64,000 bases of DNA from a virus (IMGVR_UViG_3300014205_000007:1-64000), one strand, 5' to 3'. Positions 1 to 64,000 are shown, counted from the stretch's first letter. Notes: a model not told the origin generated them from the letters alone. Program-made: numbers and translations.

Positions 1-342
1 ACGCGCTGACGGCGTTTGACGAGAGGCTGAAAGCGAACCCGCGCGACGATGACGGGGATGCGTTCTTCCGCCTCTATGGGCTGTCGTCGGGTCACGTGCT
101 GACCGTTGCCGATATCGACGACCTGGAGAAGGTTCTCAACGACTACAACGACGAGCTCGGCGCGAGCAGTGATGCATACCACGCCGCGCGCGAGCAGGTG
201 CTGCGCGAGATCGGCGGTGACGAGCTGGTCCAAGCCGCCGCGTTGGCCGACAAATGGCAGTCGAAAGTCGCCGTCGATAGAGCGCTCGCCCATTTCTACT
301 CCGTGGCTGCCGAGCACGAAGCCAAGGCCAAGGGTATCACCA

Positions 343-600
343 ATGGGAAGTGAGAATAACGCCATCGCGTACCTCGCAACAGAAATGCTGGAGGCGCTGA
401 AGGCGGCTGAGAAGGCCGACGCCATCCACTGCAAATGCCAGGAGTGCGAGGACGGTGCCCAGGCGCCAGAGGTATGCGAGCACTGCTTCCCGAGCGCCGA
501 CGATGCCCGCGTTCTCCGCCGCAACATATTGGCAAAAGCCGGTTTGGCGATGCGAAGGGCGAAGGCGCAACTCAACCGGGAGGGAGGGACTAATGGGTGA
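343..600 (+). CDS. Phage hypothetical protein with a Cys-rich Zn-binding motif
   Basis: HCKCQEC...CEHC; ATG at 343 overlaps the preceding ORF. Confidence 0.6.
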   Translation: MGSENNAIAYLATEMLEALKAAEKADAIHCKCQECEDGAQAPEVCEHCFPSADDARVLRRNILAKAGLAMRRAKAQLNREGGTNG

Positions 601-877
601 GGATTTAATGGGGTTGACGCCATCGGAGCAGGGCTCCTCGGCTGCGCTGCGCGCGCAAGAGACATTCTGGCTGGTCGAATGGCCTGATGACGACAACATG
701 CCTATTCGCTGGTGGCACCCCGTCATCGGCTGGGTGCGCGACGCCAACAAGGCGCTGCGCCTGTTTCGCAAAGCCGACGCCGATGCGGTGATTGCAGCCA
801 GTCGTTTCATGAGTGGCGGAGCCATACGGGCGACCGAGCACAAGCTTCTAGAGACCGGACGGGGAGGCAACACGTGA
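593..877 (+). CDS. Phage hypothetical protein
   Basis: GGAGGG RBS; overlaps both neighbours; WVRDANKALRLF motif. Confidence 0.65.
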   Translation: MGEDLMGLTPSEQGSSAALRAQETFWLVEWPDDDNMPIRWWHPVIGWVRDANKALRLFRKADADAVIAASRFMSGGAIRATEHKLLETGRGGNT

Positions 878-1224
878 CCTATCCGTTTGCCGGTTACGAC
901 CAGTGGAAAGAAGCCCAGAACGACTACTGCCCAGACCGCGGCGAGCCGGAGCGCGAACTGGTGCTCTGCTTCGCATGCGCGGGCACCGGCATGGATTGTG
1001 CCGAAGGCGACGACGGCGGCATGCATTACGTCGCATGCGAAGCGTGTGGCGGCTCTGGCGACATGCCGGATTGGGAAGCGCTGCCGTGTGGCGCCAACCA
1101 GCCGCGCGGCTTGAGCGCAGGCGTCGAGCCCGATGGCGCGGCGCCGTCAACATCATCATCCGCAGGGGCGTCAACTCAAGATCCCGCCAAGGCCAAAGCC
1201 TCTACAGGAGGCGGACATGGGTAA
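874..1224 (+). CDS. Small protein with DnaJ-type CxxCxGxG zinc finger
   Basis: CFACAGTG and CEACGGSG; GTGA overlap. Confidence 0.65.
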   Translation: MTYPFAGYDQWKEAQNDYCPDRGEPERELVLCFACAGTGMDCAEGDDGGMHYVACEACGGSGDMPDWEALPCGANQPRGLSAGVEPDGAAPSTSSSAGASTQDPAKAKASTGGGHG

Positions 1225-1495
1225 GGCAGAAGCCAAAAAACGGGCGGATGCCGGGGGCATCTCGATAGCCGAACTGCGGGCCATGATCGTCAGCGCGCGC
1301 GGACGCGGTGGCCCATGCCGCATCAACGCACAGCTCACCCATGAGCATGCTTGCGACATCTTCTGGCGAGCGCTCGAAGGCCGGGCAGACGACGAGGTGC
1401 CGAAAACGTTGACGCCCGACATCTATCGGGCTGGCCGCATGCGCGCGACGCGAGACCACCTTACCATCTGCAACATTTTGCGCTGCTGCGCATAG
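1217..1495 (+). CDS. Phage hypothetical protein
   Basis: AGGAGG RBS before the ATG at 1217. Confidence 0.6.
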   Translation: MGKAEAKKRADAGGISIAELRAMIVSARGRGGPCRINAQLTHEHACDIFWRALEGRADDEVPKTLTPDIYRAGRMRATRDHLTICNILRCCA

Positions 1496-1508
1496 GAGGC
1501 GGACAGCC

Positions 1509-1718
1509 ATGACAGCACACGCTCAGGAGAGTCCACGCGACCAGCGTCTTATGCTCCGGCTGGAATTCGATGGCGGAGCGTTCTTGGCGTTCTTCCCTGC
1601 TACGCACTCCGCCGAAGACCTCGATGACATTCAGGCAGCGTGGCACATCCTCATGAAATCGCTGCGGCGGCGAGTTGATGCCGCCCCACCCACCTACAAC
1701 CCTACAGGTGAGGAATGA
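1509..1718 (+). CDS. Phage hypothetical protein
   Basis: AGGAGG RBS; ATGA overlap with the next gene. Confidence 0.6.
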   Translation: MTAHAQESPRDQRLMLRLEFDGGAFLAFFPATHSAEDLDDIQAAWHILMKSLRRRVDAAPPTYNPTGEE

Positions 1719-1999
1719 CACAGGAGACGCCCTTCGTCAGCTCGCCGACGCGTTTGCCGGCGGACGATTTCGAACTTCATGTGGCGGCGACGACAGCACT
1801 TGAGCCGTGCCCGTTCTGCGGCATGTCGCCTCTCACCTTCACAGAGCAGAACCCGACGACAAAACTCTTCATCGTGCGCGTCATCTGCCCGGATTGCTTC
1901 CTCTCGATGAGCTGTTGCATGTCGCGGGATGGGGCGCGGGCGGAGGTTCTGCAGCGCTGGTCGCACCGCGTCACCCCAACATCTAAGGAGGGGGAGTAG
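1715..1999 (+). CDS. Lar-family restriction alleviation-like Zn-ribbon protein
   Basis: LEPCPFCG...VICPDC...AEVLQRWSHR pattern. Confidence 0.7.
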   Translation: MTQETPFVSSPTRLPADDFELHVAATTALEPCPFCGMSPLTFTEQNPTTKLFIVRVICPDCFLSMSCCMSRDGARAEVLQRWSHRVTPTSKEGE

Positions 2000-2764
2000 A
2001 TGCCCGCATTCGTGGTTGAGGACGGCGATATCTACGAACCCGGCGCGGTCATCGTTTTCGCGACGTCCGATATCGTCGCTCGGCGCAAGGGCGCCGCTCA
2101 ATTGGGCCACGACGAGATCGGCGGCTTGACCTGTCGCCGTGTCAAATGGGCTGACGAATTCGAGGAGGCCAAGGCCGTCCCCGCCACAGCCATGCTCGCC
2201 AACGGTTGGTCGCTGACGTGCTCTGGCTGCGAGCAACTAATTTACGATGGAGGCACGGTCACCCGATACACAGAGGACGATGAGGAATACGAAGAAGAGG
2301 TAAACCCGGTCGGCACACAGCACTGCTGCTATTGCTCGCCGGAATGCCAGAAGCGCGACCATGACGAGCGCGCACGGCGCAAACGTGGCGAACTGCGGTT
2401 CTGGCATGCGCTCGCGCGCGAGGCGGTCCGGAAGCTGCCGGGGATCACGATAGAGCCCGAGAAGACGGAAGGCGTCTGGTCTGGCCATCATCATCGTTAC
2501 TTCGGTGCGCACACAAAGAGCGGCCGTGACCGCGCGTTGTGTTTCGTGGTCCGCTTCACCTTTCCTGGATCGAAATACGGCGGCAGTTACCGCTACGATC
2601 TCGACTATGAAGCGTCGAGGGGCGAGCGGCAGGTTCTGATCGCCAACGGCGACATGGCAGCGTGGGAAGCCTTTCGTTCCGACGCATCGCGCGCCTGCGC
2701 GATAGCCGCCTCTGGCGGCGTCACATCCAATCCCACCATAGATGCCTCAACTAAAGAGGACTGA
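2000..2764 (+). CDS. Phage hypothetical protein (CxxC / YCSxEC)
   Basis: 254-aa ORF with a strong RBS; GWSLTCSGCE and YCSPEC. Confidence 0.75.
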   Translation: MPAFVVEDGDIYEPGAVIVFATSDIVARRKGAAQLGHDEIGGLTCRRVKWADEFEEAKAVPATAMLANGWSLTCSGCEQLIYDGGTVTRYTEDDEEYEEEVNPVGTQHCCYCSPECQKRDHDERARRKRGELRFWHALAREAVRKLPGITIEPEKTEGVWSGHHHRYFGAHTKSGRDRALCFVVRFTFPGSKYGGSYRYDLDYEASRGERQVLIANGDMAAWEAFRSDASRACAIAASGGVTSNPTIDASTKED

Positions 2765-2767
2765 GAT

Positions 2768-2962
2768 ATGATTGCCTGTCCGACGCGAGAACGCATCCGG
2801 AAATACCTTGGCAAACGCCCGGGCGCGACGCTGCGCGAGATACAGCAGGCGTGCGCAATTTCCTCTGTCAGCGTTGTTCACTTCCACATCAAGCAAATGG
2901 AGCGCGGGGCATGTCCGCACTGCGGTCGCCCCATGCCAAAGTCATCCAAGGTGAAGCCATGA
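2768..2962 (+). CDS. Mini winged-HTH (LexA DNA-binding-domain-like) with C-terminal CPHCG
   Basis: ATLREIQQACAISSVSVVHFHIKQME resembles the LexA N-terminal HTH. Confidence 0.6.
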   Translation: MIACPTRERIRKYLGKRPGATLREIQQACAISSVSVVHFHIKQMERGACPHCGRPMPKSSKVKP

Positions 2963-3597
2963 CAGACATAGCGGGACTTGTGAAGACGCTGCGCGTGCCC
3001 GTCTATTTTGACGGCTGCGGTGTGACGAATGCGGACCGGGCAGCGGCTGCCAACCGTCTCGAAGCCCTGGAAGCAGAGGTGGTGAGGCTGAAGACGGCGT
3101 TCGCGCTCGCGATAAAGTATGTCCGCGACGCCGGGAGCGATTGGGACAAAATACAAGCCGCCCTCTCCGGCGCCCAAGGCGAACGCCTCTCCCAGCCATC
3201 ACCGAACGCGAGTGGCACCCTGCAACTCGGGGCTGCTCGACAGGGGCCGGGCGTAGTAGTGGCGCATCAGCATGGCGCTGCGAATGGCCCGGCTCCGCTC
3301 TCCCAGCCATCACCGGAAGCTCTAGATGTGACGGCTCCGGCCACGGGCCGTTCGCCTATCGCGCAAGGGCGCGATGAATTGTTGAATATCCGCGACCTGA
3401 TTTTCTTCGAGTTGGCCGGCCCCGAAGAACCTGGCAACCCAGACGATATGCTGGCAACAGCGGATCGTATCGCCAACGTCGTCCTCTTTCACTTGCGCGC
3501 GCAGCGCAGCCGGAGCGCCGTAAGCGACGGCGTCAACCCGACAACCTCCGATGTTCCATCTACCGCGCAAGAGCAAGATGAAGGGGCTGTGGAATGA
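2959..3597 (+). CDS. Mosaic phage hypothetical protein
   Basis: ATGA overlaps; internal LSQPSP repeat. Confidence 0.6.
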   Translation: MTDIAGLVKTLRVPVYFDGCGVTNADRAAAANRLEALEAEVVRLKTAFALAIKYVRDAGSDWDKIQAALSGAQGERLSQPSPNASGTLQLGAARQGPGVVVAHQHGAANGPAPLSQPSPEALDVTAPATGRSPIAQGRDELLNIRDLIFFELAGPEEPGNPDDMLATADRIANVVLFHLRAQRSRSAVSDGVNPTTSDVPSTAQEQDEGAVE

Positions 3598-3830
3598 CAG
3601 TTGAGCCGACCGCCTTCCTCGTCCGGTTACGTGACCGGTTATTCGGTGAGGCCAAGGCCCTCGCAGATGAACTTGATGGGCGCCCCTGCGGGCAGCCGGA
3701 GTGGGGGCGCACGTCGAAACTTCTCAACCGGATCGAAGACGTCTCAGACGCCATCCGCTCCAACGCATCGGCGCATGCCGATAGCCCGTCTTCTTCGGGC
3801 GTCACATCCAACACCCTCCACCACCAGTAA
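3594..3830 (+). CDS. Phage hypothetical protein
   Basis: ATGA overlap; last gene of the early run. Confidence 0.55.
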   Translation: MTVEPTAFLVRLRDRLFGEAKALADELDGRPCGQPEWGRTSKLLNRIEDVSDAIRSNASAHADSPSSSGVTSNTLHHQ

Positions 3831-4012
3831 GCAGCGCGAGCGTGGAGCCACGCCGGTCTAGTGGCCACTGTCCCATCTACGCTCTCAGGGAACCGGCCCC
3901 GCTGCGCGTACTGGTAACAACACGAAGTAAGGTTGTAGAGATAGGGTTCGTTTTGAAGTTTTTCCGCGACTCAGATAGTCCAGGATTTATTGGGGTTATG
4001 GAGTGTGGGGCA

Positions 4013-4645
4013 ATGACAGCTATCGAAAAGTCAGCGAAACGACATGATTCGGAACCTGAAAAGCTTCGCAGAATGGAGCCCTTTACCAGGGATGACCTGC
4101 AACTCATAAGAGCGTTCATGCGCTCGACCAACGCATCCACCCGCGACAGAGCCCTTCTGGAGGTTGGCGTCGACTCCATGTTGCGCTGCGGGGATCTGTT
4201 ACGACTCCGCATATCAGATGTGAAAGACATCAATGGTCGCATACGCACCGATTTATCTTATGCGACCAAGAAGACTGGCGCGACCATAAACATAGGTCTT
4301 ACAGACAAGACGCGCGCACTCCTAGAGAGCCTGATCCGTGAGGAGGAGAAGTGGGAGGACGACTATTTATTTACCCAAGATCGGCAACCACACGCATCAA
4401 GTCCGCTGACGGAGGCTGCGTTTCGTCGTATTATAAAGCAGTGGGCGCGTGCAGCACACCAAGACCCGGATAATTATTCTGGGCACTCCCTGCGACGCAC
4501 CAAGGCTGTGTTCCTTTACCGTCAAACCAAGGACTACGAGATGATTAGGGTTGCCCTCGGACATGAATCCCTAGCGCACACGATAAAGTACCTTGGCATC
4601 AAGGGCAAAGATGCCGCGATGACGGCTCGTAGTTTTGACCTTTAG
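4013..4645 (+). CDS. Short tyrosine recombinase (catalytic domain only, ~210 aa)
   Basis: RDRALL..LRCGDL (R), KKTG (K), HSLRRT (HxxR), LGH, Y in TIKYLG. Confidence 0.93.
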   Translation: MTAIEKSAKRHDSEPEKLRRMEPFTRDDLQLIRAFMRSTNASTRDRALLEVGVDSMLRCGDLLRLRISDVKDINGRIRTDLSYATKKTGATINIGLTDKTRALLESLIREEEKWEDDYLFTQDRQPHASSPLTEAAFRRIIKQWARAAHQDPDNYSGHSLRRTKAVFLYRQTKDYEMIRVALGHESLAHTIKYLGIKGKDAAMTARSFDL

Positions 4646-4815
4646 GCACGGGGCGCTTACTCTGCCGTTGAGATCACCCCCTTTCCCCAGTTGTGTTGCT
4701 GATGAGCCCCGTTGACGAGGGCGAATCACGTTAAACATGGTCCCCTCGTTCTCAGCGGGCATGAGCGTACACCGCCGCTGCTTGACCATTTTTAAACAAC
4801 CGGGGGAAAATACCC

Positions 4816-5949
4816 ATGGAACTACGCGCCAAGCGGTGGCTGGCTTTTTCTGGCCTCCTCGTCTCAACTGTTATCTTTTTGCCTGTCAGCAACGTTCAAG
4901 CTGCCGATAAGGCGGTCGGATCGGACGGCGTTGCTGACCTTGAGGAACGTGTTGCGGAGCTTGAAGCAACCGTTGCCCGGAAAGGCAACCGCAAGGTCAG
5001 TCTTGTCGTATCGGGCCAGATCAACAAAGCTGTAGTCTGGGTGGACGGCGAAGGCAGTCAGGTTCAGGACAATAGCGCTTCAGAATCTTATATCTCATTG
5101 AGCGGAGAAGCAAAGGTTCGCGCTGATTTCAAGGTTGGCTACGTGCTTCAGGTTGGCGTTGGCGAATATGAATCGTTTGGCGACGACAGCAACGGCATCT
5201 ACGTACGCCAGTCCTATCTTTACCTCGATACCCGGTTGGGTAAGTTCTCTCTCGGCCAGCAATCCTTGGCGACGGATTCAATTACCGAGTTGACCACGGC
5301 CAATACGGCGGTAGCGGTTCGGCCGCTTTCCTTCCGGCCTCTTACCGGCACCGACGACCGTGCCGATATCTTCGATGGATATCGCGTCAATGCGGTTCGT
5401 TATGACACCCCGGACCTGCGAGGGTTTGTTGCATCTGCGGCCTGGGCACAGGATGGCGATGTTTGGGATATCGCCGTTCGTCATGCCAGTGAAGTTGGGC
5501 AGTTCAAAATTGCTGCCGGGCTCGGGTTCCGCAATGAAACGGTTGAGTTTTCCACCAAGGACTCTAAGACCTATTCCGGATCGGCCTCTGTCCTGCACAT
5601 TCCGACTGGTGTATTTCTGACCGGCGTCGCCGCCAAAGTCGAGGATGGATATTATGATCTTGGGTTTGGGTCTGCCTCTGTTTCATCGGCAAAGGCATGG
5701 CAGTTACATGGTGGCGTCGAGGAGCGGTGGACGGATCTCGGCAAGACGACGATCTACGCTGAATACGGGGACGTCAAGTTTGACGGAGCGGACGACAGTT
5801 TGAAGATCTACGGCCTTGGGGTGGTTCAGGCGGTCGATGCGGCGGCCCTCGATGTCTATCTCGCGTGGCGCCGCTATGAGGCAGACGGCCTGATCGAGGA
5901 TGCCTCGCATCTCGATACGGTTATCGGTGGGGCACGTATTCGCTTCTAA
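4816..5949 (+). CDS. Outer-membrane porin (alphaproteobacterial type)
   Basis: Signal peptide (..VQA/AD), DLEERVAELEATVARKGNRKVSL N-terminus, RYDTP motif, amphipathic beta strands, C-terminal GARIRF. Confidence 0.88.
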   Translation: MELRAKRWLAFSGLLVSTVIFLPVSNVQAADKAVGSDGVADLEERVAELEATVARKGNRKVSLVVSGQINKAVVWVDGEGSQVQDNSASESYISLSGEAKVRADFKVGYVLQVGVGEYESFGDDSNGIYVRQSYLYLDTRLGKFSLGQQSLATDSITELTTANTAVAVRPLSFRPLTGTDDRADIFDGYRVNAVRYDTPDLRGFVASAAWAQDGDVWDIAVRHASEVGQFKIAAGLGFRNETVEFSTKDSKTYSGSASVLHIPTGVFLTGVAAKVEDGYYDLGFGSASVSSAKAWQLHGGVEERWTDLGKTTIYAEYGDVKFDGADDSLKIYGLGVVQAVDAAALDVYLAWRRYEADGLIEDASHLDTVIGGARIRF

Positions 5950-5969
5950 TCTTTTTCAGGGCGCGGGGT

Positions 5970-6004
5970 GCAAACGGCCTCCTCTGTGGGGCCGTTTGCT
6001 TTTT
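5970..6004 (+). terminator. Rho-independent terminator after the porin
   Basis: gcaaacggcc...ggccgtttgc stem followed by a T-run. Confidence 0.8.
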
Positions 6005-6123
6005 GGCCACACGGTATAAACTTCTCGCCATCGCGGGAGGTTTCTAGTTTACGGCGCGGGTATATCAGATATTATTTGGATTGCGCATTTACTTCCCTTG
6101 CGCACCCTCCCAATCGCCAAACT

Positions 6124-6151
6124 GGGCCGCCTTAACTGGCGGCTCTTTTTT
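6124..6151 (+). terminator. Terminator-like hairpin
   Basis: gggccgcc-ttaact-ggcggctc followed by tttttt. Confidence 0.55.
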
Positions 6152-6215
6152 GTTACCTCGCGAGTGGAATCTGCTATCCTCAAAGCAGAGTTGCGGAGAC
6201 GAGGGGAAGCCCAGC

Positions 6216-6584
6216 GTGAAGAAGTCGGATGATGATTTTGAGGCTGTTGCTTGGTTGAAGTGCGCCGAAAGCCGCAACGACCCAGACTATCTATCTGGCC
6301 TTGAAGAGAAGATGCGTGTCGTTGACGATATCGCATCCTCCGTCAATTCGGTTGTCCTATTTAGGGACGGGAAGAGGAACAGGGTCGAGGTCGGATTGGC
6401 CAGACCTTCCAGGACGGCAGAGGCAACGAACGTTGCCGCCCAGCTCGGGCTTCTACTGGAGGCACCCGTGAGAGTAGTTGAAACCCCACAAGCGGGAAAT
6501 GCCCCGGACGTCCCACAGAAATACATCAACAAGCCACCGCACAAGTTTTTCAGATCGGACGTGACGTTTTCAAAGAGGCGGTAG
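6216..6584 (+). CDS. Hypothetical protein
   Basis: GAGGGG RBS before the GTG at 6216; no recognisable motif. Confidence 0.5.
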   Translation: MKKSDDDFEAVAWLKCAESRNDPDYLSGLEEKMRVVDDIASSVNSVVLFRDGKRNRVEVGLARPSRTAEATNVAAQLGLLLEAPVRVVETPQAGNAPDVPQKYINKPPHKFFRSDVTFSKRR

Positions 6585-6840
6585 TGGGTAACGATGACCA
6601 CTACCGCGTCGATTGCTAATTGCCTAACCTTCTTTAGCTCGCTCACTTTGCTTCTCCTACGTGGACTCAGGACGACGATAATAGGTGAACGCGCGTACGT
6701 GCCATCGTGGTGTTACCGCTTTCTCCCCTGACACGGCGTTCTCCATCTGCGCGCTCACGGCGCCACGTAGATCGCCACGGACTTAGGTAGCAAACGCAGG
6801 AAGTCCAACATGGAGAACAATCGCGTGATTTGCGATCCTG

Positions 6841-7284
6841 ATGGGCATGGGAAAGCCCTACCAGAACACGATCAGCGGCCTACTGAAGAAGCGCTCGGAG
6901 TTAATGGGCGATGCCCAGAGACTGAGGGAGCAGCTAGCGCACGTCGGCAACGACATAGAGGCGTTGGACCGGACGCTGATGTCGCTCGGCTACCAAGGGA
7001 ACCTCAAATCCGTACAGCCTCGCGGCAACCGCGTGGTCTTCTTCGCGCGGGACGAGTTGCGGCGTTTCCTACTGGACGAGTTGCGCAAGGCGACGGGGCC
7101 GATCAGCAGCCGCGATCTAGCGGAGAAGATCATAGGGCTGGAGGGCAAGGACGCTCACGACCGGCGCTTGCGCAACGACATGGTCAAGCGAGTTGGCAAG
7201 AGTCTCAAACTGCTTCGTCAGCAAGGGGTGGCTGTCAGCCAGAGGAGCGAGCACGGTCACATATTATGGAAACTTGGCCGTTAG
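6841..7284 (+). CDS. IS passenger: coiled-coil plus wHTH-like hypothetical protein
   Basis: Helical N-terminus (GLLKKRSELMG), then GPISSRDLAEKII. Confidence 0.7.
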   Translation: MGMGKPYQNTISGLLKKRSELMGDAQRLREQLAHVGNDIEALDRTLMSLGYQGNLKSVQPRGNRVVFFARDELRRFLLDELRKATGPISSRDLAEKIIGLEGKDAHDRRLRNDMVKRVGKSLKLLRQQGVAVSQRSEHGHILWKLGR

Positions 7285-7772
7285 CTGACTTTCTCTGCTC
7301 CCGGCTTTATGTTGTAAAAGACCCTCATTTGCGACCGACATCCCGGGCACTGATAGATTTCAAACGACTTATCCTTGTCGCGACCCTGGGCCTGCAGAAT
7401 CGATTTAGCCCCGCGCTCGTAGCAATTTGTGCACAACCAATGCGGTGGTGCGGAGCCCTTTGCCTCTTCCTTCAAAACATAGGCAAACGCACCGGTGTAG
7501 ACGGACTTGAGTTCGTATTTCTGCTTCTCAGCATCCCATGCTTTAAGGCCAGCAACTTCTTTTTCAAGCTCGCGTACACGCTCCAGCATCGCCATCTGGT
7601 CCTGCTGGGCCGTCAGTGCGCATCCTTGGGCGGCAAGGATTACTCCGTTGAGTTCGATGAGCTTCGTTTGAAAGGATGCAGCATCCCGCAGTCCTATCAT
7701 CGCCTTTACGATCTCGCCTGCCGACTTGAGAGAGCTGGCTACACCCGCAATTGATCCAATATCCATTTCCAC
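7281..7772 (-). CDS. IS passenger: coiled-coil plus C-terminal Zn ribbon
   Basis: PHWLCTNCYERGAKSILQ...CPGC. Confidence 0.75.
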   Translation of the reverse strand: MEMDIGSIAGVASSLKSAGEIVKAMIGLRDAASFQTKLIELNGVILAAQGCALTAQQDQMAMLERVRELEKEVAGLKAWDAEKQKYELKSVYTGAFAYVLKEEAKGSAPPHWLCTNCYERGAKSILQAQGRDKDKSFEIYQCPGCRSQMRVFYNIKPGAEKVS

Positions 7773-7805
7773 CGACCCTCAACAAAGACTGACACCATAC
7801 CGCAT

Positions 7806-8765
7806 TCAGGGGCGGCGTTGCCAGTAGCCCTTCCAATTCCTCGACACCGGATGCGCCATCGCGAGTTTGAGCACGTTCTTAGCAAGCATGCCGTTGGACT
7901 GGCGACGGTGGTCCTCCAGCCATGCGGCATGCGCGGCGTACTGGTGCAGGTGACGCGGCGAGACGTGGTGATGTTGTCCGTCCACCATCTTGCGAAGGCG
8001 AGCTAAAAAGCTCTCGGCTTGGTTGGTGCACGCGCCGTTGAGCGAATACGCTTCGCTGTGGTTGATACGCTTAGTCTGGAACTTCGCGTGCAGCGCATCC
8101 CAATGGCTGGCTTCGTCAGCGTGGACGATAGAGCCTGGCTGCACGACCTTGGCGACGAATGCGACGCCATCGGCTTCCGACTTCGTCACCGTCGTCTTGG
8201 TGCGCCCGTTGCGCTCGCGGGCGATGACGACGACTCGGCGCTTGCCGGTCTGATTTTCCAGCTTGCGGCGGTCCACGCGATCTTCCTTGAGATTGGCGGG
8301 ACGGATGTGACCGCCGAAGTATGCGCCGTCGACCTCCACCGTACCACTCAGCGTCTCGCCAGCAATTTCCGAAGCCATCGCCTCACGCAGTTTGTGAGCG
8401 AGCACGAAGGCCGTCTTGTGCTGGCAGTCGAGATCGCGGGCAAGCTGAAGAGCGGAGACGCCCTTAGCGCCGTTAACGAGGATGACGATGGCGGCGACGA
8501 GATCGACGTAGGCCATTTTGCGGCTGGCGAGGATCGTACCCGACGTGGCGGAGAAGTGGTGCTTGCAAGCCTTGCACTCGTGCTTGCGGCGGCTCATTAT
8601 GTCGTAGGTTTCGACTGACCCGCACTTGGGGCAAACCGGCTGGCCATTGGTTTCCGGCCAGCGCATTTCCTTGAACAGAGCCCATGCGTTCTCCTCGCCG
8701 CCCGCGTATACCTCGCGGACGCTGATCGAGCGCGCGGTCGCGCTGAGGAGGAAGTGTTGAGCCAT
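7806..8765 (-). CDS. tnpA: IS1595-family DDE transposase
   Basis: RWP..PVCPKCG..CKAC Zn ribbon, HTH (GVSALQLARDL), EVDGAYFGG, HADE, INHS, TNQAES. Confidence 0.95.
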   Translation of the reverse strand: MAQHFLLSATARSISVREVYAGGEENAWALFKEMRWPETNGQPVCPKCGSVETYDIMSRRKHECKACKHHFSATSGTILASRKMAYVDLVAAIVILVNGAKGVSALQLARDLDCQHKTAFVLAHKLREAMASEIAGETLSGTVEVDGAYFGGHIRPANLKEDRVDRRKLENQTGKRRVVVIARERNGRTKTTVTKSEADGVAFVAKVVQPGSIVHADEASHWDALHAKFQTKRINHSEAYSLNGACTNQAESFLARLRKMVDGQHHHVSPRHLHQYAAHAAWLEDHRRQSNGMLAKNVLKLAMAHPVSRNWKGYWQRRP

Positions 8766-8869
8766 ATCACCGGTCAACTAAATTAGCTGACCTCATACGT
8801 AATGGCTGATATGGCTTACGTCAACCAAAAAAGTTGACGCCGCCGAAAATAATCGTATGCTCGCGAATC

Positions 8870-9085
8870 ATGAGCCCTGAACAGGTCCGCGCTGCACGGA
8901 ATTGGCTGGCTTGGACGCAGGCTGAATTAGCCGAGCGCGCCAAAGTCGGCTTATCAACGATCAAGGATTTGGAGAGCGGAAAGAGGACGCCAATTGCCAA
9001 TAATCTTGAGGCAATTCAAAGGGCACTCGAGTCCGCAGGGATGTCGTTCGGTCCGAACTCGGTTTCCGGTCCGAGGAGGGCCTAG
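8870..9085 (+). CDS. XRE-family HTH regulator (IS passenger)
   Basis: QVRAARNWLAWTQAELAERAKVGLSTIKDLESGKR. Confidence 0.9.
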   Translation: MSPEQVRAARNWLAWTQAELAERAKVGLSTIKDLESGKRTPIANNLEAIQRALESAGMSFGPNSVSGPRRA

Positions 9086-9198
9086 TTGCTAGACGTGTTG
9101 CGGCAATAAGCCTACATTAGCGCCACGCGGAGGCCGCTTGCGCGACCTCCAACGTGGCTACGCTGATAAGGCGGCCTGCCACATGGGATACTCCTTTC

Positions 9199-9930
9199 TC
9201 ACGCGCCTCGGCGGCTGGGTTTGGGGTTGTGATCAGGGTTGCCGCCCTGATCGGTGTCTGGGGAGGCGAAAGCCTCCCCATTCTCGTTAGAAGGCAAGCT
9301 GTAGGTATTGCCGACCTTCTTCAGTTGCCCCTTATCGACCATCCTCGCGAGTAAATTGTAGACCGAGTTTCGATTGTTAATTCCCGACAGCGGGTGCGAC
9401 GCCAGCATTTCGACCAGTTCATGGGACTCCGCGCGTCCATTGCGACGGATAAAGTCCCGAACCAAATCAGCCGATGCGGAACGGATGGGGGGCTTGGCGG
9501 GCGGCAGTTCTGCCGTACGGCCAGCCTGAACATCCTGCAAATACCGCTTGAGGAGGAAAGGCAGAAACAGCCTGCCCTCGTGGTCCATAATGGCGCCACG
9601 CGACTTCAGCTTGTCTATCGACCCGTAGAACGCAGCATTGGTTTCTTGCAGGCGCGGACCTAGATGGGTTTTGGCAACAGCATCTCGCAATTCGGCACGC
9701 GTAGCGCCGTGCGGGAAATCGGCTAGCAAATCAACGATGGTTTTCGGCCATCCTTTTGCATGCCGCCGAACGCGTCCGATCTCAGGATCGACTGGAGTAA
9801 TCTCTACGCTGACCTTTGTCGGGATCATCCCATGCGCGCGAACGAGTTCAAAGGCGCGTTCCAGCTCTTCAGCGTCACGCCGCGCCTTTTCAAAGATCTT
9901 TCGTTTCGCTGCTTCTAGGTCATCGCTCAT
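9199..9930 (-). CDS. IS passenger hypothetical protein with two wHTH-like segments
   Basis: GATRAELRDA.. and NSVYNLLARMVDKGQLKKVGNTYSL. Confidence 0.6.
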   Translation of the reverse strand: MSDDLEAAKRKIFEKARRDAEELERAFELVRAHGMIPTKVSVEITPVDPEIGRVRRHAKGWPKTIVDLLADFPHGATRAELRDAVAKTHLGPRLQETNAAFYGSIDKLKSRGAIMDHEGRLFLPFLLKRYLQDVQAGRTAELPPAKPPIRSASADLVRDFIRRNGRAESHELVEMLASHPLSGINNRNSVYNLLARMVDKGQLKKVGNTYSLPSNENGEAFASPDTDQGGNPDHNPKPSRRGA

Positions 9931-10084
9931 GTGAATACCCATCGCGTTAAGCATGCTGTAAAGCAGACTCACTGATGGGTCAATGGGGCATTGATGGAAT
10001 TCCACATCATCCGGCATGGGCGCACCCAAGCTCTAAGCTTATATATCTAAGATGCTGTTTTATATGAATTTCTGCGTTTGCTAC

Positions 10085-10384
10085 CTAATTCCGGATCGCC
10101 AAGACAGGTTCGGGCGGCAGCTTGATGCCTTGCATCTCGGCAAGCTGCCGCGGCGACAAGCAAGTGACGGTGTCGAGGAAGCTCTGCAAAACATACCGCC
10201 ACGCCACGGGGCGGATTGGTAGTTGGCGTGGCGGTTCGATATTGTACCAATAACCGTCTTCCAAGAGCGCGACGGCATGCGTCAGCCGCATAGGGCCAAA
10301 CCTATCGTCCACGATAACCTCACACGGTTGGCCCACTTTGGCCGTACCTATCCAGCGCCACGGGTTGTCATCGTCGTCTTCCAA
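10085..10384 (-). CDS. Hypothetical protein whose 3' end is interrupted by the IS
   Basis: GGAG RBS; removing the IS restores the ending ...VLAIYVAP*. Confidence 0.6.
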   Translation of the reverse strand: MEDDDDNPWRWIGTAKVGQPCEVIVDDRFGPMRLTHAVALLEDGYWYNIEPPRQLPIRPVAWRYVLQSFLDTVTCLSPRQLAEMQGIKLPPEPVLAIRN

Positions 10385-10555
10385 TCCTGGCTCCTTTTGT
10401 TGACGCCGCTTCGGTATCGACCTTAGCGGATGCGCTGGCTTCCACGAGCCCTAATGCGATCTCAAACTGTCCGAAGGAAAAGTCGCACAAGACGTTGCTA
10501 CGCATGATCCGAAGCAAGATCGCTTTGTGGTCCATCTTCCTTCCCCTCGCGCTGC

Positions 10556-10762
10556 CTACTCACTGTCAGCCCAGCCGACCCGGCCGATGTGAAGACCACA
10601 AGCCGCACACTTCACGAGCGGAAATCCGCCATTGCGGTCGTAAGTGTGCGTGAACGTTTTGTTCTGGCAGTGCATACACGCAAGGTAGTCCATCCTGTCA
10701 AATACTTGATCTGGATTGCTAAACTTCAGGAAGACCACCTTGCCGCCGCCATCATCCATCAT
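10556..10762 (-). CDS. Small Zn-ribbon protein
   Basis: CMHCQNKTF...CAACG. Confidence 0.6.
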   Translation of the reverse strand: MMDDGGGKVVFLKFSNPDQVFDRMDYLACMHCQNKTFTHTYDRNGGFPLVKCAACGLHIGRVGWADSE

Positions 10763-10909
10763 CCATCTTCTCTTCCTTTCCCTACATCGCTGGTGAGGCG
10801 TCCAACCCATTTAACTCCGTGCCGTGGCTATTTGGCTATGCTATCTTGCGTCCGAATCTACTACTCTGCGCGCTTAAAGTCATGCGTTACTCCAGTCTTG
10901 AGGATACGC

Positions 10910-11878
10910 ATGCCGGCCAAAATCCCCGTTGTTCTCGACATCTCGCATCATAACACGGTGAAATCGTTCGCCGAAGTGCGCATGTCTGGAATCCAGGGGA
11001 TCATCCACAAAGCCTCGCAAGGGGCGACGATGGGAGATAAGACCTATGCCAAGCGCCGCAAGGACGCTGCGGCAGTAGGACTCCTGTGGGGCTGTTACCA
11101 TTTTGCCGATAGCTCTACCGTTAAAACCCAGGTCTCGAACTTTCTCCGCAACGCCGACCCCGACGAAAACACCCTCCTATGCCTCGATTGGGAGCCCAAC
11201 GGCAAACGGACTATGTCCGTCGATCAGGCCAAGGAGTTCCTGCAACTCGTCTATGAGAAAACCGGACAACGGCCCGTCCTCTATTCCGGAAACCTCATCA
11301 AGGAGCAGGTCAAAAAACCCGATGACTTCCTGTGCCTGCACCGTCTCTGGATAGCACAGTATGGCCCGAAAGTCATCCTCCCGAAGGGCTGGGACACCTA
11401 CTGGCTTTGGCAGTTCACTGAAAAATTTAATGAAGCCCAAGGCGTTACGGGGCTTGTTGACGCCAACTATTTCGGGGGATCAGACCTCGCCGCGGAATGG
11501 ACCGGGATCAAGCCAAAGATCACGGTGGCGGTGGATAACACCAAAGTCAAGGCCCCCATCGAAATCCCCAAGTCGCCGGAAAAGGTCACGCCCAAGGACC
11601 TCGTTCCCGTTTCCCGCAAGGCCAACGCTCTCAATTGGTTGAAGCGTAAGTGGCAGGTCATTTTGGGTCTTTTCAGCATCGACCAGATCATGCAGGCGTT
11701 AGGTGTGGCCCAGGACACTCGGACCAAGGTCGAGGGATTTGTCTCCGACCACGCCGCAGTGATCTATATCACTATCGCCATCACATCGCTCATGGCCGTG
11801 ATTTATATCATGAACCTCATGGCCGATGACGCCAACGAGGGACGTTATACCCCTTCAAAATCGGAGCCGTCAGCATGA
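10910..11878 (+). CDS. Endolysin, GH25 muramidase, with a C-terminal hydrophobic extension
   Basis: LDISHHN, HKASQG, YHF, LDWE, LWIAQY, WLWQFT, VDAN. Confidence 0.92.
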   Translation: MPAKIPVVLDISHHNTVKSFAEVRMSGIQGIIHKASQGATMGDKTYAKRRKDAAAVGLLWGCYHFADSSTVKTQVSNFLRNADPDENTLLCLDWEPNGKRTMSVDQAKEFLQLVYEKTGQRPVLYSGNLIKEQVKKPDDFLCLHRLWIAQYGPKVILPKGWDTYWLWQFTEKFNEAQGVTGLVDANYFGGSDLAAEWTGIKPKITVAVDNTKVKAPIEIPKSPEKVTPKDLVPVSRKANALNWLKRKWQVILGLFSIDQIMQALGVAQDTRTKVEGFVSDHAAVIYITIAITSLMAVIYIMNLMADDANEGRYTPSKSEPSA

Positions 11879-12465
11879 ATATGGTCGGGTTTGTTGCCTC
11901 GGGCGCGGTGCTTTATGTGATCCTTGGTTTTGGGGCTGCTGTTCTTCTTCTGCTCATCTGGAAGTGGCCGTTGGTTCTTTCTTGGGTTATGTGGCCGTTC
12001 AAATGGGTAGGTAATAAGATTTTTGCCAGCTCCGTTGGGAAATGGGTTGCCTCAACGTGGGCGTGGCGATGGCTCGAAAAGCAGCAATACGACCCGCCTG
12101 CCAAACCCCTGACATGGTGGGTGTCGCGCGGGTTGGTGGTTCTGTTCTTCTGGGCCGTCATCTCTGCTGTGGTATGGACGCATGGACGTAAAACCGGACG
12201 CATGGAAGTTGCTGCCACTGTGGCCCCAGTGCAAGGGGCGTTCATGGACAAGGACGCCGAAGGCTGGCGCAACGAGTTCCGTAAATGCTCCGCCGAGCTT
12301 GATGCAGCGAGGGTCCCGGAGGTTAAACCCCTGACGATTTTGGATGCTCCAGTTATCGTTTCCGCTCCACCGGCCGTCAAAGTACAGCCGTTGAAGCAGT
12401 TCCGCACAGTCTGCAAGCCTGACTGGCTGTGTGCCGTGGATAAAAAGATTGGGATTGGTAAATAA
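11875..12465 (+). CDS. Membrane protein in the lysis cassette
   Basis: Two hydrophobic segments; ATGA overlap with the lysin. Confidence 0.65.
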   Translation: MNMVGFVASGAVLYVILGFGAAVLLLLIWKWPLVLSWVMWPFKWVGNKIFASSVGKWVASTWAWRWLEKQQYDPPAKPLTWWVSRGLVVLFFWAVISAVVWTHGRKTGRMEVAATVAPVQGAFMDKDAEGWRNEFRKCSAELDAARVPEVKPLTILDAPVIVSAPPAVKVQPLKQFRTVCKPDWLCAVDKKIGIGK

Positions 12466-12791
12466 TGTTCGGCCTTTCCCTCACTCGCTTGGCGATAACC
12501 CTTGGGCTTGGCGCCGCGCTTGTTCTCGGACTCCTGTGGGCCGGGAATTTCTATGGCCCCAATGGACGGTGGAGGGTGAACAGAGAGGCGGCGGATAAAG
12601 CTTTGAATGCGGTTTTAACCGACCTTGCCGAACGGGAAGATACAGTTGGCATCGGCGTTGACACGGATTTGGCGGCCTTGAACAAGGAATTCTCTGGGGT
12701 GAAAGAAACTTTGGCCAGATGTATCATTGACGCCAGCCAAGCCAGCGCCTTGGCGCGTCGCGCAGCCGATTTAAACAAGGCAAGAAAATGA
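12465..12791 (+). CDS. Putative i-spanin (Rz-like)
   Basis: N-terminal TM, helical domain, Cys near the C-terminus; overlaps a lipoprotein gene. Confidence 0.6.
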   Translation: MFGLSLTRLAITLGLGAALVLGLLWAGNFYGPNGRWRVNREAADKALNAVLTDLAEREDTVGIGVDTDLAALNKEFSGVKETLARCIIDASQASALARRAADLNKARK

Positions 12792-13018
12792 AGTTGGGAG
12801 CCGTCTTACTTACCGCCTGCTTGGTTTGCGGATGCGCAACGATACCGGCCAAGCCGCGCGGCCCTTCGGGGCGGTGCATGAAGAGTGCGGACAAGCTTCC
12901 TGCTCCGAAAGTCGGCGAAAGTCTGGTAGATAAGTACGGTGAGCTTCAGTCCCAGTATACAGATATGGCGCAGCGTAATGATTGCTTGCAGCGCTATGTG
13001 CAAGCCGTAACCAAATAG
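12788..13018 (+). CDS. Putative o-spanin lipoprotein (Rz1-like)
   Basis: Lipobox-like LVCG/C; Pro-rich; additional Cys. Confidence 0.65.
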   Translation: MKLGAVLLTACLVCGCATIPAKPRGPSGRCMKSADKLPAPKVGESLVDKYGELQSQYTDMAQRNDCLQRYVQAVTK

Positions 13019-13048
13019 ATCGCCGGGGGCATAAAATGAGGTACGATA

Positions 13049-13450
13049 ATGGACTACAGGGAGCCGGAATGGAGCCGCCCGCCCCCGAGGGATTTGCAGA
13101 ATTCACCGAGCGAGTTTCATTTCTCCCTCGGTATGAGAATGGGCGAAACAGTTACCCATCTCCAGGCGTTGAGGGAGGAGGTGCGGGAATTACCAGAGCA
13201 GATCGCGCTACATTTAGGGGCCGAGTTGAGGCACTGGGGCATGGCGCCGACAGAGACTCCAAAGAGCGGCTTCGTCGCAGCGCTGAAGCATTGGATGAAG
13301 TTCTTAGAGAGCGGGCTGCCCTACGTGCAACTGGCAAAACGAATGGCCATAGCCACGATCCTGCTCGCCACGGCGGTCATCGGGAACTACAACCCAGCTC
13401 TGGCCAAGAGCCTGGCGGAGAAGGCCATTGGATTGATTCTCGGCCAGTAA
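13049..13450 (+). CDS. Membrane protein, possible holin/lysis accessory
   Basis: Coiled N-terminus and C-terminal TM; last gene of the lysis cassette. Confidence 0.5.
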   Translation: MDYREPEWSRPPPRDLQNSPSEFHFSLGMRMGETVTHLQALREEVRELPEQIALHLGAELRHWGMAPTETPKSGFVAALKHWMKFLESGLPYVQLAKRMAIATILLATAVIGNYNPALAKSLAEKAIGLILGQ

Positions 13451-13766
13451 AGGTGGGCCTTAGGATGCTGTGCTGGGCCGGGTGGGCTGGAATTTTCATT
13501 GCTATCGTGAGATCATCATACCTGCATTTCAGCTCCTAGCGTAGACGCCCAGAAGCGCCAAGGCAATCTGTGTCGATCCAAGGACCAGGATGGCACCCAA
13601 GGCAACAACAATGATCTTATAAGCAATCGTCATCGTGGTTCCCATGACGTTGGCTATCTGCTACAACTAAGGCGACTACGATGTGCTCTTTGACAAGTTA
13701 ACCCTCAGATGTGGCCGCTCATTAGGCGGCCCTATGTCTATCGTCTACATCTGCCCGGCCTTTTTC

Positions 13767-13959
13767 TCAGCGTTGCTCGGTGACTTCAAACGCCTTCGGC
13801 ACATAGCCATGCTCGGCGTCCAGTCGGCTCAAGCGTTCAACCTCGTCAAGCGCACCCGCCGACGTGGCGAACCTACCGACGATCTTGCCTCCGTAGCGCA
13901 GAAGAAACGGGCGCTCGCGTGCTACCATCAGGGCTTCAACGGTTACTAGGTCGCTTCAT
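13767..13959 (-). pseudogene. Small ORF with an apparent +1 frameshift at codon 2 (alternatively starts at ATG 13928)
   Basis: Removing one A from ATGAAGC gives a 63-aa ORF MSDLVTVEALMVARERPF...EQR directly after the conserved linker. Confidence 0.45.
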
Positions 13960-13973
13960 GGCTCGGGCCTTTC

Positions 13974-14630
13974 TTAGACAGCCAAAATCATCTGCCGAAC
14001 CCATTCCGGCAGCATGGCGATACGGGCTCCGTTAATCGCGTTGTAGTCATAGCCCTTCGACTTGGTGTCCATGTAGTGGAGCAACCACAAGAACGGCTGC
14101 TCAATCCACGGGGACAGCAGTTCGCCACGTGCCTTCAGCCGGTCCATGTTGAACAGCAGCGCTTCACGAGCGTCATGGTTGCCGACCCAAACGCCGTCCT
14201 CGGTTCCGTGTCCTGACGATGTGCATTCCCACTTCGGCGCGTAGGCTGAATAGCGCCAGTTGTAGTACACGCTGGCAGCGTTGACATGGAGTGCGTTGTA
14301 AGTGTCGAACCGCAACAGAAGCCCGTCGCGCGTTGCATAGACGAACATCTGTTCCGGCTCGCCGCGGTCGTTCTCGAACGGGAGGCAAAGAACTTGCTCG
14401 AACCCGTATGCCTCGACGATCTCACAATAGCGATCGAGCTTGTTCGAAAACGTCGTATCGCCGCGATCCGTAAGCATACGCTCCTTGGCGGCGGCGTTCG
14501 CCTGCATCAAGCCGATACCGACCGCCATCGTAAGCGGATCATCGACGTGTATGCTTCCGCCCATCAGCTTCTCTGCGGTGTCTAGCGCGTCGAAGCGCAG
14601 AGCATCAGCGACTTGCTTGTTCGTAGCCAT
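13974..14630 (-). CDS. Phage hypothetical protein
   Basis: 218-aa ORF with protein-like composition, preceded by the linker motif. Confidence 0.8.
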   Translation of the reverse strand: MATNKQVADALRFDALDTAEKLMGGSIHVDDPLTMAVGIGLMQANAAAKERMLTDRGDTTFSNKLDRYCEIVEAYGFEQVLCLPFENDRGEPEQMFVYATRDGLLLRFDTYNALHVNAASVYYNWRYSAYAPKWECTSSGHGTEDGVWVGNHDAREALLFNMDRLKARGELLSPWIEQPFLWLLHYMDTKSKGYDYNAINGARIAMLPEWVRQMILAV

Positions 14631-14642
14631 CGGTCGGGGCCT

Positions 14643-14801
14643 TTACTGCGGGGTTAGAGTGCGCTTAAAAAAGTAGACGCGCGAGCCATTGTCGTTCGCG
14701 TCCTCTAGCAGAACCGTCACAAGCTCCCATCCCGCCTCGCCGCAAGCGGCTACGTCGTACCAACTGTTGGCTCGGAGGCTTAGAAATTCCCACTTCTGCA
14801 T
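14643..14801 (-). CDS. Small DUF4177-like protein (52 aa, not in the ORF track)
   Basis: MQKWEF...CGEAGWELVTV...YFFKR. Confidence 0.65.
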   Translation of the reverse strand: MQKWEFLSLRANSWYDVAACGEAGWELVTVLLEDANDNGSRVYFFKRTLTPQ

Positions 14802-14974
14802 GGCTCGGGCCTTTGTTTGGAGGTTTCGATGCGGCGGCGTTCACGCTCGCCCATGTCGTACCAACGCACCACGTTGATGCTGTTGCAAACCGTGCAGCGA
14901 CCGCGCCGGTCCACAATCTTCTCTCCGCGCCGACCGCAGTCCCGGCAATACAGCGTCAAAATCGTGAGCGGCAT
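14780..14974 (-). CDS. Small Zn-ribbon protein
   Basis: CRDCG...CTVCNS. Confidence 0.6.
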   Translation of the reverse strand: MPLTILTLYCRDCGRRGEKIVDRRGRCTVCNSINVVRWYDMGERERRRIETSKQRPEPCRSGNF

Positions 14975-14991
14975 GGGCTCGGGCCTTTTCC

Positions 14992-15276
14992 TCAGTCTCT
15001 GTGGAAGCCGTGAGCGGCGGACACGTTTTGAAGGACGAGGAACGCCTGTTTTTCGTCCTTGCCTTCACGGCCGGCCTCGTAGCCCGCGATCTCATACCAA
15101 GGCGTCATCGCGTTGAAGCTCAGCCGGGTCGGGCGCTTGCCCTGGGAAACGGCGAGACCATCCTTGTAGGCGTTTACGAAGGCCAATTCAGCCCAAAACG
15201 GCAGTTCCTCGGTGGTGCGCTTCACCTTCTTTACCCGCTTCGGGCGAACCGTTCCGTCCATCCTCAGAGCAACCAT
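14992..15276 (-). CDS. Hypothetical protein
   Basis: GGAG RBS; divergent from the resolvase remnant. Confidence 0.6.
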   Translation of the reverse strand: MVALRMDGTVRPKRVKKVKRTTEELPFWAELAFVNAYKDGLAVSQGKRPTRLSFNAMTPWYEIAGYEAGREGKDEKQAFLVLQNVSAAHGFHRD

Positions 15277-15386
15277 TGCCGTTCTCCGTTGTTCAGTGAA
15301 AAGAACATAGCAAATCGGCTTGACTTGTGCAAGTAGTCTGTTTATTCTGGCATGGACGCTTTGCACAATTACCGCTTAGAAGGCTC

Positions 15387-15548
15387 ATGCCTTCAAAGAA
15401 ATTGCACACCCCACCGGCGTGGCCGCGCCTCATCGGCTACGCCCGAGTGTCCACCGTTGAGCAAAATCTCGACATGCAACTTGCTGCCCTCAGGGCGTGG
15501 CGCCGGGCACGATCTACAATGCGATCCGTGGAACAATCAGTGCGCTGA
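15387..15548 (+). pseudogene. Truncated serine resolvase/invertase
   Basis: LIGYARVSTVEQNLDMQLAALR catalytic N-terminus, after which similarity is lost and a stop follows. Confidence 0.85.
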
Positions 15549-15921
15549 AGGGCAAGCCGAAGCGCACGAAGCCGAAAGCAACTTAGGAGGCTCTATCACT
15601 GCCGACACGGGAATGGGGGACAACCGAAAGCGATCCGCCCTCCCACTCACATCAACAGCACGGGCTGGCTACGACCATGACGGCGTTAGCGGAAGCGAGT
15701 CGGGTTCATGGCAACGTGGCAAAGTCAGTAGGGACGCATCCGCGATGGGCTAAGTTCGGACGTAGGGCGCTGGCTCGTAGATCACAACGACGCGCTTCAG
15801 CGGTCGCCGCCCGGGTCCATCAACCTGTGGCACATGCTGACGGACCTTGCATTCAGCGTTGAGGGCGACGCCGCGACCGGCGAGGCCGGAACCGACAACG
15901 AGTGACGCAAAGGAGCCACCC

Positions 15922-16080
15922 GTGATCGTCCACAAACGCCCAGGCACGAAATTCATTGCTGCATTCGACGCGCCGCTCAAGTTGGAGCGCGACGGCGACC
16001 GCATCAAAGTGAAGGCCAAGGGTAGCGGACGACTGCTCGCCTTCCTAACGAAGCTGGGCGTCGTCAAGATCGAGAAATAG
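15922..16080 (+). CDS. Small hypothetical protein
   Basis: AAGGAG RBS with a GTG start. Confidence 0.5.
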   Translation: MIVHKRPGTKFIAAFDAPLKLERDGDRIKVKAKGSGRLLAFLTKLGVVKIEK

Positions 16081-16089
16081 GAGAAGCAG

Positions 16090-16323
16090 ATGCACGTCCG
16101 GTTCTCTCGCGTGAACACTGACGACAACCGTTTTGACCGCATCGGCTACGTCTCTGACGTGACGGCCGACGACTTCGAACGGATGCGGCGGGAGTGCGCC
16201 GCGAACGACGGCGATAGCGAGGACTTGGTTGCCGACCTTATGGAAGGCTTCGACCTTCTCGACGTTGTTATTATGTCGCGGCAGATGCACCTACGCGCTG
16301 CCAGCATTTTGAAACTTCGCTAG
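16090..16323 (+). CDS. Small hypothetical protein
   Basis: AGGAG RBS. Confidence 0.6.
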   Translation: MHVRFSRVNTDDNRFDRIGYVSDVTADDFERMRRECAANDGDSEDLVADLMEGFDLLDVVIMSRQMHLRAASILKLR

Positions 16324-16583
16324 TCAAAAATTGGAGGCACCCGTGAAGCACACCTGCGGCGGCGCATATTGGGGGAATGAGCGGGTGGACGGCGTCATCC
16401 GCCTATTGGCGGTGGGATGTTCCTAGAGCCGGATATGGGTGTGGCTGGCAATTGCCGTCGTATGGTTCGCGTTCGCGATGTACGCCGTCACGCGACCGCA
16501 CGATTTGCCGAATGCAAGTAGACAATAAGGAGCCGACCATGATCGAGGGCAGCATCACTAAGTGAGGAAGGGAGAGCGAGCAA

Positions 16584-16796
16584 ATGACCAACGTCGTCAA
16601 GCTAAAGCTGGTTGAGGTCGGAGAAGGCTTTCGCTTCGATGCAGACCAGATTCTAGAGGCCGCAAAGGGCCAGAAGTTCGCTCGGCTTGTTATCCTCGGC
16701 GAACTGGATGACGGCGAGACGTACGTCGCTGGGACTGCTAACGCAGGGGAAACGCTGGTTCTCATCGAGATGGCCAAGCGCGTAATCGTGCCGTGA
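16584..16796 (+). CDS. Small hypothetical protein
   Basis: GGAG RBS; MTNVVKL...DQILEAAKG...LVILG pattern. Confidence 0.65.
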   Translation: MTNVVKLKLVEVGEGFRFDADQILEAAKGQKFARLVILGELDDGETYVAGTANAGETLVLIEMAKRVIVP

Positions 16797-16812
16797 GGGG
16801 GAAGTCTTAGAG

Positions 16813-17091
16813 TTGCGTATCTTGATAAACAGACCCCATGCCGCTCGCTGGGTCAAATGGGCATGGGCATGGGTCGTGTACGTGGCGTTCCTTGTTGCTA
16901 TAGGTATTCATCTGCGCCCAAGACCGGACGAAATTGCTTTTGTACTCTTGCTCCCGGTCTGGCTCGTATTCCTGCCCTACCTTCTACTTTGCTTTTTAGG
17001 AGCGATCTTGAAGTCCTACTTATTTCCGTGGTTTCGCGGACGGGCTCTCGCTTGGGAGGCTCGGCAGCAGATCAGAGAGCGGCCCCGATGA
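16813..17091 (+). CDS. Small two-TM membrane protein converging on the ejection genes
   Basis: Two long hydrophobic stretches. Confidence 0.5.
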   Translation: MRILINRPHAARWVKWAWAWVVYVAFLVAIGIHLRPRPDEIAFVLLLPVWLVFLPYLLLCFLGAILKSYLFPWFRGRALAWEARQQIRERPR

Positions 17092-19377
17092 TGAAATCAC
17101 CGGACGCCCAACCGCATTTCCCGCGGCAGACCGTGCCGCGTGGATTCCCTGCATGGCGCGTAGAATTTCCAACTGGCGCAGCGGATCTGTCTCGGTATAA
17201 ATACCCATGAGGTCTTTGTTTCTTGCGGCATTGATATTCCTTGCTGCATACTGCGAAACAAGGTCGGCCACCTTCCCAGGCCAATGCATGGGGTTCATCA
17301 GCGAGGCATCGAACGTCGGTGCCCAGTTGAGTTCGTCAATCGATTCTCGCAGAGGCGTCGTCTGGGAGCCGAACTGGGACGAGTATGTCCGGTGCATGGA
17401 TTTTTCTGCTTGCAGGACCTTGAAGAACTGATCTGCGTCCTTTCTGAGCACCTGCCGGATCATCTTCTGTGCCCCAGGCAGCAAAAGTTGCCGGGTAAGG
17501 TTGTGGGTTTCGCCTTGATTGGCGAGCATGTCGTTAAGGGCACGAACGAGGCCAACCTTGAAAAGCTCCTGCCGAGAGTTGGAGGCGCTTATTTTAGCTT
17601 GCGCTGACTCCTGTCTTGCCAGGGCAGACGGATCTTGTGGGTTGGCTTTGAGTGCTTTCGTTGCATCCCGCAAAGCCTTGACGCCTTCCTTGCCCATCTG
17701 TTCGGCAGCAGTAAATTCGGCCAAATTCTCACGACTCGATGCGTTGAGACGGGTGGTCATTCGCGCCCCAGCCTCCATGGCCTCACGCGCCGCATTACCT
17801 TCCCGCCACATCGAATTGGCTACCGCCCAATCTGGATTGGACTTCGCCACCGTATCGGTCAGATCATTATAGAATTTGGTCAACTCACGAAATACCGCCC
17901 CGCCTGGTTTCTCATTATCCAGAAGTGCCCGCACGTTCTGGCGCGCGTTGATGAAATCTTCCAAAGTCTGCGGCGGACGAAGCTCATTCGTCACTATAGC
18001 GCCGGTTTCCTGATTGCGAACAGGCACCTTGGAATAAACAGAATCTATCGCTTTCTGAATTGCTTCCGGGACCGGACCCCGACGAGACTGAGTCTGCCCC
18101 AACCACTTGTTGATGACAGGATTGAGATCGAAAGGCTTTTCATTGGCGGTCGCCAACCCGTAGGCTCTTATTCCCGCATCCTCAAGCTCAGCGGCATGCT
18201 TTCCGGCTACTCCTGCGTAATCGGACGACCCCAGCATGCGGTCGAACAACTGCCCTAATCGTCCACCGGCCCCGATTTGCCGCTCCAGGAGGGCCTCACG
18301 GGCTATTCCAACGTGCTCCCCAGGAGTTGCCGCGGCGGCGCGCATGGTCATCTGGGTATTATCCCCAGCCCCGGTACGGGCCATGGATGCACGGTCTACG
18401 ATATTGAGTGGCCCAAGATGACGATTGGCCAGCTCATCGAGCAGTGTCTTGACGGCATCAGGTCCAGGGCCTTGGCCATTCCCAGCCGCCCGCAAGGCTT
18501 GACTGATCTCGGAGGCAGATTCTCCCGCCATGGCGCGACGCACGGTCTCTTCCACCTGCTCGGAGGTAATCGGCTGGCGTCCCGTCCCTTTGGCGTTGCC
18601 CCAGAACCTTTTTGCCAACCCTCCCGCCGCCGTGGTATCGTCAGGGAACTCCGATTTGATCTGGTCGATCAATTGCTGGGGCGTAATGCGGTCTGCTTCG
18701 AGCTTGCGCGTCGCCGTGACCAAGGCGCCCTTGCCAGACCCAGCCGTTTCCGCTGCCGCATTAGCAGCCCTATTGCCGAGCGCCTGCGCTCCACGGTAGA
18801 ACCCATATCCCAGAGGCCCAAGAACCGCGCCTGCTGTTCCGCCAGTGACAGCCCCAGTCCCAGCTCCGATAGCGCGCTTTCCTAGCGCTTCTAGCGTGCT
18901 ATCCTCTGGGCCAACATCCGCATGTCCAGCCCCAGACAGACCTCCATATGTCGCCCCCAGCTTGATGCTCTGCCCCGTGGCGCGACCAAGCGTCCCCATT
19001 TCACCCGCGGTAAGGGCGGACCTTGCCAGCCCCGAGCCTGCACGCGCAAGCTGGGCGCCGCGTGCAAGAAGACCAGCCCCCTGCACCGCAGCGGGAGCCT
19101 GACCGCCCGGCAGAAAAGAAGCCGCAACCATAGGCCCGAGTGCCCCGGTCACCTCGCCGGCAAAATGCGTCCATGGGTTGGTTTCTTTCGATAGCTCACG
19201 CCGCGACTTTGACAAGCCGAGCTTATCGTCAAATCCGAACGTCGCTCCCTCTACCGCGCCGCGGCCGAAACTTTCCAAAAGTCCCGGCTCTTCCTCTGGC
19301 ACGAACCCAGGCGGAGGAGATGGCGTCAAAGAAACGCCTTCTGGAACAAACCCAGGAGGGGGAGTGGGATCAGCCAT
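17020..19377 (-). CDS. Ejection/DNA-transfer (internal virion) protein
   Basis: PPPGFVPE repeats, G/A-rich membrane segments, alpha-helical; last gene of the virion operon. Confidence 0.75.
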   Translation of the reverse strand: MADPTPPPGFVPEGVSLTPSPPPGFVPEEEPGLLESFGRGAVEGATFGFDDKLGLSKSRRELSKETNPWTHFAGEVTGALGPMVAASFLPGGQAPAAVQGAGLLARGAQLARAGSGLARSALTAGEMGTLGRATGQSIKLGATYGGLSGAGHADVGPEDSTLEALGKRAIGAGTGAVTGGTAGAVLGPLGYGFYRGAQALGNRAANAAAETAGSGKGALVTATRKLEADRITPQQLIDQIKSEFPDDTTAAGGLAKRFWGNAKGTGRQPITSEQVEETVRRAMAGESASEISQALRAAGNGQGPGPDAVKTLLDELANRHLGPLNIVDRASMARTGAGDNTQMTMRAAAATPGEHVGIAREALLERQIGAGGRLGQLFDRMLGSSDYAGVAGKHAAELEDAGIRAYGLATANEKPFDLNPVINKWLGQTQSRRGPVPEAIQKAIDSVYSKVPVRNQETGAIVTNELRPPQTLEDFINARQNVRALLDNEKPGGAVFRELTKFYNDLTDTVAKSNPDWAVANSMWREGNAAREAMEAGARMTTRLNASSRENLAEFTAAEQMGKEGVKALRDATKALKANPQDPSALARQESAQAKISASNSRQELFKVGLVRALNDMLANQGETHNLTRQLLLPGAQKMIRQVLRKDADQFFKVLQAEKSMHRTYSSQFGSQTTPLRESIDELNWAPTFDASLMNPMHWPGKVADLVSQYAARNINAARNKDLMGIYTETDPLRQLEILRAMQGIHAARSAAGNAVGRPVISSSGPLSDLLPSLPSESPSAKPRK

Positions 19378-19402
19378 GGCGATTTACCATCAGTTCACTG
19401 TA

Positions 19403-20302
19403 TCAGTTTATCGGCACCCAGTTATTGGACTGGGCATCCCAACGAATCTTTTCGCCTGTCTGCGGATTTACGTATACCTTGGGAGTAGCAGATTGAGCGG
19501 CACCCTTTTCATCCCCGCCATTTACCATAGCCGCCTTATCCTGTTTTTCCTGCTCCCTTTTCGGAAGACCGAACGAGGATCGTATGATAAAATCGGCGTG
19601 GTCAGCTATTTTGTTCAAATCATCTCGATTGGTGGCTTTCAGCATATCCGCCATGGTTGCATTGAATGCCTCCTGTCGAGCGTCTGACATATTCACGGCT
19701 TTTCCAGCCGCCATGAACTGAGTAACCAGCCCGTGCACATCATGGTGCAACAGGTTGTTGAGGTTGTAGCTCTGGTCATAGGGCGTCCAATAGGGGACCG
19801 TCGCCGTTGCTACGCCCGCGGCAGTGCGTCTGGCACCTTGTAGCCACGGGCTGCTGACCATGGGGCCGATGGCATTGGTCAAAACATCATCAGGAGCGGT
19901 TTTGACCGTATGGCGGATCATATCGAGGCCAGAAAGAACCTGCTGCCCGGCTCGCTGCTTTTCCTCCAGGCTGGCGAGATTATCGGCCGCCTTCTTGGCT
20001 TGCTCAACCCGATATATGTGGCCTGGAGTGTTCTGCAAAGCCCGCACTGACCCGGCCGGGAGGATCATGGAAAGACCGATATTCATTTTGTCTTCTGGGG
20101 TATTATAGGCTGGGGTTGTCCCCATGGACGGCATCACGGCCCCGGAAGCCGCCGTTGGGTCTCCAGCGCTCGGCAATCCCATCGGATTGAGCGATCCAGA
20201 CCCGCCATAGATGGATGACATCTGTGCATTGATCTGTTCGCCCGTGGTGCCATCAGGAAAGGAATGCACCTTGCCGTCGGGGCCGTTGACGGTAATAGGC
20301 AT
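19403..20302 (-). CDS. Internal virion/ejection protein
   Basis: GPDGKVHSFPDGT N-terminus; NPQTGEKIRWD C-terminus; position. Confidence 0.65.
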   Translation of the reverse strand: MPITVNGPDGKVHSFPDGTTGEQINAQMSSIYGGSGSLNPMGLPSAGDPTAASGAVMPSMGTTPAYNTPEDKMNIGLSMILPAGSVRALQNTPGHIYRVEQAKKAADNLASLEEKQRAGQQVLSGLDMIRHTVKTAPDDVLTNAIGPMVSSPWLQGARRTAAGVATATVPYWTPYDQSYNLNNLLHHDVHGLVTQFMAAGKAVNMSDARQEAFNATMADMLKATNRDDLNKIADHADFIIRSSFGLPKREQEKQDKAAMVNGGDEKGAAQSATPKVYVNPQTGEKIRWDAQSNNWVPIN

Positions 20303-22044
20303 TACGGCTCTCCTTCCGCGCCATCAGAACCATCAGCCTCGGGCGGCGGCATGCCTGGGGCGACCGAGGGAACCGCAGGAACCCATGTATACGACCCAGG
20401 GCTGACGGCCCCTGTTCCACCGCTTCCCGTAATCTTGTTGTAGAGGTTCCACTTGTTCTGCATCTGTTGCAGTTCAAGCTCCTTCTGGTACTCCATCTTC
20501 TTCTTTTCGATATCCAGAAGGAACTGCTTATCGGCTTGAGTTCGGGCCAACGCCGCCGATGCATTCATCTGTTCGAGCTTTGCAGGATTGAGTTGCGCCT
20601 CAAGGCCCAAGGCCCTATTCTGCCGCTCCTGCTCCATCTGCTTCAAACGCATATCGTTGGATTCGAACATCGCCTTACCGAATCCGGCGAAGGGGCTATC
20701 CCCAACTTGGGTCAACGCCGCCCCAAGTCTCTGCGTCGGAGACATTTGCTCCCCAGCCCACACCCCCGTCGAATACGTGGGGACGAACGATTTCCAATCA
20801 AGTCCAGAATCGGATTGGGTCGGTTGAGGTGCAGGATCAGTCGGCGCAGAAGAAACAGCGCCACCATCGTCATAACCCTTTATTGGCGCAGTCGAATTCA
20901 TGCTGTCGAGAAAGGACGACAAAGACTGCTGCTGCGACCCGAGAGAAGACGGCAGGAGCGCGCCGCTACCCCCAGAAAGACCGTTGGATGCCTCTTTGAG
21001 GGCCGTCCCGAACTGCTGTAGCTCTGTAGGTCCCTGTGCGGTATCCGTCACAACTGGTGTCCACGACCCGATCCCAACATCTCCACCCTTGGCGTAACCG
21101 GGAATCGGGCCTCCGGTAGATTTTCTCAACCCCTGAAACAACTGAAAATATTTCCCCACCTTGTCGTGCAGGGAATCTGGGCTGTAGGAAGGAATTACTC
21201 CGTCAATGCGCCCTCCGCTTGCCTTGCCCTTCGCTCCGCCAAGGCCGGAAAGATAAGAACCCAAGAGCCCTGTAGCGATTCCACCGATTGACGGTGTTGA
21301 CGTGCCAGTAGTCGTCCCCGTCCCCGTGGACGTACCAGATGATGTCGTGTTAGATGTGTTGCTTCCCGTCGTTCCTGACAAATTCCCATATGTGTTGTAA
21401 AGACTATTTAGGTTGCTCAAAAGATTTGAGCCGATATTGGCCGTGGCCGTGTTGGCGTTCGTAGCCGAGTTGGCTAGAGAGCCGGACGTGTTTGCGGCGC
21501 TGTTCTGAAGCTGGGCCGACTGAGCCGCCGTGTTCTGCGCGTTGGTGTATCCTTGATTGTAGAGCGAGGCGATCTGCGCCTGGTCCGCCGTATTCTTGGC
21601 CGACAGATAGGCAGCAGCCTGCCCAGTGTTATTCCCAAGGGCACCCTTTACGGCCGAATTACCCTGAAGGTCAGAAAGACCCTGCTTAGTGGCTAGATTC
21701 TGCGCCGCCTGCGTCGTATTGACGACGTTCTGGGTATAGGGCGACATATAGGAATTGATGGAATCGGCCGTAATACCGCTGGTTGCCAAGTTGTTGGCAG
21801 TGTTTTGCGCCGTGGTGAGGCCAGACGCAACATTGGACTGCTGGTCGCCCGCCGAGGTGAGGTAGTTTGTGCCGTTGGCGTTCGACAACTGACCCAACTG
21901 CGACTGCAGGTAGGGCTGTAGCGCAGAGTACGCATTGCTCTGCGACGTATTGGTTCCCGACGTGTTCGACGTTCCCGTCTGACTGGACTGGTTGTTTTGT
22001 GTCTGCGCCTGACTGGAGGAAAAAAGATCGTCCAACCATCCCAT
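20302..22044 (-). CDS. DNA-pilot/ejection protein (S/T/N/Q-rich)
   Basis: SYMSPYTQNVV, QIASLYNQGY; follows the GNAT-like gene as in P22/T7-type modules. Confidence 0.7.
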   Translation of the reverse strand: MGWLDDLFSSSQAQTQNNQSSQTGTSNTSGTNTSQSNAYSALQPYLQSQLGQLSNANGTNYLTSAGDQQSNVASGLTTAQNTANNLATSGITADSINSYMSPYTQNVVNTTQAAQNLATKQGLSDLQGNSAVKGALGNNTGQAAAYLSAKNTADQAQIASLYNQGYTNAQNTAAQSAQLQNSAANTSGSLANSATNANTATANIGSNLLSNLNSLYNTYGNLSGTTGSNTSNTTSSGTSTGTGTTTGTSTPSIGGIATGLLGSYLSGLGGAKGKASGGRIDGVIPSYSPDSLHDKVGKYFQLFQGLRKSTGGPIPGYAKGGDVGIGSWTPVVTDTAQGPTELQQFGTALKEASNGLSGGSGALLPSSLGSQQQSLSSFLDSMNSTAPIKGYDDGGAVSSAPTDPAPQPTQSDSGLDWKSFVPTYSTGVWAGEQMSPTQRLGAALTQVGDSPFAGFGKAMFESNDMRLKQMEQERQNRALGLEAQLNPAKLEQMNASAALARTQADKQFLLDIEKKKMEYQKELELQQMQNKWNLYNKITGSGGTGAVSPGSYTWVPAVPSVAPGMPPPEADGSDGAEGEP

Positions 22045-22049
22045 GTCCG

Positions 22050-22598
22050 TCAAGCCCCCGCGGCAGAAGTCGAATCGTTGACGCTAGAGTACAAGAATAC
22101 GGACCCGAACGGTTGACATTTGGAGGCCCGTTCATAGAACGCCTTGCGCCCCGCGTGCTCACCGAACGACTTCACCATCAATGGGACACCAAGTCTGTCG
22201 GAGACCCGCTCTGAGAATGCCATTAGCGTCTTGGCAAGTAACGCCGTGGACCTGTGCTCGGGCCGAACAAAATTCCAGATTGCATCGATAAGTTGCTCAT
22301 GCGAGAATGGGGACGGCTCGATAATGGTGAGACACACGGAGGCTTGTAAGTTGCCGCGTTCCCCCACAATCCCCACCCAGGATGCTGCCCGGTCCCCGTC
22401 TGATCCAATCGCGGCGCGCACCAGGGAGCGAGCCTTGGCCTCGGAAAAAAACAGCGGCTGGCCCGTGACAGTACGCAACGGGGATTCTTCGTGGATAAGC
22501 CGCGCCATGGATAATAGATCCCCCTCGTCCAGAGGGGAGGCAAGGCGTACAATGGACGTATCTATGATAGGTTTCAGCATGCGCGTTGGCCAGTCCAT
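22050..22598 (-). CDS. GNAT acetyltransferase-like virion assembly protein
   Basis: VRLAS..D, WNFVRPEHRST, FYER; position between tail and ejection genes. Confidence 0.65.
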   Translation of the reverse strand: MDWPTRMLKPIIDTSIVRLASPLDEGDLLSMARLIHEESPLRTVTGQPLFFSEAKARSLVRAAIGSDGDRAASWVGIVGERGNLQASVCLTIIEPSPFSHEQLIDAIWNFVRPEHRSTALLAKTLMAFSERVSDRLGVPLMVKSFGEHAGRKAFYERASKCQPFGSVFLYSSVNDSTSAAGA

Positions 22599-24976
22599 CA
22601 GCGCGCCGGGGGCGGCAAGGATTTCAAGGTAGCGATATGTTTCTGCCGCGTATCAAGCACGAACCTATCGAGGGCACGGTGTCCCGCGTCCATATCACCA
22701 TTGCCGAGCGCAGCGACGATTTCCGGCGCGACGACGTATTCTCCATCGGAAATCTTGATCGGCACCCCTCCGCCCGATGCGCGACTTTCGCGATGGCGCC
22801 CGAACATGCGATCCAGAACCGCAACGCCGGCATTTGTATTCCCCTCCGCCCCGTCCACGTTGGAAACCACGTCGCTTGGAAGCACGTAAGCGCCGCTTGG
22901 AACACTGACGGGGAGCGCGTCCGTTCTGCCGCCCGTGGCCCCCATGACAGGGCCAACAACAGCGCCCCCCTGGGCGTACTTCCGCGCCAGCCCGAGAGCC
23001 CGCCCGAATACACCGCCGCCCGTTGCCATCCCGCCCGTCAGCTTAGTGGGGTCGGACAGGTAGTCTTCCGCACTCATGCCTTCGGGCTCTGGAGCGGGCT
23101 CGGGAGATGCTGCTTTGGCCTTCTCAGGCTTGGACGTATAATTGCCAGACGCATCCTTATGTTTGATAGAGCCAGACGGCTCTTTCCACTTCTTGACCCC
23201 ATCGTCCTTGAAGTGCTTGAGTAGCTTTGATTTCGTTTTGCCTCTGACAGGAGTAGCAGATGCAGGTGCGGGTGAACTGGAAACCCCTGGTGTGCTGGCT
23301 GGCGGTACTTCTGCCCGCGGTGGCAATAGACGCTGCGGCACGCTGGTATCTGGACCAGCAAGGATCGAACTACTGGGGCTCGCAGGGCCTGACTCTCCCA
23401 GAGGCGATGGCGCGCGACTGGTGGGTTCTCCCCGCATTAGTTGCGGCCATGCTGGCTCTAAACGTGTGGGAGATGTGGAAAGCGATGCGGGGATGGAAGC
23501 GCGCCGCCGCGCAATCTCAAGCGCGATCTCTTCCGGGGAAAGCTTACGACCAAAGAGCCCAGGGTCCCGTTCAATGCCTCTGAGCGACGCGGTCTCGCCC
23601 GCGGCCTCGGCCATCGGAGGGCGCTTGCCGAAAACAGCACGCGAGGCGCCGCCAAGAGCTGTTGCCTCTGCTCCAGACAAGGCCAGCGGCCCCCATTCTT
23701 TAGCCGCCCCAGGCCATCCCTCGCTGCCGAACATCCGCGCCAAGTGTTCCTGGGCCTGCTCCTTGGCGCCACCAGGAAGAACGTTGCCTTTTTCATCCTT
23801 GACTTGCGGCCCGAAGGATGCGTCCCCGACCGTACCAACGGTACGAATACCCCCAGGAACCGCTGCCGCCTCAACGCCTGTCTTGACGTACTCAAACGGA
23901 GCGCTCTTTCTCCACTTGTCCAGCGCAATCAAGGCTGCCGCTTCATCGCGCGCATTGCCGCCCGCCCGCGCCGCCCTGACCGCATCAAGAAGCCTGTCGC
24001 CTTCCGATGCAATATGTCCAAATCCGCGGTTAGCCAAGGCCGCGGCGCCTACCCATGGCGCCCAATTGGCGGCGTGCTCGACACCTGGAATTCCGGATCG
24101 TTCGTACCAGGGTTTTCTTGCTTCAACATTCGACTGAGCTAGGTCCTGCTCGCGCTTGTAAGCAGGAGTCATTTGATATTGAAGCTCGCCGAGCCTCTTG
24201 TCGATGCGGTCAATTTCTGTGTTGTAACGGTTCGTCTGCTCTTGAATAGCTTTCCCTTGCTCGGCGAGAGCGCCGCTGATGGGACCTGGACCCTTGCCTT
24301 TCCCGCTCTTGCCTTTGCCGGAAAGCTCATCACTGGTTTCCTTGCTGGTGGAGAGAAACTGTTGGCTCGCCGCATCGCGCGCCGCAACAAGCTTCTCTTT
24401 CGCCGCCAGCATCCGGGCGATCTCCGCCTCTGGGCTTGCGTCTTCGGGACCGGATTCCGCCATACCCGCTCCAAGCCCCAGCCCCCCAGCAATCCCAGCC
24501 GCCACGCGGGGGCGGGCAGCATATTTTGCCGCGGCAGCTAATGCACTGACAGGCCCCCTGACAAACGGAGCTAGAGCCAACGCACCTTCGGCAGCACCGT
24601 GGCCATAATCACCCCGTGCGATGTCTTCTCCGGCCGATGCTGCGAGATCAAGGCCCGTAAGTCCCAACGCCGTGCTGCGCCCGAAATCACCAGCGTCCAT
24701 CAACCCTTGATAGGCTCTTCCGGCGAGCGGCCCGTACTCTCCCCCGATGAAGTCGGCGTGTGGTGACAGTGAGCTGCTGATATAACCCTCCGGCTTGACA
24801 TCTGCATCCCAGCCCCTGGGGTTGGTTTCCTTCATCGCAAGAATATCACGCATGGAGGGAGCTTCGCCGCCTTCGGCCCGGCCTTGACGCTCACCCCCCT
24901 TGGCGTTGATCTGCTTTGAGAGTTGCAGTGCTCTCTGGATAAGAGAGGCGCGTTTGTTGTTGTCGGCTTGTGACAT
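22598..24976 (-). CDS. Internal virion protein with a C-terminal duplicated GGRTD..G(A/E)YV domain
   Basis: GATGGRTDALPVSVPSGAYVLP and VPIKISDGEYVVAPEIV; G/A-rich and coiled-coil N-terminal part. Confidence 0.7.
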   Translation of the reverse strand: MSQADNNKRASLIQRALQLSKQINAKGGERQGRAEGGEAPSMRDILAMKETNPRGWDADVKPEGYISSSLSPHADFIGGEYGPLAGRAYQGLMDAGDFGRSTALGLTGLDLAASAGEDIARGDYGHGAAEGALALAPFVRGPVSALAAAAKYAARPRVAAGIAGGLGLGAGMAESGPEDASPEAEIARMLAAKEKLVAARDAASQQFLSTSKETSDELSGKGKSGKGKGPGPISGALAEQGKAIQEQTNRYNTEIDRIDKRLGELQYQMTPAYKREQDLAQSNVEARKPWYERSGIPGVEHAANWAPWVGAAALANRGFGHIASEGDRLLDAVRAARAGGNARDEAAALIALDKWRKSAPFEYVKTGVEAAAVPGGIRTVGTVGDASFGPQVKDEKGNVLPGGAKEQAQEHLARMFGSEGWPGAAKEWGPLALSGAEATALGGASRAVFGKRPPMAEAAGETASLRGIERDPGLFGRKLSPEEIALEIARRRASIPASLSTSPTRLEPAWPQLMRGEPTSRAPSPLGESGPASPSSSILAGPDTSVPQRLLPPRAEVPPASTPGVSSSPAPASATPVRGKTKSKLLKHFKDDGVKKWKEPSGSIKHKDASGNYTSKPEKAKAASPEPAPEPEGMSAEDYLSDPTKLTGGMATGGGVFGRALGLARKYAQGGAVVGPVMGATGGRTDALPVSVPSGAYVLPSDVVSNVDGAEGNTNAGVAVLDRMFGRHRESRASGGGVPIKISDGEYVVAPEIVAALGNGDMDAGHRALDRFVLDTRQKHIATLKSLPPPAR

Positions 24977-25212
24977 GGCGTTCCCTGAAGATAGAATCGG
25001 TACGCCGCACCCTGTAGTTATGCACAAGACCGACTGATTCTAAAAGGGTTGACGGCTCGAAGCACGGCTTCTTCGCCTGCGCTGCGCGCGCGTGTTGCAC
25101 CAGGACGATAGCCCATCCGTGCAACTGGCCGTAGCGCTCCCCGTTTCAGAGTGATGGGAGGCGAGACTTAGATACGTTTCAAGCTTCACCGGGAGGACCA
25201 CCTGAAACAATA

Positions 25213-28074
25213 CTACCCTTCATCATTACCATAATGATAACGTATCAAATCCTGTACCGGATCACCAGAATCCTGCGTACCCTCTTCTACTAATCCCAAT
25301 CCGAGTGGAGTCAGAAACAAGGGAAGCCCTTTCTTCAGGATTTCCTCCCTCATTTTAGGGGTGATAGGAATGGAGGGGTACGTTGGCCAACTCTCAGGCG
25401 TATACGCGCCACGAGCAAAGGCATGGGCCTCTGCCTCATTGTCGAAATGGCGCGCTGACGTATGGTCTGGAGATTCCGCCCGCCAGCGCCCAACGCCAGC
25501 GGGCTGCACATTGCCATACTTATCGGGCAACTGGTGCGGTTCTACTCTCGCCGCTTCTGGATCAAGTCCCTTAACTAGCTTCTGTAGTCTTGTTCCTACG
25601 ATACCTGATTTGTACCCTTCTGGTGTTATGTCACCGTAGAAGGACTTCATGCCTTCGCCGCCCATGCGAAGACCCTCTCCGGCGATAACCCTTACGTCTT
25701 CAGGCTGATTGAACTCTGGTCCAGGTCGCCCTTCCCCGCCCAATATGCGAGCTGCCATCTCATTGCCAACTACACCTGGCAATTCAGCCTCACTTACCAC
25801 GCGCTGATCTAAAACTGTCCCTCCTCCTGGGGTGTACGCGCTAAGCCCAATACGCCCATTCGGTTCGCGCCAGTGATAGAGTTCCCCAATGTGATTTTCA
25901 AGATTATACCTATCTGCCTGTACCTTCCCTGGTGCCCATGCTAGTCTATTAACAGATGGGTCTCTTGCTGCATCTATAAGAGCTTGTTTCAGTCCTAGAT
26001 CAACCCAGTCTGAGGTGTTGGATATGTAGGGGGCAGAGGGGACTCCAGCCCTGGCGGCTTGAAGCTTATTCCCAATGTCAAGCCCTTCATTTCGCGCCTT
26101 TGACCAAGCATCATAGGCTGGGCCAAGTTCTGCCTGTATCTCTGGTGTAACCAGTTTGCCAGACATTAAGATATGCTGGGCAGCTTCGCCAGGATTTTCA
26201 CGAACATGCTCTGGAGCCAGATACTTGTGCTTGGCCACGAGAGGAATAAGTGCGTCACGAGCCGCTTCCTGCCGAGCCCATGCGTCACTGCTCGCCTTTT
26301 CCAGCGTCGCAATAGCCGCAGGGTCTCTCGTCCCACTATCCCTTGCTCTCTGTGCCCAGTCGGATTGCATTTCGTCTAGAACTCTTGTTTTAGAAGGACT
26401 TGGTTCAGTCCAAGCTTCCGGTTTGCCGTAGATCGACTCTAAGTCTCCGCTCCCATGGGGAGGCGACGGGGTGACTTTCTCAGGGCGTCCAACTGAGGTG
26501 GGGTCAGCGTGATTTAAGAAATCTTTCTGTCTATAATGTAGCAAGGGATTGGTGATGCCGGACCAGTGGGAGGAGGTGTAGTTGGATGTGTCAGCTGCTG
26601 GGCCCAACGCACCCCAGCGGGTATTATAGTCTTCCCGCAGTCGTACTATTTCGGCGGCATGTGCCTCACCGCGACCTGCGCGCCGCTCAGCCTGATGCGC
26701 GTCCGTAAGCTGGCGAAGTTTTTCTTGGGCGGCGACGCGAGCGGGATCGTCCACATCCCTGCGCGGCAGCGTCGTCACCACCTCTCTATACGATCCTGGG
26801 ATACCGCCTGGGGTGGAGTAGGACTGATATTGAGCCGACCCCTGACCCGCATAGTCCTCCGGTGGCAGAGCGTCGATTTGCTCCTGAGTCATCGGCCCAG
26901 AAAGACGTTTCTCCCCCAACTGTACCCGATTATCTCTCAGGTACTGCTCTATCTCTGATCTTGAGACTTTTGCTTGTGGATCAGGATAGGCTTTGTCGAA
27001 TCCAACCGCTTCCAATTCCTTGGGCTTTCCGCCATACTTGGGATCAAGAAGCATGGATCGGAACTGGGCGACCGTTCCCTTCTCTTGTGGAAGCGCTTTA
27101 GCGGCCTCCAAGGTTGGAGAATAGAACCCTCTTGCATCGATCTCTCGGGCCATACGCATACCTTTTGGACCTCCTGGAACAACCATGCCAGCAATCAACG
27201 GCGCCGCCGCCCATGCCGCTCCGCTATAATCCTGCGCCTGAACGTTTTTGGCAACCTCTCCTATGCCCTGTCCCATTCCATAAGCCCCCGCAAGGGGGGA
27301 GGCCATCTCATAGGCTGGAGCAAGATACTCCTTGGTGTTCGGGTTGGCCCGCGGGTCGCGGCTCTCGCCCTGCCCGGTCCCTCTCAACTCGGATGGATGG
27401 AACTCTGGAAAATCCCTCAACGGAGGATAGGATTGAAGTCTGCGCTCAAGGTCGGACGGAAGCACCTGGGCTTCAGGGGCGAGATCACCTTGATAGTAGC
27501 GGTTGGCCAAAGCCAGGGTTCCGCCATCGGCGAACCCGACCCGACCACCATAGGCGTAGCCCTTTTTCAGGTCTCCAAGAGGGTATTTACTGGCCTTCGG
27601 ATCGCGCACCCATGCCTTGAAATGCTCGGTGCTGAGTTCCGTCACCGCTCCGATGCGATCTTTGCCCCTGCCATCGGAAAAAGCTTTTGTATAAGCATCA
27701 ACCGCTGCTTGTTTACTCGGAAAGGACAGCATGCACTTGGGCTCGTCGTATTTACCCGTTTTGGCATCAATTTGATCGATGACCCAAACCTTATCGGAGT
27801 CGTGGTCAGGCCCGACGTAGACATCGACGTGGTCACCGTCACCCGCTACCGTGTTCTTGATATAGCCGTATGCCGCGGGGAGCGTGCACTCCCATTTCTT
27901 GCCATTGGCATCCATGCCAGAACGTTTAGATCCTTTTGGGTTCTCAATGGCAATCGTCATGCCTTTATAGGGCAGTTTCCCCTTGGCATAGTTACCCGCC
28001 TCCTTGGCCCTGTCGGACGGAGTTGTATCGGTCTTCCGCGCGGCTAACTGCAAAGCTCTTGCTATCGGGTTCAT
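25213..28074 (-). CDS. Polyvalent virion protein with an N-terminal inorganic-pyrophosphatase-like (InPase) domain
   Basis: GNYAKG, IENPKGSKRSG, YGYIKNT..DGDHVDVYVGP, YDEPKCML; later GFYS and LDEMQSDWAQ modules. Confidence 0.85.
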   Translation of the reverse strand: MNPIARALQLAARKTDTTPSDRAKEAGNYAKGKLPYKGMTIAIENPKGSKRSGMDANGKKWECTLPAAYGYIKNTVAGDGDHVDVYVGPDHDSDKVWVIDQIDAKTGKYDEPKCMLSFPSKQAAVDAYTKAFSDGRGKDRIGAVTELSTEHFKAWVRDPKASKYPLGDLKKGYAYGGRVGFADGGTLALANRYYQGDLAPEAQVLPSDLERRLQSYPPLRDFPEFHPSELRGTGQGESRDPRANPNTKEYLAPAYEMASPLAGAYGMGQGIGEVAKNVQAQDYSGAAWAAAPLIAGMVVPGGPKGMRMAREIDARGFYSPTLEAAKALPQEKGTVAQFRSMLLDPKYGGKPKELEAVGFDKAYPDPQAKVSRSEIEQYLRDNRVQLGEKRLSGPMTQEQIDALPPEDYAGQGSAQYQSYSTPGGIPGSYREVVTTLPRRDVDDPARVAAQEKLRQLTDAHQAERRAGRGEAHAAEIVRLREDYNTRWGALGPAADTSNYTSSHWSGITNPLLHYRQKDFLNHADPTSVGRPEKVTPSPPHGSGDLESIYGKPEAWTEPSPSKTRVLDEMQSDWAQRARDSGTRDPAAIATLEKASSDAWARQEAARDALIPLVAKHKYLAPEHVRENPGEAAQHILMSGKLVTPEIQAELGPAYDAWSKARNEGLDIGNKLQAARAGVPSAPYISNTSDWVDLGLKQALIDAARDPSVNRLAWAPGKVQADRYNLENHIGELYHWREPNGRIGLSAYTPGGGTVLDQRVVSEAELPGVVGNEMAARILGGEGRPGPEFNQPEDVRVIAGEGLRMGGEGMKSFYGDITPEGYKSGIVGTRLQKLVKGLDPEAARVEPHQLPDKYGNVQPAGVGRWRAESPDHTSARHFDNEAEAHAFARGAYTPESWPTYPSIPITPKMREEILKKGLPLFLTPLGLGLVEEGTQDSGDPVQDLIRYHYGNDEG

Positions 28075-28177
28075 CCTCACATCCTATCAGGAAAATCTCC
28101 CCGTTTCCACAACCAATGGAGGGGAGACTTAGGCGGTCGCGCAACAAAAACCGAGAGCCATGACTGAACCATATGCT

Positions 28178-28813
28178 TTATCTAAAGCTTAGGGCTTGAA
28201 ACGAAAAGTTGTTGTTCGTCCCACTGCGTGTCACATTAATGGCCCATGCTGCATCAGTTACAGCAGCGCTCCCATGTCCAGCGCCCATGCATGTGTTCTC
28301 ACTTTGTGAGTTTGAAAGATCTGTCGTTAAGTTCCCCCCGAAAGCATAGGTCATAGAAGCCCCCAGCCCGCCTCCGATGGAGAACGCGGAAACAACCCCG
28401 CCCCTGGTCACTGCGATGGTACTGGATTTAGGGTTGGTGGTACTCGCCCCCACTAGAACAGCCCCAACAGGAGTCGCGCTCTTGACATTATAGAGCGCAA
28501 AAACAATGAGAGTGCAGTGCGTTTGGGTCGAGCTGTTCGTGATCGCAATCGTCGCCGTTGTCCCCGATGGGTAGCTAATGATATATCCACCCAGCGTACC
28601 TCCGATAAACGACGCACCATTGCCATCGACTGTAACACTGGTGATTACGCCGCTTGTGCACCAGAGGAGCAGACGCCGGGTGGCACCGGCAGACCCTATC
28701 GGAACGCCAGAGAAAGTGTAAGTCGCAACAGGACCAGCGGGGTCTTGAGCCCCGTATGTGTACTGGATCGTTGCGGGAGCGCTGCCGCCGATAGCTGCTG
28801 TAGCGATGAACAT
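28178..28813 (-). CDS. Beta-rich tail/fibre-associated protein
   Basis: YTFSGVPIGSAGATRRLLL; T/G/S-rich. Confidence 0.6.
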   Translation of the reverse strand: MFIATAAIGGSAPATIQYTYGAQDPAGPVATYTFSGVPIGSAGATRRLLLWCTSGVITSVTVDGNGASFIGGTLGGYIISYPSGTTATIAITNSSTQTHCTLIVFALYNVKSATPVGAVLVGASTTNPKSSTIAVTRGGVVSAFSIGGGLGASMTYAFGGNLTTDLSNSQSENTCMGAGHGSAAVTDAAWAINVTRSGTNNNFSFQALSFR

Positions 28814-28814
28814 C

Positions 28815-29573
28815 TCAGGTCAACACCCTCGTTCCCCATATCGTCAAGCAGAGGTTTTCGCAATTAGACGATGTCGAGGTAAATGTTACGCTTATGGGAT
28901 TGCCAGGACTCCCCGTGTTCACCACGTTGGCCGTCGCGTGCGTCTGTGTATTCAAGGAAGTGGAAGCACTGTTCGCCGTTCCCCCCAAAGGGGTTCCATT
29001 GATATTTACCGTTACCGTTGATGTCCCGACCTCTGTGATCGTGTCAGTTTGGGTAATCGTCCACTGGAACTGCGCATTGAGGATCAGGTAAACGGTTTCG
29101 TTCTCTGGCACTTTGAAGGTAAAAGAGGCTCCTACGGCCTGATTGACAATCGCTACAGAAACTCCCCCCTTCGTTAGGGTAGACGAGAACGCCCCGTTTG
29201 TGGCATTGACCGTCGTTGCATCAATCACATCGGCAGTGATATCGTCTACGGTTAAATCACCGCCGTTGGTATTGATGTTCCCAGATGAGTCCGCCGAAGC
29301 CCCCGAGGCTTGCAAAGCAAACCCACTCGCACCCTTCGCGGTCAAAATTCGGTTGGCAGTTACACCCGTCGTTCCGCCAATAATCGATGATGTTATCGCC
29401 GCTGCGATGGCGGTAATCAGATCGACAACCGCGGCACTCCCGCCACTGAATACCGTCGCCAACTTGCCCATGACATCATTGAGCATACGGGCATTGGTGG
29501 ATTCTACCGCCGACGGGGCGCTCGTAAGTGTCGATCCAGACGTGTCCGACGATGGTGTGGGTTCGTCTGCCAT
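28815..29573 (-). CDS. Tail needle/fibre-like protein
   Basis: T/S-rich beta-type C-terminal domain; follows the tail stabilisation gene. Confidence 0.55.
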   Translation of the reverse strand: MADEPTPSSDTSGSTLTSAPSAVESTNARMLNDVMGKLATVFSGGSAAVVDLITAIAAAITSSIIGGTTGVTANRILTAKGASGFALQASGASADSSGNINTNGGDLTVDDITADVIDATTVNATNGAFSSTLTKGGVSVAIVNQAVGASFTFKVPENETVYLILNAQFQWTITQTDTITEVGTSTVTVNINGTPLGGTANSASTSLNTQTHATANVVNTGSPGNPISVTFTSTSSNCENLCLTIWGTRVLT

Positions 29574-29744
29574 TTAGGCGCTCGGCTTGGCTAAGATGGC
29601 GTCTCGAACGGCTTCCAGCGCCGTCACGAGATCGGTATTGTTCGAGGACGCATCGTCAGCGATCTTGCCGACGATCTGGTTCAACTGACCTCTTTGAGTG
29701 TCCTTGACCGTCGATGTATTGGTTTGAGGTTGAAGTGGTGGCAT
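29574..29744 (-). CDS. Small 56-aa protein (not in the ORF track)
   Basis: MPPLQPQ...AILAKPSA; abuts both neighbours exactly. Confidence 0.6.
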   Translation of the reverse strand: MPPLQPQTNTSTVKDTQRGQLNQIVGKIADDASSNNTDLVTALEAVRDAILAKPSA

Positions 29745-31795
29745 CAGAGTCTACCGTCCTTGGTAAGCCGAAGCCGCGTACCGCCAAATCTCCAGAAGGA
29801 GCCCACGTCGTCGCTTCCGAACTGAAACGAAATAAATCTTCCTCGCAGCCTCGGGTTGACAAACCTTGTCGCCTCCGTGACCGGAAAAGTTTGTGTTCGG
29901 GCTGGGCCGGGAAGATATTTATAGCTGTTGATGGTCATATTCACGTTGGCCGACGGATTGGAACTGTTATACAATCGCCAATTCATGTCAGGCAGCATCC
30001 AATCGCAAAACATCAAATCCTGCCCATCCGCCAATTGATAGAGGCCAGTAATAAAATAAGTATTCATCGGCTGTCCATCCGCGTCAGGGGAGGTTTCGTG
30101 CTCATAGATGATCCCTGTTGGAGTCGCAGCAATGGGCATGCCGACAATGGACTGGTCTATACCAGCGCTTCGGCTGAAAACGGGGTCCTGGTCAAAAGCC
30201 CATGCCCCTTCCTGAATGTTGTACGTCACCGAGGCGTCGCATTCCGTAGCCCCTGTGGACGCCCGTGGGAAAAAGAACGTAATTTCATTGAACGGCGTAT
30301 TGGCCCACGCCCAGCACTTGTGCTGATAAGTCGTGTTCAAATCCTGAAACACAACGTCCCACACCGAGCATGGAATGACCTGTGGGGCTCCAGAGCCGAG
30401 GAGGGCATAGAAATTCGAGCCAGACATCCAGAAAACGCTTGCCCCCAGCCTCGCGGCGGCATGTTTTCCAATCAGCCCACAACCCCAGCCGATCTGATTG
30501 AACCCCCACACGCCGGCCTGAAGCGAGCCCAAATAGGACATGGCCCATAGGCCAAGATCGGTCCACAGCAATTCCTGGTTCTGCGCCGACATACCACCGA
30601 TAATGCGAGACCCCGTAGACAACCTGCGAGAGCCGGCCTGACTTGTGGTCGAAATTAAAAACGAGGTGAAATCCCCTACGTCGGACCACGCGACCAAAAG
30701 CGGGTCTTGATCGACCCCGATGCCGACCGTTGCCGATGCCCCATAGCAGATGAGCATCTGCGTCTGCATGGAGACGAATGCCCCAGTGTTATGTACGGGG
30801 GCTGAAGAAACCAACTGCGCGTTCTGAATCCCAGAGTTCGGACGCCATTGGTAAACCCCCAATCCTTCTGGGTTGGCGATGAGAATTTCGCCCCAGTTAT
30901 CCAACGCCCAATCGGTCGCTGTAATGGGTGTTCCGGTCTGAACCGTATAGGATGACCCGGTGCCGTACCCTCCATCTCCGTATGGACCGATGCCATATCC
31001 AGTGGAGCCAGAAACAGGCCCAAGGGTAATGGAATAAACAACCTGGACATCGCCACCGTTCATGGACGCAGATGTAGTCGAGGAAGCAAGGTTGGTTGCC
31101 GCGACGATGAAGACACTCGTAGATGTTACGGAAATAACATCATAGGTGCCGAAAATCGTCACGCCACCAACCGTAGTAGATACGGAGAAATTAATGCTGT
31201 CCCCTACCACCAGTCCATGGTCGGCCAATGTCACATCGACCTCCGATGATCCAGACGTGACATTGAACAACGGGACTGCACCTCCGGCCGTCACGCTTGA
31301 TGTTGCATTCACGGCTGCTACGATACGATACTGGCCCACACCCAAGGATAGATCGACGGGATAGACACCAGACAAAATCAATCCCCCAACCGAAACGGGG
31401 GTGTTGAATTCTATGCTGTCATAGGACGTGATCGTGGTGACGTTGGGATCGTTTACGGTGACGTTTGGAGACCCAAGCGTCGTGTCGAAATCTGGCGTAA
31501 AATCAGAAACAAGGGTTTGAGGCGTAACATCCGTAAGCGTGCCCCCGGAAATAACCCCGAGCAGTGCCGTTGTCCCCACCCCGAGATAGTGGACCTCGTT
31601 GAGGTCAAGCCATGCGTGCAGCGCTTTTGGAACCCCGCCTATCGCGAACGGATAGTATTTTTGCCACCCTCCGCGTTTTTCTGCCAGCCCGGCCCGGAAC
31701 CGGATAAGATTGGACGTGTTGATGGCCGCTTCCGACAAGGATGGAGTGGATTCCACGTCCACTCCCGGACGCAGCTTGAGCATGGCCATCGGCAT
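29744..31795 (-). CDS. Tail tubular B / packaged-DNA stabilisation (P22 gp10-like) protein
   Basis: RFRAGLAEKRGGW, WALDNWGE, VAWSD, QIGWGCGLIG, RLRGR..WRFG. Confidence 0.8.
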   Translation of the reverse strand: MPMAMLKLRPGVDVESTPSLSEAAINTSNLIRFRAGLAEKRGGWQKYYPFAIGGVPKALHAWLDLNEVHYLGVGTTALLGVISGGTLTDVTPQTLVSDFTPDFDTTLGSPNVTVNDPNVTTITSYDSIEFNTPVSVGGLILSGVYPVDLSLGVGQYRIVAAVNATSSVTAGGAVPLFNVTSGSSEVDVTLADHGLVVGDSINFSVSTTVGGVTIFGTYDVISVTSTSVFIVAATNLASSTTSASMNGGDVQVVYSITLGPVSGSTGYGIGPYGDGGYGTGSSYTVQTGTPITATDWALDNWGEILIANPEGLGVYQWRPNSGIQNAQLVSSAPVHNTGAFVSMQTQMLICYGASATVGIGVDQDPLLVAWSDVGDFTSFLISTTSQAGSRRLSTGSRIIGGMSAQNQELLWTDLGLWAMSYLGSLQAGVWGFNQIGWGCGLIGKHAAARLGASVFWMSGSNFYALLGSGAPQVIPCSVWDVVFQDLNTTYQHKCWAWANTPFNEITFFFPRASTGATECDASVTYNIQEGAWAFDQDPVFSRSAGIDQSIVGMPIAATPTGIIYEHETSPDADGQPMNTYFITGLYQLADGQDLMFCDWMLPDMNWRLYNSSNPSANVNMTINSYKYLPGPARTQTFPVTEATRFVNPRLRGRFISFQFGSDDVGSFWRFGGTRLRLTKDGRL

Positions 31796-31799
31796 CGGA

Positions 31800-32201
31800 T
31801 CAGCCCTTCCCGATAGCCAATGGGCTGTGACCGTTCGCAAGGATGGGCAAGCTTAGCTGCGATACGGCATCGCCCAGAACGTCCTGCACCGCTTGTCGCG
31901 CCCGCTGCACGGCCATAGCCCCGATAGCGACACTTTCGTCCCTGTGCGTCTTCACTTCATTGGCGACCTTATCGGTTGTGGCAATCATGCGGTCCTGCTG
32001 CAGACCGTTCTGCAAGGCGAGCAAGTACATATGGTTATCGATGCAATTCCACCGCCGAGTGATCGCTTCTCCGGTGCGCGGGTCATGCCCGTCAAGGTAG
32101 TCCCATAACCAACACTGCTCTGACACCACCAGATCACGGCAGGATTTCGCAAACCCAGTTTTGTGGCACATACGCTCTTTCGGTGGATTTCGGTCAGCCA
32201 T
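31800..32201 (-). CDS. Cys-rich tail-fibre-associated protein
   Basis: C..C..CWLW...GHDPRTGE...WNC. Confidence 0.65.
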   Translation of the reverse strand: MADRNPPKERMCHKTGFAKSCRDLVVSEQCWLWDYLDGHDPRTGEAITRRWNCIDNHMYLLALQNGLQQDRMIATTDKVANEVKTHRDESVAIGAMAVQRARQAVQDVLGDAVSQLSLPILANGHSPLAIGKG

Positions 32202-32284
32202 TTGCGTCACCTCTGGTTGCATAACGCACAAAGAGACGCTAGACTATCAACACAAGAGTAAACAAAGACCTGGGGGATTCGTCA

Positions 32285-32407
32285 ATGCGCACACTCAAGC
32301 TCCGTCTTACGCAACTCGGATGGATCGCGCTGTTCCCTGTAGCCTTGGCCATCGCCTACGCACACGAGGCTTGGGGTGGGCCATCGAGCGACGGAAGCGA
32401 CGAGTAA
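32285..32407 (+). CDS. 40-aa single-TM peptide on the opposite strand (moron-like)
   Basis: MRTLKLRLTQLGWIALFPVALAIAYAHEAW..; GGGGGA RBS; fills the intergenic gap. Confidence 0.45.
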   Translation: MRTLKLRLTQLGWIALFPVALAIAYAHEAWGGPSSDGSDE

Positions 32408-33196
32408 TCACGCCTTGGTGGCCCTGATGGCGCTGGCGTATTTCACGGCAAAATCCATGGCCGTTCCAGAACCTCCAGAAGGAAGCGTGCCTCCGATTGT
32501 CACCGTTACCGTGGCAGAACTAGGGGACGCGGCCGTATTTACGCCAACGCCGCCTGGGCCTGGCTGATAAACGTTAACTGTTGCCGTCGTGCTTGCTGTC
32601 GCTGTGACGCCAGAAAGGTTGAGATTGTAGTCGGGGATATTGGCTTGCAGGATGGTCCGAGCCGCAAAGACTGTGGTAAAATCGGCCGTTCCTGCATCTG
32701 CTCCAACTGTTCCAGATACGAGACGTATAGCACCATTATCCAGTGATGTGTCTTTGGTCCATCCCGTAGGCGCAGTGGTCTGAAAAAACAGGCACTTTGT
32801 ACCTGTTGGAAACGTGTCTGTTGCCGCAACCCGCACGCCATTGGTTGTGTCCGAAATCATAATCACACGATTGCCTTGTGGCGCAACGGCTCCGGCCACC
32901 CCATTCGTCACCGTGACTGAAAAGCTTCCCGTCGTGACATTCTCGACAAAGAAGAATCCGACACATGCCGTGGTGATCTGGACGTTGGCGAGTAGGACTC
33001 CGGTCAAGCGGAGGATACAATCACGGGACTGAGAGGCAGAAAGCACAACAGGGGAGGATGCGAGAGACAGCGTAGTGAGGCCGCCCATGTTCTGATCGAT
33101 GTAGGAGATGACGCTGGCGTTGAGAACGTCCCCCCACGTACCAGAGTTACTTCCGGTTACCTGAACCTCGTAACCCTTGTTCGTTGTCTGCGGCAT
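32408..33196 (-). CDS. Short tail fibre / fibre base protein
   Basis: TGSNSGTWG..LN N-terminus; FPTGTKCLFFQTTAPTGWTKDT. Confidence 0.75.
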   Translation of the reverse strand: MPQTTNKGYEVQVTGSNSGTWGDVLNASVISYIDQNMGGLTTLSLASSPVVLSASQSRDCILRLTGVLLANVQITTACVGFFFVENVTTGSFSVTVTNGVAGAVAPQGNRVIMISDTTNGVRVAATDTFPTGTKCLFFQTTAPTGWTKDTSLDNGAIRLVSGTVGADAGTADFTTVFAARTILQANIPDYNLNLSGVTATASTTATVNVYQPGPGGVGVNTAASPSSATVTVTIGGTLPSGGSGTAMDFAVKYASAIRATKA

Positions 33197-33474
33197 CAGC
33201 GCCACCCATCCTTTGGATTGGTCCCAAAATGGAACTGATACCCGTCCCGCGGATTACCCCTGATCCATGCGCCGCGGCATACCTTACACCTCAAGCCCGC
33301 AACCGACTCGGAAATTCCCGGTTCCGGCTGGTGCCAGTTGGTGAAATCAGACTTTCCTCTGGCGTCCCCAGAATAGATATCGTGGGCGATATCACAGATC
33401 GGATGCCCATTGATGCATGTAACGGATTCGCCCTTGCGAGCCCATAGCTTTGGAGCGCCCAATCGGTCGTTCAT
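33196..33474 (-). CDS. Small Zn-binding hypothetical protein
   Basis: TCINGHPIC...CKVC. Confidence 0.6.
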   Translation of the reverse strand: MNDRLGAPKLWARKGESVTCINGHPICDIAHDIYSGDARGKSDFTNWHQPEPGISESVAGLRCKVCRGAWIRGNPRDGYQFHFGTNPKDGWR

Positions 33475-33476
33475 AA

Positions 33477-34205
33477 CTACCCCCTTTGAGGAACTGCTGT
33501 AGGCTCAACCGCTGCCGAGGTCCATGAGGCCCCACCGAACCTCTTGCGCGCTTCCCACGTTGCGGCGGACTCCTTGAGTTGCGCGTACTGCTGCTCCCAC
33601 CCCATTGTCTGCCCCCCGGCATCCGGGGTCGGCGAAAAGTTTTTCTGAAACGCGCCTTGGGCAAAGATCATGGATGCGGCCGTGAACAGATCGGGCAAAT
33701 AAAGCGTCAAAAACGTCGTCGGATTGTTTACGGACAATGGCGTCGGTATGATCTTTCCAACCACCTCGACCCGATAATTGGCATCCGGCCAGGGTCCAAA
33801 AATGATATTAGATTGCCCTGAAGCCTGCGAGAAATAGGCGAATTGCTGTGGAATCCCCGAGCCCGTTGAGGATGGCCAAGCGTAATCCAAAACCGTTCTG
33901 CTTACCGGGACAAGCGGGTTGCGAGTTCCAGACTCTGCGGTGCTCCCTGCTGGGGAAATAATGTTGACCTCCTTGACGATCTGAAACGTCCCAATCGATG
34001 TCGGGAGGGTAAAATTCCGCACCCCGGACGTACAAGATGCAGAGCTATCGGCAATATCCTCTACCAGCATGTCAAGCTCGCGGTATATACGCTGCTCTGC
34101 ATAGTCGATTATCGACGGTATGATTTGCAGAAAGTTTGCATCGGCCGGGTCCTCGGCGAGAAGGTTTGCCAAGGTCGTGACATACGTGGCATAGGTCAGA
34201 CTCAT
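33477..34205 (-). CDS. Head-tail adaptor / tail tubular A-like protein
   Basis: IIDYAEQRIYRELD, GPWPDANY, NPTTFLTLYLPDL. Confidence 0.8.
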   Translation of the reverse strand: MSLTYATYVTTLANLLAEDPADANFLQIIPSIIDYAEQRIYRELDMLVEDIADSSASCTSGVRNFTLPTSIGTFQIVKEVNIISPAGSTAESGTRNPLVPVSRTVLDYAWPSSTGSGIPQQFAYFSQASGQSNIIFGPWPDANYRVEVVGKIIPTPLSVNNPTTFLTLYLPDLFTAASMIFAQGAFQKNFSPTPDAGGQTMGWEQQYAQLKESAATWEARKRFGGASWTSAAVEPTAVPQRG

Positions 34206-34570
34206 GGTATCCTCTCCACCCAGACGCTTTGGGCTTCATTCCAAGTGTATTTCTTGTTATTTTGGGGCACAGAAACCGGCGCCTGCCAGCGGCAGGTTTG
34301 CTCGTCGAGCGCCCAAGCCGGGTACGGCTTGGGCGGAATAAACGCATCGCGATCGGCGTCAAACGTATCGCCAGGCCCCGCATAGTTCTTCCTGAACGTG
34401 CCGTTGTAGGAGGTCTGTTTCCAGATCGTCTCCGGTCCAAACAAGCGCTGGCAAAAGGCAATGCCGATAGATTCACTTTCGTTTCCGTTTTTGTCCTCGA
34501 TGTCATCATCAGCGATGACGACGACGCGGAGCACGATATGTTTCTCGTCCAGTTCTGCAAAGTGTGCCAT
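34202..34570 (-). CDS. MAHFA-type phage protein (partner of the glycine-rich protein)
   Basis: MAHFAELD..WKQTSYNGTFRKNYAG..DAFIPPKPYP.W. Confidence 0.8.
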   Translation of the reverse strand: MAHFAELDEKHIVLRVVVIADDDIEDKNGNESESIGIAFCQRLFGPETIWKQTSYNGTFRKNYAGPGDTFDADRDAFIPPKPYPAWALDEQTCRWQAPVSVPQNNKKYTWNEAQSVWVERIP

Positions 34571-34579
34571 TCGGTCCCC

Positions 34580-35416
34580 CTAGTACACAAAGGCGCCGCT
34601 GGACGTGAAGGTGTGAATGGTATTGCCTCCAGAGGAGGTCACCGTGCCGCCCGTAGCCACCTGTATCCCAGCATAGCTGATGATCACCACGCCAGACGAG
34701 CCATTGCCTCCATTTGATTGTGTGGAACCGCCACCGCCACCGCCACCCGAGCCCCTGTTGACGGTTCCGTTGCCGCCTGCCGTGCCGTTGGCCTTACCAT
34801 CACCACCTACGCCGGATGATCCGCCCGCGCCACCCGTGCCGCCTTCGCCGCCACCGCCACCGCCCGCAGCATAAATAACCGCCGAGCCGGAGATAGAATT
34901 AGATGTTCCATCGCCACCCGCGCCGCCGTTAGTGGCGCTCGGGCCATTGGCGCCTGCGGCGCCCGATCCGCCGCCTCCGCCTGCACCGTAGGCAACCGCG
35001 CCAGCCACCGCGCTGCCACCATCCCTACCAACCGGAGCCCCCGTGCCGGTGCCCCCCGCGATCCCAGAGCTTTGACCACCACCACCACCGGAGCCGCCGT
35101 TGGCACCAGTAAAATTGGAACCTTCGCCTGCACCACCACCACCACCACCCGTGGAAGTGACGCTGCTGAATATCGATGAATTGCCAGTGCCACCCTGAGT
35201 ACTGGCGGCAGTCGAACCGCCGCCGCCAGCGCCGACAGTAACAGTGTAGGACCCAGGATTGACGGTAAAGCCACCGGCTGTGCGGTATTCCCCAGCGCCG
35301 CCGCCGCCGCCGCCGTAGCCATAGGCGCCACCCGCCCCGCCGCCAACGACAAGATAAGTAACCGACAGCGCCGGCTTGTAGGTAATTATCAGCGCTTGAT
35401 GGGAGACGCCTGCCAT
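34580..35416 (-). CDS. Glycine-rich domain fibre-tip/adhesin protein
   Basis: YLVVGGGAGG, YAAGGGGG, GGNGSSGVVIISY, IHTFTSSG. Confidence 0.8.
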   Translation of the reverse strand: MAGVSHQALIITYKPALSVTYLVVGGGAGGAYGYGGGGGGAGEYRTAGGFTVNPGSYTVTVGAGGGGSTAASTQGGTGNSSIFSSVTSTGGGGGGAGEGSNFTGANGGSGGGGGQSSGIAGGTGTGAPVGRDGGSAVAGAVAYGAGGGGGSGAAGANGPSATNGGAGGDGTSNSISGSAVIYAAGGGGGGEGGTGGAGGSSGVGGDGKANGTAGGNGTVNRGSGGGGGGGSTQSNGGNGSSGVVIISYAGIQVATGGTVTSSGGNTIHTFTSSGAFVY

Positions 35417-35417
35417 A

Positions 35418-38400
35418 TCAGGTCAAGCCTACGCCAGAAATGATCCAGTTGCCGCTGGCGATCTTGAACGCCGTGGCGATGCCGTTGGCGGCCAGGGTAC
35501 GGCTGCCGGTTGTCCCCGCCGCCGCCAATGTCATGGTGTCGGTAGTGATAGCAATAGTGACGGTGTTGATCTGGTTGGTGAAGGTGATCACCGAGCCGAT
35601 GGGATAGCTGACCGACCCGTCAATGGTGAAGGTGCGGGCGTTGTTGTCGGCGGTGGGATGGAGGATGCACTTCTGCGCATCGGCCAATACTGTCGAGTAC
35701 GCGGTGGACTGCGAATTGATCGGGATGCCGGAATAGATCGGAACGCCTTCAACGGCGATGACACCAGCTGCACTACGCGAAATCGTCGTGTCTGACGCGG
35801 CCCCCAACTCAATGGTGCCAGTGGTAATCGACGCCGAAGTACCGACCGAGAAATTCTCCGATGTCGATATGGTCGTGCCGTTGTCGGTCAGACCAGACGC
35901 AGCCAAGGCCGATGTGCCGTTGCCTTTGTAGATCACGTTGGAAGTGAGTGTGGTCAGTCCTGTGCCGCCGTCTGCGACATTCAGAGTTCCCGCCATAGTG
36001 ATCGTGCCGGCGCCGACAATGGGGCCACCGCTGAACGTCAGTCCGGTTGTGCCGCCCGACACATCGACGGAAGTAACCGTGCCAACACCACCAACGGAAA
36101 TCCAACTTGTGGCACCCGATCCATTCGTTGAGAGAACGTAACCGCCCGTTCCTGCATCAGGCGGTAGGGTGAGTGTCGTAGCAGCCGTGGCAGAGTTGGA
36201 GGATTGGATCGTTGCGGGAAAAGCACCCGCCGCGGTGTTGGCGAGAACAAGCTGACCTTGAGAGGTCTGCTGCACTCCCAAAGTCGGGGTGATGGTTAGC
36301 GACGGAACACCAGTTGCGCTGGCATTCAGGACACCCCCGTTTGCCGTCGCAAGCCCTGCAATCACATTAGCAGAGGACGAATAGAGTAGTTGATTGATCG
36401 TCGTCGTTGCCGGATAGGTGGCCGTGGACCAAGCTGGTGTTGTGCTTAATCCAGAAAGAAGGACTTGATTTGCCGTCGCGGTCCCAGCCAGAATGCCAAA
36501 CGCCGAGGCGGTCGAATAAACAATGCCTCCGTTAGACGCAGTGAGGTTGGCGTTGCTGCCCCCGTTAGCCAACGGTAGCACGCCTGAAACATCCGTGGTG
36601 AGCACCACGGCTCCAAATGTCGGAGCCCCCGCAGCGTTGCCGTGCAGAACCGTCGTCGTGGTGCCCAGTGACCCAAGAGTCGCCGGGGCCGTTGCTGCGC
36701 CTCCGCCCAAAACCAACTGGTTCGCAACAAGCAGCGCAGATGACGTGATCGCGGATGTGGATGAGAAGTACGGAATCCCACCCGAGGTGGCCGATGTCGG
36801 ATAGGATATGACCGCCCAGGACGGCGTTGTGGATGATCCAGACAGAAGCGGTAGGCTGGCCGTCGCCGTCCCGGAAAGAATTGCTCCAGCAGAGGCCGTC
36901 GAATAGAAAATACCACCGTCTGACGCCGTCAGATTGGCGTTAGTCCCGCCTCTCGCCAGAGAAAGCTGTCCGGTCCACCCCGCAGTAATGGATGTGGCTC
37001 TCAGGAGAGATGTTGCCGGCGTTCCCCCAAGGGTCAAGGTGACATTGGTGTCGTCGCCATTGGTCAAGGCGGCTCCAGTAATGTCCCCTCCAGAAATCGT
37101 CGCCCACGCAGGAGCAGCAGAAACAGCTCCCGTGCCGGTTTGGCTCAAGTACTGCTTGACCGCCGTCGTATTGCCGGAAAGCTTTGAAAGGGTATTGGCG
37201 GCCGAGGCATAAAGCGTATCCCCGAGCGCATAGGTGCTTTGAGCCGTACCACCCCTAGCCTCAGACAGCGTGCCAGTCCACCCAAGGGTCAATGACGCCG
37301 CGGCCAGAAGCGCCGTGCTGGGCGAACCTCCCAAGGCCAGGGTGACATTCGTATCGTCGGTCTTGGTCAGTGCCGACCCGGTGACGGTTAGATTGCCGGT
37401 CGTCGCACTCAATGCAAGAGGAGACGATGCCGAAACCGCAAAGGTACCCGAGGCATCAGGGAGTGTTAAGGTAGGGCTACCTGCCGTTGCTTGCGGCGTA
37501 ATCAGAACCGTCCCGGATGTATTCCCCGTTAGAGCTAGAGTTCCAAGAGTTGTGCCGGCGATTCCAAGAGTGGGAGTCGCTGTCGCTGTAATTGTATTGG
37601 CCGTCCCCGAGGCGAGGATCGTCCCCGCGGCGCTGGTTGCAGGGTAGGTTGATGTGGACCATGATGGAGCACTGGACGCCCCGGATCGAACGATCTGTCC
37701 TGCCGTCGCCGTCCCGGAAAGAATATCCAAAGCCGAGGCAGTAGAGTAGACTATTCCCCCGATGGATGCGGTTAAATTCGCATTCGTACCACCAACGGCG
37801 AGCGGGATTTGCGCATATTCCCCTAGGACGCCGCTATTGTCGTAGAGCACCCGCGTATTGGTGCCGGACGCAACCGTCGTTGACCCAACCACCAGATTGA
37901 CCGCTGCACCAGAGGCTGGAGCCCAACTGGAGACACCAGACCCATTGGTGGTGAGCACATAGCCACTGGTGCCAGCCGAAACCGGCAGTGTCAGAGTCCA
38001 CGCCGCCGACGCGCTGTTGGAGGATTGCAGCGTCGTTGCAAAGGCTCCAACAGCCGTATTGGCGAAGATAATTTGCCCTTGCGAAGACTGCTGTATGCCG
38101 AGTGTTGGGGCAATCGTCGCAGTAATCGTGTTGGCCGCTCCGGAGGCAAGAACGGTTCCAGCCCCTGAGGTTGATGGGTAGGTCGATGTTGACCAGGATG
38201 GGGCCGCCGACGTTCCAGACAACAGGGCTTGACTGGCTGTGGCAGTCCCGGAAAGAATGGCCGCAGCCGACGCCGTGGAGTAAAAAATTCCCCCGTTGGA
38301 AGCGGTCAACGCGGCGTTGGTGCCTCCGTTGGCCAGTGGCAATATAGAGCTTCCGACCGCCGCCGATTGTGAAAGATCGATAGACCCAAACGCCAGGGAT

Positions 38401-39044
38401 GTTCCGCCAGCTCCCAAACGAAGAATTTGATAAGCGCTGCCAGAAAGCGACGTGCCTAGCGCCGTGCTTCCAGTGGTATTTGCTGCTATCGAGTAGGCAT
38501 TAAGCGTAATTGATGCGTTGACCCATTCAGTGTCGTAGTTGGTGTCGGACGCCTTGGCGAGAAACTGACTGGTCGTGCCTCCAGCGGGGACATTTCCAGT
38601 TGCCAGTCCAAGGGCGGACGGCGAAACCTTATATGTCAATCCGTCCGCAGCGTGATAGATCGGAATGCCGTCCGCCACGAGATTTGGAATGGATAGCGCG
38701 GTCATGCCCGCAATCGCCTTCATGGCGTTGGGGAATGTGACCTTCTGCGAGGTATTGGAGCCAGCCACATAATTGATGGCAAAGCTATCGTCCACCGCCA
38801 TGCTTGGATTGGCGGATAGATCGTTGACATCGAGATATAGGGTAAGCCCAGAAGACAAAAGACCGCCACCCGCCAGCCCAGGGCCAGTGTTGAGCACTGT
38901 TGATGTGGGGAGGAACCCAGAGGCAAGCCCCCCAATCAGTGCCGTAGTCACGCGCTTGGTTGTGCCGCCCTGAACAATAGGGGCATATTCCGTGCCATCA
39001 AGTCCAATGGCGATGGGGAGCTGGAGGATGTTAGTGTTGGACAC
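35418..39044 (-). CDS. Long repetitive tail fibre (1208 aa)
   Basis: Several copies of LPLANGGTNA.LTAS.GGI.YSTASA..ILSGTATA; T/S/A/G-rich. Confidence 0.85.
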   Translation of the reverse strand: MSNTNILQLPIAIGLDGTEYAPIVQGGTTKRVTTALIGGLASGFLPTSTVLNTGPGLAGGGLLSSGLTLYLDVNDLSANPSMAVDDSFAINYVAGSNTSQKVTFPNAMKAIAGMTALSIPNLVADGIPIYHAADGLTYKVSPSALGLATGNVPAGGTTSQFLAKASDTNYDTEWVNASITLNAYSIAANTTGSTALGTSLSGSAYQILRLGAGGTSLAFGSIDLSQSAAVGSSILPLANGGTNAALTASNGGIFYSTASAAAILSGTATASQALLSGTSAAPSWSTSTYPSTSGAGTVLASGAANTITATIAPTLGIQQSSQGQIIFANTAVGAFATTLQSSNSASAAWTLTLPVSAGTSGYVLTTNGSGVSSWAPASGAAVNLVVGSTTVASGTNTRVLYDNSGVLGEYAQIPLAVGGTNANLTASIGGIVYSTASALDILSGTATAGQIVRSGASSAPSWSTSTYPATSAAGTILASGTANTITATATPTLGIAGTTLGTLALTGNTSGTVLITPQATAGSPTLTLPDASGTFAVSASSPLALSATTGNLTVTGSALTKTDDTNVTLALGGSPSTALLAAASLTLGWTGTLSEARGGTAQSTYALGDTLYASAANTLSKLSGNTTAVKQYLSQTGTGAVSAAPAWATISGGDITGAALTNGDDTNVTLTLGGTPATSLLRATSITAGWTGQLSLARGGTNANLTASDGGIFYSTASAGAILSGTATASLPLLSGSSTTPSWAVISYPTSATSGGIPYFSSTSAITSSALLVANQLVLGGGAATAPATLGSLGTTTTVLHGNAAGAPTFGAVVLTTDVSGVLPLANGGSNANLTASNGGIVYSTASAFGILAGTATANQVLLSGLSTTPAWSTATYPATTTINQLLYSSSANVIAGLATANGGVLNASATGVPSLTITPTLGVQQTSQGQLVLANTAAGAFPATIQSSNSATAATTLTLPPDAGTGGYVLSTNGSGATSWISVGGVGTVTSVDVSGGTTGLTFSGGPIVGAGTITMAGTLNVADGGTGLTTLTSNVIYKGNGTSALAASGLTDNGTTISTSENFSVGTSASITTGTIELGAASDTTISRSAAGVIAVEGVPIYSGIPINSQSTAYSTVLADAQKCILHPTADNNARTFTIDGSVSYPIGSVITFTNQINTVTIAITTDTMTLAAAGTTGSRTLAANGIATAFKIASGNWIISGVGLT

Positions 39045-40892
39045 TTAGCTTCCCCACGTCAAAACGGTGCCAGGGAGATCGGCTGCCGTAATTTGCACCG
39101 CCGCACCCACAAGTCCCTGCATATCTGCGCCAAGTTCGCAAAGAACGGGCCGACATATCTGAACTGTTCCGCTTGCTCCACCTTTCTGAACGCCGAAGTA
39201 TATCGTTCCTGACGCCGGGTAAAGAAAGACGCACGACTTGAATTGCCACGCCGAATTACTTTCAAATGACGACGAATTTACAATCGAGTTGGCGTACATC
39301 CACACAGCCCCATCATCTGACGTATACGGCCCCTTGACCCAAGCGCCAAACACACAATACTTACCAGAAAGTCCATTATATGTGCTTGTATCTACGGTAA
39401 AGCCGTATACGTCAGATGATCCTGATGATAAAAGCTCTAGCTCCCATACTGGGGTCGGAGCATAAGGAAACGCGACGCTTGATTGACGCCAAACGCCGCC
39501 GCCAGAGGCGGCCACCACCCCCCACAGGCTGAGGTCAACATTGGCTAGATTGATGGATTCCAGGCCAGCGTCACGAACGCTTAGTGGAAAAACACCGTAG
39601 TTGATAACAGACAATGATACGGGGGTCACTTCGAATGGCCTCGAAAACCCCATGTTGGAGGCCGACTGCACGTTTGTAATTGCCCCATAGGACGGGGACT
39701 TTCCCGCGTCGTTCCCATAAACACGCAACAAGGGCCTCACCTCCGTTGTCCTGTTGCCAAATACTGTCAAGGCATCGCTTCCAGGGACAAATGCAAAACA
39801 TTCTATGGCAGTGGAGGACGTGCTACAGCAGGTTATGCTGCCCTGACATGGAAACGCCGCGGCTATGGTTGTCATCGAGGCAGCGCCGTTGATGATGATG
39901 TCGGCCTTTATGTTGACAGTTGTCGGCGACGTAAAGGTGTGCCCAACAGATGCATTGGCCTCGAAGTAACAAGTATCTACCGAAAACCCACGCACGTTTC
40001 CTGATAGGAATATTCCTCCCGCATCACAGTGCTCCGCCAGACATTCATTAAACTTGATTGCAAAGCATTCGGTAATGCGGAATCCGAACCCCGTCACCAT
40101 CAACGCCTTGACGCTAGACAGCAGCACTTCATTGGCTTGATCTGGCAATGTTAGGCCATCTCCTGTAAGGCTAATCATGTCGATGTCATCAAATACCGAA
40201 CAGAACGCCCAACCAACGTAGATGCCAGAAACTGTCGTCCCCGTGACCCGTAAAGACCGATAGGTGCCGTGAGCAGCGTATCGGATATATATGCCATACT
40301 GAGCCACACCGGCCCCATCAAAGGTCATCCCAACAATCTCAATGTTTTCGTGCCGCCCCCCAGACGTAGCCGCAAGCCCTTCAAGGATTTTAGTCACGCC
40401 TACGGACGCGGTTATATTGGAACGGCGCTTGCCATCTCCGAACAGTTTTATGCCTGTTGTGGCAAGCGCCGTTCCAATGGTTAAATTGGATGAGATCAGG
40501 TAACTGCCCGCTGGAAAATATATGGCGGGCCTTATGGATAAGGATATAACGTAATCAATAGCGGCCTGAATCGCTGCCGTGTCGTCAGTTACACCATCGC
40601 CCACGGCGCCAAAGTCTTTAACTGAATATACATCGGCGCATTTTCCCTGCCATGTCCGTGTCGCACCCGACGCTTGTGTAAATCCCTGATAGGAGGGAGC
40701 GGCGTCCCCGTTCCCAATAATGGCGTACCCTTCTGTGCCCCGCGGGAAGTTGACCAGCGAGGCAGGCAGAAGGTCGGCCACCTGTTGCGTCGTACATTGT
40801 GTCGTAATCTCGCCCTTGACCACAGCAAGGCGCTCGGTGCCATCCAGAACACCGGCCGGGGGCAGTTGCGTAATCTTGATTGCACCGGCCAT
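39045..40892 (-). CDS. Tailspike with a pectate-lyase-like beta-helix
   Basis: SVKDFGAVGDGVTDDTAAIQAAID..IYFPAGSYLI. Confidence 0.88.
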   Translation of the reverse strand: MAGAIKITQLPPAGVLDGTERLAVVKGEITTQCTTQQVADLLPASLVNFPRGTEGYAIIGNGDAAPSYQGFTQASGATRTWQGKCADVYSVKDFGAVGDGVTDDTAAIQAAIDYVISLSIRPAIYFPAGSYLISSNLTIGTALATTGIKLFGDGKRRSNITASVGVTKILEGLAATSGGRHENIEIVGMTFDGAGVAQYGIYIRYAAHGTYRSLRVTGTTVSGIYVGWAFCSVFDDIDMISLTGDGLTLPDQANEVLLSSVKALMVTGFGFRITECFAIKFNECLAEHCDAGGIFLSGNVRGFSVDTCYFEANASVGHTFTSPTTVNIKADIIINGAASMTTIAAAFPCQGSITCCSTSSTAIECFAFVPGSDALTVFGNRTTEVRPLLRVYGNDAGKSPSYGAITNVQSASNMGFSRPFEVTPVSLSVINYGVFPLSVRDAGLESINLANVDLSLWGVVAASGGGVWRQSSVAFPYAPTPVWELELLSSGSSDVYGFTVDTSTYNGLSGKYCVFGAWVKGPYTSDDGAVWMYANSIVNSSSFESNSAWQFKSCVFLYPASGTIYFGVQKGGASGTVQICRPVLCELGADMQGLVGAAVQITAADLPGTVLTWGS

Positions 40893-40903
40893 GCTATATT
40901 CCC

Positions 40904-41143
40904 TTAGCTTGACGGACGCATAGAGCCGTTTGTATCGGCTCCCGCGCTGTTTGCACGAGAAGAGCGCTTCTGCTCTGCGTCGCGCATGGCAACGCTTACT
41001 CGCTCCGCCAAGACAACCGCCGCCCCGGCGCCTTGCAGTCCAACGGCCTTTACGGCGGCATCAAGGAGATTGATTAATGCCTGCGCCTCCTCAACGCTAT
41101 AATCAACGCGCACATCACGTACTTGTACGTCCATTGACATCAC
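40904..41143 (-). CDS. Small helical protein (possible fibre chaperone)
   Basis: EEAQALINLLDAAVKAVGLQ. Confidence 0.6.
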   Translation of the reverse strand: MMSMDVQVRDVRVDYSVEEAQALINLLDAAVKAVGLQGAGAAVVLAERVSVAMRDAEQKRSSRANSAGADTNGSMRPSS

Positions 41144-41247
41144 TCATTCCTCTCGTGTTCTCTAAATGGCTGAAACAAAATTTGGCCTCGGCTACCAGAG
41201 CGGCATGTCGGGTCATCGCCGCCTTTTCATTGATTGACGACCACCCC

Positions 41248-42240
41248 CTAAGCCGCGTTTTTGATGATGGCATAGTTATATGTGGACGTGTCCGTAGACC
41301 CGGCCGCAACGGTAAACCCAACGCCGGCCGTGATGGTCATAACCGTAGGTGCGGTCACAATCACCCCCCCGACGGTGTTGAGTGAAATAACAATGGCGTC
41401 CGTCACCGCAACCGTGGTGTTGCTCACGACAACAGGAGTGATGCCCGTTGCTACAAACGTGCCGACACGTCCATTTGCGCCCTGTTTAAGAATCGGACCC
41501 GCCGCCGCAACCGTATATGTCGTGGACGCGGAAACAGAAACAAGTGGAGTCACCACCGACGTCGCCGCAAAAACACTGCGCGGTCGCGTTGCACCACTGG
41601 CGCCGATATCATAGGTATTGTCGGCAAAGGCGATAAAATTACCTCCTCCGGTGACTTGCCATCGCGCCGTATTGTTATTTTGCAATGTTATTACTGCGGT
41701 CCCACTAGCGGCAAGGATCATATTGCGAGCAACGCCGGTCCCACTATTCGATGTGCCGATGAAAAACTCATTCCCCACCCACGAAAAAACTCCCCGCTCA
41801 TAGTTGGCGCCAGCGCCCGAGTAAGTATTATAAATGCGGAGCGTTTGTGCATTCGTTCCGTTGCGTACAGCAAGCACGTTAGCAGCATCGCGGGCTAAAA
41901 ACAGATCGGTAGACCATCCCAGAGTATTGGTTGACCCAAGCGCCTGATCGGCCGTAAACGTCTGAGCAATGGACACCCCCGCCAATGTTGTTGATGTGGC
42001 AGGCAACGTCATCGTTGTGGAGTCCGTCCCAGAAAACGTAAGGGATTGCGTAATCGTAAGTGTTTTCCCGGCAGATATCGATAATGCCGACGTGGCCGTC
42101 CCCAGCAAATACGTCCTGAGCGCCACGTTTTGATAGATCAACGGCGTCGCTGCGGCTTGACTAGCGGCCCCAAAAAAGTAATTACTGTCCGTTAGTCCGG
42201 ACGTTACGGGCGTCGCCGTCTTAAAGTCAAACGTTGCCAT
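41248..42240 (-). CDS. Fibre-like structural protein
   Basis: LARDAANVLA.RNGTNAQ, DNTYDIGASGATRPR; C-terminus paralogous to 44430-45932. Confidence 0.75.
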   Translation of the reverse strand: MATFDFKTATPVTSGLTDSNYFFGAASQAAATPLIYQNVALRTYLLGTATSALSISAGKTLTITQSLTFSGTDSTTMTLPATSTTLAGVSIAQTFTADQALGSTNTLGWSTDLFLARDAANVLAVRNGTNAQTLRIYNTYSGAGANYERGVFSWVGNEFFIGTSNSGTGVARNMILAASGTAVITLQNNNTARWQVTGGGNFIAFADNTYDIGASGATRPRSVFAATSVVTPLVSVSASTTYTVAAAGPILKQGANGRVGTFVATGITPVVVSNTTVAVTDAIVISLNTVGGVIVTAPTVMTITAGVGFTVAAGSTDTSTYNYAIIKNAA

Positions 42241-42296
42241 TGCCCATTTTCCCCAAAATTTAGATCAAGTAGATCACGCGGCACAAAGGCACCCCG

Positions 42297-42854
42297 TCAG
42301 GGGTTTGGCTCATAGTTAAGAGGATTCCCATCGCCCGCCTCGGTGACGATAATATCCCCACCCGTTTCCACCCCCCACCTAAATTCATCAACGCCCCACA
42401 CCATAATCAGATCGATCCACTCAAACATCAAGGAATCAACACCAGTTAAAAAATAGTACGCCGACTCCTCGACGACCGTGTCCTCTCCCTGTACTGTTGG
42501 ACTAGCAGGATTCGGTACGGAGGTAATTAAATCTTCTCCTAACTGCGTGTCGATGATCGAGCCGCTTTCCGTAGTCAGCCAATTGGTTTCATCGACTGCG
42601 TATGGCTCGGGGTATGTATTCATCAACGGCGGTGGGTCGGGCGGTAGAATAAGGAGCTTGAATTGGTAAGCTAGGCCATCGTAACAACGCGGACAGACGT
42701 ATACGTTGAGGTTCTGAGGCGAAGACCCGCCAACGAAGTCGTACTGGTAGCGCATGCGAATCTGAGAAGTGACCCATCCGCAACGAAAACAGGTCACCCA
42801 AGGACCGTCTGCAGGGTTGTTCGTCGCTTGTTTCGGATGGGGCCGGTGCGCCAT
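42297..42854 (-). CDS. Zn-finger virion protein with an acidic C-terminal extension
   Basis: CFRCG..VCPRCYD..LPPDPPP followed by LTTESG-type repeats. Confidence 0.7.
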   Translation of the reverse strand: MAHRPHPKQATNNPADGPWVTCFRCGWVTSQIRMRYQYDFVGGSSPQNLNVYVCPRCYDGLAYQFKLLILPPDPPPLMNTYPEPYAVDETNWLTTESGSIIDTQLGEDLITSVPNPASPTVQGEDTVVEESAYYFLTGVDSLMFEWIDLIMVWGVDEFRWGVETGGDIIVTEAGDGNPLNYEPNP

Positions 42855-43666
42855 CAGAACTTCCTCCCGTGAGCCTTTAGCGCGGACTGTCTCGCCGCGT
42901 GGGCTTCTTCTGGGGTATCAAAAATCCCAAGATGCAAATTCTTGCGTTTTTCTCGTGTTCCAATGCTTAGCCTAGCGCGCCAGCGGCCCGTAAACTTACC
43001 CTCGCTGTAGTGGGGATGGACACCACGGTATGGATTATTTCCTCCGCGTCCCGCTCCATAAAGCGCCTTGCGCAATTGTTCATCGGCATTGCTGGCATCC
43101 TCTTCATATAGGAACACGTAACCGCCCAAGGTACGCCTATACCGCTTGCGTTGGCACATCTCCACAATAGCACCGTGATTCTGATCGTAGGCGTCCGCCG
43201 CTACCCGAATGCTATCGTAAACCTTCCCGTCGTTTAGGCAAACAACACGACGCGCCATAGCCTTGGGCCCCAAGCGCGCGTATTGCATAAACCTCTCTTT
43301 ATTGCGCAGTCCTTCTTCCCTGAGACGGGCTCGTTCTTCATCAGATGTCATCTTCGGGTGGTATCCTTGGCCGCCCTTGGTCGCGTTGTACTCTGGATGC
43401 ATTTCTTTAATTAGGTCTTGCTCCAGACGCGCGGCGTCCAAAACATCATCCGCCTCAACCAATACCGACCAATCAAAGGCGTTAGCTGGGTGGTCCCGTA
43501 AGGCCTTACAGAATATCCCGTAAGCGTGCCCATTTTTTGCAGCCCGGTAGTGGCCACGACGACGCTTATCTAGAGTTTGCGTCGTAACCCCGATGTAGCG
43601 TTCCTTTGTGAGGCAGTTCACCGCAAGATAAACTATGGCCGGTCGGCCAGGAGAAAACTTTGGCAT
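42854..43666 (-). CDS. GIY-YIG homing endonuclease with NUMOD1-like and AP2-like domains
   Basis: IVYLAVN...RYIGVT, PEYN, VVCLNDGKVYDSIRVAA, YRGV..WRAR..HLGIFDTPEEA. Confidence 0.88.
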   Translation of the reverse strand: MPKFSPGRPAIVYLAVNCLTKERYIGVTTQTLDKRRRGHYRAAKNGHAYGIFCKALRDHPANAFDWSVLVEADDVLDAARLEQDLIKEMHPEYNATKGGQGYHPKMTSDEERARLREEGLRNKERFMQYARLGPKAMARRVVCLNDGKVYDSIRVAADAYDQNHGAIVEMCQRKRYRRTLGGYVFLYEEDASNADEQLRKALYGAGRGGNNPYRGVHPHYSEGKFTGRWRARLSIGTREKRKNLHLGIFDTPEEAHAARQSALKAHGRKF

Positions 43667-43684
43667 GCACTCCATATAGCACAG

Positions 43685-43699
43685 GAACGCACGGGGAAC
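43685..43699 (-). promoter_or_regulatory. Putative alphaproteobacterial LexA box overlapping the promoter of the GIY-YIG gene
   Basis: GTTC-cccgtgc-GTTC on the minus strand, within ttgttc...tgctatat, ~20 bp upstream of the ATG. Confidence 0.55.
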
Positions 43700-43734
43700 A
43701 AGCGTATGGAGTGAGTTTTCCATAAAGTTTCTAT

Positions 43735-44427
43735 CTATCGGAAATAATTCGAGAACGTCGGCATTATTGCGACGCTGACTCCGTCCTCCGTATCGGTCGA
43801 GGATGCGTCTCTCCAAGCGTCGAGATAGTCCTGCTTCCTTTGTGCCTCCAAGTCCCGTGCGTAAATACGAGCGAGCCTATGAGCAAGGCCAGCCACGTAC
43901 ACGTCAAGGAATCGATAAGGCATATCCAGCGTGACACCGGAGGCTATGGCCGTATCCTGTATCTGGGACAGGATACGGACATTCAGGGTATAGGTTGCGG
44001 TCCCATCTGGAACGGGCCACATGGTAATAGTCGGATTGATCGTTTTCTGGCAGTAGTAGGACGTAGGAACAGCTTGCAGCGTTTTATTGCTTTGACTGTC
44101 GTAGTCCTGCGCCGAAAGAGGCCACATCAGCCGATCCGTCGTAACGCCATTTGAGTTCACCGACATATACACATCACGTATGGCGATAAATCGATCAGGA
44201 AGTGTATATGTCGCCGTTCCCTGAACAAGAGTTATGGGATATACTTCCTGACGCCAAAGGTTCGGCTGGAGATTTCCTAAACCAACCTGCACCAGATTGC
44301 TCTCCACATCAGCATCCGTCATATGCTGAGAGGTGATCTCCGTTCTACGAATTCCAATGCGCGCATAGGCGCTCATCACCAGATTGGATATCGCGGGATT
44401 GAATGCGTAAGTTGAACTCGATGTCAT
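43735..44427 (-). CDS. Second adaptor / tail tubular A-like protein
   Basis: SSTYAFNP, QPNLW, LVQGTATYTLP, MWPVPD, MPYRFLD..GLAHRLA. Confidence 0.8.
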   Translation of the reverse strand: MTSSSTYAFNPAISNLVMSAYARIGIRRTEITSQHMTDADVESNLVQVGLGNLQPNLWRQEVYPITLVQGTATYTLPDRFIAIRDVYMSVNSNGVTTDRLMWPLSAQDYDSQSNKTLQAVPTSYYCQKTINPTITMWPVPDGTATYTLNVRILSQIQDTAIASGVTLDMPYRFLDVYVAGLAHRLARIYARDLEAQRKQDYLDAWRDASSTDTEDGVSVAIMPTFSNYFR

Positions 44428-44429
44428 GG

Positions 44430-45932
44430 CTAGGCCGCGTTTTTGATGATGGCATAGTTATACGTCGATGTATCGGCAGCCCCGGCAGCAACCGTAAACC
44501 CTGACGCGCCCGTAATCGTAACGATATAGGGTGCCCCAGAAATCGTGCCGCCGACCGTATTCAGCGAGATGGCAATCGCGTCCGTTACGGCTATGCTCGT
44601 GTTGTTCACCGTAACAGGAGTCGCTCCGTTGGCCACGAATGTCCCCACTCGCCCATTGGCGCCCTGCTTGAGTGTTGGGCCGGATGCCGCAACGGAGAAT
44701 ATGGTGTTTCCCGCAAACGTCTGATTGCCCGTGAATGATTGAGCCGCGTCGGTGCGCGCGATGGTCGCCGACGTGCTCGGAAACGTCATCGCCGTACTGT
44801 CTGTTCCAGACAGAGTCAAACTGTTGCTTGCCGTCAGGGTTTTTCCGTTGGCTATCGTCAAGGTCGATCCAACCGACGGAGGAGTGATAACGACCTTGTT
44901 GACGGTTCCTAAGACGCTGAGCGACGAAATTGGAGCGATTATAGCCCCCGTTCCGACATTGAGCGTGGGAGCGAAACCGTATCCCGTACTGGAGTACCCG
45001 ACAAGGCCATAAGCAAACAGGCCAGCCCCGGTCACGGCCGGGACAGCGGTCGTGGAAATGTCTACTGTCCCCAGAGCCGAAACTGACGAGCTATTGGTCG
45101 TCAGCACTGGGACGGTGCTCGTCGTATAGCGGATATCGGTTCCGATATAGGAAGCGGAATTGGCAACCTGCACGGAGCCATCTACAGTATCCAACGTGTG
45201 AACAAACGAAACGGCGCCGCCGATATTTAGAGAGACGTTGTCCAGGTTATCTGCGATCCGTGCCGATATGTCCTCCCAGATGATCGAGCCCGCCGACCCG
45301 GAAGACGACGTGAAAACGGTTGCCCCTCCAGAGCTGTTGATAACATTAAACGACCCATCCTCGGCCTCGAATTGGGTCAAGGCATTCGTCGCCGTATAAT
45401 TTACAGCATTCGTTGCCCCGCTCTGGGCATCTATATGAACATCATGCACATCGAGCTTTGTCGCGTTGCTCCCCGATATCGTCAGAATGGCACCAGATGT
45501 CCCCTGGAGGTCAAGGGAATGCAGATAAACCGTACCGGAGTACGCCGCCGTCATGTTCCCCGTGACATAGACGCTGCGCGCCTGCTGCCCCTGGATTGAA
45601 ACGCCGGCCTTTAGGGTGACGTTCTCGACGTAGTTTCCCGGTGCAACGTCAATTGTCGTGCCGCTGGTGGCCGCCGTTATCGCTGCCCCGATGGTGAGAA
45701 ACGGATTGGCGATGTCCCCGGCGTTGGTGTCGTTTCCGTTCTTGGCGACATAGAACAGCCCCGTCTGAGGGATTGACGACCGTGGCGCAAGGCTCCCAAG
45801 CGTAGACGTTACGTAGGTATTGACCTGGCTCGCCGTCACCTTGACGTTTGCCCCGGATTGAACGCCAGCGACAAGCTCGACCCCGGTGAGGGCCGATGCT
45901 GCGGGCATTCCTGAGATTTTGGTATCCGACAA
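44430..45932 (-). CDS. Fibre/spike protein with a beta-helix-like domain
   Basis: TTG start; DTKISGMP N-terminus; YVAKNGNDTNAG..PFLTI.AA..VAPGNY.E. Confidence 0.75.
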   Translation of the reverse strand: MSDTKISGMPAASALTGVELVAGVQSGANVKVTASQVNTYVTSTLGSLAPRSSIPQTGLFYVAKNGNDTNAGDIANPFLTIGAAITAATSGTTIDVAPGNYVENVTLKAGVSIQGQQARSVYVTGNMTAAYSGTVYLHSLDLQGTSGAILTISGSNATKLDVHDVHIDAQSGATNAVNYTATNALTQFEAEDGSFNVINSSGGATVFTSSSGSAGSIIWEDISARIADNLDNVSLNIGGAVSFVHTLDTVDGSVQVANSASYIGTDIRYTTSTVPVLTTNSSSVSALGTVDISTTAVPAVTGAGLFAYGLVGYSSTGYGFAPTLNVGTGAIIAPISSLSVLGTVNKVVITPPSVGSTLTIANGKTLTASNSLTLSGTDSTAMTFPSTSATIARTDAAQSFTGNQTFAGNTIFSVAASGPTLKQGANGRVGTFVANGATPVTVNNTSIAVTDAIAISLNTVGGTISGAPYIVTITGASGFTVAAGAADTSTYNYAIIKNAA

Positions 45933-45942
45933 GGTGAAGCCC

Positions 45943-46203
45943 CTATTGCAAAAGGATGAACGAAGTTCCATCCTCCATGAGAATGTAGCCAGAATTCTCC
46001 ATGAGGATGTAACCCGTTCTGCCTTCGCCCCAGACCAATTCGTAAAGGCCCCACATCAGAAAATCATTGAACCCGCCCCACACTAGCTCAAGCTGCGTTG
46101 TTCCCTCGGGTCCAATGATAAGCGACGCGGTTCCGATCTGCGTCTGGAACTGCAGTCCTTCGCCAAACGCGAGCCCCGTATCTGAGTCAATCAGCCCAGG
46201 CAT
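45943..46203 (-). CDS. Small acidic protein with ILME(N/D)(S)G repeats
   Basis: GYILMENSGYILMEDGTSFILLQ. Confidence 0.65.
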   Translation of the reverse strand: MPGLIDSDTGLAFGEGLQFQTQIGTASLIIGPEGTTQLELVWGGFNDFLMWGLYELVWGEGRTGYILMENSGYILMEDGTSFILLQ

Positions 46204-46215
46204 ACCTTTCGGCCC

Positions 46216-47217
46216 CTAGAGAAGGTATGATTGCCTGAAGACGGTTGAAACTGAGCCCGTCCCGCTATTGAGAGTTACCCGCGCATAGGCTGGTGTATAG
46301 GCGTAGTTTCCCTGCGCCGTCGCTATTGCCGCCACAAACGCCGCGTCTGGGTGATTGACCCATATCATAGAGGCGGGCGCCACGGCATCGGGATAGGACG
46401 CATTCGGGTCTTGGAGCGTTTGTGAAATGGTGTAACTCACGGTTCCGCTGACCGTTGCCTGAATAGCCACCTGCGCCATGGCGGCATAATCGTCAAATCT
46501 GACCCATGAGGAATCGGCTACCGTATTGGTCCCAACGATGACCGTTGTCGCCACCGCCCCGGAGGTCAGAACAGAGGTCACCGTCTGATAGGACAGCACA
46601 GAGGACGCCGCCGCCCCCGATGCCCCGGTAATCACCTCGCTGATGGGCGACCCGAACCAATCGGTTCCCGCCAACGTAAAGGTGATCCCCGTATCGTTTC
46701 CGCCCGATGTCACGATGACCCGTCGTGCCAGCCCGGACCCGACCGTCATCAAGGTGGCAATCCCGGCGCGTCCAACCGTCAGGGCGCCAGCGGCGGCCCC
46801 GGAAATAGCGATGGAGGAGATGGAATAGTAGGTTTTCTGGCTCGCTACCGTCGATGCGTTTGGCCCCGTCAAAGTCTCGGTTTGAGAGGACAGTCCGGAT
46901 ACCGATTGGTATAATCCAGTGATGGTAAAGGTGCGGTTGGAAATATCCGAACCGGACGTGATATAGATGCGGTTGTTGGCGCCGAGGTAGGCAACGGCGC
47001 TCCCGGTCGGAACGGCCGAGCAGATCGCCCCGTTCAACACAAGGTTAGCTGCACCAGAGGGGGTTTGCGAAAGACAGACGTTGTTGGCTGTGGTGCCGTT
47101 GGTCAGGGCACCTTGAAGAACGAGGTATTGTGCTCCCGCCGCCTTTTGCGAGGTTGAAATCCCGTCGTCATCGGCGGAAGCCAATGGCCCGACATTCACC
47201 GTCACCGGCCGCCCCAT
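46216..47217 (-). CDS. Structural protein with an internal domain duplication (head fibre/decoration)
   Basis: ITSG.D....TFTI.G.....ET.TG repeated twice; C-terminal beta domain. Confidence 0.7.
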   Translation of the reverse strand: MGRPVTVNVGPLASADDDGISTSQKAAGAQYLVLQGALTNGTTANNVCLSQTPSGAANLVLNGAICSAVPTGSAVAYLGANNRIYITSGSDISNRTFTITGLYQSVSGLSSQTETLTGPNASTVASQKTYYSISSIAISGAAAGALTVGRAGIATLMTVGSGLARRVIVTSGGNDTGITFTLAGTDWFGSPISEVITGASGAAASSVLSYQTVTSVLTSGAVATTVIVGTNTVADSSWVRFDDYAAMAQVAIQATVSGTVSYTISQTLQDPNASYPDAVAPASMIWVNHPDAAFVAAIATAQGNYAYTPAYARVTLNSGTGSVSTVFRQSYLL

Positions 47218-47297
47218 AACAAAACCTCATTTCAATTGCAGATTGGTTGGGACGCAGAACCGTGACGAAGACTTGAACGTCTATAGCTTTGGAACGC

Positions 47298-48287
47298 TTA
47301 TTTCTTATGGAACCCCTTCAAGGTTTCAGCCAGCATGGCCCGCTTGCGCATTTTAGGGTTATCCGAATGCTCGGCTTTCTCCAGCTTCTTTTCTGGAATC
47401 TTTTCTCCCTTCGGAACTCCCAAGGCTTTGTGGAGAGCCCCCTTGTTCTGGGTTGCCCCCGCGATCCAATTTCCCGCCTTTCCGCCTTTGGCGAATTTCT
47501 CACCCGAGGGGCGTTCCGTGGCATCGCCCTTCTTCCAGTCGCGCTGCATCACGGAGCCTCCGGAGGCGCGCTCAGGCTTGCCGGGAAGGCCCGTTTTTTC
47601 CCATTTGTCCGCAGATTCGTCCATGCGTCTGGCTTTTGCCAACCCACCCAGGATGTTAGCTCCACCCAAGGCCGAAGATGTGCCCAAAAGGCCGCGTGCA
47701 ATCTTCCCAATTCCAGGCGAAACCATAAGCGCGCCCGTCCCTGCGGCTCCGAGGGCCGCGTTGCCAACGTCGCGGCGGGCATCTTTTGCCTTCCCACGCA
47801 GATATTCAGGCACGGGATCGCTCGACTTCTTATCGACCTTCCCACCGTCCGCGCGGCACACCGAGCCGCCTTTCTTGAAATCCTTCCCATCGGCCCGCTT
47901 GGTGGCGTCTCCCGTGGTCCACCCACCCCTGCCTTCGCCACGGTTCGTAGGAACCGCCCCACCAGAGGCGTACTTATCCGACCCATCCCGTTTGGGCATG
48001 CCCTGCTTGACCCGTTCCGTGGCCTTGGGCATATCCGACGTGGGATTTCCGGTCAGCTCCTTGACGGGGTTGGGGCCGATGGCTTTACCCGTCATTTTCC
48101 GGTTGGGGCGGTCAAGGCGCATCTTCGCCATGCCGCCCTCAACCTTACCCCCAGAGGCCCGGCACATTCCACCCGCCTTCAACACATGCGGGTTGGAATG
48201 GTTGCCTGTTTTCACCCCATGGATGGACTTGTTCCCAGGCCCCTCTGAGAGGTACTTGGACATATAGGACTTCATCGGCGTTTTCAT
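47298..48287 (-). CDS. Basic internal head protein with multiple AxGG motifs
   Basis: K/G-rich; C-terminal WIAGA..KGALHKALGVP.GEKIP..KL module. Confidence 0.75.
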   Translation of the reverse strand: MKTPMKSYMSKYLSEGPGNKSIHGVKTGNHSNPHVLKAGGMCRASGGKVEGGMAKMRLDRPNRKMTGKAIGPNPVKELTGNPTSDMPKATERVKQGMPKRDGSDKYASGGAVPTNRGEGRGGWTTGDATKRADGKDFKKGGSVCRADGGKVDKKSSDPVPEYLRGKAKDARRDVGNAALGAAGTGALMVSPGIGKIARGLLGTSSALGGANILGGLAKARRMDESADKWEKTGLPGKPERASGGSVMQRDWKKGDATERPSGEKFAKGGKAGNWIAGATQNKGALHKALGVPKGEKIPEKKLEKAEHSDNPKMRKRAMLAETLKGFHKK

Positions 48288-48334
48288 GGGGTATCCTACG
48301 GATAAATTGCGATTGGGCCGCGCGCCCCTTATTG

Positions 48335-49372
48335 TTACGATGGATTGACGGCCACGCCGGTCGTGTTGGCGGATGGCGCCCCGCCGTCAACGTACATCTG
48401 CGCCAAGCTCGTGGCATCGGTGCCAAAATCCGTAATACCCACCATGGTATTATCCTTCATCAATAGGAGTCCACCCGAAGACGCCGCCAGCGTTGCAAGA
48501 CCGCTCATCTGCGTGGACGTGGATTTGATATTGTTGATAAAGGTGCAGCGATCAAACTTCTGCCACCGATCCATAGAGGCCGAGGCGGAGGTGATAATTC
48601 CGAGCGGCGTCGATGCTGATGTCTGGAACGGGAAGTTACACTCGATGAACGTATTGCGGGGCGTGCCGGCGGCAAATTCGAGCGAAGCGTTTGCCGCCGA
48701 GCGCGCGACGGTGTCAAGCCCAACGTTGCAGCCGACAAAGGTATTCTCACCCGTAGTTCCAGTAATAAGCAACGAACGCGACCCAGCATCGGCAGCCGAC
48801 GCCGCGTCGGCCATGCCGCCAAAATCGACATTCGAGTAGAAGTTGCGGCCAGCAGAATCTGTCCAGCAAATCTGGTTCGTTCCACCCGTCGAGAACCCGT
48901 TGAATAGCGAGAAATTTGCAAACAGGCATCCCGAGGCTGTCACCGTTACGAAGTTCCCAGAGCCAAACGTGGCTTGGGTATAAGTTCCAGTCGGCGGGGC
49001 AATGCGCGCCCGCTGGGAAACCATCGTCGGCGCTGTTTCGCCGATGAGATGGCAGGCATTCTTGGACCAGACCAATGTGCCTGCCGTAACCGTTGAATCA
49101 ATCGTCTGGGCCAGCGCTGTAGACAACCGCGCCGATCCCGAAGAGGCACCATTGCCGACAAGCACGCAAACATCGTTGTTTCCTGCCGTCATTTTGGCGT
49201 GCGCACGGTAAAGGGTAGCGAAAGCCGACTGAGGGCTCGTGCCATCGTTTCCATCAGAGCCGGAAGCGGGGTTCACCCAGTACCAGTTTCCAGTGAGGGG
49301 GATTCCGCCGAGACCACCCACGAGCGGGACCCCCCAAGATGAAACGCCATTCGGAAAGTTTGTAATTGGCAT
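48335..49372 (-). CDS. Head fibre/decoration protein (beta-helix-like)
   Basis: MPITNFPNGVSSWG; WVNPASGSDGNDGTSPQSAFATL; follows the capsid gene. Confidence 0.7.
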   Translation of the reverse strand: MPITNFPNGVSSWGVPLVGGLGGIPLTGNWYWVNPASGSDGNDGTSPQSAFATLYRAHAKMTAGNNDVCVLVGNGASSGSARLSTALAQTIDSTVTAGTLVWSKNACHLIGETAPTMVSQRARIAPPTGTYTQATFGSGNFVTVTASGCLFANFSLFNGFSTGGTNQICWTDSAGRNFYSNVDFGGMADAASAADAGSRSLLITGTTGENTFVGCNVGLDTVARSAANASLEFAAGTPRNTFIECNFPFQTSASTPLGIITSASASMDRWQKFDRCTFINNIKSTSTQMSGLATLAASSGGLLLMKDNTMVGITDFGTDATSLAQMYVDGGAPSANTTGVAVNPS

Positions 49373-49457
49373 AGCCGTTTTGTCCTGTGCCAGTGTTTCA
49401 AATTAGGTAGTGCCGACGCAGGACAAAACGGCTGGTGAGGTGTTGTTACAGATTCTC

Positions 49458-50555
49458 CTACTCAGGGGAATCGCTCATCCCTTGATGCTTGCGAAGATAG
49501 TCCGCCGCGCGACGCATCAGTTCTGGATCATCGCGCAATTTACCGATGCCACGATTACAGGCACCGCAGAGAAGCTGGCGAACCTTGCCAGTCCGATGGT
49601 CGTGATCAACGGATAGCCACCGCAGTTTTCCGTTCTTCATTTCAGTCTCAGGACTGCGGCAGATGGCACACTTACCATCTTGTTCGGCATGCATGCGGTC
49701 ATAATCCGCCAATGTAATCCCAAACGCTCTCAATAGCGCACCATTGCGCTCGACCTCCGGGAAGGCAATCCGCCGCGCGCGGTCGTAAGCCCTTTTACCC
49801 TCTGCGCTAGTGGCCGCGCCGAGAGTGCGGTGCATGGTCTCTTCCCACGCCCAGTTCCCTGGCCCGATAGGAAGCTCGACGTTAATGGGGACCAACCTCG
49901 TATTAAGCCGGAACCCAGAACGCTCGATGTCCCTCTCGAAATCCTCCAAAGAGGCCCACCCGACATGCCCCAGCGCCCGCGCAACCGTCCCCGCCCAAAG
50001 GCGCCGCACATTAGATGAGACGCGGTAAGTCTCTCTGCGTTGCGGCGCGTCAGGGTTGTCCTGCGGCAGAGCGGCGTAGTGTTTGCGGGCTTTGTTGCAC
50101 GCCTCAATCGCTTCAGCCTTAGTGCGGAAGCGCCCAACGGCAATCTGCTTGTAGTTCACAGTTATCTTGGCGAACCACTTCTTTTTGGTCTTGTCCCAAG
50201 ACACGCCAGCGCCGCGATTGCCCTTGTAATGTTTACGTGTCGTTTCCGCTGGCGTGAGCAGCTTCAGGTTGGCAAAGCGCAGATCAAGGTAATCCCCGTT
50301 CTTCGGAGATATGTTGTGCTTCGGCCATTCGCCGTTGACATAGAACCAAGCCAAGCGGTGAGCCAAATAAAGGCGATCATCTACCTTGATGTACTTCCGA
50401 CCATTCGCCGCAACCGATCCAGGATCGCGTGCGAACGATGCTGGCCGCGCAGTCTCACGATCCTTCCAAGCGAAGGCGCCAGCTGATGGACTGTAATCCA
50501 GCAGCTCTTTCAGGCGTTGATGTGAAACTGCGTTTTCCACGTTCTTCCTAGTCAT
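49458..50555 (-). CDS. Homing endonuclease: degenerate HNH + AP2 + endonuclease VII domain
   Basis: RLKELLDY, YLAHRLAWFYVNGEWP, GVSWDK..WFAKI, QDGKCAIC..LSVDHDHRTGKVRQLLCGACNRGIG. Confidence 0.9.
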   Translation of the reverse strand: MTRKNVENAVSHQRLKELLDYSPSAGAFAWKDRETARPASFARDPGSVAANGRKYIKVDDRLYLAHRLAWFYVNGEWPKHNISPKNGDYLDLRFANLKLLTPAETTRKHYKGNRGAGVSWDKTKKKWFAKITVNYKQIAVGRFRTKAEAIEACNKARKHYAALPQDNPDAPQRRETYRVSSNVRRLWAGTVARALGHVGWASLEDFERDIERSGFRLNTRLVPINVELPIGPGNWAWEETMHRTLGAATSAEGKRAYDRARRIAFPEVERNGALLRAFGITLADYDRMHAEQDGKCAICRSPETEMKNGKLRWLSVDHDHRTGKVRQLLCGACNRGIGKLRDDPELMRRAADYLRKHQGMSDSPE

Positions 50556-50625
50556 CCGTAAATCTCCAATTGATGCCAATTCCTCTATTGTAGAGGCGCC
50601 GATTGGAGATGTCCAGTGCATTTAG

Positions 50626-50675
50626 GGCTATGAGCGTTACACGTTTAGAACTTAAGTCACATAACGCTCATAGCC
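50626..50675. repeat. Perfect 14-bp inverted repeat downstream of the capsid gene
   Basis: ggctatgagcgtta (50626-50639) / taacgctcatagcc (50662-50675). Confidence 0.85.
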
Positions 50676-50692
50676 GAATTTATACTTATTTA

Positions 50693-51604
50693 TCAAGACG
50701 CTGGCGTTGACGCCCAGATGCACCTTGGATCGTTGTACGTACTGATGTAGCGCTCGTACCCCTTAATCAGCACGTTGTCCGTGTGGTTGTCCACCCACAT
50801 ATCCGTCTCGAACGGAATGCGCTCCATCATCACGAGGCCATCGATGTTGGTCTTGATGAACCAGGCATAGGGTGAGGTCAGGTAGTCGTTGATCGTGTAT
50901 TCGCGGATACCGGCCGGCATTGACAGGACCGCGTTGACGGTGTTGTTTGCCGTATCGGGCTGCAATTCCGTCTTCATTAGACGTTCTGCAACTGCGGTGA
51001 GCTGTACCGGGACAACCAGCTTCTGAGCCCTGGCATTGATCTTGAGGCCGGCTTCATCCACGAACTGCGCGCGAATGTTCTGGCATGCCTGGATCAGGGC
51101 CGTTTCCGTCAGATCGAGCTGAACGGAGAAGGTATTGGCCCAAGTACCCCCATCATATGGATGCGCAGTGGACGAAAGAGGCACCGCATCACCGCCGACC
51201 GTCGGATCGTAGGTAGCACAGTTGTTGAGGACGTTGGCCGACTGGATTTCCTTGAACTGATTGAATGAGTTTGCCAAGGGGAGCTTCATAAGATTGAAGT
51301 CCTTGACGTACTGGTTGTCGTCCAGCGATTCACGGGTGATCGAGTACCCCAATCCAACCTGGAAGGGCTGGGCATTGTAGATGTAGCGCTGGCCCGAGTT
51401 GTTATCGAATGCCGTGGCGCCGCCTTCCGTCTTGAGCTGGGCCAATCCAAGAATACGCATCTGCGCCTTGGATTCAACTCGCAGCGTTGCCTTATGGACG
51501 GTAAAGAGGTCGCTCCACTCCTTGGGAAGCTGCTGGTATTCGCCAGCAACGTCGTAAAGGCCCGGCAGGAGCAAGGACTTGATTTGTGCGGTATTAACAG
51601 CCAT
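50693..51604 (-). CDS. Major capsid protein
   Basis: IKSLLLPGL, GLAQLKTEG, GYSITRE.LDDNQY, LSSTAHP, NDYLTSPYAWFIKT, KGYERY..DPR. Confidence 0.88.
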   Translation of the reverse strand: MAVNTAQIKSLLLPGLYDVAGEYQQLPKEWSDLFTVHKATLRVESKAQMRILGLAQLKTEGGATAFDNNSGQRYIYNAQPFQVGLGYSITRESLDDNQYVKDFNLMKLPLANSFNQFKEIQSANVLNNCATYDPTVGGDAVPLSSTAHPYDGGTWANTFSVQLDLTETALIQACQNIRAQFVDEAGLKINARAQKLVVPVQLTAVAERLMKTELQPDTANNTVNAVLSMPAGIREYTINDYLTSPYAWFIKTNIDGLVMMERIPFETDMWVDNHTDNVLIKGYERYISTYNDPRCIWASTPAS

Positions 51605-51665
51605 TGGATGTTATCCTTGGATAGCGGGGTCTATGCGGACCCAGGTTGAGAGAAAGGGTTTCCGC

Positions 51666-52301
51666 TTAGGTGCCCAGCGAGCCAGTGCCAGAGAGGTTCG
51701 GCTGCACGAGAACCCAGTTGTAGGCGCCCGTTGCCGATCCAGAGTAGGGACCGTTGGTGCCCGGCTGAATGCCCAGTGCCCCACCTGCACCCGGAAGACC
51801 GCCGTAAAGGCCGATGATCCGGAACGGCAGCGTGGCGGTGTTGGCGACACCCGAGAGATAGGCCCCAGACTGGCCGGTCTGCACGTTACCCGTGCCGATG
51901 GTGATTTCTGCGTTGAGGCCGATGTCGGTGAAGGCCACACCAGTGCCATCCGACTGGACGAGGAATACCGATCCGGGGGTGACGGGGATGATCTTGGCCA
52001 CGATGGTGCTCTGCGCCGTCGAAGCGACATCGGCACCCGGCCAGAAGTTCGAGGAGGTCATCTTGCCCTGTGCGGTGGAGAGATACTCCACCCCATCGAA
52101 GATGCCTGCCAGCTTGGCGATGCCGTCGGCGGCGGCCCACTGGGCAATATAGCCGGTATCGAGAACCTTGATGGGGTCGCCGGTAAAGATTTTGGTGGTG
52201 TCGTTGTAGGCGATGTTCTTCGGGATCATCTGGAAATTGGACGGCGCCCCGACGGCAGAAGTCTGCTGGCGGAGGCCGAAGGGAGCATTGATGTTTGCCA
52301 T
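51666..52301 (-). CDS. Minor capsid/decoration protein
   Basis: MANINAPFGL, IFTGDPI, TGQSGAYL; immediately upstream of the major capsid gene. Confidence 0.75.
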   Translation of the reverse strand: MANINAPFGLRQQTSAVGAPSNFQMIPKNIAYNDTTKIFTGDPIKVLDTGYIAQWAAADGIAKLAGIFDGVEYLSTAQGKMTSSNFWPGADVASTAQSTIVAKIIPVTPGSVFLVQSDGTGVAFTDIGLNAEITIGTGNVQTGQSGAYLSGVANTATLPFRIIGLYGGLPGAGGALGIQPGTNGPYSGSATGAYNWVLVQPNLSGTGSLGT

Positions 52302-52304
52302 GGA

Positions 52305-52560
52305 TGGGGCGCCCAAGTTTGCCTTGGCTTGCCCTTTGGCCCGATGCGCGAGCTGTCAAGGATTCCTTGACAGTTGGACAGCGCAAGACAGACGTGGGGA
52401 GCGAAGCCAAATGAATTGACCTGTCGGCGCACCACGCCTACGATAAAGGTGATGCCGACGCTCGCTCCCCTCTTTCGACTCAACCGCCCCTGGCGGTGGG
52501 AGAGTAAATTCCCGATCACATCGCGTGATGGGTACGCCTCAAGAACTGCGTGTGAATTGA
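52305..52560 (-). promoter_or_regulatory. Highly structured leader upstream of the capsid genes
   Basis: At least five stems, including ctgtcaagg/ccttgacag, ggggagcga/tcgctcccc, gtcggc/gccgac, ccgcc/ggcgg. Confidence 0.55.
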
Positions 52561-52636
52561 GTTAATGCCGATTGCCCAGTGATTCGTCAACAGGTATGAT
52601 TGGGCTCAAGGGGCATTCAGAGTACAGGAAGGCAGA

Positions 52637-53071
52637 ATGAATTGTGACTACGCCGACATCCGCAGCCGCATTCCCGAGCCGCCGAAGTGGTTCGATGAGC
52701 ACGGCGTGCCCCGGTATTGCGACTTTGCTCCAGGAGAGCAAGCAAATATCTATGCCGACGAGGTTGTGCTAGCGCTGGTCACTTGTCAGGGATGTGGTCA
52801 CGAGTTTTCAGTCTGTTTTTCGCACACCATGAGCTTTGCAGTCGCCGAGGCGATCCGAGACGGCAACGACCCCCATGGTGTCAAATCACTGGCGGACCTT
52901 ATTCGCTTGCGGGAGCTGCATTATGGGGACCCACCAAATATCCAGTGCTGCCCATCTGGACCGACCATGAACAGTGAGCTACGCCGAGTCATTGAGTACT
53001 GGCAATTAGGAGGCGATGACAAGCGTCGCCTGACGGCATTAGAAGTAGACATCAGCCCAGATTGGGTATGA
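52637..53071 (+). CDS. Hypothetical protein (moron)
   Basis: WFDEHGVPRY, CQGCG, LHYGDPP. Confidence 0.7.
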   Translation: MNCDYADIRSRIPEPPKWFDEHGVPRYCDFAPGEQANIYADEVVLALVTCQGCGHEFSVCFSHTMSFAVAEAIRDGNDPHGVKSLADLIRLRELHYGDPPNIQCCPSGPTMNSELRRVIEYWQLGGDDKRRLTALEVDISPDWV

Positions 53072-53125
53072 TAGTTCCTTTATCACGCTGACACCTGTGG
53101 ACCGGCAACTTTGGAGAAAATCACC

Positions 53126-53455
53126 ATGTCGGAGGAGCAAGGGCTACGAGAAAAGCTGCGGGAAGCTTTCCAGAGGAAGCGATATGGTGCTGGCGATTCC
53201 TACGACCCAGACTTTGACCTATTCGATGTTGCCGCAGATGCGCTTTGCGAGCAATGGCGGCCCATAGAGACGGCTCCGAAAGACGGAACATGGGTTCTAG
53301 TTTGGGACATACAAAGCGAATACCAGGACCCGAAGTGGGAATCTAATCCTCATATAGCAGCGTGGCGTGATGGCCGTTTCCGCATCCAAGTCGACGGCCA
53401 GTCAACGTACCCAACTCACTGGATGTCGCTTCCATTCCCACCTTCAGCCGGGTGA
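53126..53455 (+). CDS. DUF551-like protein
   Basis: WRPIETAPKDGT..PTHWMSLP. Confidence 0.8.
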   Translation: MSEEQGLREKLREAFQRKRYGAGDSYDPDFDLFDVAADALCEQWRPIETAPKDGTWVLVWDIQSEYQDPKWESNPHIAAWRDGRFRIQVDGQSTYPTHWMSLPFPPSAG

Positions 53456-53513
53456 CCGCACCGGAGCCCCAACGGTAGCTTGAACCAAATCTAGTCTATT
53501 TCAGCTATCGGCT

Positions 53514-53747
53514 TTGCCGATGAAAGGAAGGAAGATGGATCGCGTCGGTTGGGCGTTTCACTGGAACGGCGGCAAGTTCATTGTGCACACACCGCAATGG
53601 TCGTTCAAGCTTCGCGGACCTAGCCACGGCGGAGACTACAGCGAGCACTATGTTTCGAGCACGCGAACAGTGCAGTTCGGCAGACGGTGGCCATGCTGGA
53701 GGCTGGTGATAGTTAATCGCGCACCGCAACCAGTCTCGATAGAGTGA
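53514..53747 (+). CDS. Hypothetical protein
   Basis: Purine-rich RBS; ORF only. Confidence 0.45.
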   Translation: MPMKGRKMDRVGWAFHWNGGKFIVHTPQWSFKLRGPSHGGDYSEHYVSSTRTVQFGRRWPCWRLVIVNRAPQPVSIE

Positions 53748-53984
53748 GGACCCGATGATTTCGACGGCAATCCGTACAGGCAGAGACCACGCGACAGTTA
53801 ATCCAAAAACTCAAGAAATAGTGCGTGGGTATTTCTAGCCCCCACGCAGGCCGAGACAGCCAGACGTTGCAGACGGGAGGTCTGCTTAAATGATTGTAGT
53901 GGAGATTCGCACCCCCGTAAAACAGTAAAGGCGCCCAGTTGGATGAGCGCCCCTACTTTTCAAGGTGTTATTCCTGGCGGGAAT

Positions 53985-54314
53985 TTACACCCGGAACTGG
54001 TCAATGCTTGCGCCCTTGGAAAGCTTCGCCGCCATCCAATTCGGCTTGCGGCCCCGCCCGGTCCAGGTCTGGGTAAAGTCATCTGGATTGCGGTACTTGG
54101 CCTGCATGGTGGACTTGTATCCGCGCCCGGACGCGATCTTCTTGCCGAAGACATCTTCCAGATTGAAGCCCTTGCGTTTGGCAACCTCGGCCAGCTCGGC
54201 GCGCACTTCCTTGACTTCCGTGGTCTTGCGGAACCTAATGGCTTCGACTAGATCTTCCTCAAGCTTGAGGAGTTCCTTCAGACGCATGTTGTTGAGTTCA
54301 CGACTTGAGTACAT
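53985..54314 (-). CDS. hns: H-NS family nucleoid-associated protein
   Basis: Coiled N-terminus and KYRNPD..TWTGRGRKPNW DNA-binding motif. Confidence 0.92.
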   Translation of the reverse strand: MYSSRELNNMRLKELLKLEEDLVEAIRFRKTTEVKEVRAELAEVAKRKGFNLEDVFGKKIASGRGYKSTMQAKYRNPDDFTQTWTGRGRKPNWMAAKLSKGASIDQFRV

Positions 54315-54418
54315 TGCAGCTCACCTGTTTGACTGGATACTTTTGCGACACACCGCGAGTACGCCTACCCGATAAGGATGGAATATTACTATGGACAATG
54401 GCAATTTCAAGGTGGGTG

Positions 54419-54634
54419 TTAGGGTTGACGGCTCGGGCTATCGAGCCCTTCGCCTATCTCCGCCCTTTCGGGCTCCGATAGAGGCTTCGCCTCTGAGTAG
54501 CGCCCCGTGAACTTCCTCTTCACCCCATTTTCGGAGACCAGATATATGTCCCCGTGAACCTTGTGGTCATAGGGCTCTAAGGTGCCGTCTGCCTTGCGGA
54601 CAAACAACTTCTGGCCGCGATACGGAACACCCAT
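54419..54634 (-). CDS. Hypothetical protein
   Basis: GAGGGG RBS. Confidence 0.55.
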   Translation of the reverse strand: MGVPYRGQKLFVRKADGTLEPYDHKVHGDIYLVSENGVKRKFTGRYSEAKPLSEPERAEIGEGLDSPSRQP

Positions 54635-54641
54635 TTACCCC

Positions 54642-54911
54642 TCACTCATTGTCTGCGCTACGGGCACTCGGCGCCGAGTTAAGAATATCCCAGATGCCGG
54701 TCAACTTAATGAGTTGCATGTAATTTGGGTCTTGTTCGGCCCGGCGCTTCACTGACCCACGGAACTCGGCGTCTTCGAGGCATCGCCGCTTAACGAACTC
54801 CACGCCTTCGTCCGTCACGAAAAGATTCACCTTACGATCGGGTTCGCACACCACAGATTCTTTTTTGATCTTCGCAAGAGCGTCTAGGAGGGTTTCCTCG
54901 TTCATGTCCAA
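54642..54911 (-). CDS. Hypothetical protein
   Basis: GAGGT RBS. Confidence 0.55.
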   Translation of the reverse strand: MDMNEETLLDALAKIKKESVVCEPDRKVNLFVTDEGVEFVKRRCLEDAEFRGSVKRRAEQDPNYMQLIKLTGIWDILNSAPSARSADNE

Positions 54912-55599
54912 TGTATTACCTCACTCAGCCGCTCTTGCGGCTATCGAGCCATCTTGCGAGATAGGCGAAGCACCCGTGGTGCGAGCCGTCACTCATTGAT
55001 AGAAAAAGCTGTAAACGGCCATAAACGCACAGAAAACAAGCAACACCTTGCCGGGCCACCACATTGAGCGCCAAAGGTCTGCTGCAAATTGCAATCTTGT
55101 CATGAGCCTACTCCATAAACGATCCGGCGACGGGTACAGCCAGCCACCTAGCCGCCCGCCGCCGCCCAGGGTTCTCTCCGCATTATGAAGGCGCTGCAGG
55201 AACCCCAAACCCCGCCCACCTTTTCGGTCGCCATTGAGGCGAATTAGATGCGCAATCCACGGCGCCGTAGGTATGCGTTGCCCTGAGAAGTCTACCAAAT
55301 CGGCGCCAAGCCTACAGTCGCCATCCTCTCAGACCGTGAAATGGTATTAGCGTCGGCGCCTCAGTGGTTCCCGTCTGGCCAATGGATGGGGTGAAGATGT
55401 CCCACCCACTAGCTCTCCCTGTGGGACGCAGGCACGACTAGCCGTTAAGTGACGGGCTGCGACGCTAATTTCTTCTACTGTTCCGTCACCACTATAGCGA
55501 CATGCGGCCTCAATGCCAAGACCACCGCAACGGTCAATACCGAAACAGCAGACAGGACAAGGAATGCCATGGTGGCACAGAGGATGGGACTAAGGCGCA

Positions 55600-56232
55600 T
55601 TAATCAATCGCCATGTTAGACCTGTCATAGGCAGGTCTTGCGGCTGCGATATCTTCCTGTAGAGTCGGATCGACAGCCTGTCGCACGAAGGTATTGGCTC
55701 TGGCCTGTGGCGTGTTGACATCGATCCCGGCAGACGCAGCAGCAAGACCGCGCTCCGACTTGGCGCGGTACATCTTTTCATCGGCGGCGCGCTTGAGATC
55801 GGACATTGCTTCCTTGTGCAGGACTTCTGGACGCTCCCACAGACCCAAGTCCCCACAAATGATGCCACCCTTGGCTTCGAGCGAGCCGAATACGCCTGGA
55901 TGGCGCTCGTGAGGCACGCGGGTCCAGCCCCCGTTCATATGCAGCCCGGAATGATACTGGCTGTCAACCTGATTGCGAACCGTCTCTCGTTTCCATTCGT
56001 ACGCCCAGCCTTCCGGCTCGTACTGCTTGGCGAGGGCGTAGGGATCATCGCCAGTCGAGGTCTGGGTGCGCCAGATGGGCTTGCCGTCGCGCCCGATGGC
56101 CACGGCCCGACCACGCGGGGCGGTGACATTGGGAGCACCGCGGGCATTGCTCGCGACCGCGGCGTTCATCACCTCGGCATCGGCCATTGCCTCTGCCTTG
56201 GGCTGCTTATGGGTGTCCTTACGGGGCGCCAT
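55600..56232 (-). CDS. Conserved head-module protein downstream of the scaffold
   Basis: PEGWAYEWKR, GGWTRVP..RHP, GDLGLWERP. Confidence 0.7.
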   Translation of the reverse strand: MAPRKDTHKQPKAEAMADAEVMNAAVASNARGAPNVTAPRGRAVAIGRDGKPIWRTQTSTGDDPYALAKQYEPEGWAYEWKRETVRNQVDSQYHSGLHMNGGWTRVPHERHPGVFGSLEAKGGIICGDLGLWERPEVLHKEAMSDLKRAADEKMYRAKSERGLAAASAGIDVNTPQARANTFVRQAVDPTLQEDIAAARPAYDRSNMAID

Positions 56233-56236
56233 CGTT

Positions 56237-56686
56237 CTATTCCTTACCTTCTAGCTGTGCGCTGTTCTCGTCTGTGATATACTCATACTTTGGACGCGCG
56301 CTGGCCCAATCCTTTTCCCACGATGGGTCAATGTTATTTTCACAGCATTCGCGCGCAACGCACCTTGCTTCGGCGTCCTTGCTCAAGCGCCACATCTGGG
56401 CAGCATACCGCCGATAGGCTGACATCGGAGACAGCCTGGAATACATAATCCGCGCCGCCTCTTTTTGCTCGGCCGTTAAAAAAATGGCGCGCACCTTGAC
56501 CGCAAACGGAACCTTGGCTGCCTCTTCACCGTAACGGGTGAACCCATTCGCAGGGGCGTGCCGCCATACAGGTTCTTCCATATAGCCGTTATCTGGATTA
56601 ACCTTGCTGTCTCGAACCAAGCTCCTCAAAAGGGTGTTGACCTCATCAATAAACTGGCGCGGGTCCGGGATGTGCCTCATCATCAC
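56237..56686 (-). CDS. Hypothetical protein carrying a scaffold-C-terminus-like motif
   Basis: FLTAEQKEAARIMYSRLSPMSAYRRYA. Confidence 0.6.
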   Translation of the reverse strand: MMMRHIPDPRQFIDEVNTLLRSLVRDSKVNPDNGYMEEPVWRHAPANGFTRYGEEAAKVPFAVKVRAIFLTAEQKEAARIMYSRLSPMSAYRRYAAQMWRLSKDAEARCVARECCENNIDPSWEKDWASARPKYEYITDENSAQLEGKE

Positions 56687-57753
56687 CGATACTTCCCATC
56701 GCGAATGGCCATCGCCTTGTTGCGTGCGTACTTCTCGCGCGCTTCCTGGGCCGAAAGATTGGGATACATCTGTGTCGCCATGCTCTGCTCATCGGGGTTC
56801 AATCGAACCTTGCCGCCACTGGACACGCCATTCGATCCATTCTTGGGCGCTGAGTTGCGCGAGACCGGCGCGGCGACGACGGGCTTCTTCTTGGGTTCCG
56901 GCTCCGTCTCCACCTCGGTATCCTCTTCGCTGGCCTCTTCCTCTTGTGCTTCCTCGCTCAGTCCGAACTTGGCGTTCAGCGCTTCGAGGAATTCCCTGGA
57001 GTTGAGCGGCTTTTCCTCAACTGTCGTGAAGTAGTCGGCAAACTTCAGGAACTTGGTGTTGAGCTTGGAGTCGGTGATGAACTCGCGGTTCTCGTTAAGC
57101 CAGTCGGCAACCTTGGTTCCAACACCCTGGCGGATCGACGTAATGTAGTCGTCCGGGGTGAGCTGCTTTGGCTCTTCTTTCTTCGGCTCCTCCCGCTTTG
57201 GAGCGTCCTGATTGGCTACCACGGATTCAACAAGGCGCTTGGCCCTTAGAAGCTCCTGCTCGACCCCGGACTTGCCGGCTTCAAGCTGGGCCATGTGGGC
57301 AGCGGCAACAGCAATCGCCTCACGCGCGTTCTGCGCTGCGCGCTTGTCGCCCGCATCTTCAGCAGCAAGCTCCTCACGCTTCTGGAACTCGATCCACTGC
57401 TTCTGAGCGTTGAGCGCCGTTTCGATGTTAGAGGTGTCGCTGGCCACCTTGTCATAGTGGGCACGCGCGGCATAGTATTCGTTGTCCTTGGCCTTCTTCT
57501 CTGCCTCGGTCAGTCTGGCATCGCGCGATTCAACCTGCGTCTTCCATTCGTCCTCTTTCCGTCGCAGAGCCTCGGCATGCTCCTTGCGGATAGTCTCGAT
57601 GACGTCATCGGCCGGCTCGGGCTTGCGCTCCCTGGCTGGCTTTGTGTCCTTTGCCTTTGGCTCTTCCGGCGGCAGCCAACCAAGAGCAGCGTCAACACCG
57701 CTTGGAATGTCGATATCGACATCAATCAACAGGTCGCGGTTTTCGTTATTCAT
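56683..57753 (-). CDS. Capsid scaffolding protein
   Basis: Acidic coiled coil, W..EN.EF, AAPVSR, VRLNPDEQ..A...S..EA..KYARNK. Confidence 0.75.
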   Translation of the reverse strand: MNNENRDLLIDVDIDIPSGVDAALGWLPPEEPKAKDTKPARERKPEPADDVIETIRKEHAEALRRKEDEWKTQVESRDARLTEAEKKAKDNEYYAARAHYDKVASDTSNIETALNAQKQWIEFQKREELAAEDAGDKRAAQNAREAIAVAAAHMAQLEAGKSGVEQELLRAKRLVESVVANQDAPKREEPKKEEPKQLTPDDYITSIRQGVGTKVADWLNENREFITDSKLNTKFLKFADYFTTVEEKPLNSREFLEALNAKFGLSEEAQEEEASEEDTEVETEPEPKKKPVVAAPVSRNSAPKNGSNGVSSGGKVRLNPDEQSMATQMYPNLSAQEAREKYARNKAMAIRDGKYR

Positions 57754-58133
57754 GCGCTCGCCTCAACCCGTTCTGCCGATTCCCCTTCACGGGTTTCTGA
57801 CACCGCACCCCAGAACGCTTTGTTTGCCGACTCGGGCAGACAGTGAAATCTCATGTAGGCATGCCATACTCCGTCACGGAACCCGACCTCTGGCCTCGTC
57901 CGCCACGCTACGCAATGCACGTCGTCATGTTGTGACTCCGCTGCGTGCAGGCCAGCATCAATCTTTTCAATCACGGCATCGCACACGGCATCCACTCCGT
58001 CCCCTCTCAAGTGTATGGCCCTGTATGCGATGCGATGAGAGGAGCATGCGCACGGCAAATCGTCGTAGTCCAAGCGGTCACGCGCCAAAAGAATGTCGCG
58101 AACGCGCTCACGGAGTCGCTCGGTCGGTTCCAT
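57750..58133 (-). CDS. Hypothetical protein
   Basis: Overlaps both neighbours; WRTRPE. Confidence 0.55.
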   Translation of the reverse strand: MEPTERLRERVRDILLARDRLDYDDLPCACSSHRIAYRAIHLRGDGVDAVCDAVIEKIDAGLHAAESQHDDVHCVAWRTRPEVGFRDGVWHAYMRFHCLPESANKAFWGAVSETREGESAERVEASA

Positions 58134-58624
58134 TACCGCACCGTCCGTGGGTCTTTCACCCGCATCTTGATCGATGACCAGTGAAACCGTTTGCAGTTGA
58201 CGTACTCTTCCGAGCTATCGATGGAGCGCAGAAAAACCTCGCCCGTGGTGTCGGCGGCCTTGAACAGCACCCAATCCCCTTTCTCGGGGACAATGCCTTC
58301 ATAGGGCTGGCCGTTGACCATCCACTTGAACGCAGTCGGCCCAGCCTTGATGATGCAGCCGACTTTGGCCTGATAGCGGGTTTCCGCAACCTCGTTCTCA
58401 GATGTGATGATCCTATAGGCTTTCCCGTTGACGTCGGTGCCGCGCGCCGCAACGTTGGGGCGCACATAGAGGCCGATCAGAACCTCTTCATCGAGCACCT
58501 CGTACTGGTCAAGATCGCCGAGGGCTGCGAAAATCGCCGCCTTCTGCTCGTCGGGCGTATCCATCTCGGAACGCTTGTAGACATCGGACTTCAGCGCCGT
58601 AATATTGACTGGATTACTGGTCAT
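58133..58624 (-). CDS. GroES-like co-chaperonin
   Basis: VLIGLYVRP..., KVGCIIKAGPTAF..KGDWVLF; upstream of the scaffold. Confidence 0.75.
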   Translation of the reverse strand: MTSNPVNITALKSDVYKRSEMDTPDEQKAAIFAALGDLDQYEVLDEEVLIGLYVRPNVAARGTDVNGKAYRIITSENEVAETRYQAKVGCIIKAGPTAFKWMVNGQPYEGIVPEKGDWVLFKAADTTGEVFLRSIDSSEEYVNCKRFHWSSIKMRVKDPRTVR

Positions 58625-58678
58625 TCTTGTCCCCTCTAGAAAACATGCGGGAACGCACAACAAATCAGCCTCGCATTC

Positions 58679-58906
58679 TTATTCCGACATCAAATCCGAT
58701 TCTATCTCTTCGAGCCACGCTATGGCATGGGTCAAAGCCTCTCGGTATCCGAGAGCGTGTGAATATCCCATGGACGTGGCCGCCACGTCACCGACAACCC
58801 GACAGCTTCCCGTCGCTAGAGCCTCGGCGTTAGACTCGATAACATCGTTGACCTTACGCACCAAGCGCTTGTGAAGCTCGGACTCATAGGATGTATATTT
58901 GCTCAC
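58679..58906 (-). CDS. Small helical head-module protein
   Basis: EALATG...Y....GYREAL; position between portal and GroES. Confidence 0.65.
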   Translation of the reverse strand: MSKYTSYESELHKRLVRKVNDVIESNAEALATGSCRVVGDVAATSMGYSHALGYREALTHAIAWLEEIESDLMSE

Positions 58907-59143
58907 TTATGCGGCCCACGCCGAGCATACCGACAAATCCTGCGTGACAACAGGAGAAGGACTGGCCTTGGCGCTCACGGCGCATTCCCCGAAAGAAGGT
59001 GCCCCATATCTCGGCCTCCAATGCTTGCAGTTGCCACACTGATGCACCGGAATATCCTCTATGACCGCAAGGTCAATCACCTGTAGGGCCGGCGCTGAAA
59101 GACCAACGGAGCCAACATTCTTTTTCTCGATCTTAGTGGGCAT
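58907..59143 (-). CDS. Small Cys-motif protein
   Basis: CGNCKHW...GEC...CSAW. Confidence 0.6.
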   Translation of the reverse strand: MPTKIEKKNVGSVGLSAPALQVIDLAVIEDIPVHQCGNCKHWRPRYGAPSFGECAVSAKASPSPVVTQDLSVCSAWAA

Positions 59144-59318
59144 GCTTGCCTCTGCGGTCGTTGCCATCGCTTTGTGCAGGAGGTATCTGCCCCGTCGTGA
59201 GGTAGACAAAGAGATCCTCTGCCTCGATGCACAGCACATCGGCCGGCTTCCACGGCGTATCAGGGTATCTTGCCCGCACAATGTGGAAACACTGCAACCT
59301 AAGTTCCGGCTCGGTCAT
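59133..59318 (-). CDS. Small protein, paralog of 59327-59548
   Basis: LRLQC..I...EAEDLFVYLTTG. Confidence 0.6.
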   Translation of the reverse strand: MTEPELRLQCFHIVRARYPDTPWKPADVLCIEAEDLFVYLTTGQIPPAQSDGNDRRGKHAH

Positions 59319-59326
59319 GGGTTGCC

Positions 59327-59548
59327 TCAGTGCGTGTGCTTGCTCTTCATGGCTTCCGCCTCTTCATTCTCGTCATTCTCGTCACGCTGGATGTCCTGGG
59401 CGACTTTTGGAAGCTTTCCGTTATTGACCCATTTCGTCAGCATGTCGGCGGCCAGGAGCAAAAGCTCAGGCTCATCGTGTGAGGATGCTTCATGGGCAAT
59501 GCGCAGGCATTCAAGGCGCATGAAGTCGTCTGGAATCTGGCTGCTCAT
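59327..59548 (-). CDS. Small protein, paralog of 59133-59318
   Basis: MRLECLRIA...AADMLTKWVNNG. Confidence 0.65.
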   Translation of the reverse strand: MSSQIPDDFMRLECLRIAHEASSHDEPELLLLAADMLTKWVNNGKLPKVAQDIQRDENDENEEAEAMKSKHTH

Positions 59549-59557
59549 AAGGTCTCC

Positions 59558-59692
59558 TTATTTCTTAACCGTACCGGGCGCCGAGCCATAAGCCTTGGCC
59601 TTGTCCAATCGGCCCTGACCCCCACCGGCCCCGGCCTTGGAAACCTTGATCGTGCCCTTGGTGGGCTGCTGTGCTGGCGGTGCCTTGGCCAT
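59558..59692 (-). CDS. 44-aa basic peptide (not in the ORF track)
   Basis: MAKAPP...KAGAGGGQGRLDKAKAYG. Confidence 0.6.
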   Translation of the reverse strand: MAKAPPAQQPTKGTIKVSKAGAGGGQGRLDKAKAYGSAPGTVKK

Positions 59693-59764
59693 GGTGATGC
59701 CCCATAAATGTGAGAAAAACGCTTAGCACGATTCTGCCAAGCGATGGCTTTGAGAAGCTGTGGA

Positions 59765-60310
59765 TTACTTACACGACCCGCCGCGCTTGAACTTGGTTTC
59801 CTTTTGCCCCTTATGCAGGCTGGATTCGTGCTTGTGCACCATCTTGGAGATCATCTTCTTGTCCTCGGCGGCATCGGGATGGACCTTGCCACCCATCGCC
59901 CGTCCGATCCGTCCACCCTTGGCCATAGGCCCCTGCGGAGGTATCGGGGGACCAGATGGCGGCATAGACGGCCCTGAAGGCCCTGGCGGCGGCCCTGGCG
60001 GGCCACCCGGCATCGCCCCAGGCGGCGGCATAGGCATAGGCGATGCCCCACCCTCCTTGGGCATGATGATGACGTTGACATTGGTGCCGGCGCTCTTGCC
60101 GTCCTTGCCCATCTTGCGGCCAGGACGATCCAGGCGGGACTTGGCCATCCCACCTTCGACGGGACCGGGCATATTGGCTGCCCCGACAGCGCCTCCAGAG
60201 GCATAGGCTTTGACCTTCTGGCCTGCAACCTTACCTGATACCTTTGAACCCATGAACTTGGAAAGCTTGGCGGCCATCCCGGACTTGGCCTGATCGCGAA
60301 TGTTCTTCAT
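59765..60310 (-). CDS. Basic, Pro-rich protein with AxGG motifs
   Basis: YASGGAV, TNVNVII, poly-Pro, MAKGGRI, HPDAAEDKKMI, FKRGG. Confidence 0.75.
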   Translation of the reverse strand: MKNIRDQAKSGMAAKLSKFMGSKVSGKVAGQKVKAYASGGAVGAANMPGPVEGGMAKSRLDRPGRKMGKDGKSAGTNVNVIIMPKEGGASPMPMPPPGAMPGGPPGPPPGPSGPSMPPSGPPIPPQGPMAKGGRIGRAMGGKVHPDAAEDKKMISKMVHKHESSLHKGQKETKFKRGGSCK

Positions 60311-60357
60311 GGGTCTTATTCCCCGTTGGTCTTGAGGATCGGGACTATAGGCTGATT

Positions 60358-60567
60358 CTACTCCGATAGAATGGTGCTCGTGAGCTTTGCCTCAATCCCG
60401 TCAAGGCGGTCGCGGATTGAGGCAACAGCGGCGAGATAGGCTGGAAACGGTGCCTGATTGCCCATCGCTACTTCATAGCGGCACTTGGTTTCATAAAGGT
60501 CAAGCGCCCGCGTGAGTGCTATCATCTCTGAGTCATTTAGAGTTAGGGTGTACGTATATGTGGTCAT
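60358..60567 (-). CDS. Hypothetical protein
   Basis: ATGA overlap. Confidence 0.5.
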   Translation of the reverse strand: MTTYTYTLTLNDSEMIALTRALDLYETKCRYEVAMGNQAPFPAYLAAVASIRDRLDGIEAKLTSTILSE

Positions 60568-60800
60568 GAGCGGCTGACCATCGTGTTAAAAATGTCAACA
60601 TAAACACGGGGAGCCTCTGTCTTCGGGAAGTACGGCCCCATCACACAGCCAGCTTCACGCACAAGCCCAATTGCCGCGCCCGCATCGCCTTCGGCCATCT
60701 TGGCTTCTGCTTCCAAAAGGAGATTTTGATATCTCCGTTCAATGTCGTTAGGCGGAGGAATGTACGTCAGTCCTTCCCGAGCAAATCTACGCATCACCAT
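60564..60800 (-). CDS. Hypothetical protein
   Basis: GGAG RBS; overlaps the upstream gene. Confidence 0.5.
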   Translation of the reverse strand: MVMRRFAREGLTYIPPPNDIERRYQNLLLEAEAKMAEGDAGAAIGLVREAGCVMGPYFPKTEAPRVYVDIFNTMVSRS

Positions 60801-61915
60801 TCTCTCCCATATTTATCCTCTCGTTCCGTCTCCCATGGTGGCCTCGCTTTTCTTTGTTCGTCATCGAGCGCGCGTCTGCGCTGAACATTCCTCGCTTCAA
60901 GCTCACCGAAGGCGCGGGCATATTTTTCATAAGGGTTTCCTTGCGCCAACCGCATCAGCGTGTTGGCGATATCGCGGGCTTGCGATACATGAGATTCCAA
61001 TGCGTCAACCCACTCCGTATCGCCGCGATGACGCGCCGCATCTTGTTCGCGCCGAAGCCCGTCGTATGTTGCAACCGCATCTGGAAGCGCCGCTATGGCG
61101 TTGCTCTGTTCTTGGGCAAGGACGTGCGGGTTGGCCCCCGGAGAAAAGTCTTCCTTGCCTTGGACGTAGTGCTGCAGCTCGTGAAGCCCAACGTCCGTGA
61201 TGTCCGGCAGGCTCGGGGCGTCGATATCCATAACCCCTTCTCCCCCAGGCAAAATCTCCCGCATTGAGCCCAAGTGGCTGTCTGGCCTAAACGCTCCCTC
61301 TGGGTGTTTCATGGAAGGGTCCAAAGAGTAACGATAGGCTATTGCTTTGGCGCTCGGATACGCTTCGAAGAACTCTGGATGCATTAACCCAGAACGCATT
61401 GCGGTGCCGTAAGTTTCACCGACGTCGTATAGATCGCGGCCAGCCGCATTCGTTAGTCGCGCATCGTTATCCGGTATCTCGTACCGCCATTTCTGATCTG
61501 GACCCTGGAACCATCCTGTTTCCTTCCATACCGCATCGCGTGTGGCCCCGCTTTTAGCGAGTTCATGCGCTCGTGCCATCATGGATAGATCGGCTGTTCT
61601 GGCTCCCGGTCCGGCAAATATCCCGAGCAGCGGCAGTCCCGTTTCAGCGGCCTTGGCCCATTCTCTATCCTTGAGATTACCGTAGGTTTGAGCAAGGAGT
61701 TGTCCTGTTCCATACCCTCCCATGGTAGGAGATAGGGATTCAGCGACGGGCATCATATAGTCTTGCGGTCTGTCTGGGAGGTTTCTGATCTCGCCTTGGT
61801 AAAGTGATGGATCGCCGGGAGGGGGGAGCGGAGCGGCGGTATGGTCCTGTTCTCTTTCCAGAAGAGCTGGACCGTAGTGTTTGGTCAATGCCTTGATGAT
61901 TTCATCGTCTGCCAT
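60794..61915 (-). CDS. LPD23-like domain plus zincin metallopeptidase (polyvalent-protein modules)
   Basis: VWKETGWFQGPDQKWRYEIPD; LHELQHYVQ..E (HExxH); GELEARNVQRR. Confidence 0.8.
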   Translation of the reverse strand: MADDEIIKALTKHYGPALLEREQDHTAAPLPPPGDPSLYQGEIRNLPDRPQDYMMPVAESLSPTMGGYGTGQLLAQTYGNLKDREWAKAAETGLPLLGIFAGPGARTADLSMMARAHELAKSGATRDAVWKETGWFQGPDQKWRYEIPDNDARLTNAAGRDLYDVGETYGTAMRSGLMHPEFFEAYPSAKAIAYRYSLDPSMKHPEGAFRPDSHLGSMREILPGGEGVMDIDAPSLPDITDVGLHELQHYVQGKEDFSPGANPHVLAQEQSNAIAALPDAVATYDGLRREQDAARHRGDTEWVDALESHVSQARDIANTLMRLAQGNPYEKYARAFGELEARNVQRRRALDDEQRKARPPWETEREDKYGREW

Positions 61916-61973
61916 AGACATTGACCTTGATATGGTGTTGACAGATGCTCACTATCGAGTTCGCATCTTGCGC

Positions 61974-62393
61974 TCAAGCCGCGCGGCTTGACTCACGAGA
62001 TTTGATAAGGTCCAGCACGGCCCAAGCGTCTGCGCCAGAGACTTTGATCGTGTGGTCATGGCGCCAGTCAGAACCTTTATCATCACCGTCAGACTCGTTG
62101 TGATGAATGTGGATCACAAGATCGATTTCACATCCCTGGTACTTTCCAGATTCATACTTTTCTATCGTTTTCACCGACCCACTCGACATTGACACGCCTC
62201 CTAGATTGCACGCATGTTCAATCGCTGCCCTATGCGATCGATGTCGGCTACGCGCGCCTTGATCCGCTTTCACTGCTCTTCGTTTGGAACATTTGCAGTG
62301 CACTCGCTCAAAGTTTTCTAACACTATCCACGCTTTCGCCCATTCCTTCCCGTGCCATAGGACAAGCCAACGGTAACGGATACGTGCGAACAT
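61974..62393 (-). CDS. Hypothetical protein (possibly two fused small ORFs)
   Basis: GAGGAG RBS at the start; a second AGGAGG before the internal MSSG. Confidence 0.45.
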   Translation of the reverse strand: MFARIRYRWLVLWHGKEWAKAWIVLENFERVHCKCSKRRAVKADQGARSRHRSHRAAIEHACNLGGVSMSSGSVKTIEKYESGKYQGCEIDLVIHIHHNESDGDDKGSDWRHDHTIKVSGADAWAVLDLIKSRESSRAA

Positions 62394-62479
62394 TTACTCC
62401 TCGCTTCAACCCGATGGGAGGTGAGAAGGCAACCAACTCTCAACTTGCGCCGGGAGGGTTGCCTGAAACAAATCTTACC

Positions 62480-64000
62480 TCAGTTCACAGTATAGGTAAA
62501 TGGCGGTAGTCTTGACGCATCGTACACTGGCCCACCCACTGACTTCTCTTGTGGATCAGGCTTCTGTTGAACGATTTTCAGCAACGCTTCGGCAAGCTCT
62601 CCAAGCGCTCGGTGATAGAGTTCCCTCTCTGCCTGCGACTGGTCATCCGCATCGACCTTACCGCCCATAGCCATTGATCCACCCTGGCCTTGACTTTTGG
62701 CTGGGGTGATTAGCCCGGACATCTGGTTCAACTGCTGGTCTACGATGGGGTCAGCGTCTGGGTGAACACCGACTGTCTGGGCGACCTTCAGAGCTTCCAC
62801 CGAGAGTTTGGTCTCTCGGTTCTGGTGTGAATCATAAGCCTTGAAGGCCATCTCCTGGTCCTTCTGGCTCAACTGCTTGCTCTTCAGTGCGAGTAGGGCT
62901 TCCTGGTTGGGATCGGACTGGGGCAGAGCCGAGGAAGCCTGATGCGCGATCTTCGATGCTTCGATATTTTCCTTGGAGGCCAGTTGATCCTTTTTGAGTT
63001 GTGTGTCACTCTCGACTTTCTTGGCCGAAATTTGCAACTGTCCCTGCTTGGTCTGGCTATCCAGCATTCTGGCCTGCGCCGAGATCATCGCAGCAACGGC
63101 CTTTGGATCGGGTGGCGGCTGGCCCTGTTGGGGAGCAAAGTCGGACTGTATATCATCGATCTTGACCATCGAGGCCCAGCGGGAGACAACCCTCTGCATA
63201 TTGAACACGCCCGGCATTTGCATGGCGGTCTGCAGGTAGGTGTTGGCTTTGGCCAGCCGGTGAATGTGCGATGGAACGTTGGGATCGGAGGCAGGAACGA
63301 TCTCGCAATTCTCCAACGCCTGCTTGAAACGCTCCACCCGCTGTTTGTGGGCGGCGGCTACCTGCTCCTCTGTGGCGCTTTTCCCGGCCGGGATAACACC
63401 AAGGGCTGGACGTTTGTTGTCGCGCCACAGGGATTCGGGGTCTTCCTTGAACAGCTCCTGGAAAAGGCTGAACTCCTCTTTCTGGGCCGCATGGAAGGAC
63501 TTGTGGACCGAGCTTTCCACCTTGGTTGCCTGCTCGATAGCCGCCAGAACAGAACCTACGGGAGTATTCTGTACTCCTTCCCCGACCGGAACCTCGGCCG
63601 AGCCTCCGAGCTTGGTTCCAACCTCACGCAAGGCCCCCATAAGAGACATCAACCCTGGGGTTACGTCCTTATAGGGGAGCGCCATGATGGCGTCCTGGAT
63701 TCTCCCCCCTTGCGCTCCGGTGATATCGACGGGAGCCAAAGTTCCAGGAGCGACGCGGATTTCGTTGGATAGCTGTCGGGTGGCCCCCTTGGCAATCAAT
63801 CCGCCGGGGAAGTTGGCGAACATGCCGGCGTCGATCCCCTCGCGAACCAAAGCCGTCAAGGCCATGGTGATATTGCCGAGGATGTGCAGAAGTCCAATTC
63901 CGTAGATCCCCGCAAATCCTGCCGTGACATAAGGGAAGGCAACAAAGGGAATCTTGGCTTGCACGTTGCCGTTCTCAAACCCCGGATCACCCTCGCGCCA
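62480..64000 (-). CDS. Portal protein, C-terminal part (5' end outside the window)
   Basis: GIYGIGLLHILGN, DAGMFANFPGG, MALPYKD, PVGS.LA.IEQATKV.S.VHK..H, PASDPN; Q-rich tail. Confidence 0.88.
   Translation of the reverse strand, partial: WREGDPGFENGNVQAKIPFVAFPYVTAGFAGIYGIGLLHILGNITMALTALVREGIDAGMFANFPGGLIAKGATRQLSNEIRVAPGTLAPVDITGAQGGRIQDAIMALPYKDVTPGLMSLMGALREVGTKLGGSAEVPVGEGVQNTPVGSVLAAIEQATKVESSVHKSFHAAQKEEFSLFQELFKEDPESLWRDNKRPALGVIPAGKSATEEQVAAAHKQRVERFKQALENCEIVPASDPNVPSHIHRLAKANTYLQTAMQMPGVFNMQRVVSRWASMVKIDDIQSDFAPQQGQPPPDPKAVAAMISAQARMLDSQTKQGQLQISAKKVESDTQLKKDQLASKENIEASKIAHQASSALPQSDPNQEALLALKSKQLSQKDQEMAFKAYDSHQNRETKLSVEALKVAQTVGVHPDADPIVDQQLNQMSGLITPAKSQGQGGSMAMGGKVDADDQSQAERELYHRALGELAEALLKIVQQKPDPQEKSVGGPVYDASRLPPFTYTVN

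Follow-up and report, generated by a model that had tools for sequence, protein, structure and literature searches.

The window analysed here (64,000 nucleotides) belongs to the complete genome (98,089 bp, ~98 kb) of an uncultured phage. From its sequence, the phage is assigned to the podoviruses, with a T7-like gene order and an SU10-type adaptor; the adaptor, nozzle, and internal proteins follow one another as in T7-like podoviruses. Six proteins encoded on the minus strand, all of them probably internal to the particle (an InPase polyvalent protein, the GGRTD protein and the large protein next to it, a pair of small, basic, disordered proteins, and the portal tail), bear at their module joints a repeated heptapeptide with the consensus [R/Y/F/K]-A-x-G-G-x-[V/I]. 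These genes, together with a motif-free neighbor, are as follows:

20302..22053, minus strand: 583-aa acidic protein rich in Gly, Ser, Thr, Asn, and Gln, downstream of the GGRTD protein; four motif copies in a central linker (KASGGRI, 21205-21225; KSTGGPI, 21103-21123; YAKGGDV, 21076-21096; YDDGGAV, 20854-20874).

22050..22598, minus strand: 182-aa motif-free protein, a conserved neighbor of the GGRTD protein.

22598..25027, minus strand: 809-aa protein with a C-terminal tandem GGRTD/GEYV domain; four motif copies (RAEGGEA, 24860-24880; MATGGGV, 23009-23029; YAQGGAV, 22958-22978; RASGGGV, 22763-22783).

22598..23095, minus strand: the GGRTD/GEYV domain, being the last 165 aa of the 809-aa protein; two related half-domains with a motif copy before each.

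25213..28080, minus strand: 955-aa polyvalent protein with an N-terminal InPase domain and a motif doublet right after it (YAYGGRV, 27538-27558; FADGGTL, 27514-27534; 8-aa spacing).

47298..48287, minus strand: 329-aa very basic (pI 10.2), Gly-rich protein; six motif copies (RASGGKV, 48141-48161; YASGGAV, 47952-47972; FKKGGSV, 47859-47879; RADGGKV, 47835-47855; RASGGSV, 47550-47570; FAKGGKA, 47475-47495).

59765..60310, minus strand: 181-aa Pro/Gly-rich protein of the head-gene block, basic (pI 10.5) and disordered for the most part; four motif copies (YASGGAV, 60185-60205; MAKGGRI, 59906-59926; RAMGGKV, 59882-59902; FKRGGSC, 59771-59791).

62480..64000, minus strand: portal protein (877 aa; PHROG 1216, E 2.5e-12), the gene of which continues past the window to genome position 65113; two copies in the C-terminal tail (MAMGGKV, 62654-62674; KSVGGPV, 62525-62545).

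The InPase domain (PF18823, aa 24-158, E 2.8e-47) ends at aa 158 and is followed by a motif copy at aa 175, and 23 of 24 InPase-bearing homologs have a copy at ~aa 130-220. Effector domains of the polyvalent-protein repertoire are thereby present in a late, virion-gene context, namely InPase and an LPD23 domain (PF18838, E 1.6e-22). In the 809-aa protein, one copy follows an N-terminal helix and three are placed around the C-terminal domain. The 583-aa product, which is probably an internal (ejection) protein, has no Pfam or PHROG match; the same position in related loci is occupied by large motif-carrying proteins. A homolog of the motif-free gene lies immediately after the GGRTD gene in 51 of 80 related loci, and its product shows a weak match only (PHROG 1249, "acetyltransferase", E 9e-5). 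The description of the carriers as six unrelated proteins, given in a sequence-only reading of this DNA, needs correction for the pair encoded at 47298..48287 and 59765..60310, which have in common a 29-aa module (69% identity, E 4e-7) located just after a motif copy.

Conservation of the heptapeptide at module joints

All 22 heptapeptides quoted in the sequence-only reading are present in the minus-strand ORFs to which they were ascribed. The strict pattern [YFRMK][AK]xGGx[VI], which was defined after copies had been seen, occurs 15 times in 39 ORFs vs. 0.41 ± 0.64 times (maximum 4) in 1000 residue shuffles of each protein separately. Every one of the 15 copies falls inside the six named proteins, for which the shuffle expectation is 0.17; the motif is restricted to these proteins rather than being the "genome-wide" signal that had been proposed. 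Scanning ORFs in six frames over the complete genome adds only three strict copies: KADGGGI at the portal N-terminus (aa 16; the third portal copy, outside the window), YAPGGWV in a terminase-like ORF, and one in a non-coding frame. The translations of the major capsid protein, the putative scaffold, and the adaptors contain none, as had been stated. Across 80 related IMG/VR loci, coding-strand ORFs contain 225 strict copies and opposite-strand ORFs contain 2 (0.55 vs. 0.01 per 1000 aa).

With position 1 left free, 73% of 271 AxGGx[VI] sites have R (6.0× background), Y (6.9×), F (4.8×), or K (2×) at that position. Two residues before the GG, 91% of 221 copies have Ala and 8% have Lys, the search pattern having admitted these two residues only. 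Motif copies draw on all four codons for Gly and on several for Ala and for Val; with codons differing between copies, selection acts at the peptide level. The carriers are Gly-rich (8-18%) and the pattern was drawn up post hoc, such that chance or a compositional artifact of Gly/Lys/Ala-rich proteins might be suspected. This explanation, to which we assign negligible probability, is refuted by the per-protein shuffles, by the strand-controlled replication in 80 other loci, and by an independent family alignment in which the motif columns are the invariant columns. The heptapeptide is a real and conserved short linear motif, maintained by selection at module joints. It is not mentioned in the literature searched, and no Pfam family covers either the motif or its GGRTD/TMP-type module.

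The proposed location in linkers between modules is borne out: copies fall in low-confidence or disordered stretches at module borders, including the low-pLDDT stretches of the AF2 models of the GGRTD domain and of the 181-aa protein (103 homologs; pLDDT 57.8). In the alignment of the small basic protein family, two GG pairs provide four of the six invariant columns (the others being G53 and P104), and cassettes are seen directly to be gained and lost exactly between motif copies. Beyond the motif, this family and the GGRTD family are unrelated (hhalign E 0.23). Exact 8-aa motif doublets are present, and the FKRGGSC copy is 7 residues short of the C-terminus; both arrangements speak against a simple cut site. 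A remnant C-terminal copy is found where relatives have one more module.

The turnover of cassettes between copies, the disordered flanks, and this remnant copy would be expected of a purely structural seam, in which a flexible Gly-Gly hinge or cap, neither cut nor bound, strings modules together for threading through the tail channel and persists because exchanged cassettes bring their own end pieces. However, a plain hinge needs no fixed Ala or V/I, nor a positioned R/Y/F/K (6-7-fold enrichments); codon diversity speaks against a DNA-level recombination signal; and T5 pb2 (see below) is reported to be cut at its own motif copy. We therefore consider a seam of this kind to be rather unlikely.

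A tape measure module and cleavage in lambda and T5

The AF2 model of the GGRTD domain has a pLDDT of 80.7 (core >90, motif stretches 55-77), and comparison with solved folds gave no match (best Z 3.0). The 54 homologs of this C-terminal domain are fused to InPase, CHAP, M15, SLT, lysozyme, or S74 domains; all 54 have two to eight motif copies under a loosened pattern, and 53 include one or more strict copies. Relatives of the domain are encoded in at least 560 IMG/VR stretches. Stand-alone GGRTD proteins of 160-200 aa contain two motifs, and cuts at these would split one folded domain, which counts against cutting.

A GGRTD half-domain with its motif matches the profile of a module in JBD30-type tape measure proteins (TMPs; hhalign 95%, E 3.9e-8), and the JBD30-type module in turn matches lambda gpH aa 730-790 (89.5%, E 2e-6), with both flanking motifs aligned. 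By these profile matches, the GGRTD domain and the motif in front of it are homologous to a module near the C-terminus of siphophage TMPs, and the motif forms part of an old building block: motif, GxGTxD/GGRTD loop, GE[YF]V strand, and motif again. The layout of the TMP junction module is present here in full ([FYR]AxGG, a loop rich in Gly in which an acidic residue and a Pro are conserved, a GE[YF]V strand plus helix, and a second AxGG). Lambda gpH similarly has FATGG, a TGGKYEP loop, a GEFV strand, and YATGG at aa 733-784, and JBD30 gp46 has FASGGHI and HATGGQI across aa 1019-1087. The lambda and JBD30 TMPs have one half-domain each, whereas this phage has two in tandem, and, unlike in those phages, the motif here extends to the portal, polyvalent, and small basic proteins. 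The 22598..25027 protein matches no TMP family, and its module is not at the C-terminus of a tail TMP.

The suggestion that the motif is a capsid-loading address is not supported: a capsid-specific address is unlikely because TMPs, which reside in the tail tube and never enter the capsid, contain this motif and module too, and the portal tail copy is retained in the five closest portal homologs only. The same two points weigh against a docking or packaging handle, by which a binding peptide, often as a bivalent 8-aa doublet, would attach internal proteins to one shared receptor (with the portal, the inside of the capsid, and the GGRTD domain as candidates), in the manner of the T4 capsid targeting sequence (CTS) or encapsulin cargo-loading peptides; moreover, the AF2 model does not dock the motif stretches in cis on the GGRTD domain with confidence. 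Such a handle would nevertheless suit the limitation of the motif to proteins plausibly inside the particle, the preference for planar side chains (R, Y, F) at position 1, as in stacking pockets, the exact doublets and the copy at the extreme C-terminus, as well as the copies within the stand-alone GGRTD domain, which fit binding more easily than cutting. On balance, we regard docking as rather unlikely. Encapsulin cargo-loading peptides in particular differ in position and consensus, and occurrence of the motif in tail proteins argues against this type.

Lambda gpH, in maturing to gpH* and gpHC, sheds a ~14 kDa fragment of its Gly-rich C-terminal region, with the site and protease stated as unknown (PMC12617516); a hypothetical cut at the first gpH motif would yield a computed fragment of 12.7 kDa. 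For T5 pb2, the processed products are given as pb2* (residues 2-1127) and pb2C (1128-1219) (Linares et al., 2023, supplementary table; PMC10038345), and the reported cut, R1127/A1128, falls between residues 1 and 2 of RAEGGMM. There are only two AxGG sites in the 1219 aa of pb2, one of which begins at A1128, the first residue of pb2C, and 20 distinct T5-like TMPs all have PRAEGG unchanged. The position of the T5 cut is contested: it was earlier estimated at V1148 ± 1, and trypsin, too, cleaves at R1127 (PMC11937520). Because no homology to the JBD30/lambda module is detectable downstream of the T5 motif (E 0.45), it is the motif itself that links T5 to the present case. In pb2, the cut splits an enzyme-like C-terminal piece from a channel-forming body; pb2 differs in having M instead of V/I as the final motif residue and in being a siphovirus tail protein. 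The proposal of a maturation-cleavage signal accordingly gains indirect support from the TMP-module homology, the region of the gpH cut, and T5 R1127, with cutting in the present phage being putative.

A cut in or beside the module is known only for lambda and T5, the TMPs of which are processed during tail assembly, ahead of infection (PMC12617516; PMC10038345). This timing disfavors a role after ejection, in which the motif would be the target of a host envelope protease or would contact peptidoglycan or membrane during formation of the trans-envelope channel, and no wall-binding or membrane domain is recognized near the motif. Such a role would accord with what all carriers have in common, ejection before the DNA or a position at the exit (TMP C-terminal regions, podovirus internal proteins, portal tail) and with the frequency of cell-wall enzymes (CHAP, M15, SLT, lysozyme) among GGRTD fusion partners; we judge it very unlikely.

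A possible processing or junction signal of ejected proteins

The reading that we favor, at a probability of about 45%, is that the motif signals processing, or marks a junction, in ejected proteins. Such a signal is likelier than a capsid address because lambda, JBD30, and T5 have the motif in their tail "ruler" proteins, and those of lambda and T5 are cut at or near it. The motif would mark proteolytic processing sites, with the cut between residue 1 and Ala, as mapped for T5 pb2; cutting at assembly or ejection would free enzyme and channel modules, as well as N-terminal helices, from long precursors. Candidate catalysts are an enzyme of the host, a novel protein of the phage, and the flanking module. 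For this phage, the cutting of the peptide bond, its timing, and its agent are inferred.

The reported absence of a recognizable prohead protease from the window extends to the complete genome. A six-frame search of the complete genome with 10 peptidase families gave no match, and Pfam/PHROGs scans of ~65 proteins revealed no protease; S77, S78, ClpP, Mu-like_Pro, and DUF2213 proteases and the C39 peptidase (PF03412) were not found in the complete genome, nor was there a match to PF02902 (C48), the family searched for clan CE cysteine proteases. The absence of a protease, like the dispute over the T5 site, counts against cutting. The suggested likeness to double-glycine processing is superficial: a leader consensus and a C39 peptidase are both missing, the copies are internal and repeated, and the T5 cut falls three residues before the GG.

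In T4, CTS sites (L/I-x-E) are cut by gp21, and adenovirus maturation sites, (M/I/L)-x-G-G↓x, are cut by adenain. Both systems resemble the present one in having a short consensus repeated on several internal or core proteins, including small basic ones that cutting would break up into peptides. Assignment as a T4-type CTS and prohead-protease site is rejected, given that most copies are internal, the consensus differs, and there is no S77-type protease. Nor does the motif fit the adenain-type consensus: Ala rather than M/I/L stands two before the GG (where the search pattern allowed Ala/Lys only), and adenain cuts after the GG, whereas the mapped T5 cut falls before Ala. Polyvalent proteins are multi-module proteins thought to be packaged and injected, and then processed into units, the processing being ascribed to an MPTase peptidase domain (Iyer et al., 2017; PMC5512222; the words "glycine" and "linker" are absent from the full text). 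No zincin-like MPTase or other peptidase domain was found in the motif carriers or elsewhere in the genome.

In a broader version, which we consider unlikely, [R/Y/F/K]↓A-x-G-G-x-[V/I] would be a pan-Caudoviricetes processing code, with a single activity on TMPs, podovirus internal proteins, polyvalent cargo, and some portal tails; this activity would belong to the GGRTD/GEYV module, cutting its own boundary, or to a ubiquitous host enzyme. If such a code exists, the cut sites of lambda gpH and of many phage proteins would be readable from sequence.

The site and mechanism of the lambda gpH cut have been an open question since 1974, and a 2025 structural paper calls both site and catalyst unknown (PMC12617516). 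One conserved heptapeptide is located at the reported T5 cut, flanks the homologous lambda/JBD30 module, and delimits cargo modules across hundreds of uncultured phages; its position constitutes a concrete prediction that is testable by mutation. If this prediction holds, the mature injected products of phages (anti-defense enzymes, wall-degrading domains, and channel formers) would be predictable from genomes, and cargo slots for phage engineering would be definable likewise.

Conservation of the motif at the peptide level

All 22 peptides quoted in the sequence-only reading were recovered from the translations, and enrichment of the motif was borne out by shuffling: the strict pattern, [YFRMK][AK]xGGx[VI], occurs 15 times in the window, versus 0.41 expected and a maximum of four in 1000 shuffles. 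Each of these 15 copies lies inside the six proteins named as carriers, and three further copies turn up when all six frames of the complete genome are scanned. Across 80 fetched related loci, coding-strand ORFs contain 225 strict copies versus two in opposite-strand ORFs; with position 1 left unconstrained, R, Y, F, and K occupy 73% of 271 sites. Spacing between neighboring copies is exactly eight residues (doublets) in three of 17 cases. Because codon usage varies among copies, it is the peptide that is conserved and not a DNA repeat, and a recombination signal or DNA-level repeat is ruled out. A Gly_rich_2 (PF21722) protein of 278 aa (34580–35416, minus strand), with 50 GG dipeptides and no motif copies, is a convenient internal check on glycine richness. 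The motif is a real and conserved feature; it is not mentioned in the literature searched, in which motif spellings and crassvirus cargo processing gave nothing relevant.

Genomic setting and the GGRTD domain

The complete genome (98,089 bp, terminally repeated) belongs to an uncultured phage, and its first 64 kb constitute the window. Annotation with Pfam and PHROGs places the late genes on the minus strand, including:

62480–65113, minus strand, portal (late gene)
minus strand, LPD23 protein (late gene, listed after the portal)
50693–51604, minus strand, Mu gpT-like capsid protein
minus strand, two SU10-type adaptor paralogues
29744–31840, minus strand, conserved nozzle-like protein of 698 aa
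minus strand, run of large proteins (listed after the nozzle-like protein)

The gene order in the 80 related loci is adaptor, nozzle, GGRTD protein, 182-aa protein, and large proteins, an arrangement in which internal (ejection) proteins follow the T7-like order. Together with the InPase and LPD23 domains, it would place the motif carriers inside the particle. The 182-aa protein (22050–22598, minus strand) lacks the motif, is the most conserved neighbor of the GGRTD gene (51 of 80 loci), and occupies the position of T7 gp14; its sole match is a weak "acetyltransferase" PHROG. Elsewhere, the early region encodes a Gram-negative porin (4816–5949, plus strand; 377 aa; PF13609, E 2.9e-17), and two IS1595-family (ISXO2-like) transposase genes are present on the minus strand of this terminally repeated genome (7806–8777 in the window and 86526–87593 in genome coordinates). 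The structural block is interrupted by homing-endonuclease-like genes (GIY-YIG/AP2, HNH/EndoVII/AP2) at 33477–34205, 42854–43816, 43735–44427, and 49458–50621.

IMG/VR contains 560 or more stretches that encode the GGRTD domain. The protein collection yields 54 homologues, with InPase, CHAP, M15, SLT, lysozyme, or S74 domains as fusion partners. A loosened pattern finds two to eight motif copies in all 54, and at least one strict copy is present in 53. The motif is located at about aa 130–220 in 23 of the 24 InPase-bearing homologues and after an N-terminal helix (aa 14–50) in many others; one or two copies lie around the C-terminal domain in almost every homologue. In the model of the domain, the core has pLDDT >90 and the two motif stretches 55–77. 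No clear known fold was identified, either by Foldseek on PDB (best E 0.24) or by VIA-align over 48,161 chains (best Z 3.0), and a tblastn search for cultured relatives returned only two records, both uncultured "Caudoviricetes sp."

Stand-alone GGRTD proteins (L025:9815–9940 and others) have a conserved start of ~40 aa, MPLKKGSSQK..ISELVHSGRPQKQAIAIAL..AR, with a weak DUF6496 match. The same segment is found at the start of the "head maturation protease" (DUF2213) of AP22 type, and forms a tiny free ORF in RSB1 (gp47), phiCbK (gp238), and MED4 podoviruses. A role for this segment as a prohead-targeting tag is unsupported, because in RSB1 and phiCbK the free-standing ORF lies outside the structural genes. 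In the InPase and GGRTD proteins of the window, a shorter RALQLxxR helix is found upstream of motif copies (compare 24900–24976 and 28030–28080).

Small basic proteins and other carriers

The small basic protein at 59765–60310 (minus strand) is predicted to be mostly disordered (pLDDT 57.8) and has 103 homologues. Their alignment is invariant at just six columns: the GG pairs of the first and second motifs, another Gly, and a Pro. Entire modules are gained or missing exactly between motif copies, and in the homologues P0056–P0157 further conserved blocks occur between motifs in varying combinations (RLDRPGRK, TNVNVIIMPK, a proline-rich run, DKKMI..MIHKHE..H.G, and a C-terminal GAGGG.GRL.K.KAYG). 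That the motif is purely a seam is, in our assessment, unlikely.

The location of copies in linkers is confirmed for the InPase protein, where the domain ends at aa 158 and a doublet begins at aa 175. The portal tail copy is retained only in the five closest portal relatives. The description of the carriers as unrelated applies to the GGRTD and small-protein families, for which hhalign aligns the motif alone (E 0.23), ruling out common domain ancestry of all carriers; it fails for the two small basic proteins, which share a 29-aa module. Given the low-pLDDT or disordered stretches, the domain borders, and the otherwise dissimilar families, the motif is a short linear one located in flexible joints. 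A role as a binding handle is, like the pure seam, judged unlikely. Complex prediction for the GGRTD domain (aa 47–165 of its alignment) with the doublet region of the small-protein family (aa 120–181) scored 0.00, "no answer", a result that counts neither for nor against binding.

Tape measure proteins and a proposed processing signal

In the tape measure protein (TMP) of lambda, gpH (aa 733–784), FATGG is followed by a TGGKYEP loop, a GEFV strand, and YATGG; in JBD30 gp46 (aa 1019–1087), FASGGHI is followed by a GPGTGTSD loop and HATGGQI. When 30 diverse relatives of the JBD30 module are combined into a profile, it hits the second GGRTD half-domain and the motif that precedes it (probability 95%, E 3.9e-8); it also hits lambda gpH, where the two flanking motifs align as well (89.5%, E 2e-6). 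The module is not covered by any Pfam family. The profile has no significant match to T5 pb2 aa 1115–1180, and the T5 downstream sequence has no detectable kinship to the JBD30/lambda module.

The T5 TMP is reported to be cut "after R1127", giving pb2* (2–1127) and pb2C (1128–1219) (supplementary table, PMC10038345), with the caveat that R1127 is a tryptic site and an older estimate is V1148 ± 1 (reply paper, PMC11937520). Residues R1127–M1133 read RAEGGMM, one of two AxGG sites in 1219 residues; the chance of a random bond falling just before such a site is ~0.2%. PRAEGG is invariant among 20 distinct T5-like TMPs. In one T5-like TMP (contig L144), the module after PRAEGG has GENGME versus GEHGTE, the proposed zinc-carboxypeptidase motif of pb2C; because Asn replaces His, this His is not invariant. 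A signal-peptidase-like reading (AxG/G) was dropped, as the T5 cut precedes Ala.

We favor, at a probability of roughly 0.45, the reading of the motif as a processing signal at which carriers may be cut. For lambda gpH, a hypothetical cut at the first motif would release a product of 12.7 kDa (computed). Simple cutting sits badly with two copies within stand-alone GGRTD proteins of 160–200 aa, with exact doublets, and with a copy that lies seven residues before the end of its protein. The earlier observation that the window has no recognizable prohead protease extends to the complete genome, in which six-frame searches for ten peptidase families (Mu-like_Pro, S78, ClpP, Prok-JAB, NlpC/P60, M23, DUF2213, S77, C48, and C39) gave no matches; Pfam or PHROGs scans of ~65 proteins likewise found no peptidase.

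The motif is present both in putative capsid-internal proteins and in tail-tube proteins, and its carriers share two traits: they are ejected or situated at the exit, and they consist of modules that can be swapped. A post-ejection role is the least probable of the alternatives to processing, and the capsid-specific address proposed previously is the reading least compatible with occurrences in TMPs. The analysis adds the coincidence of the motif with the reported T5 cut site, a link by profile comparison between a podovirus internal protein and the TMP module, and the spread of the motif to the portal tail and small disordered basic proteins.
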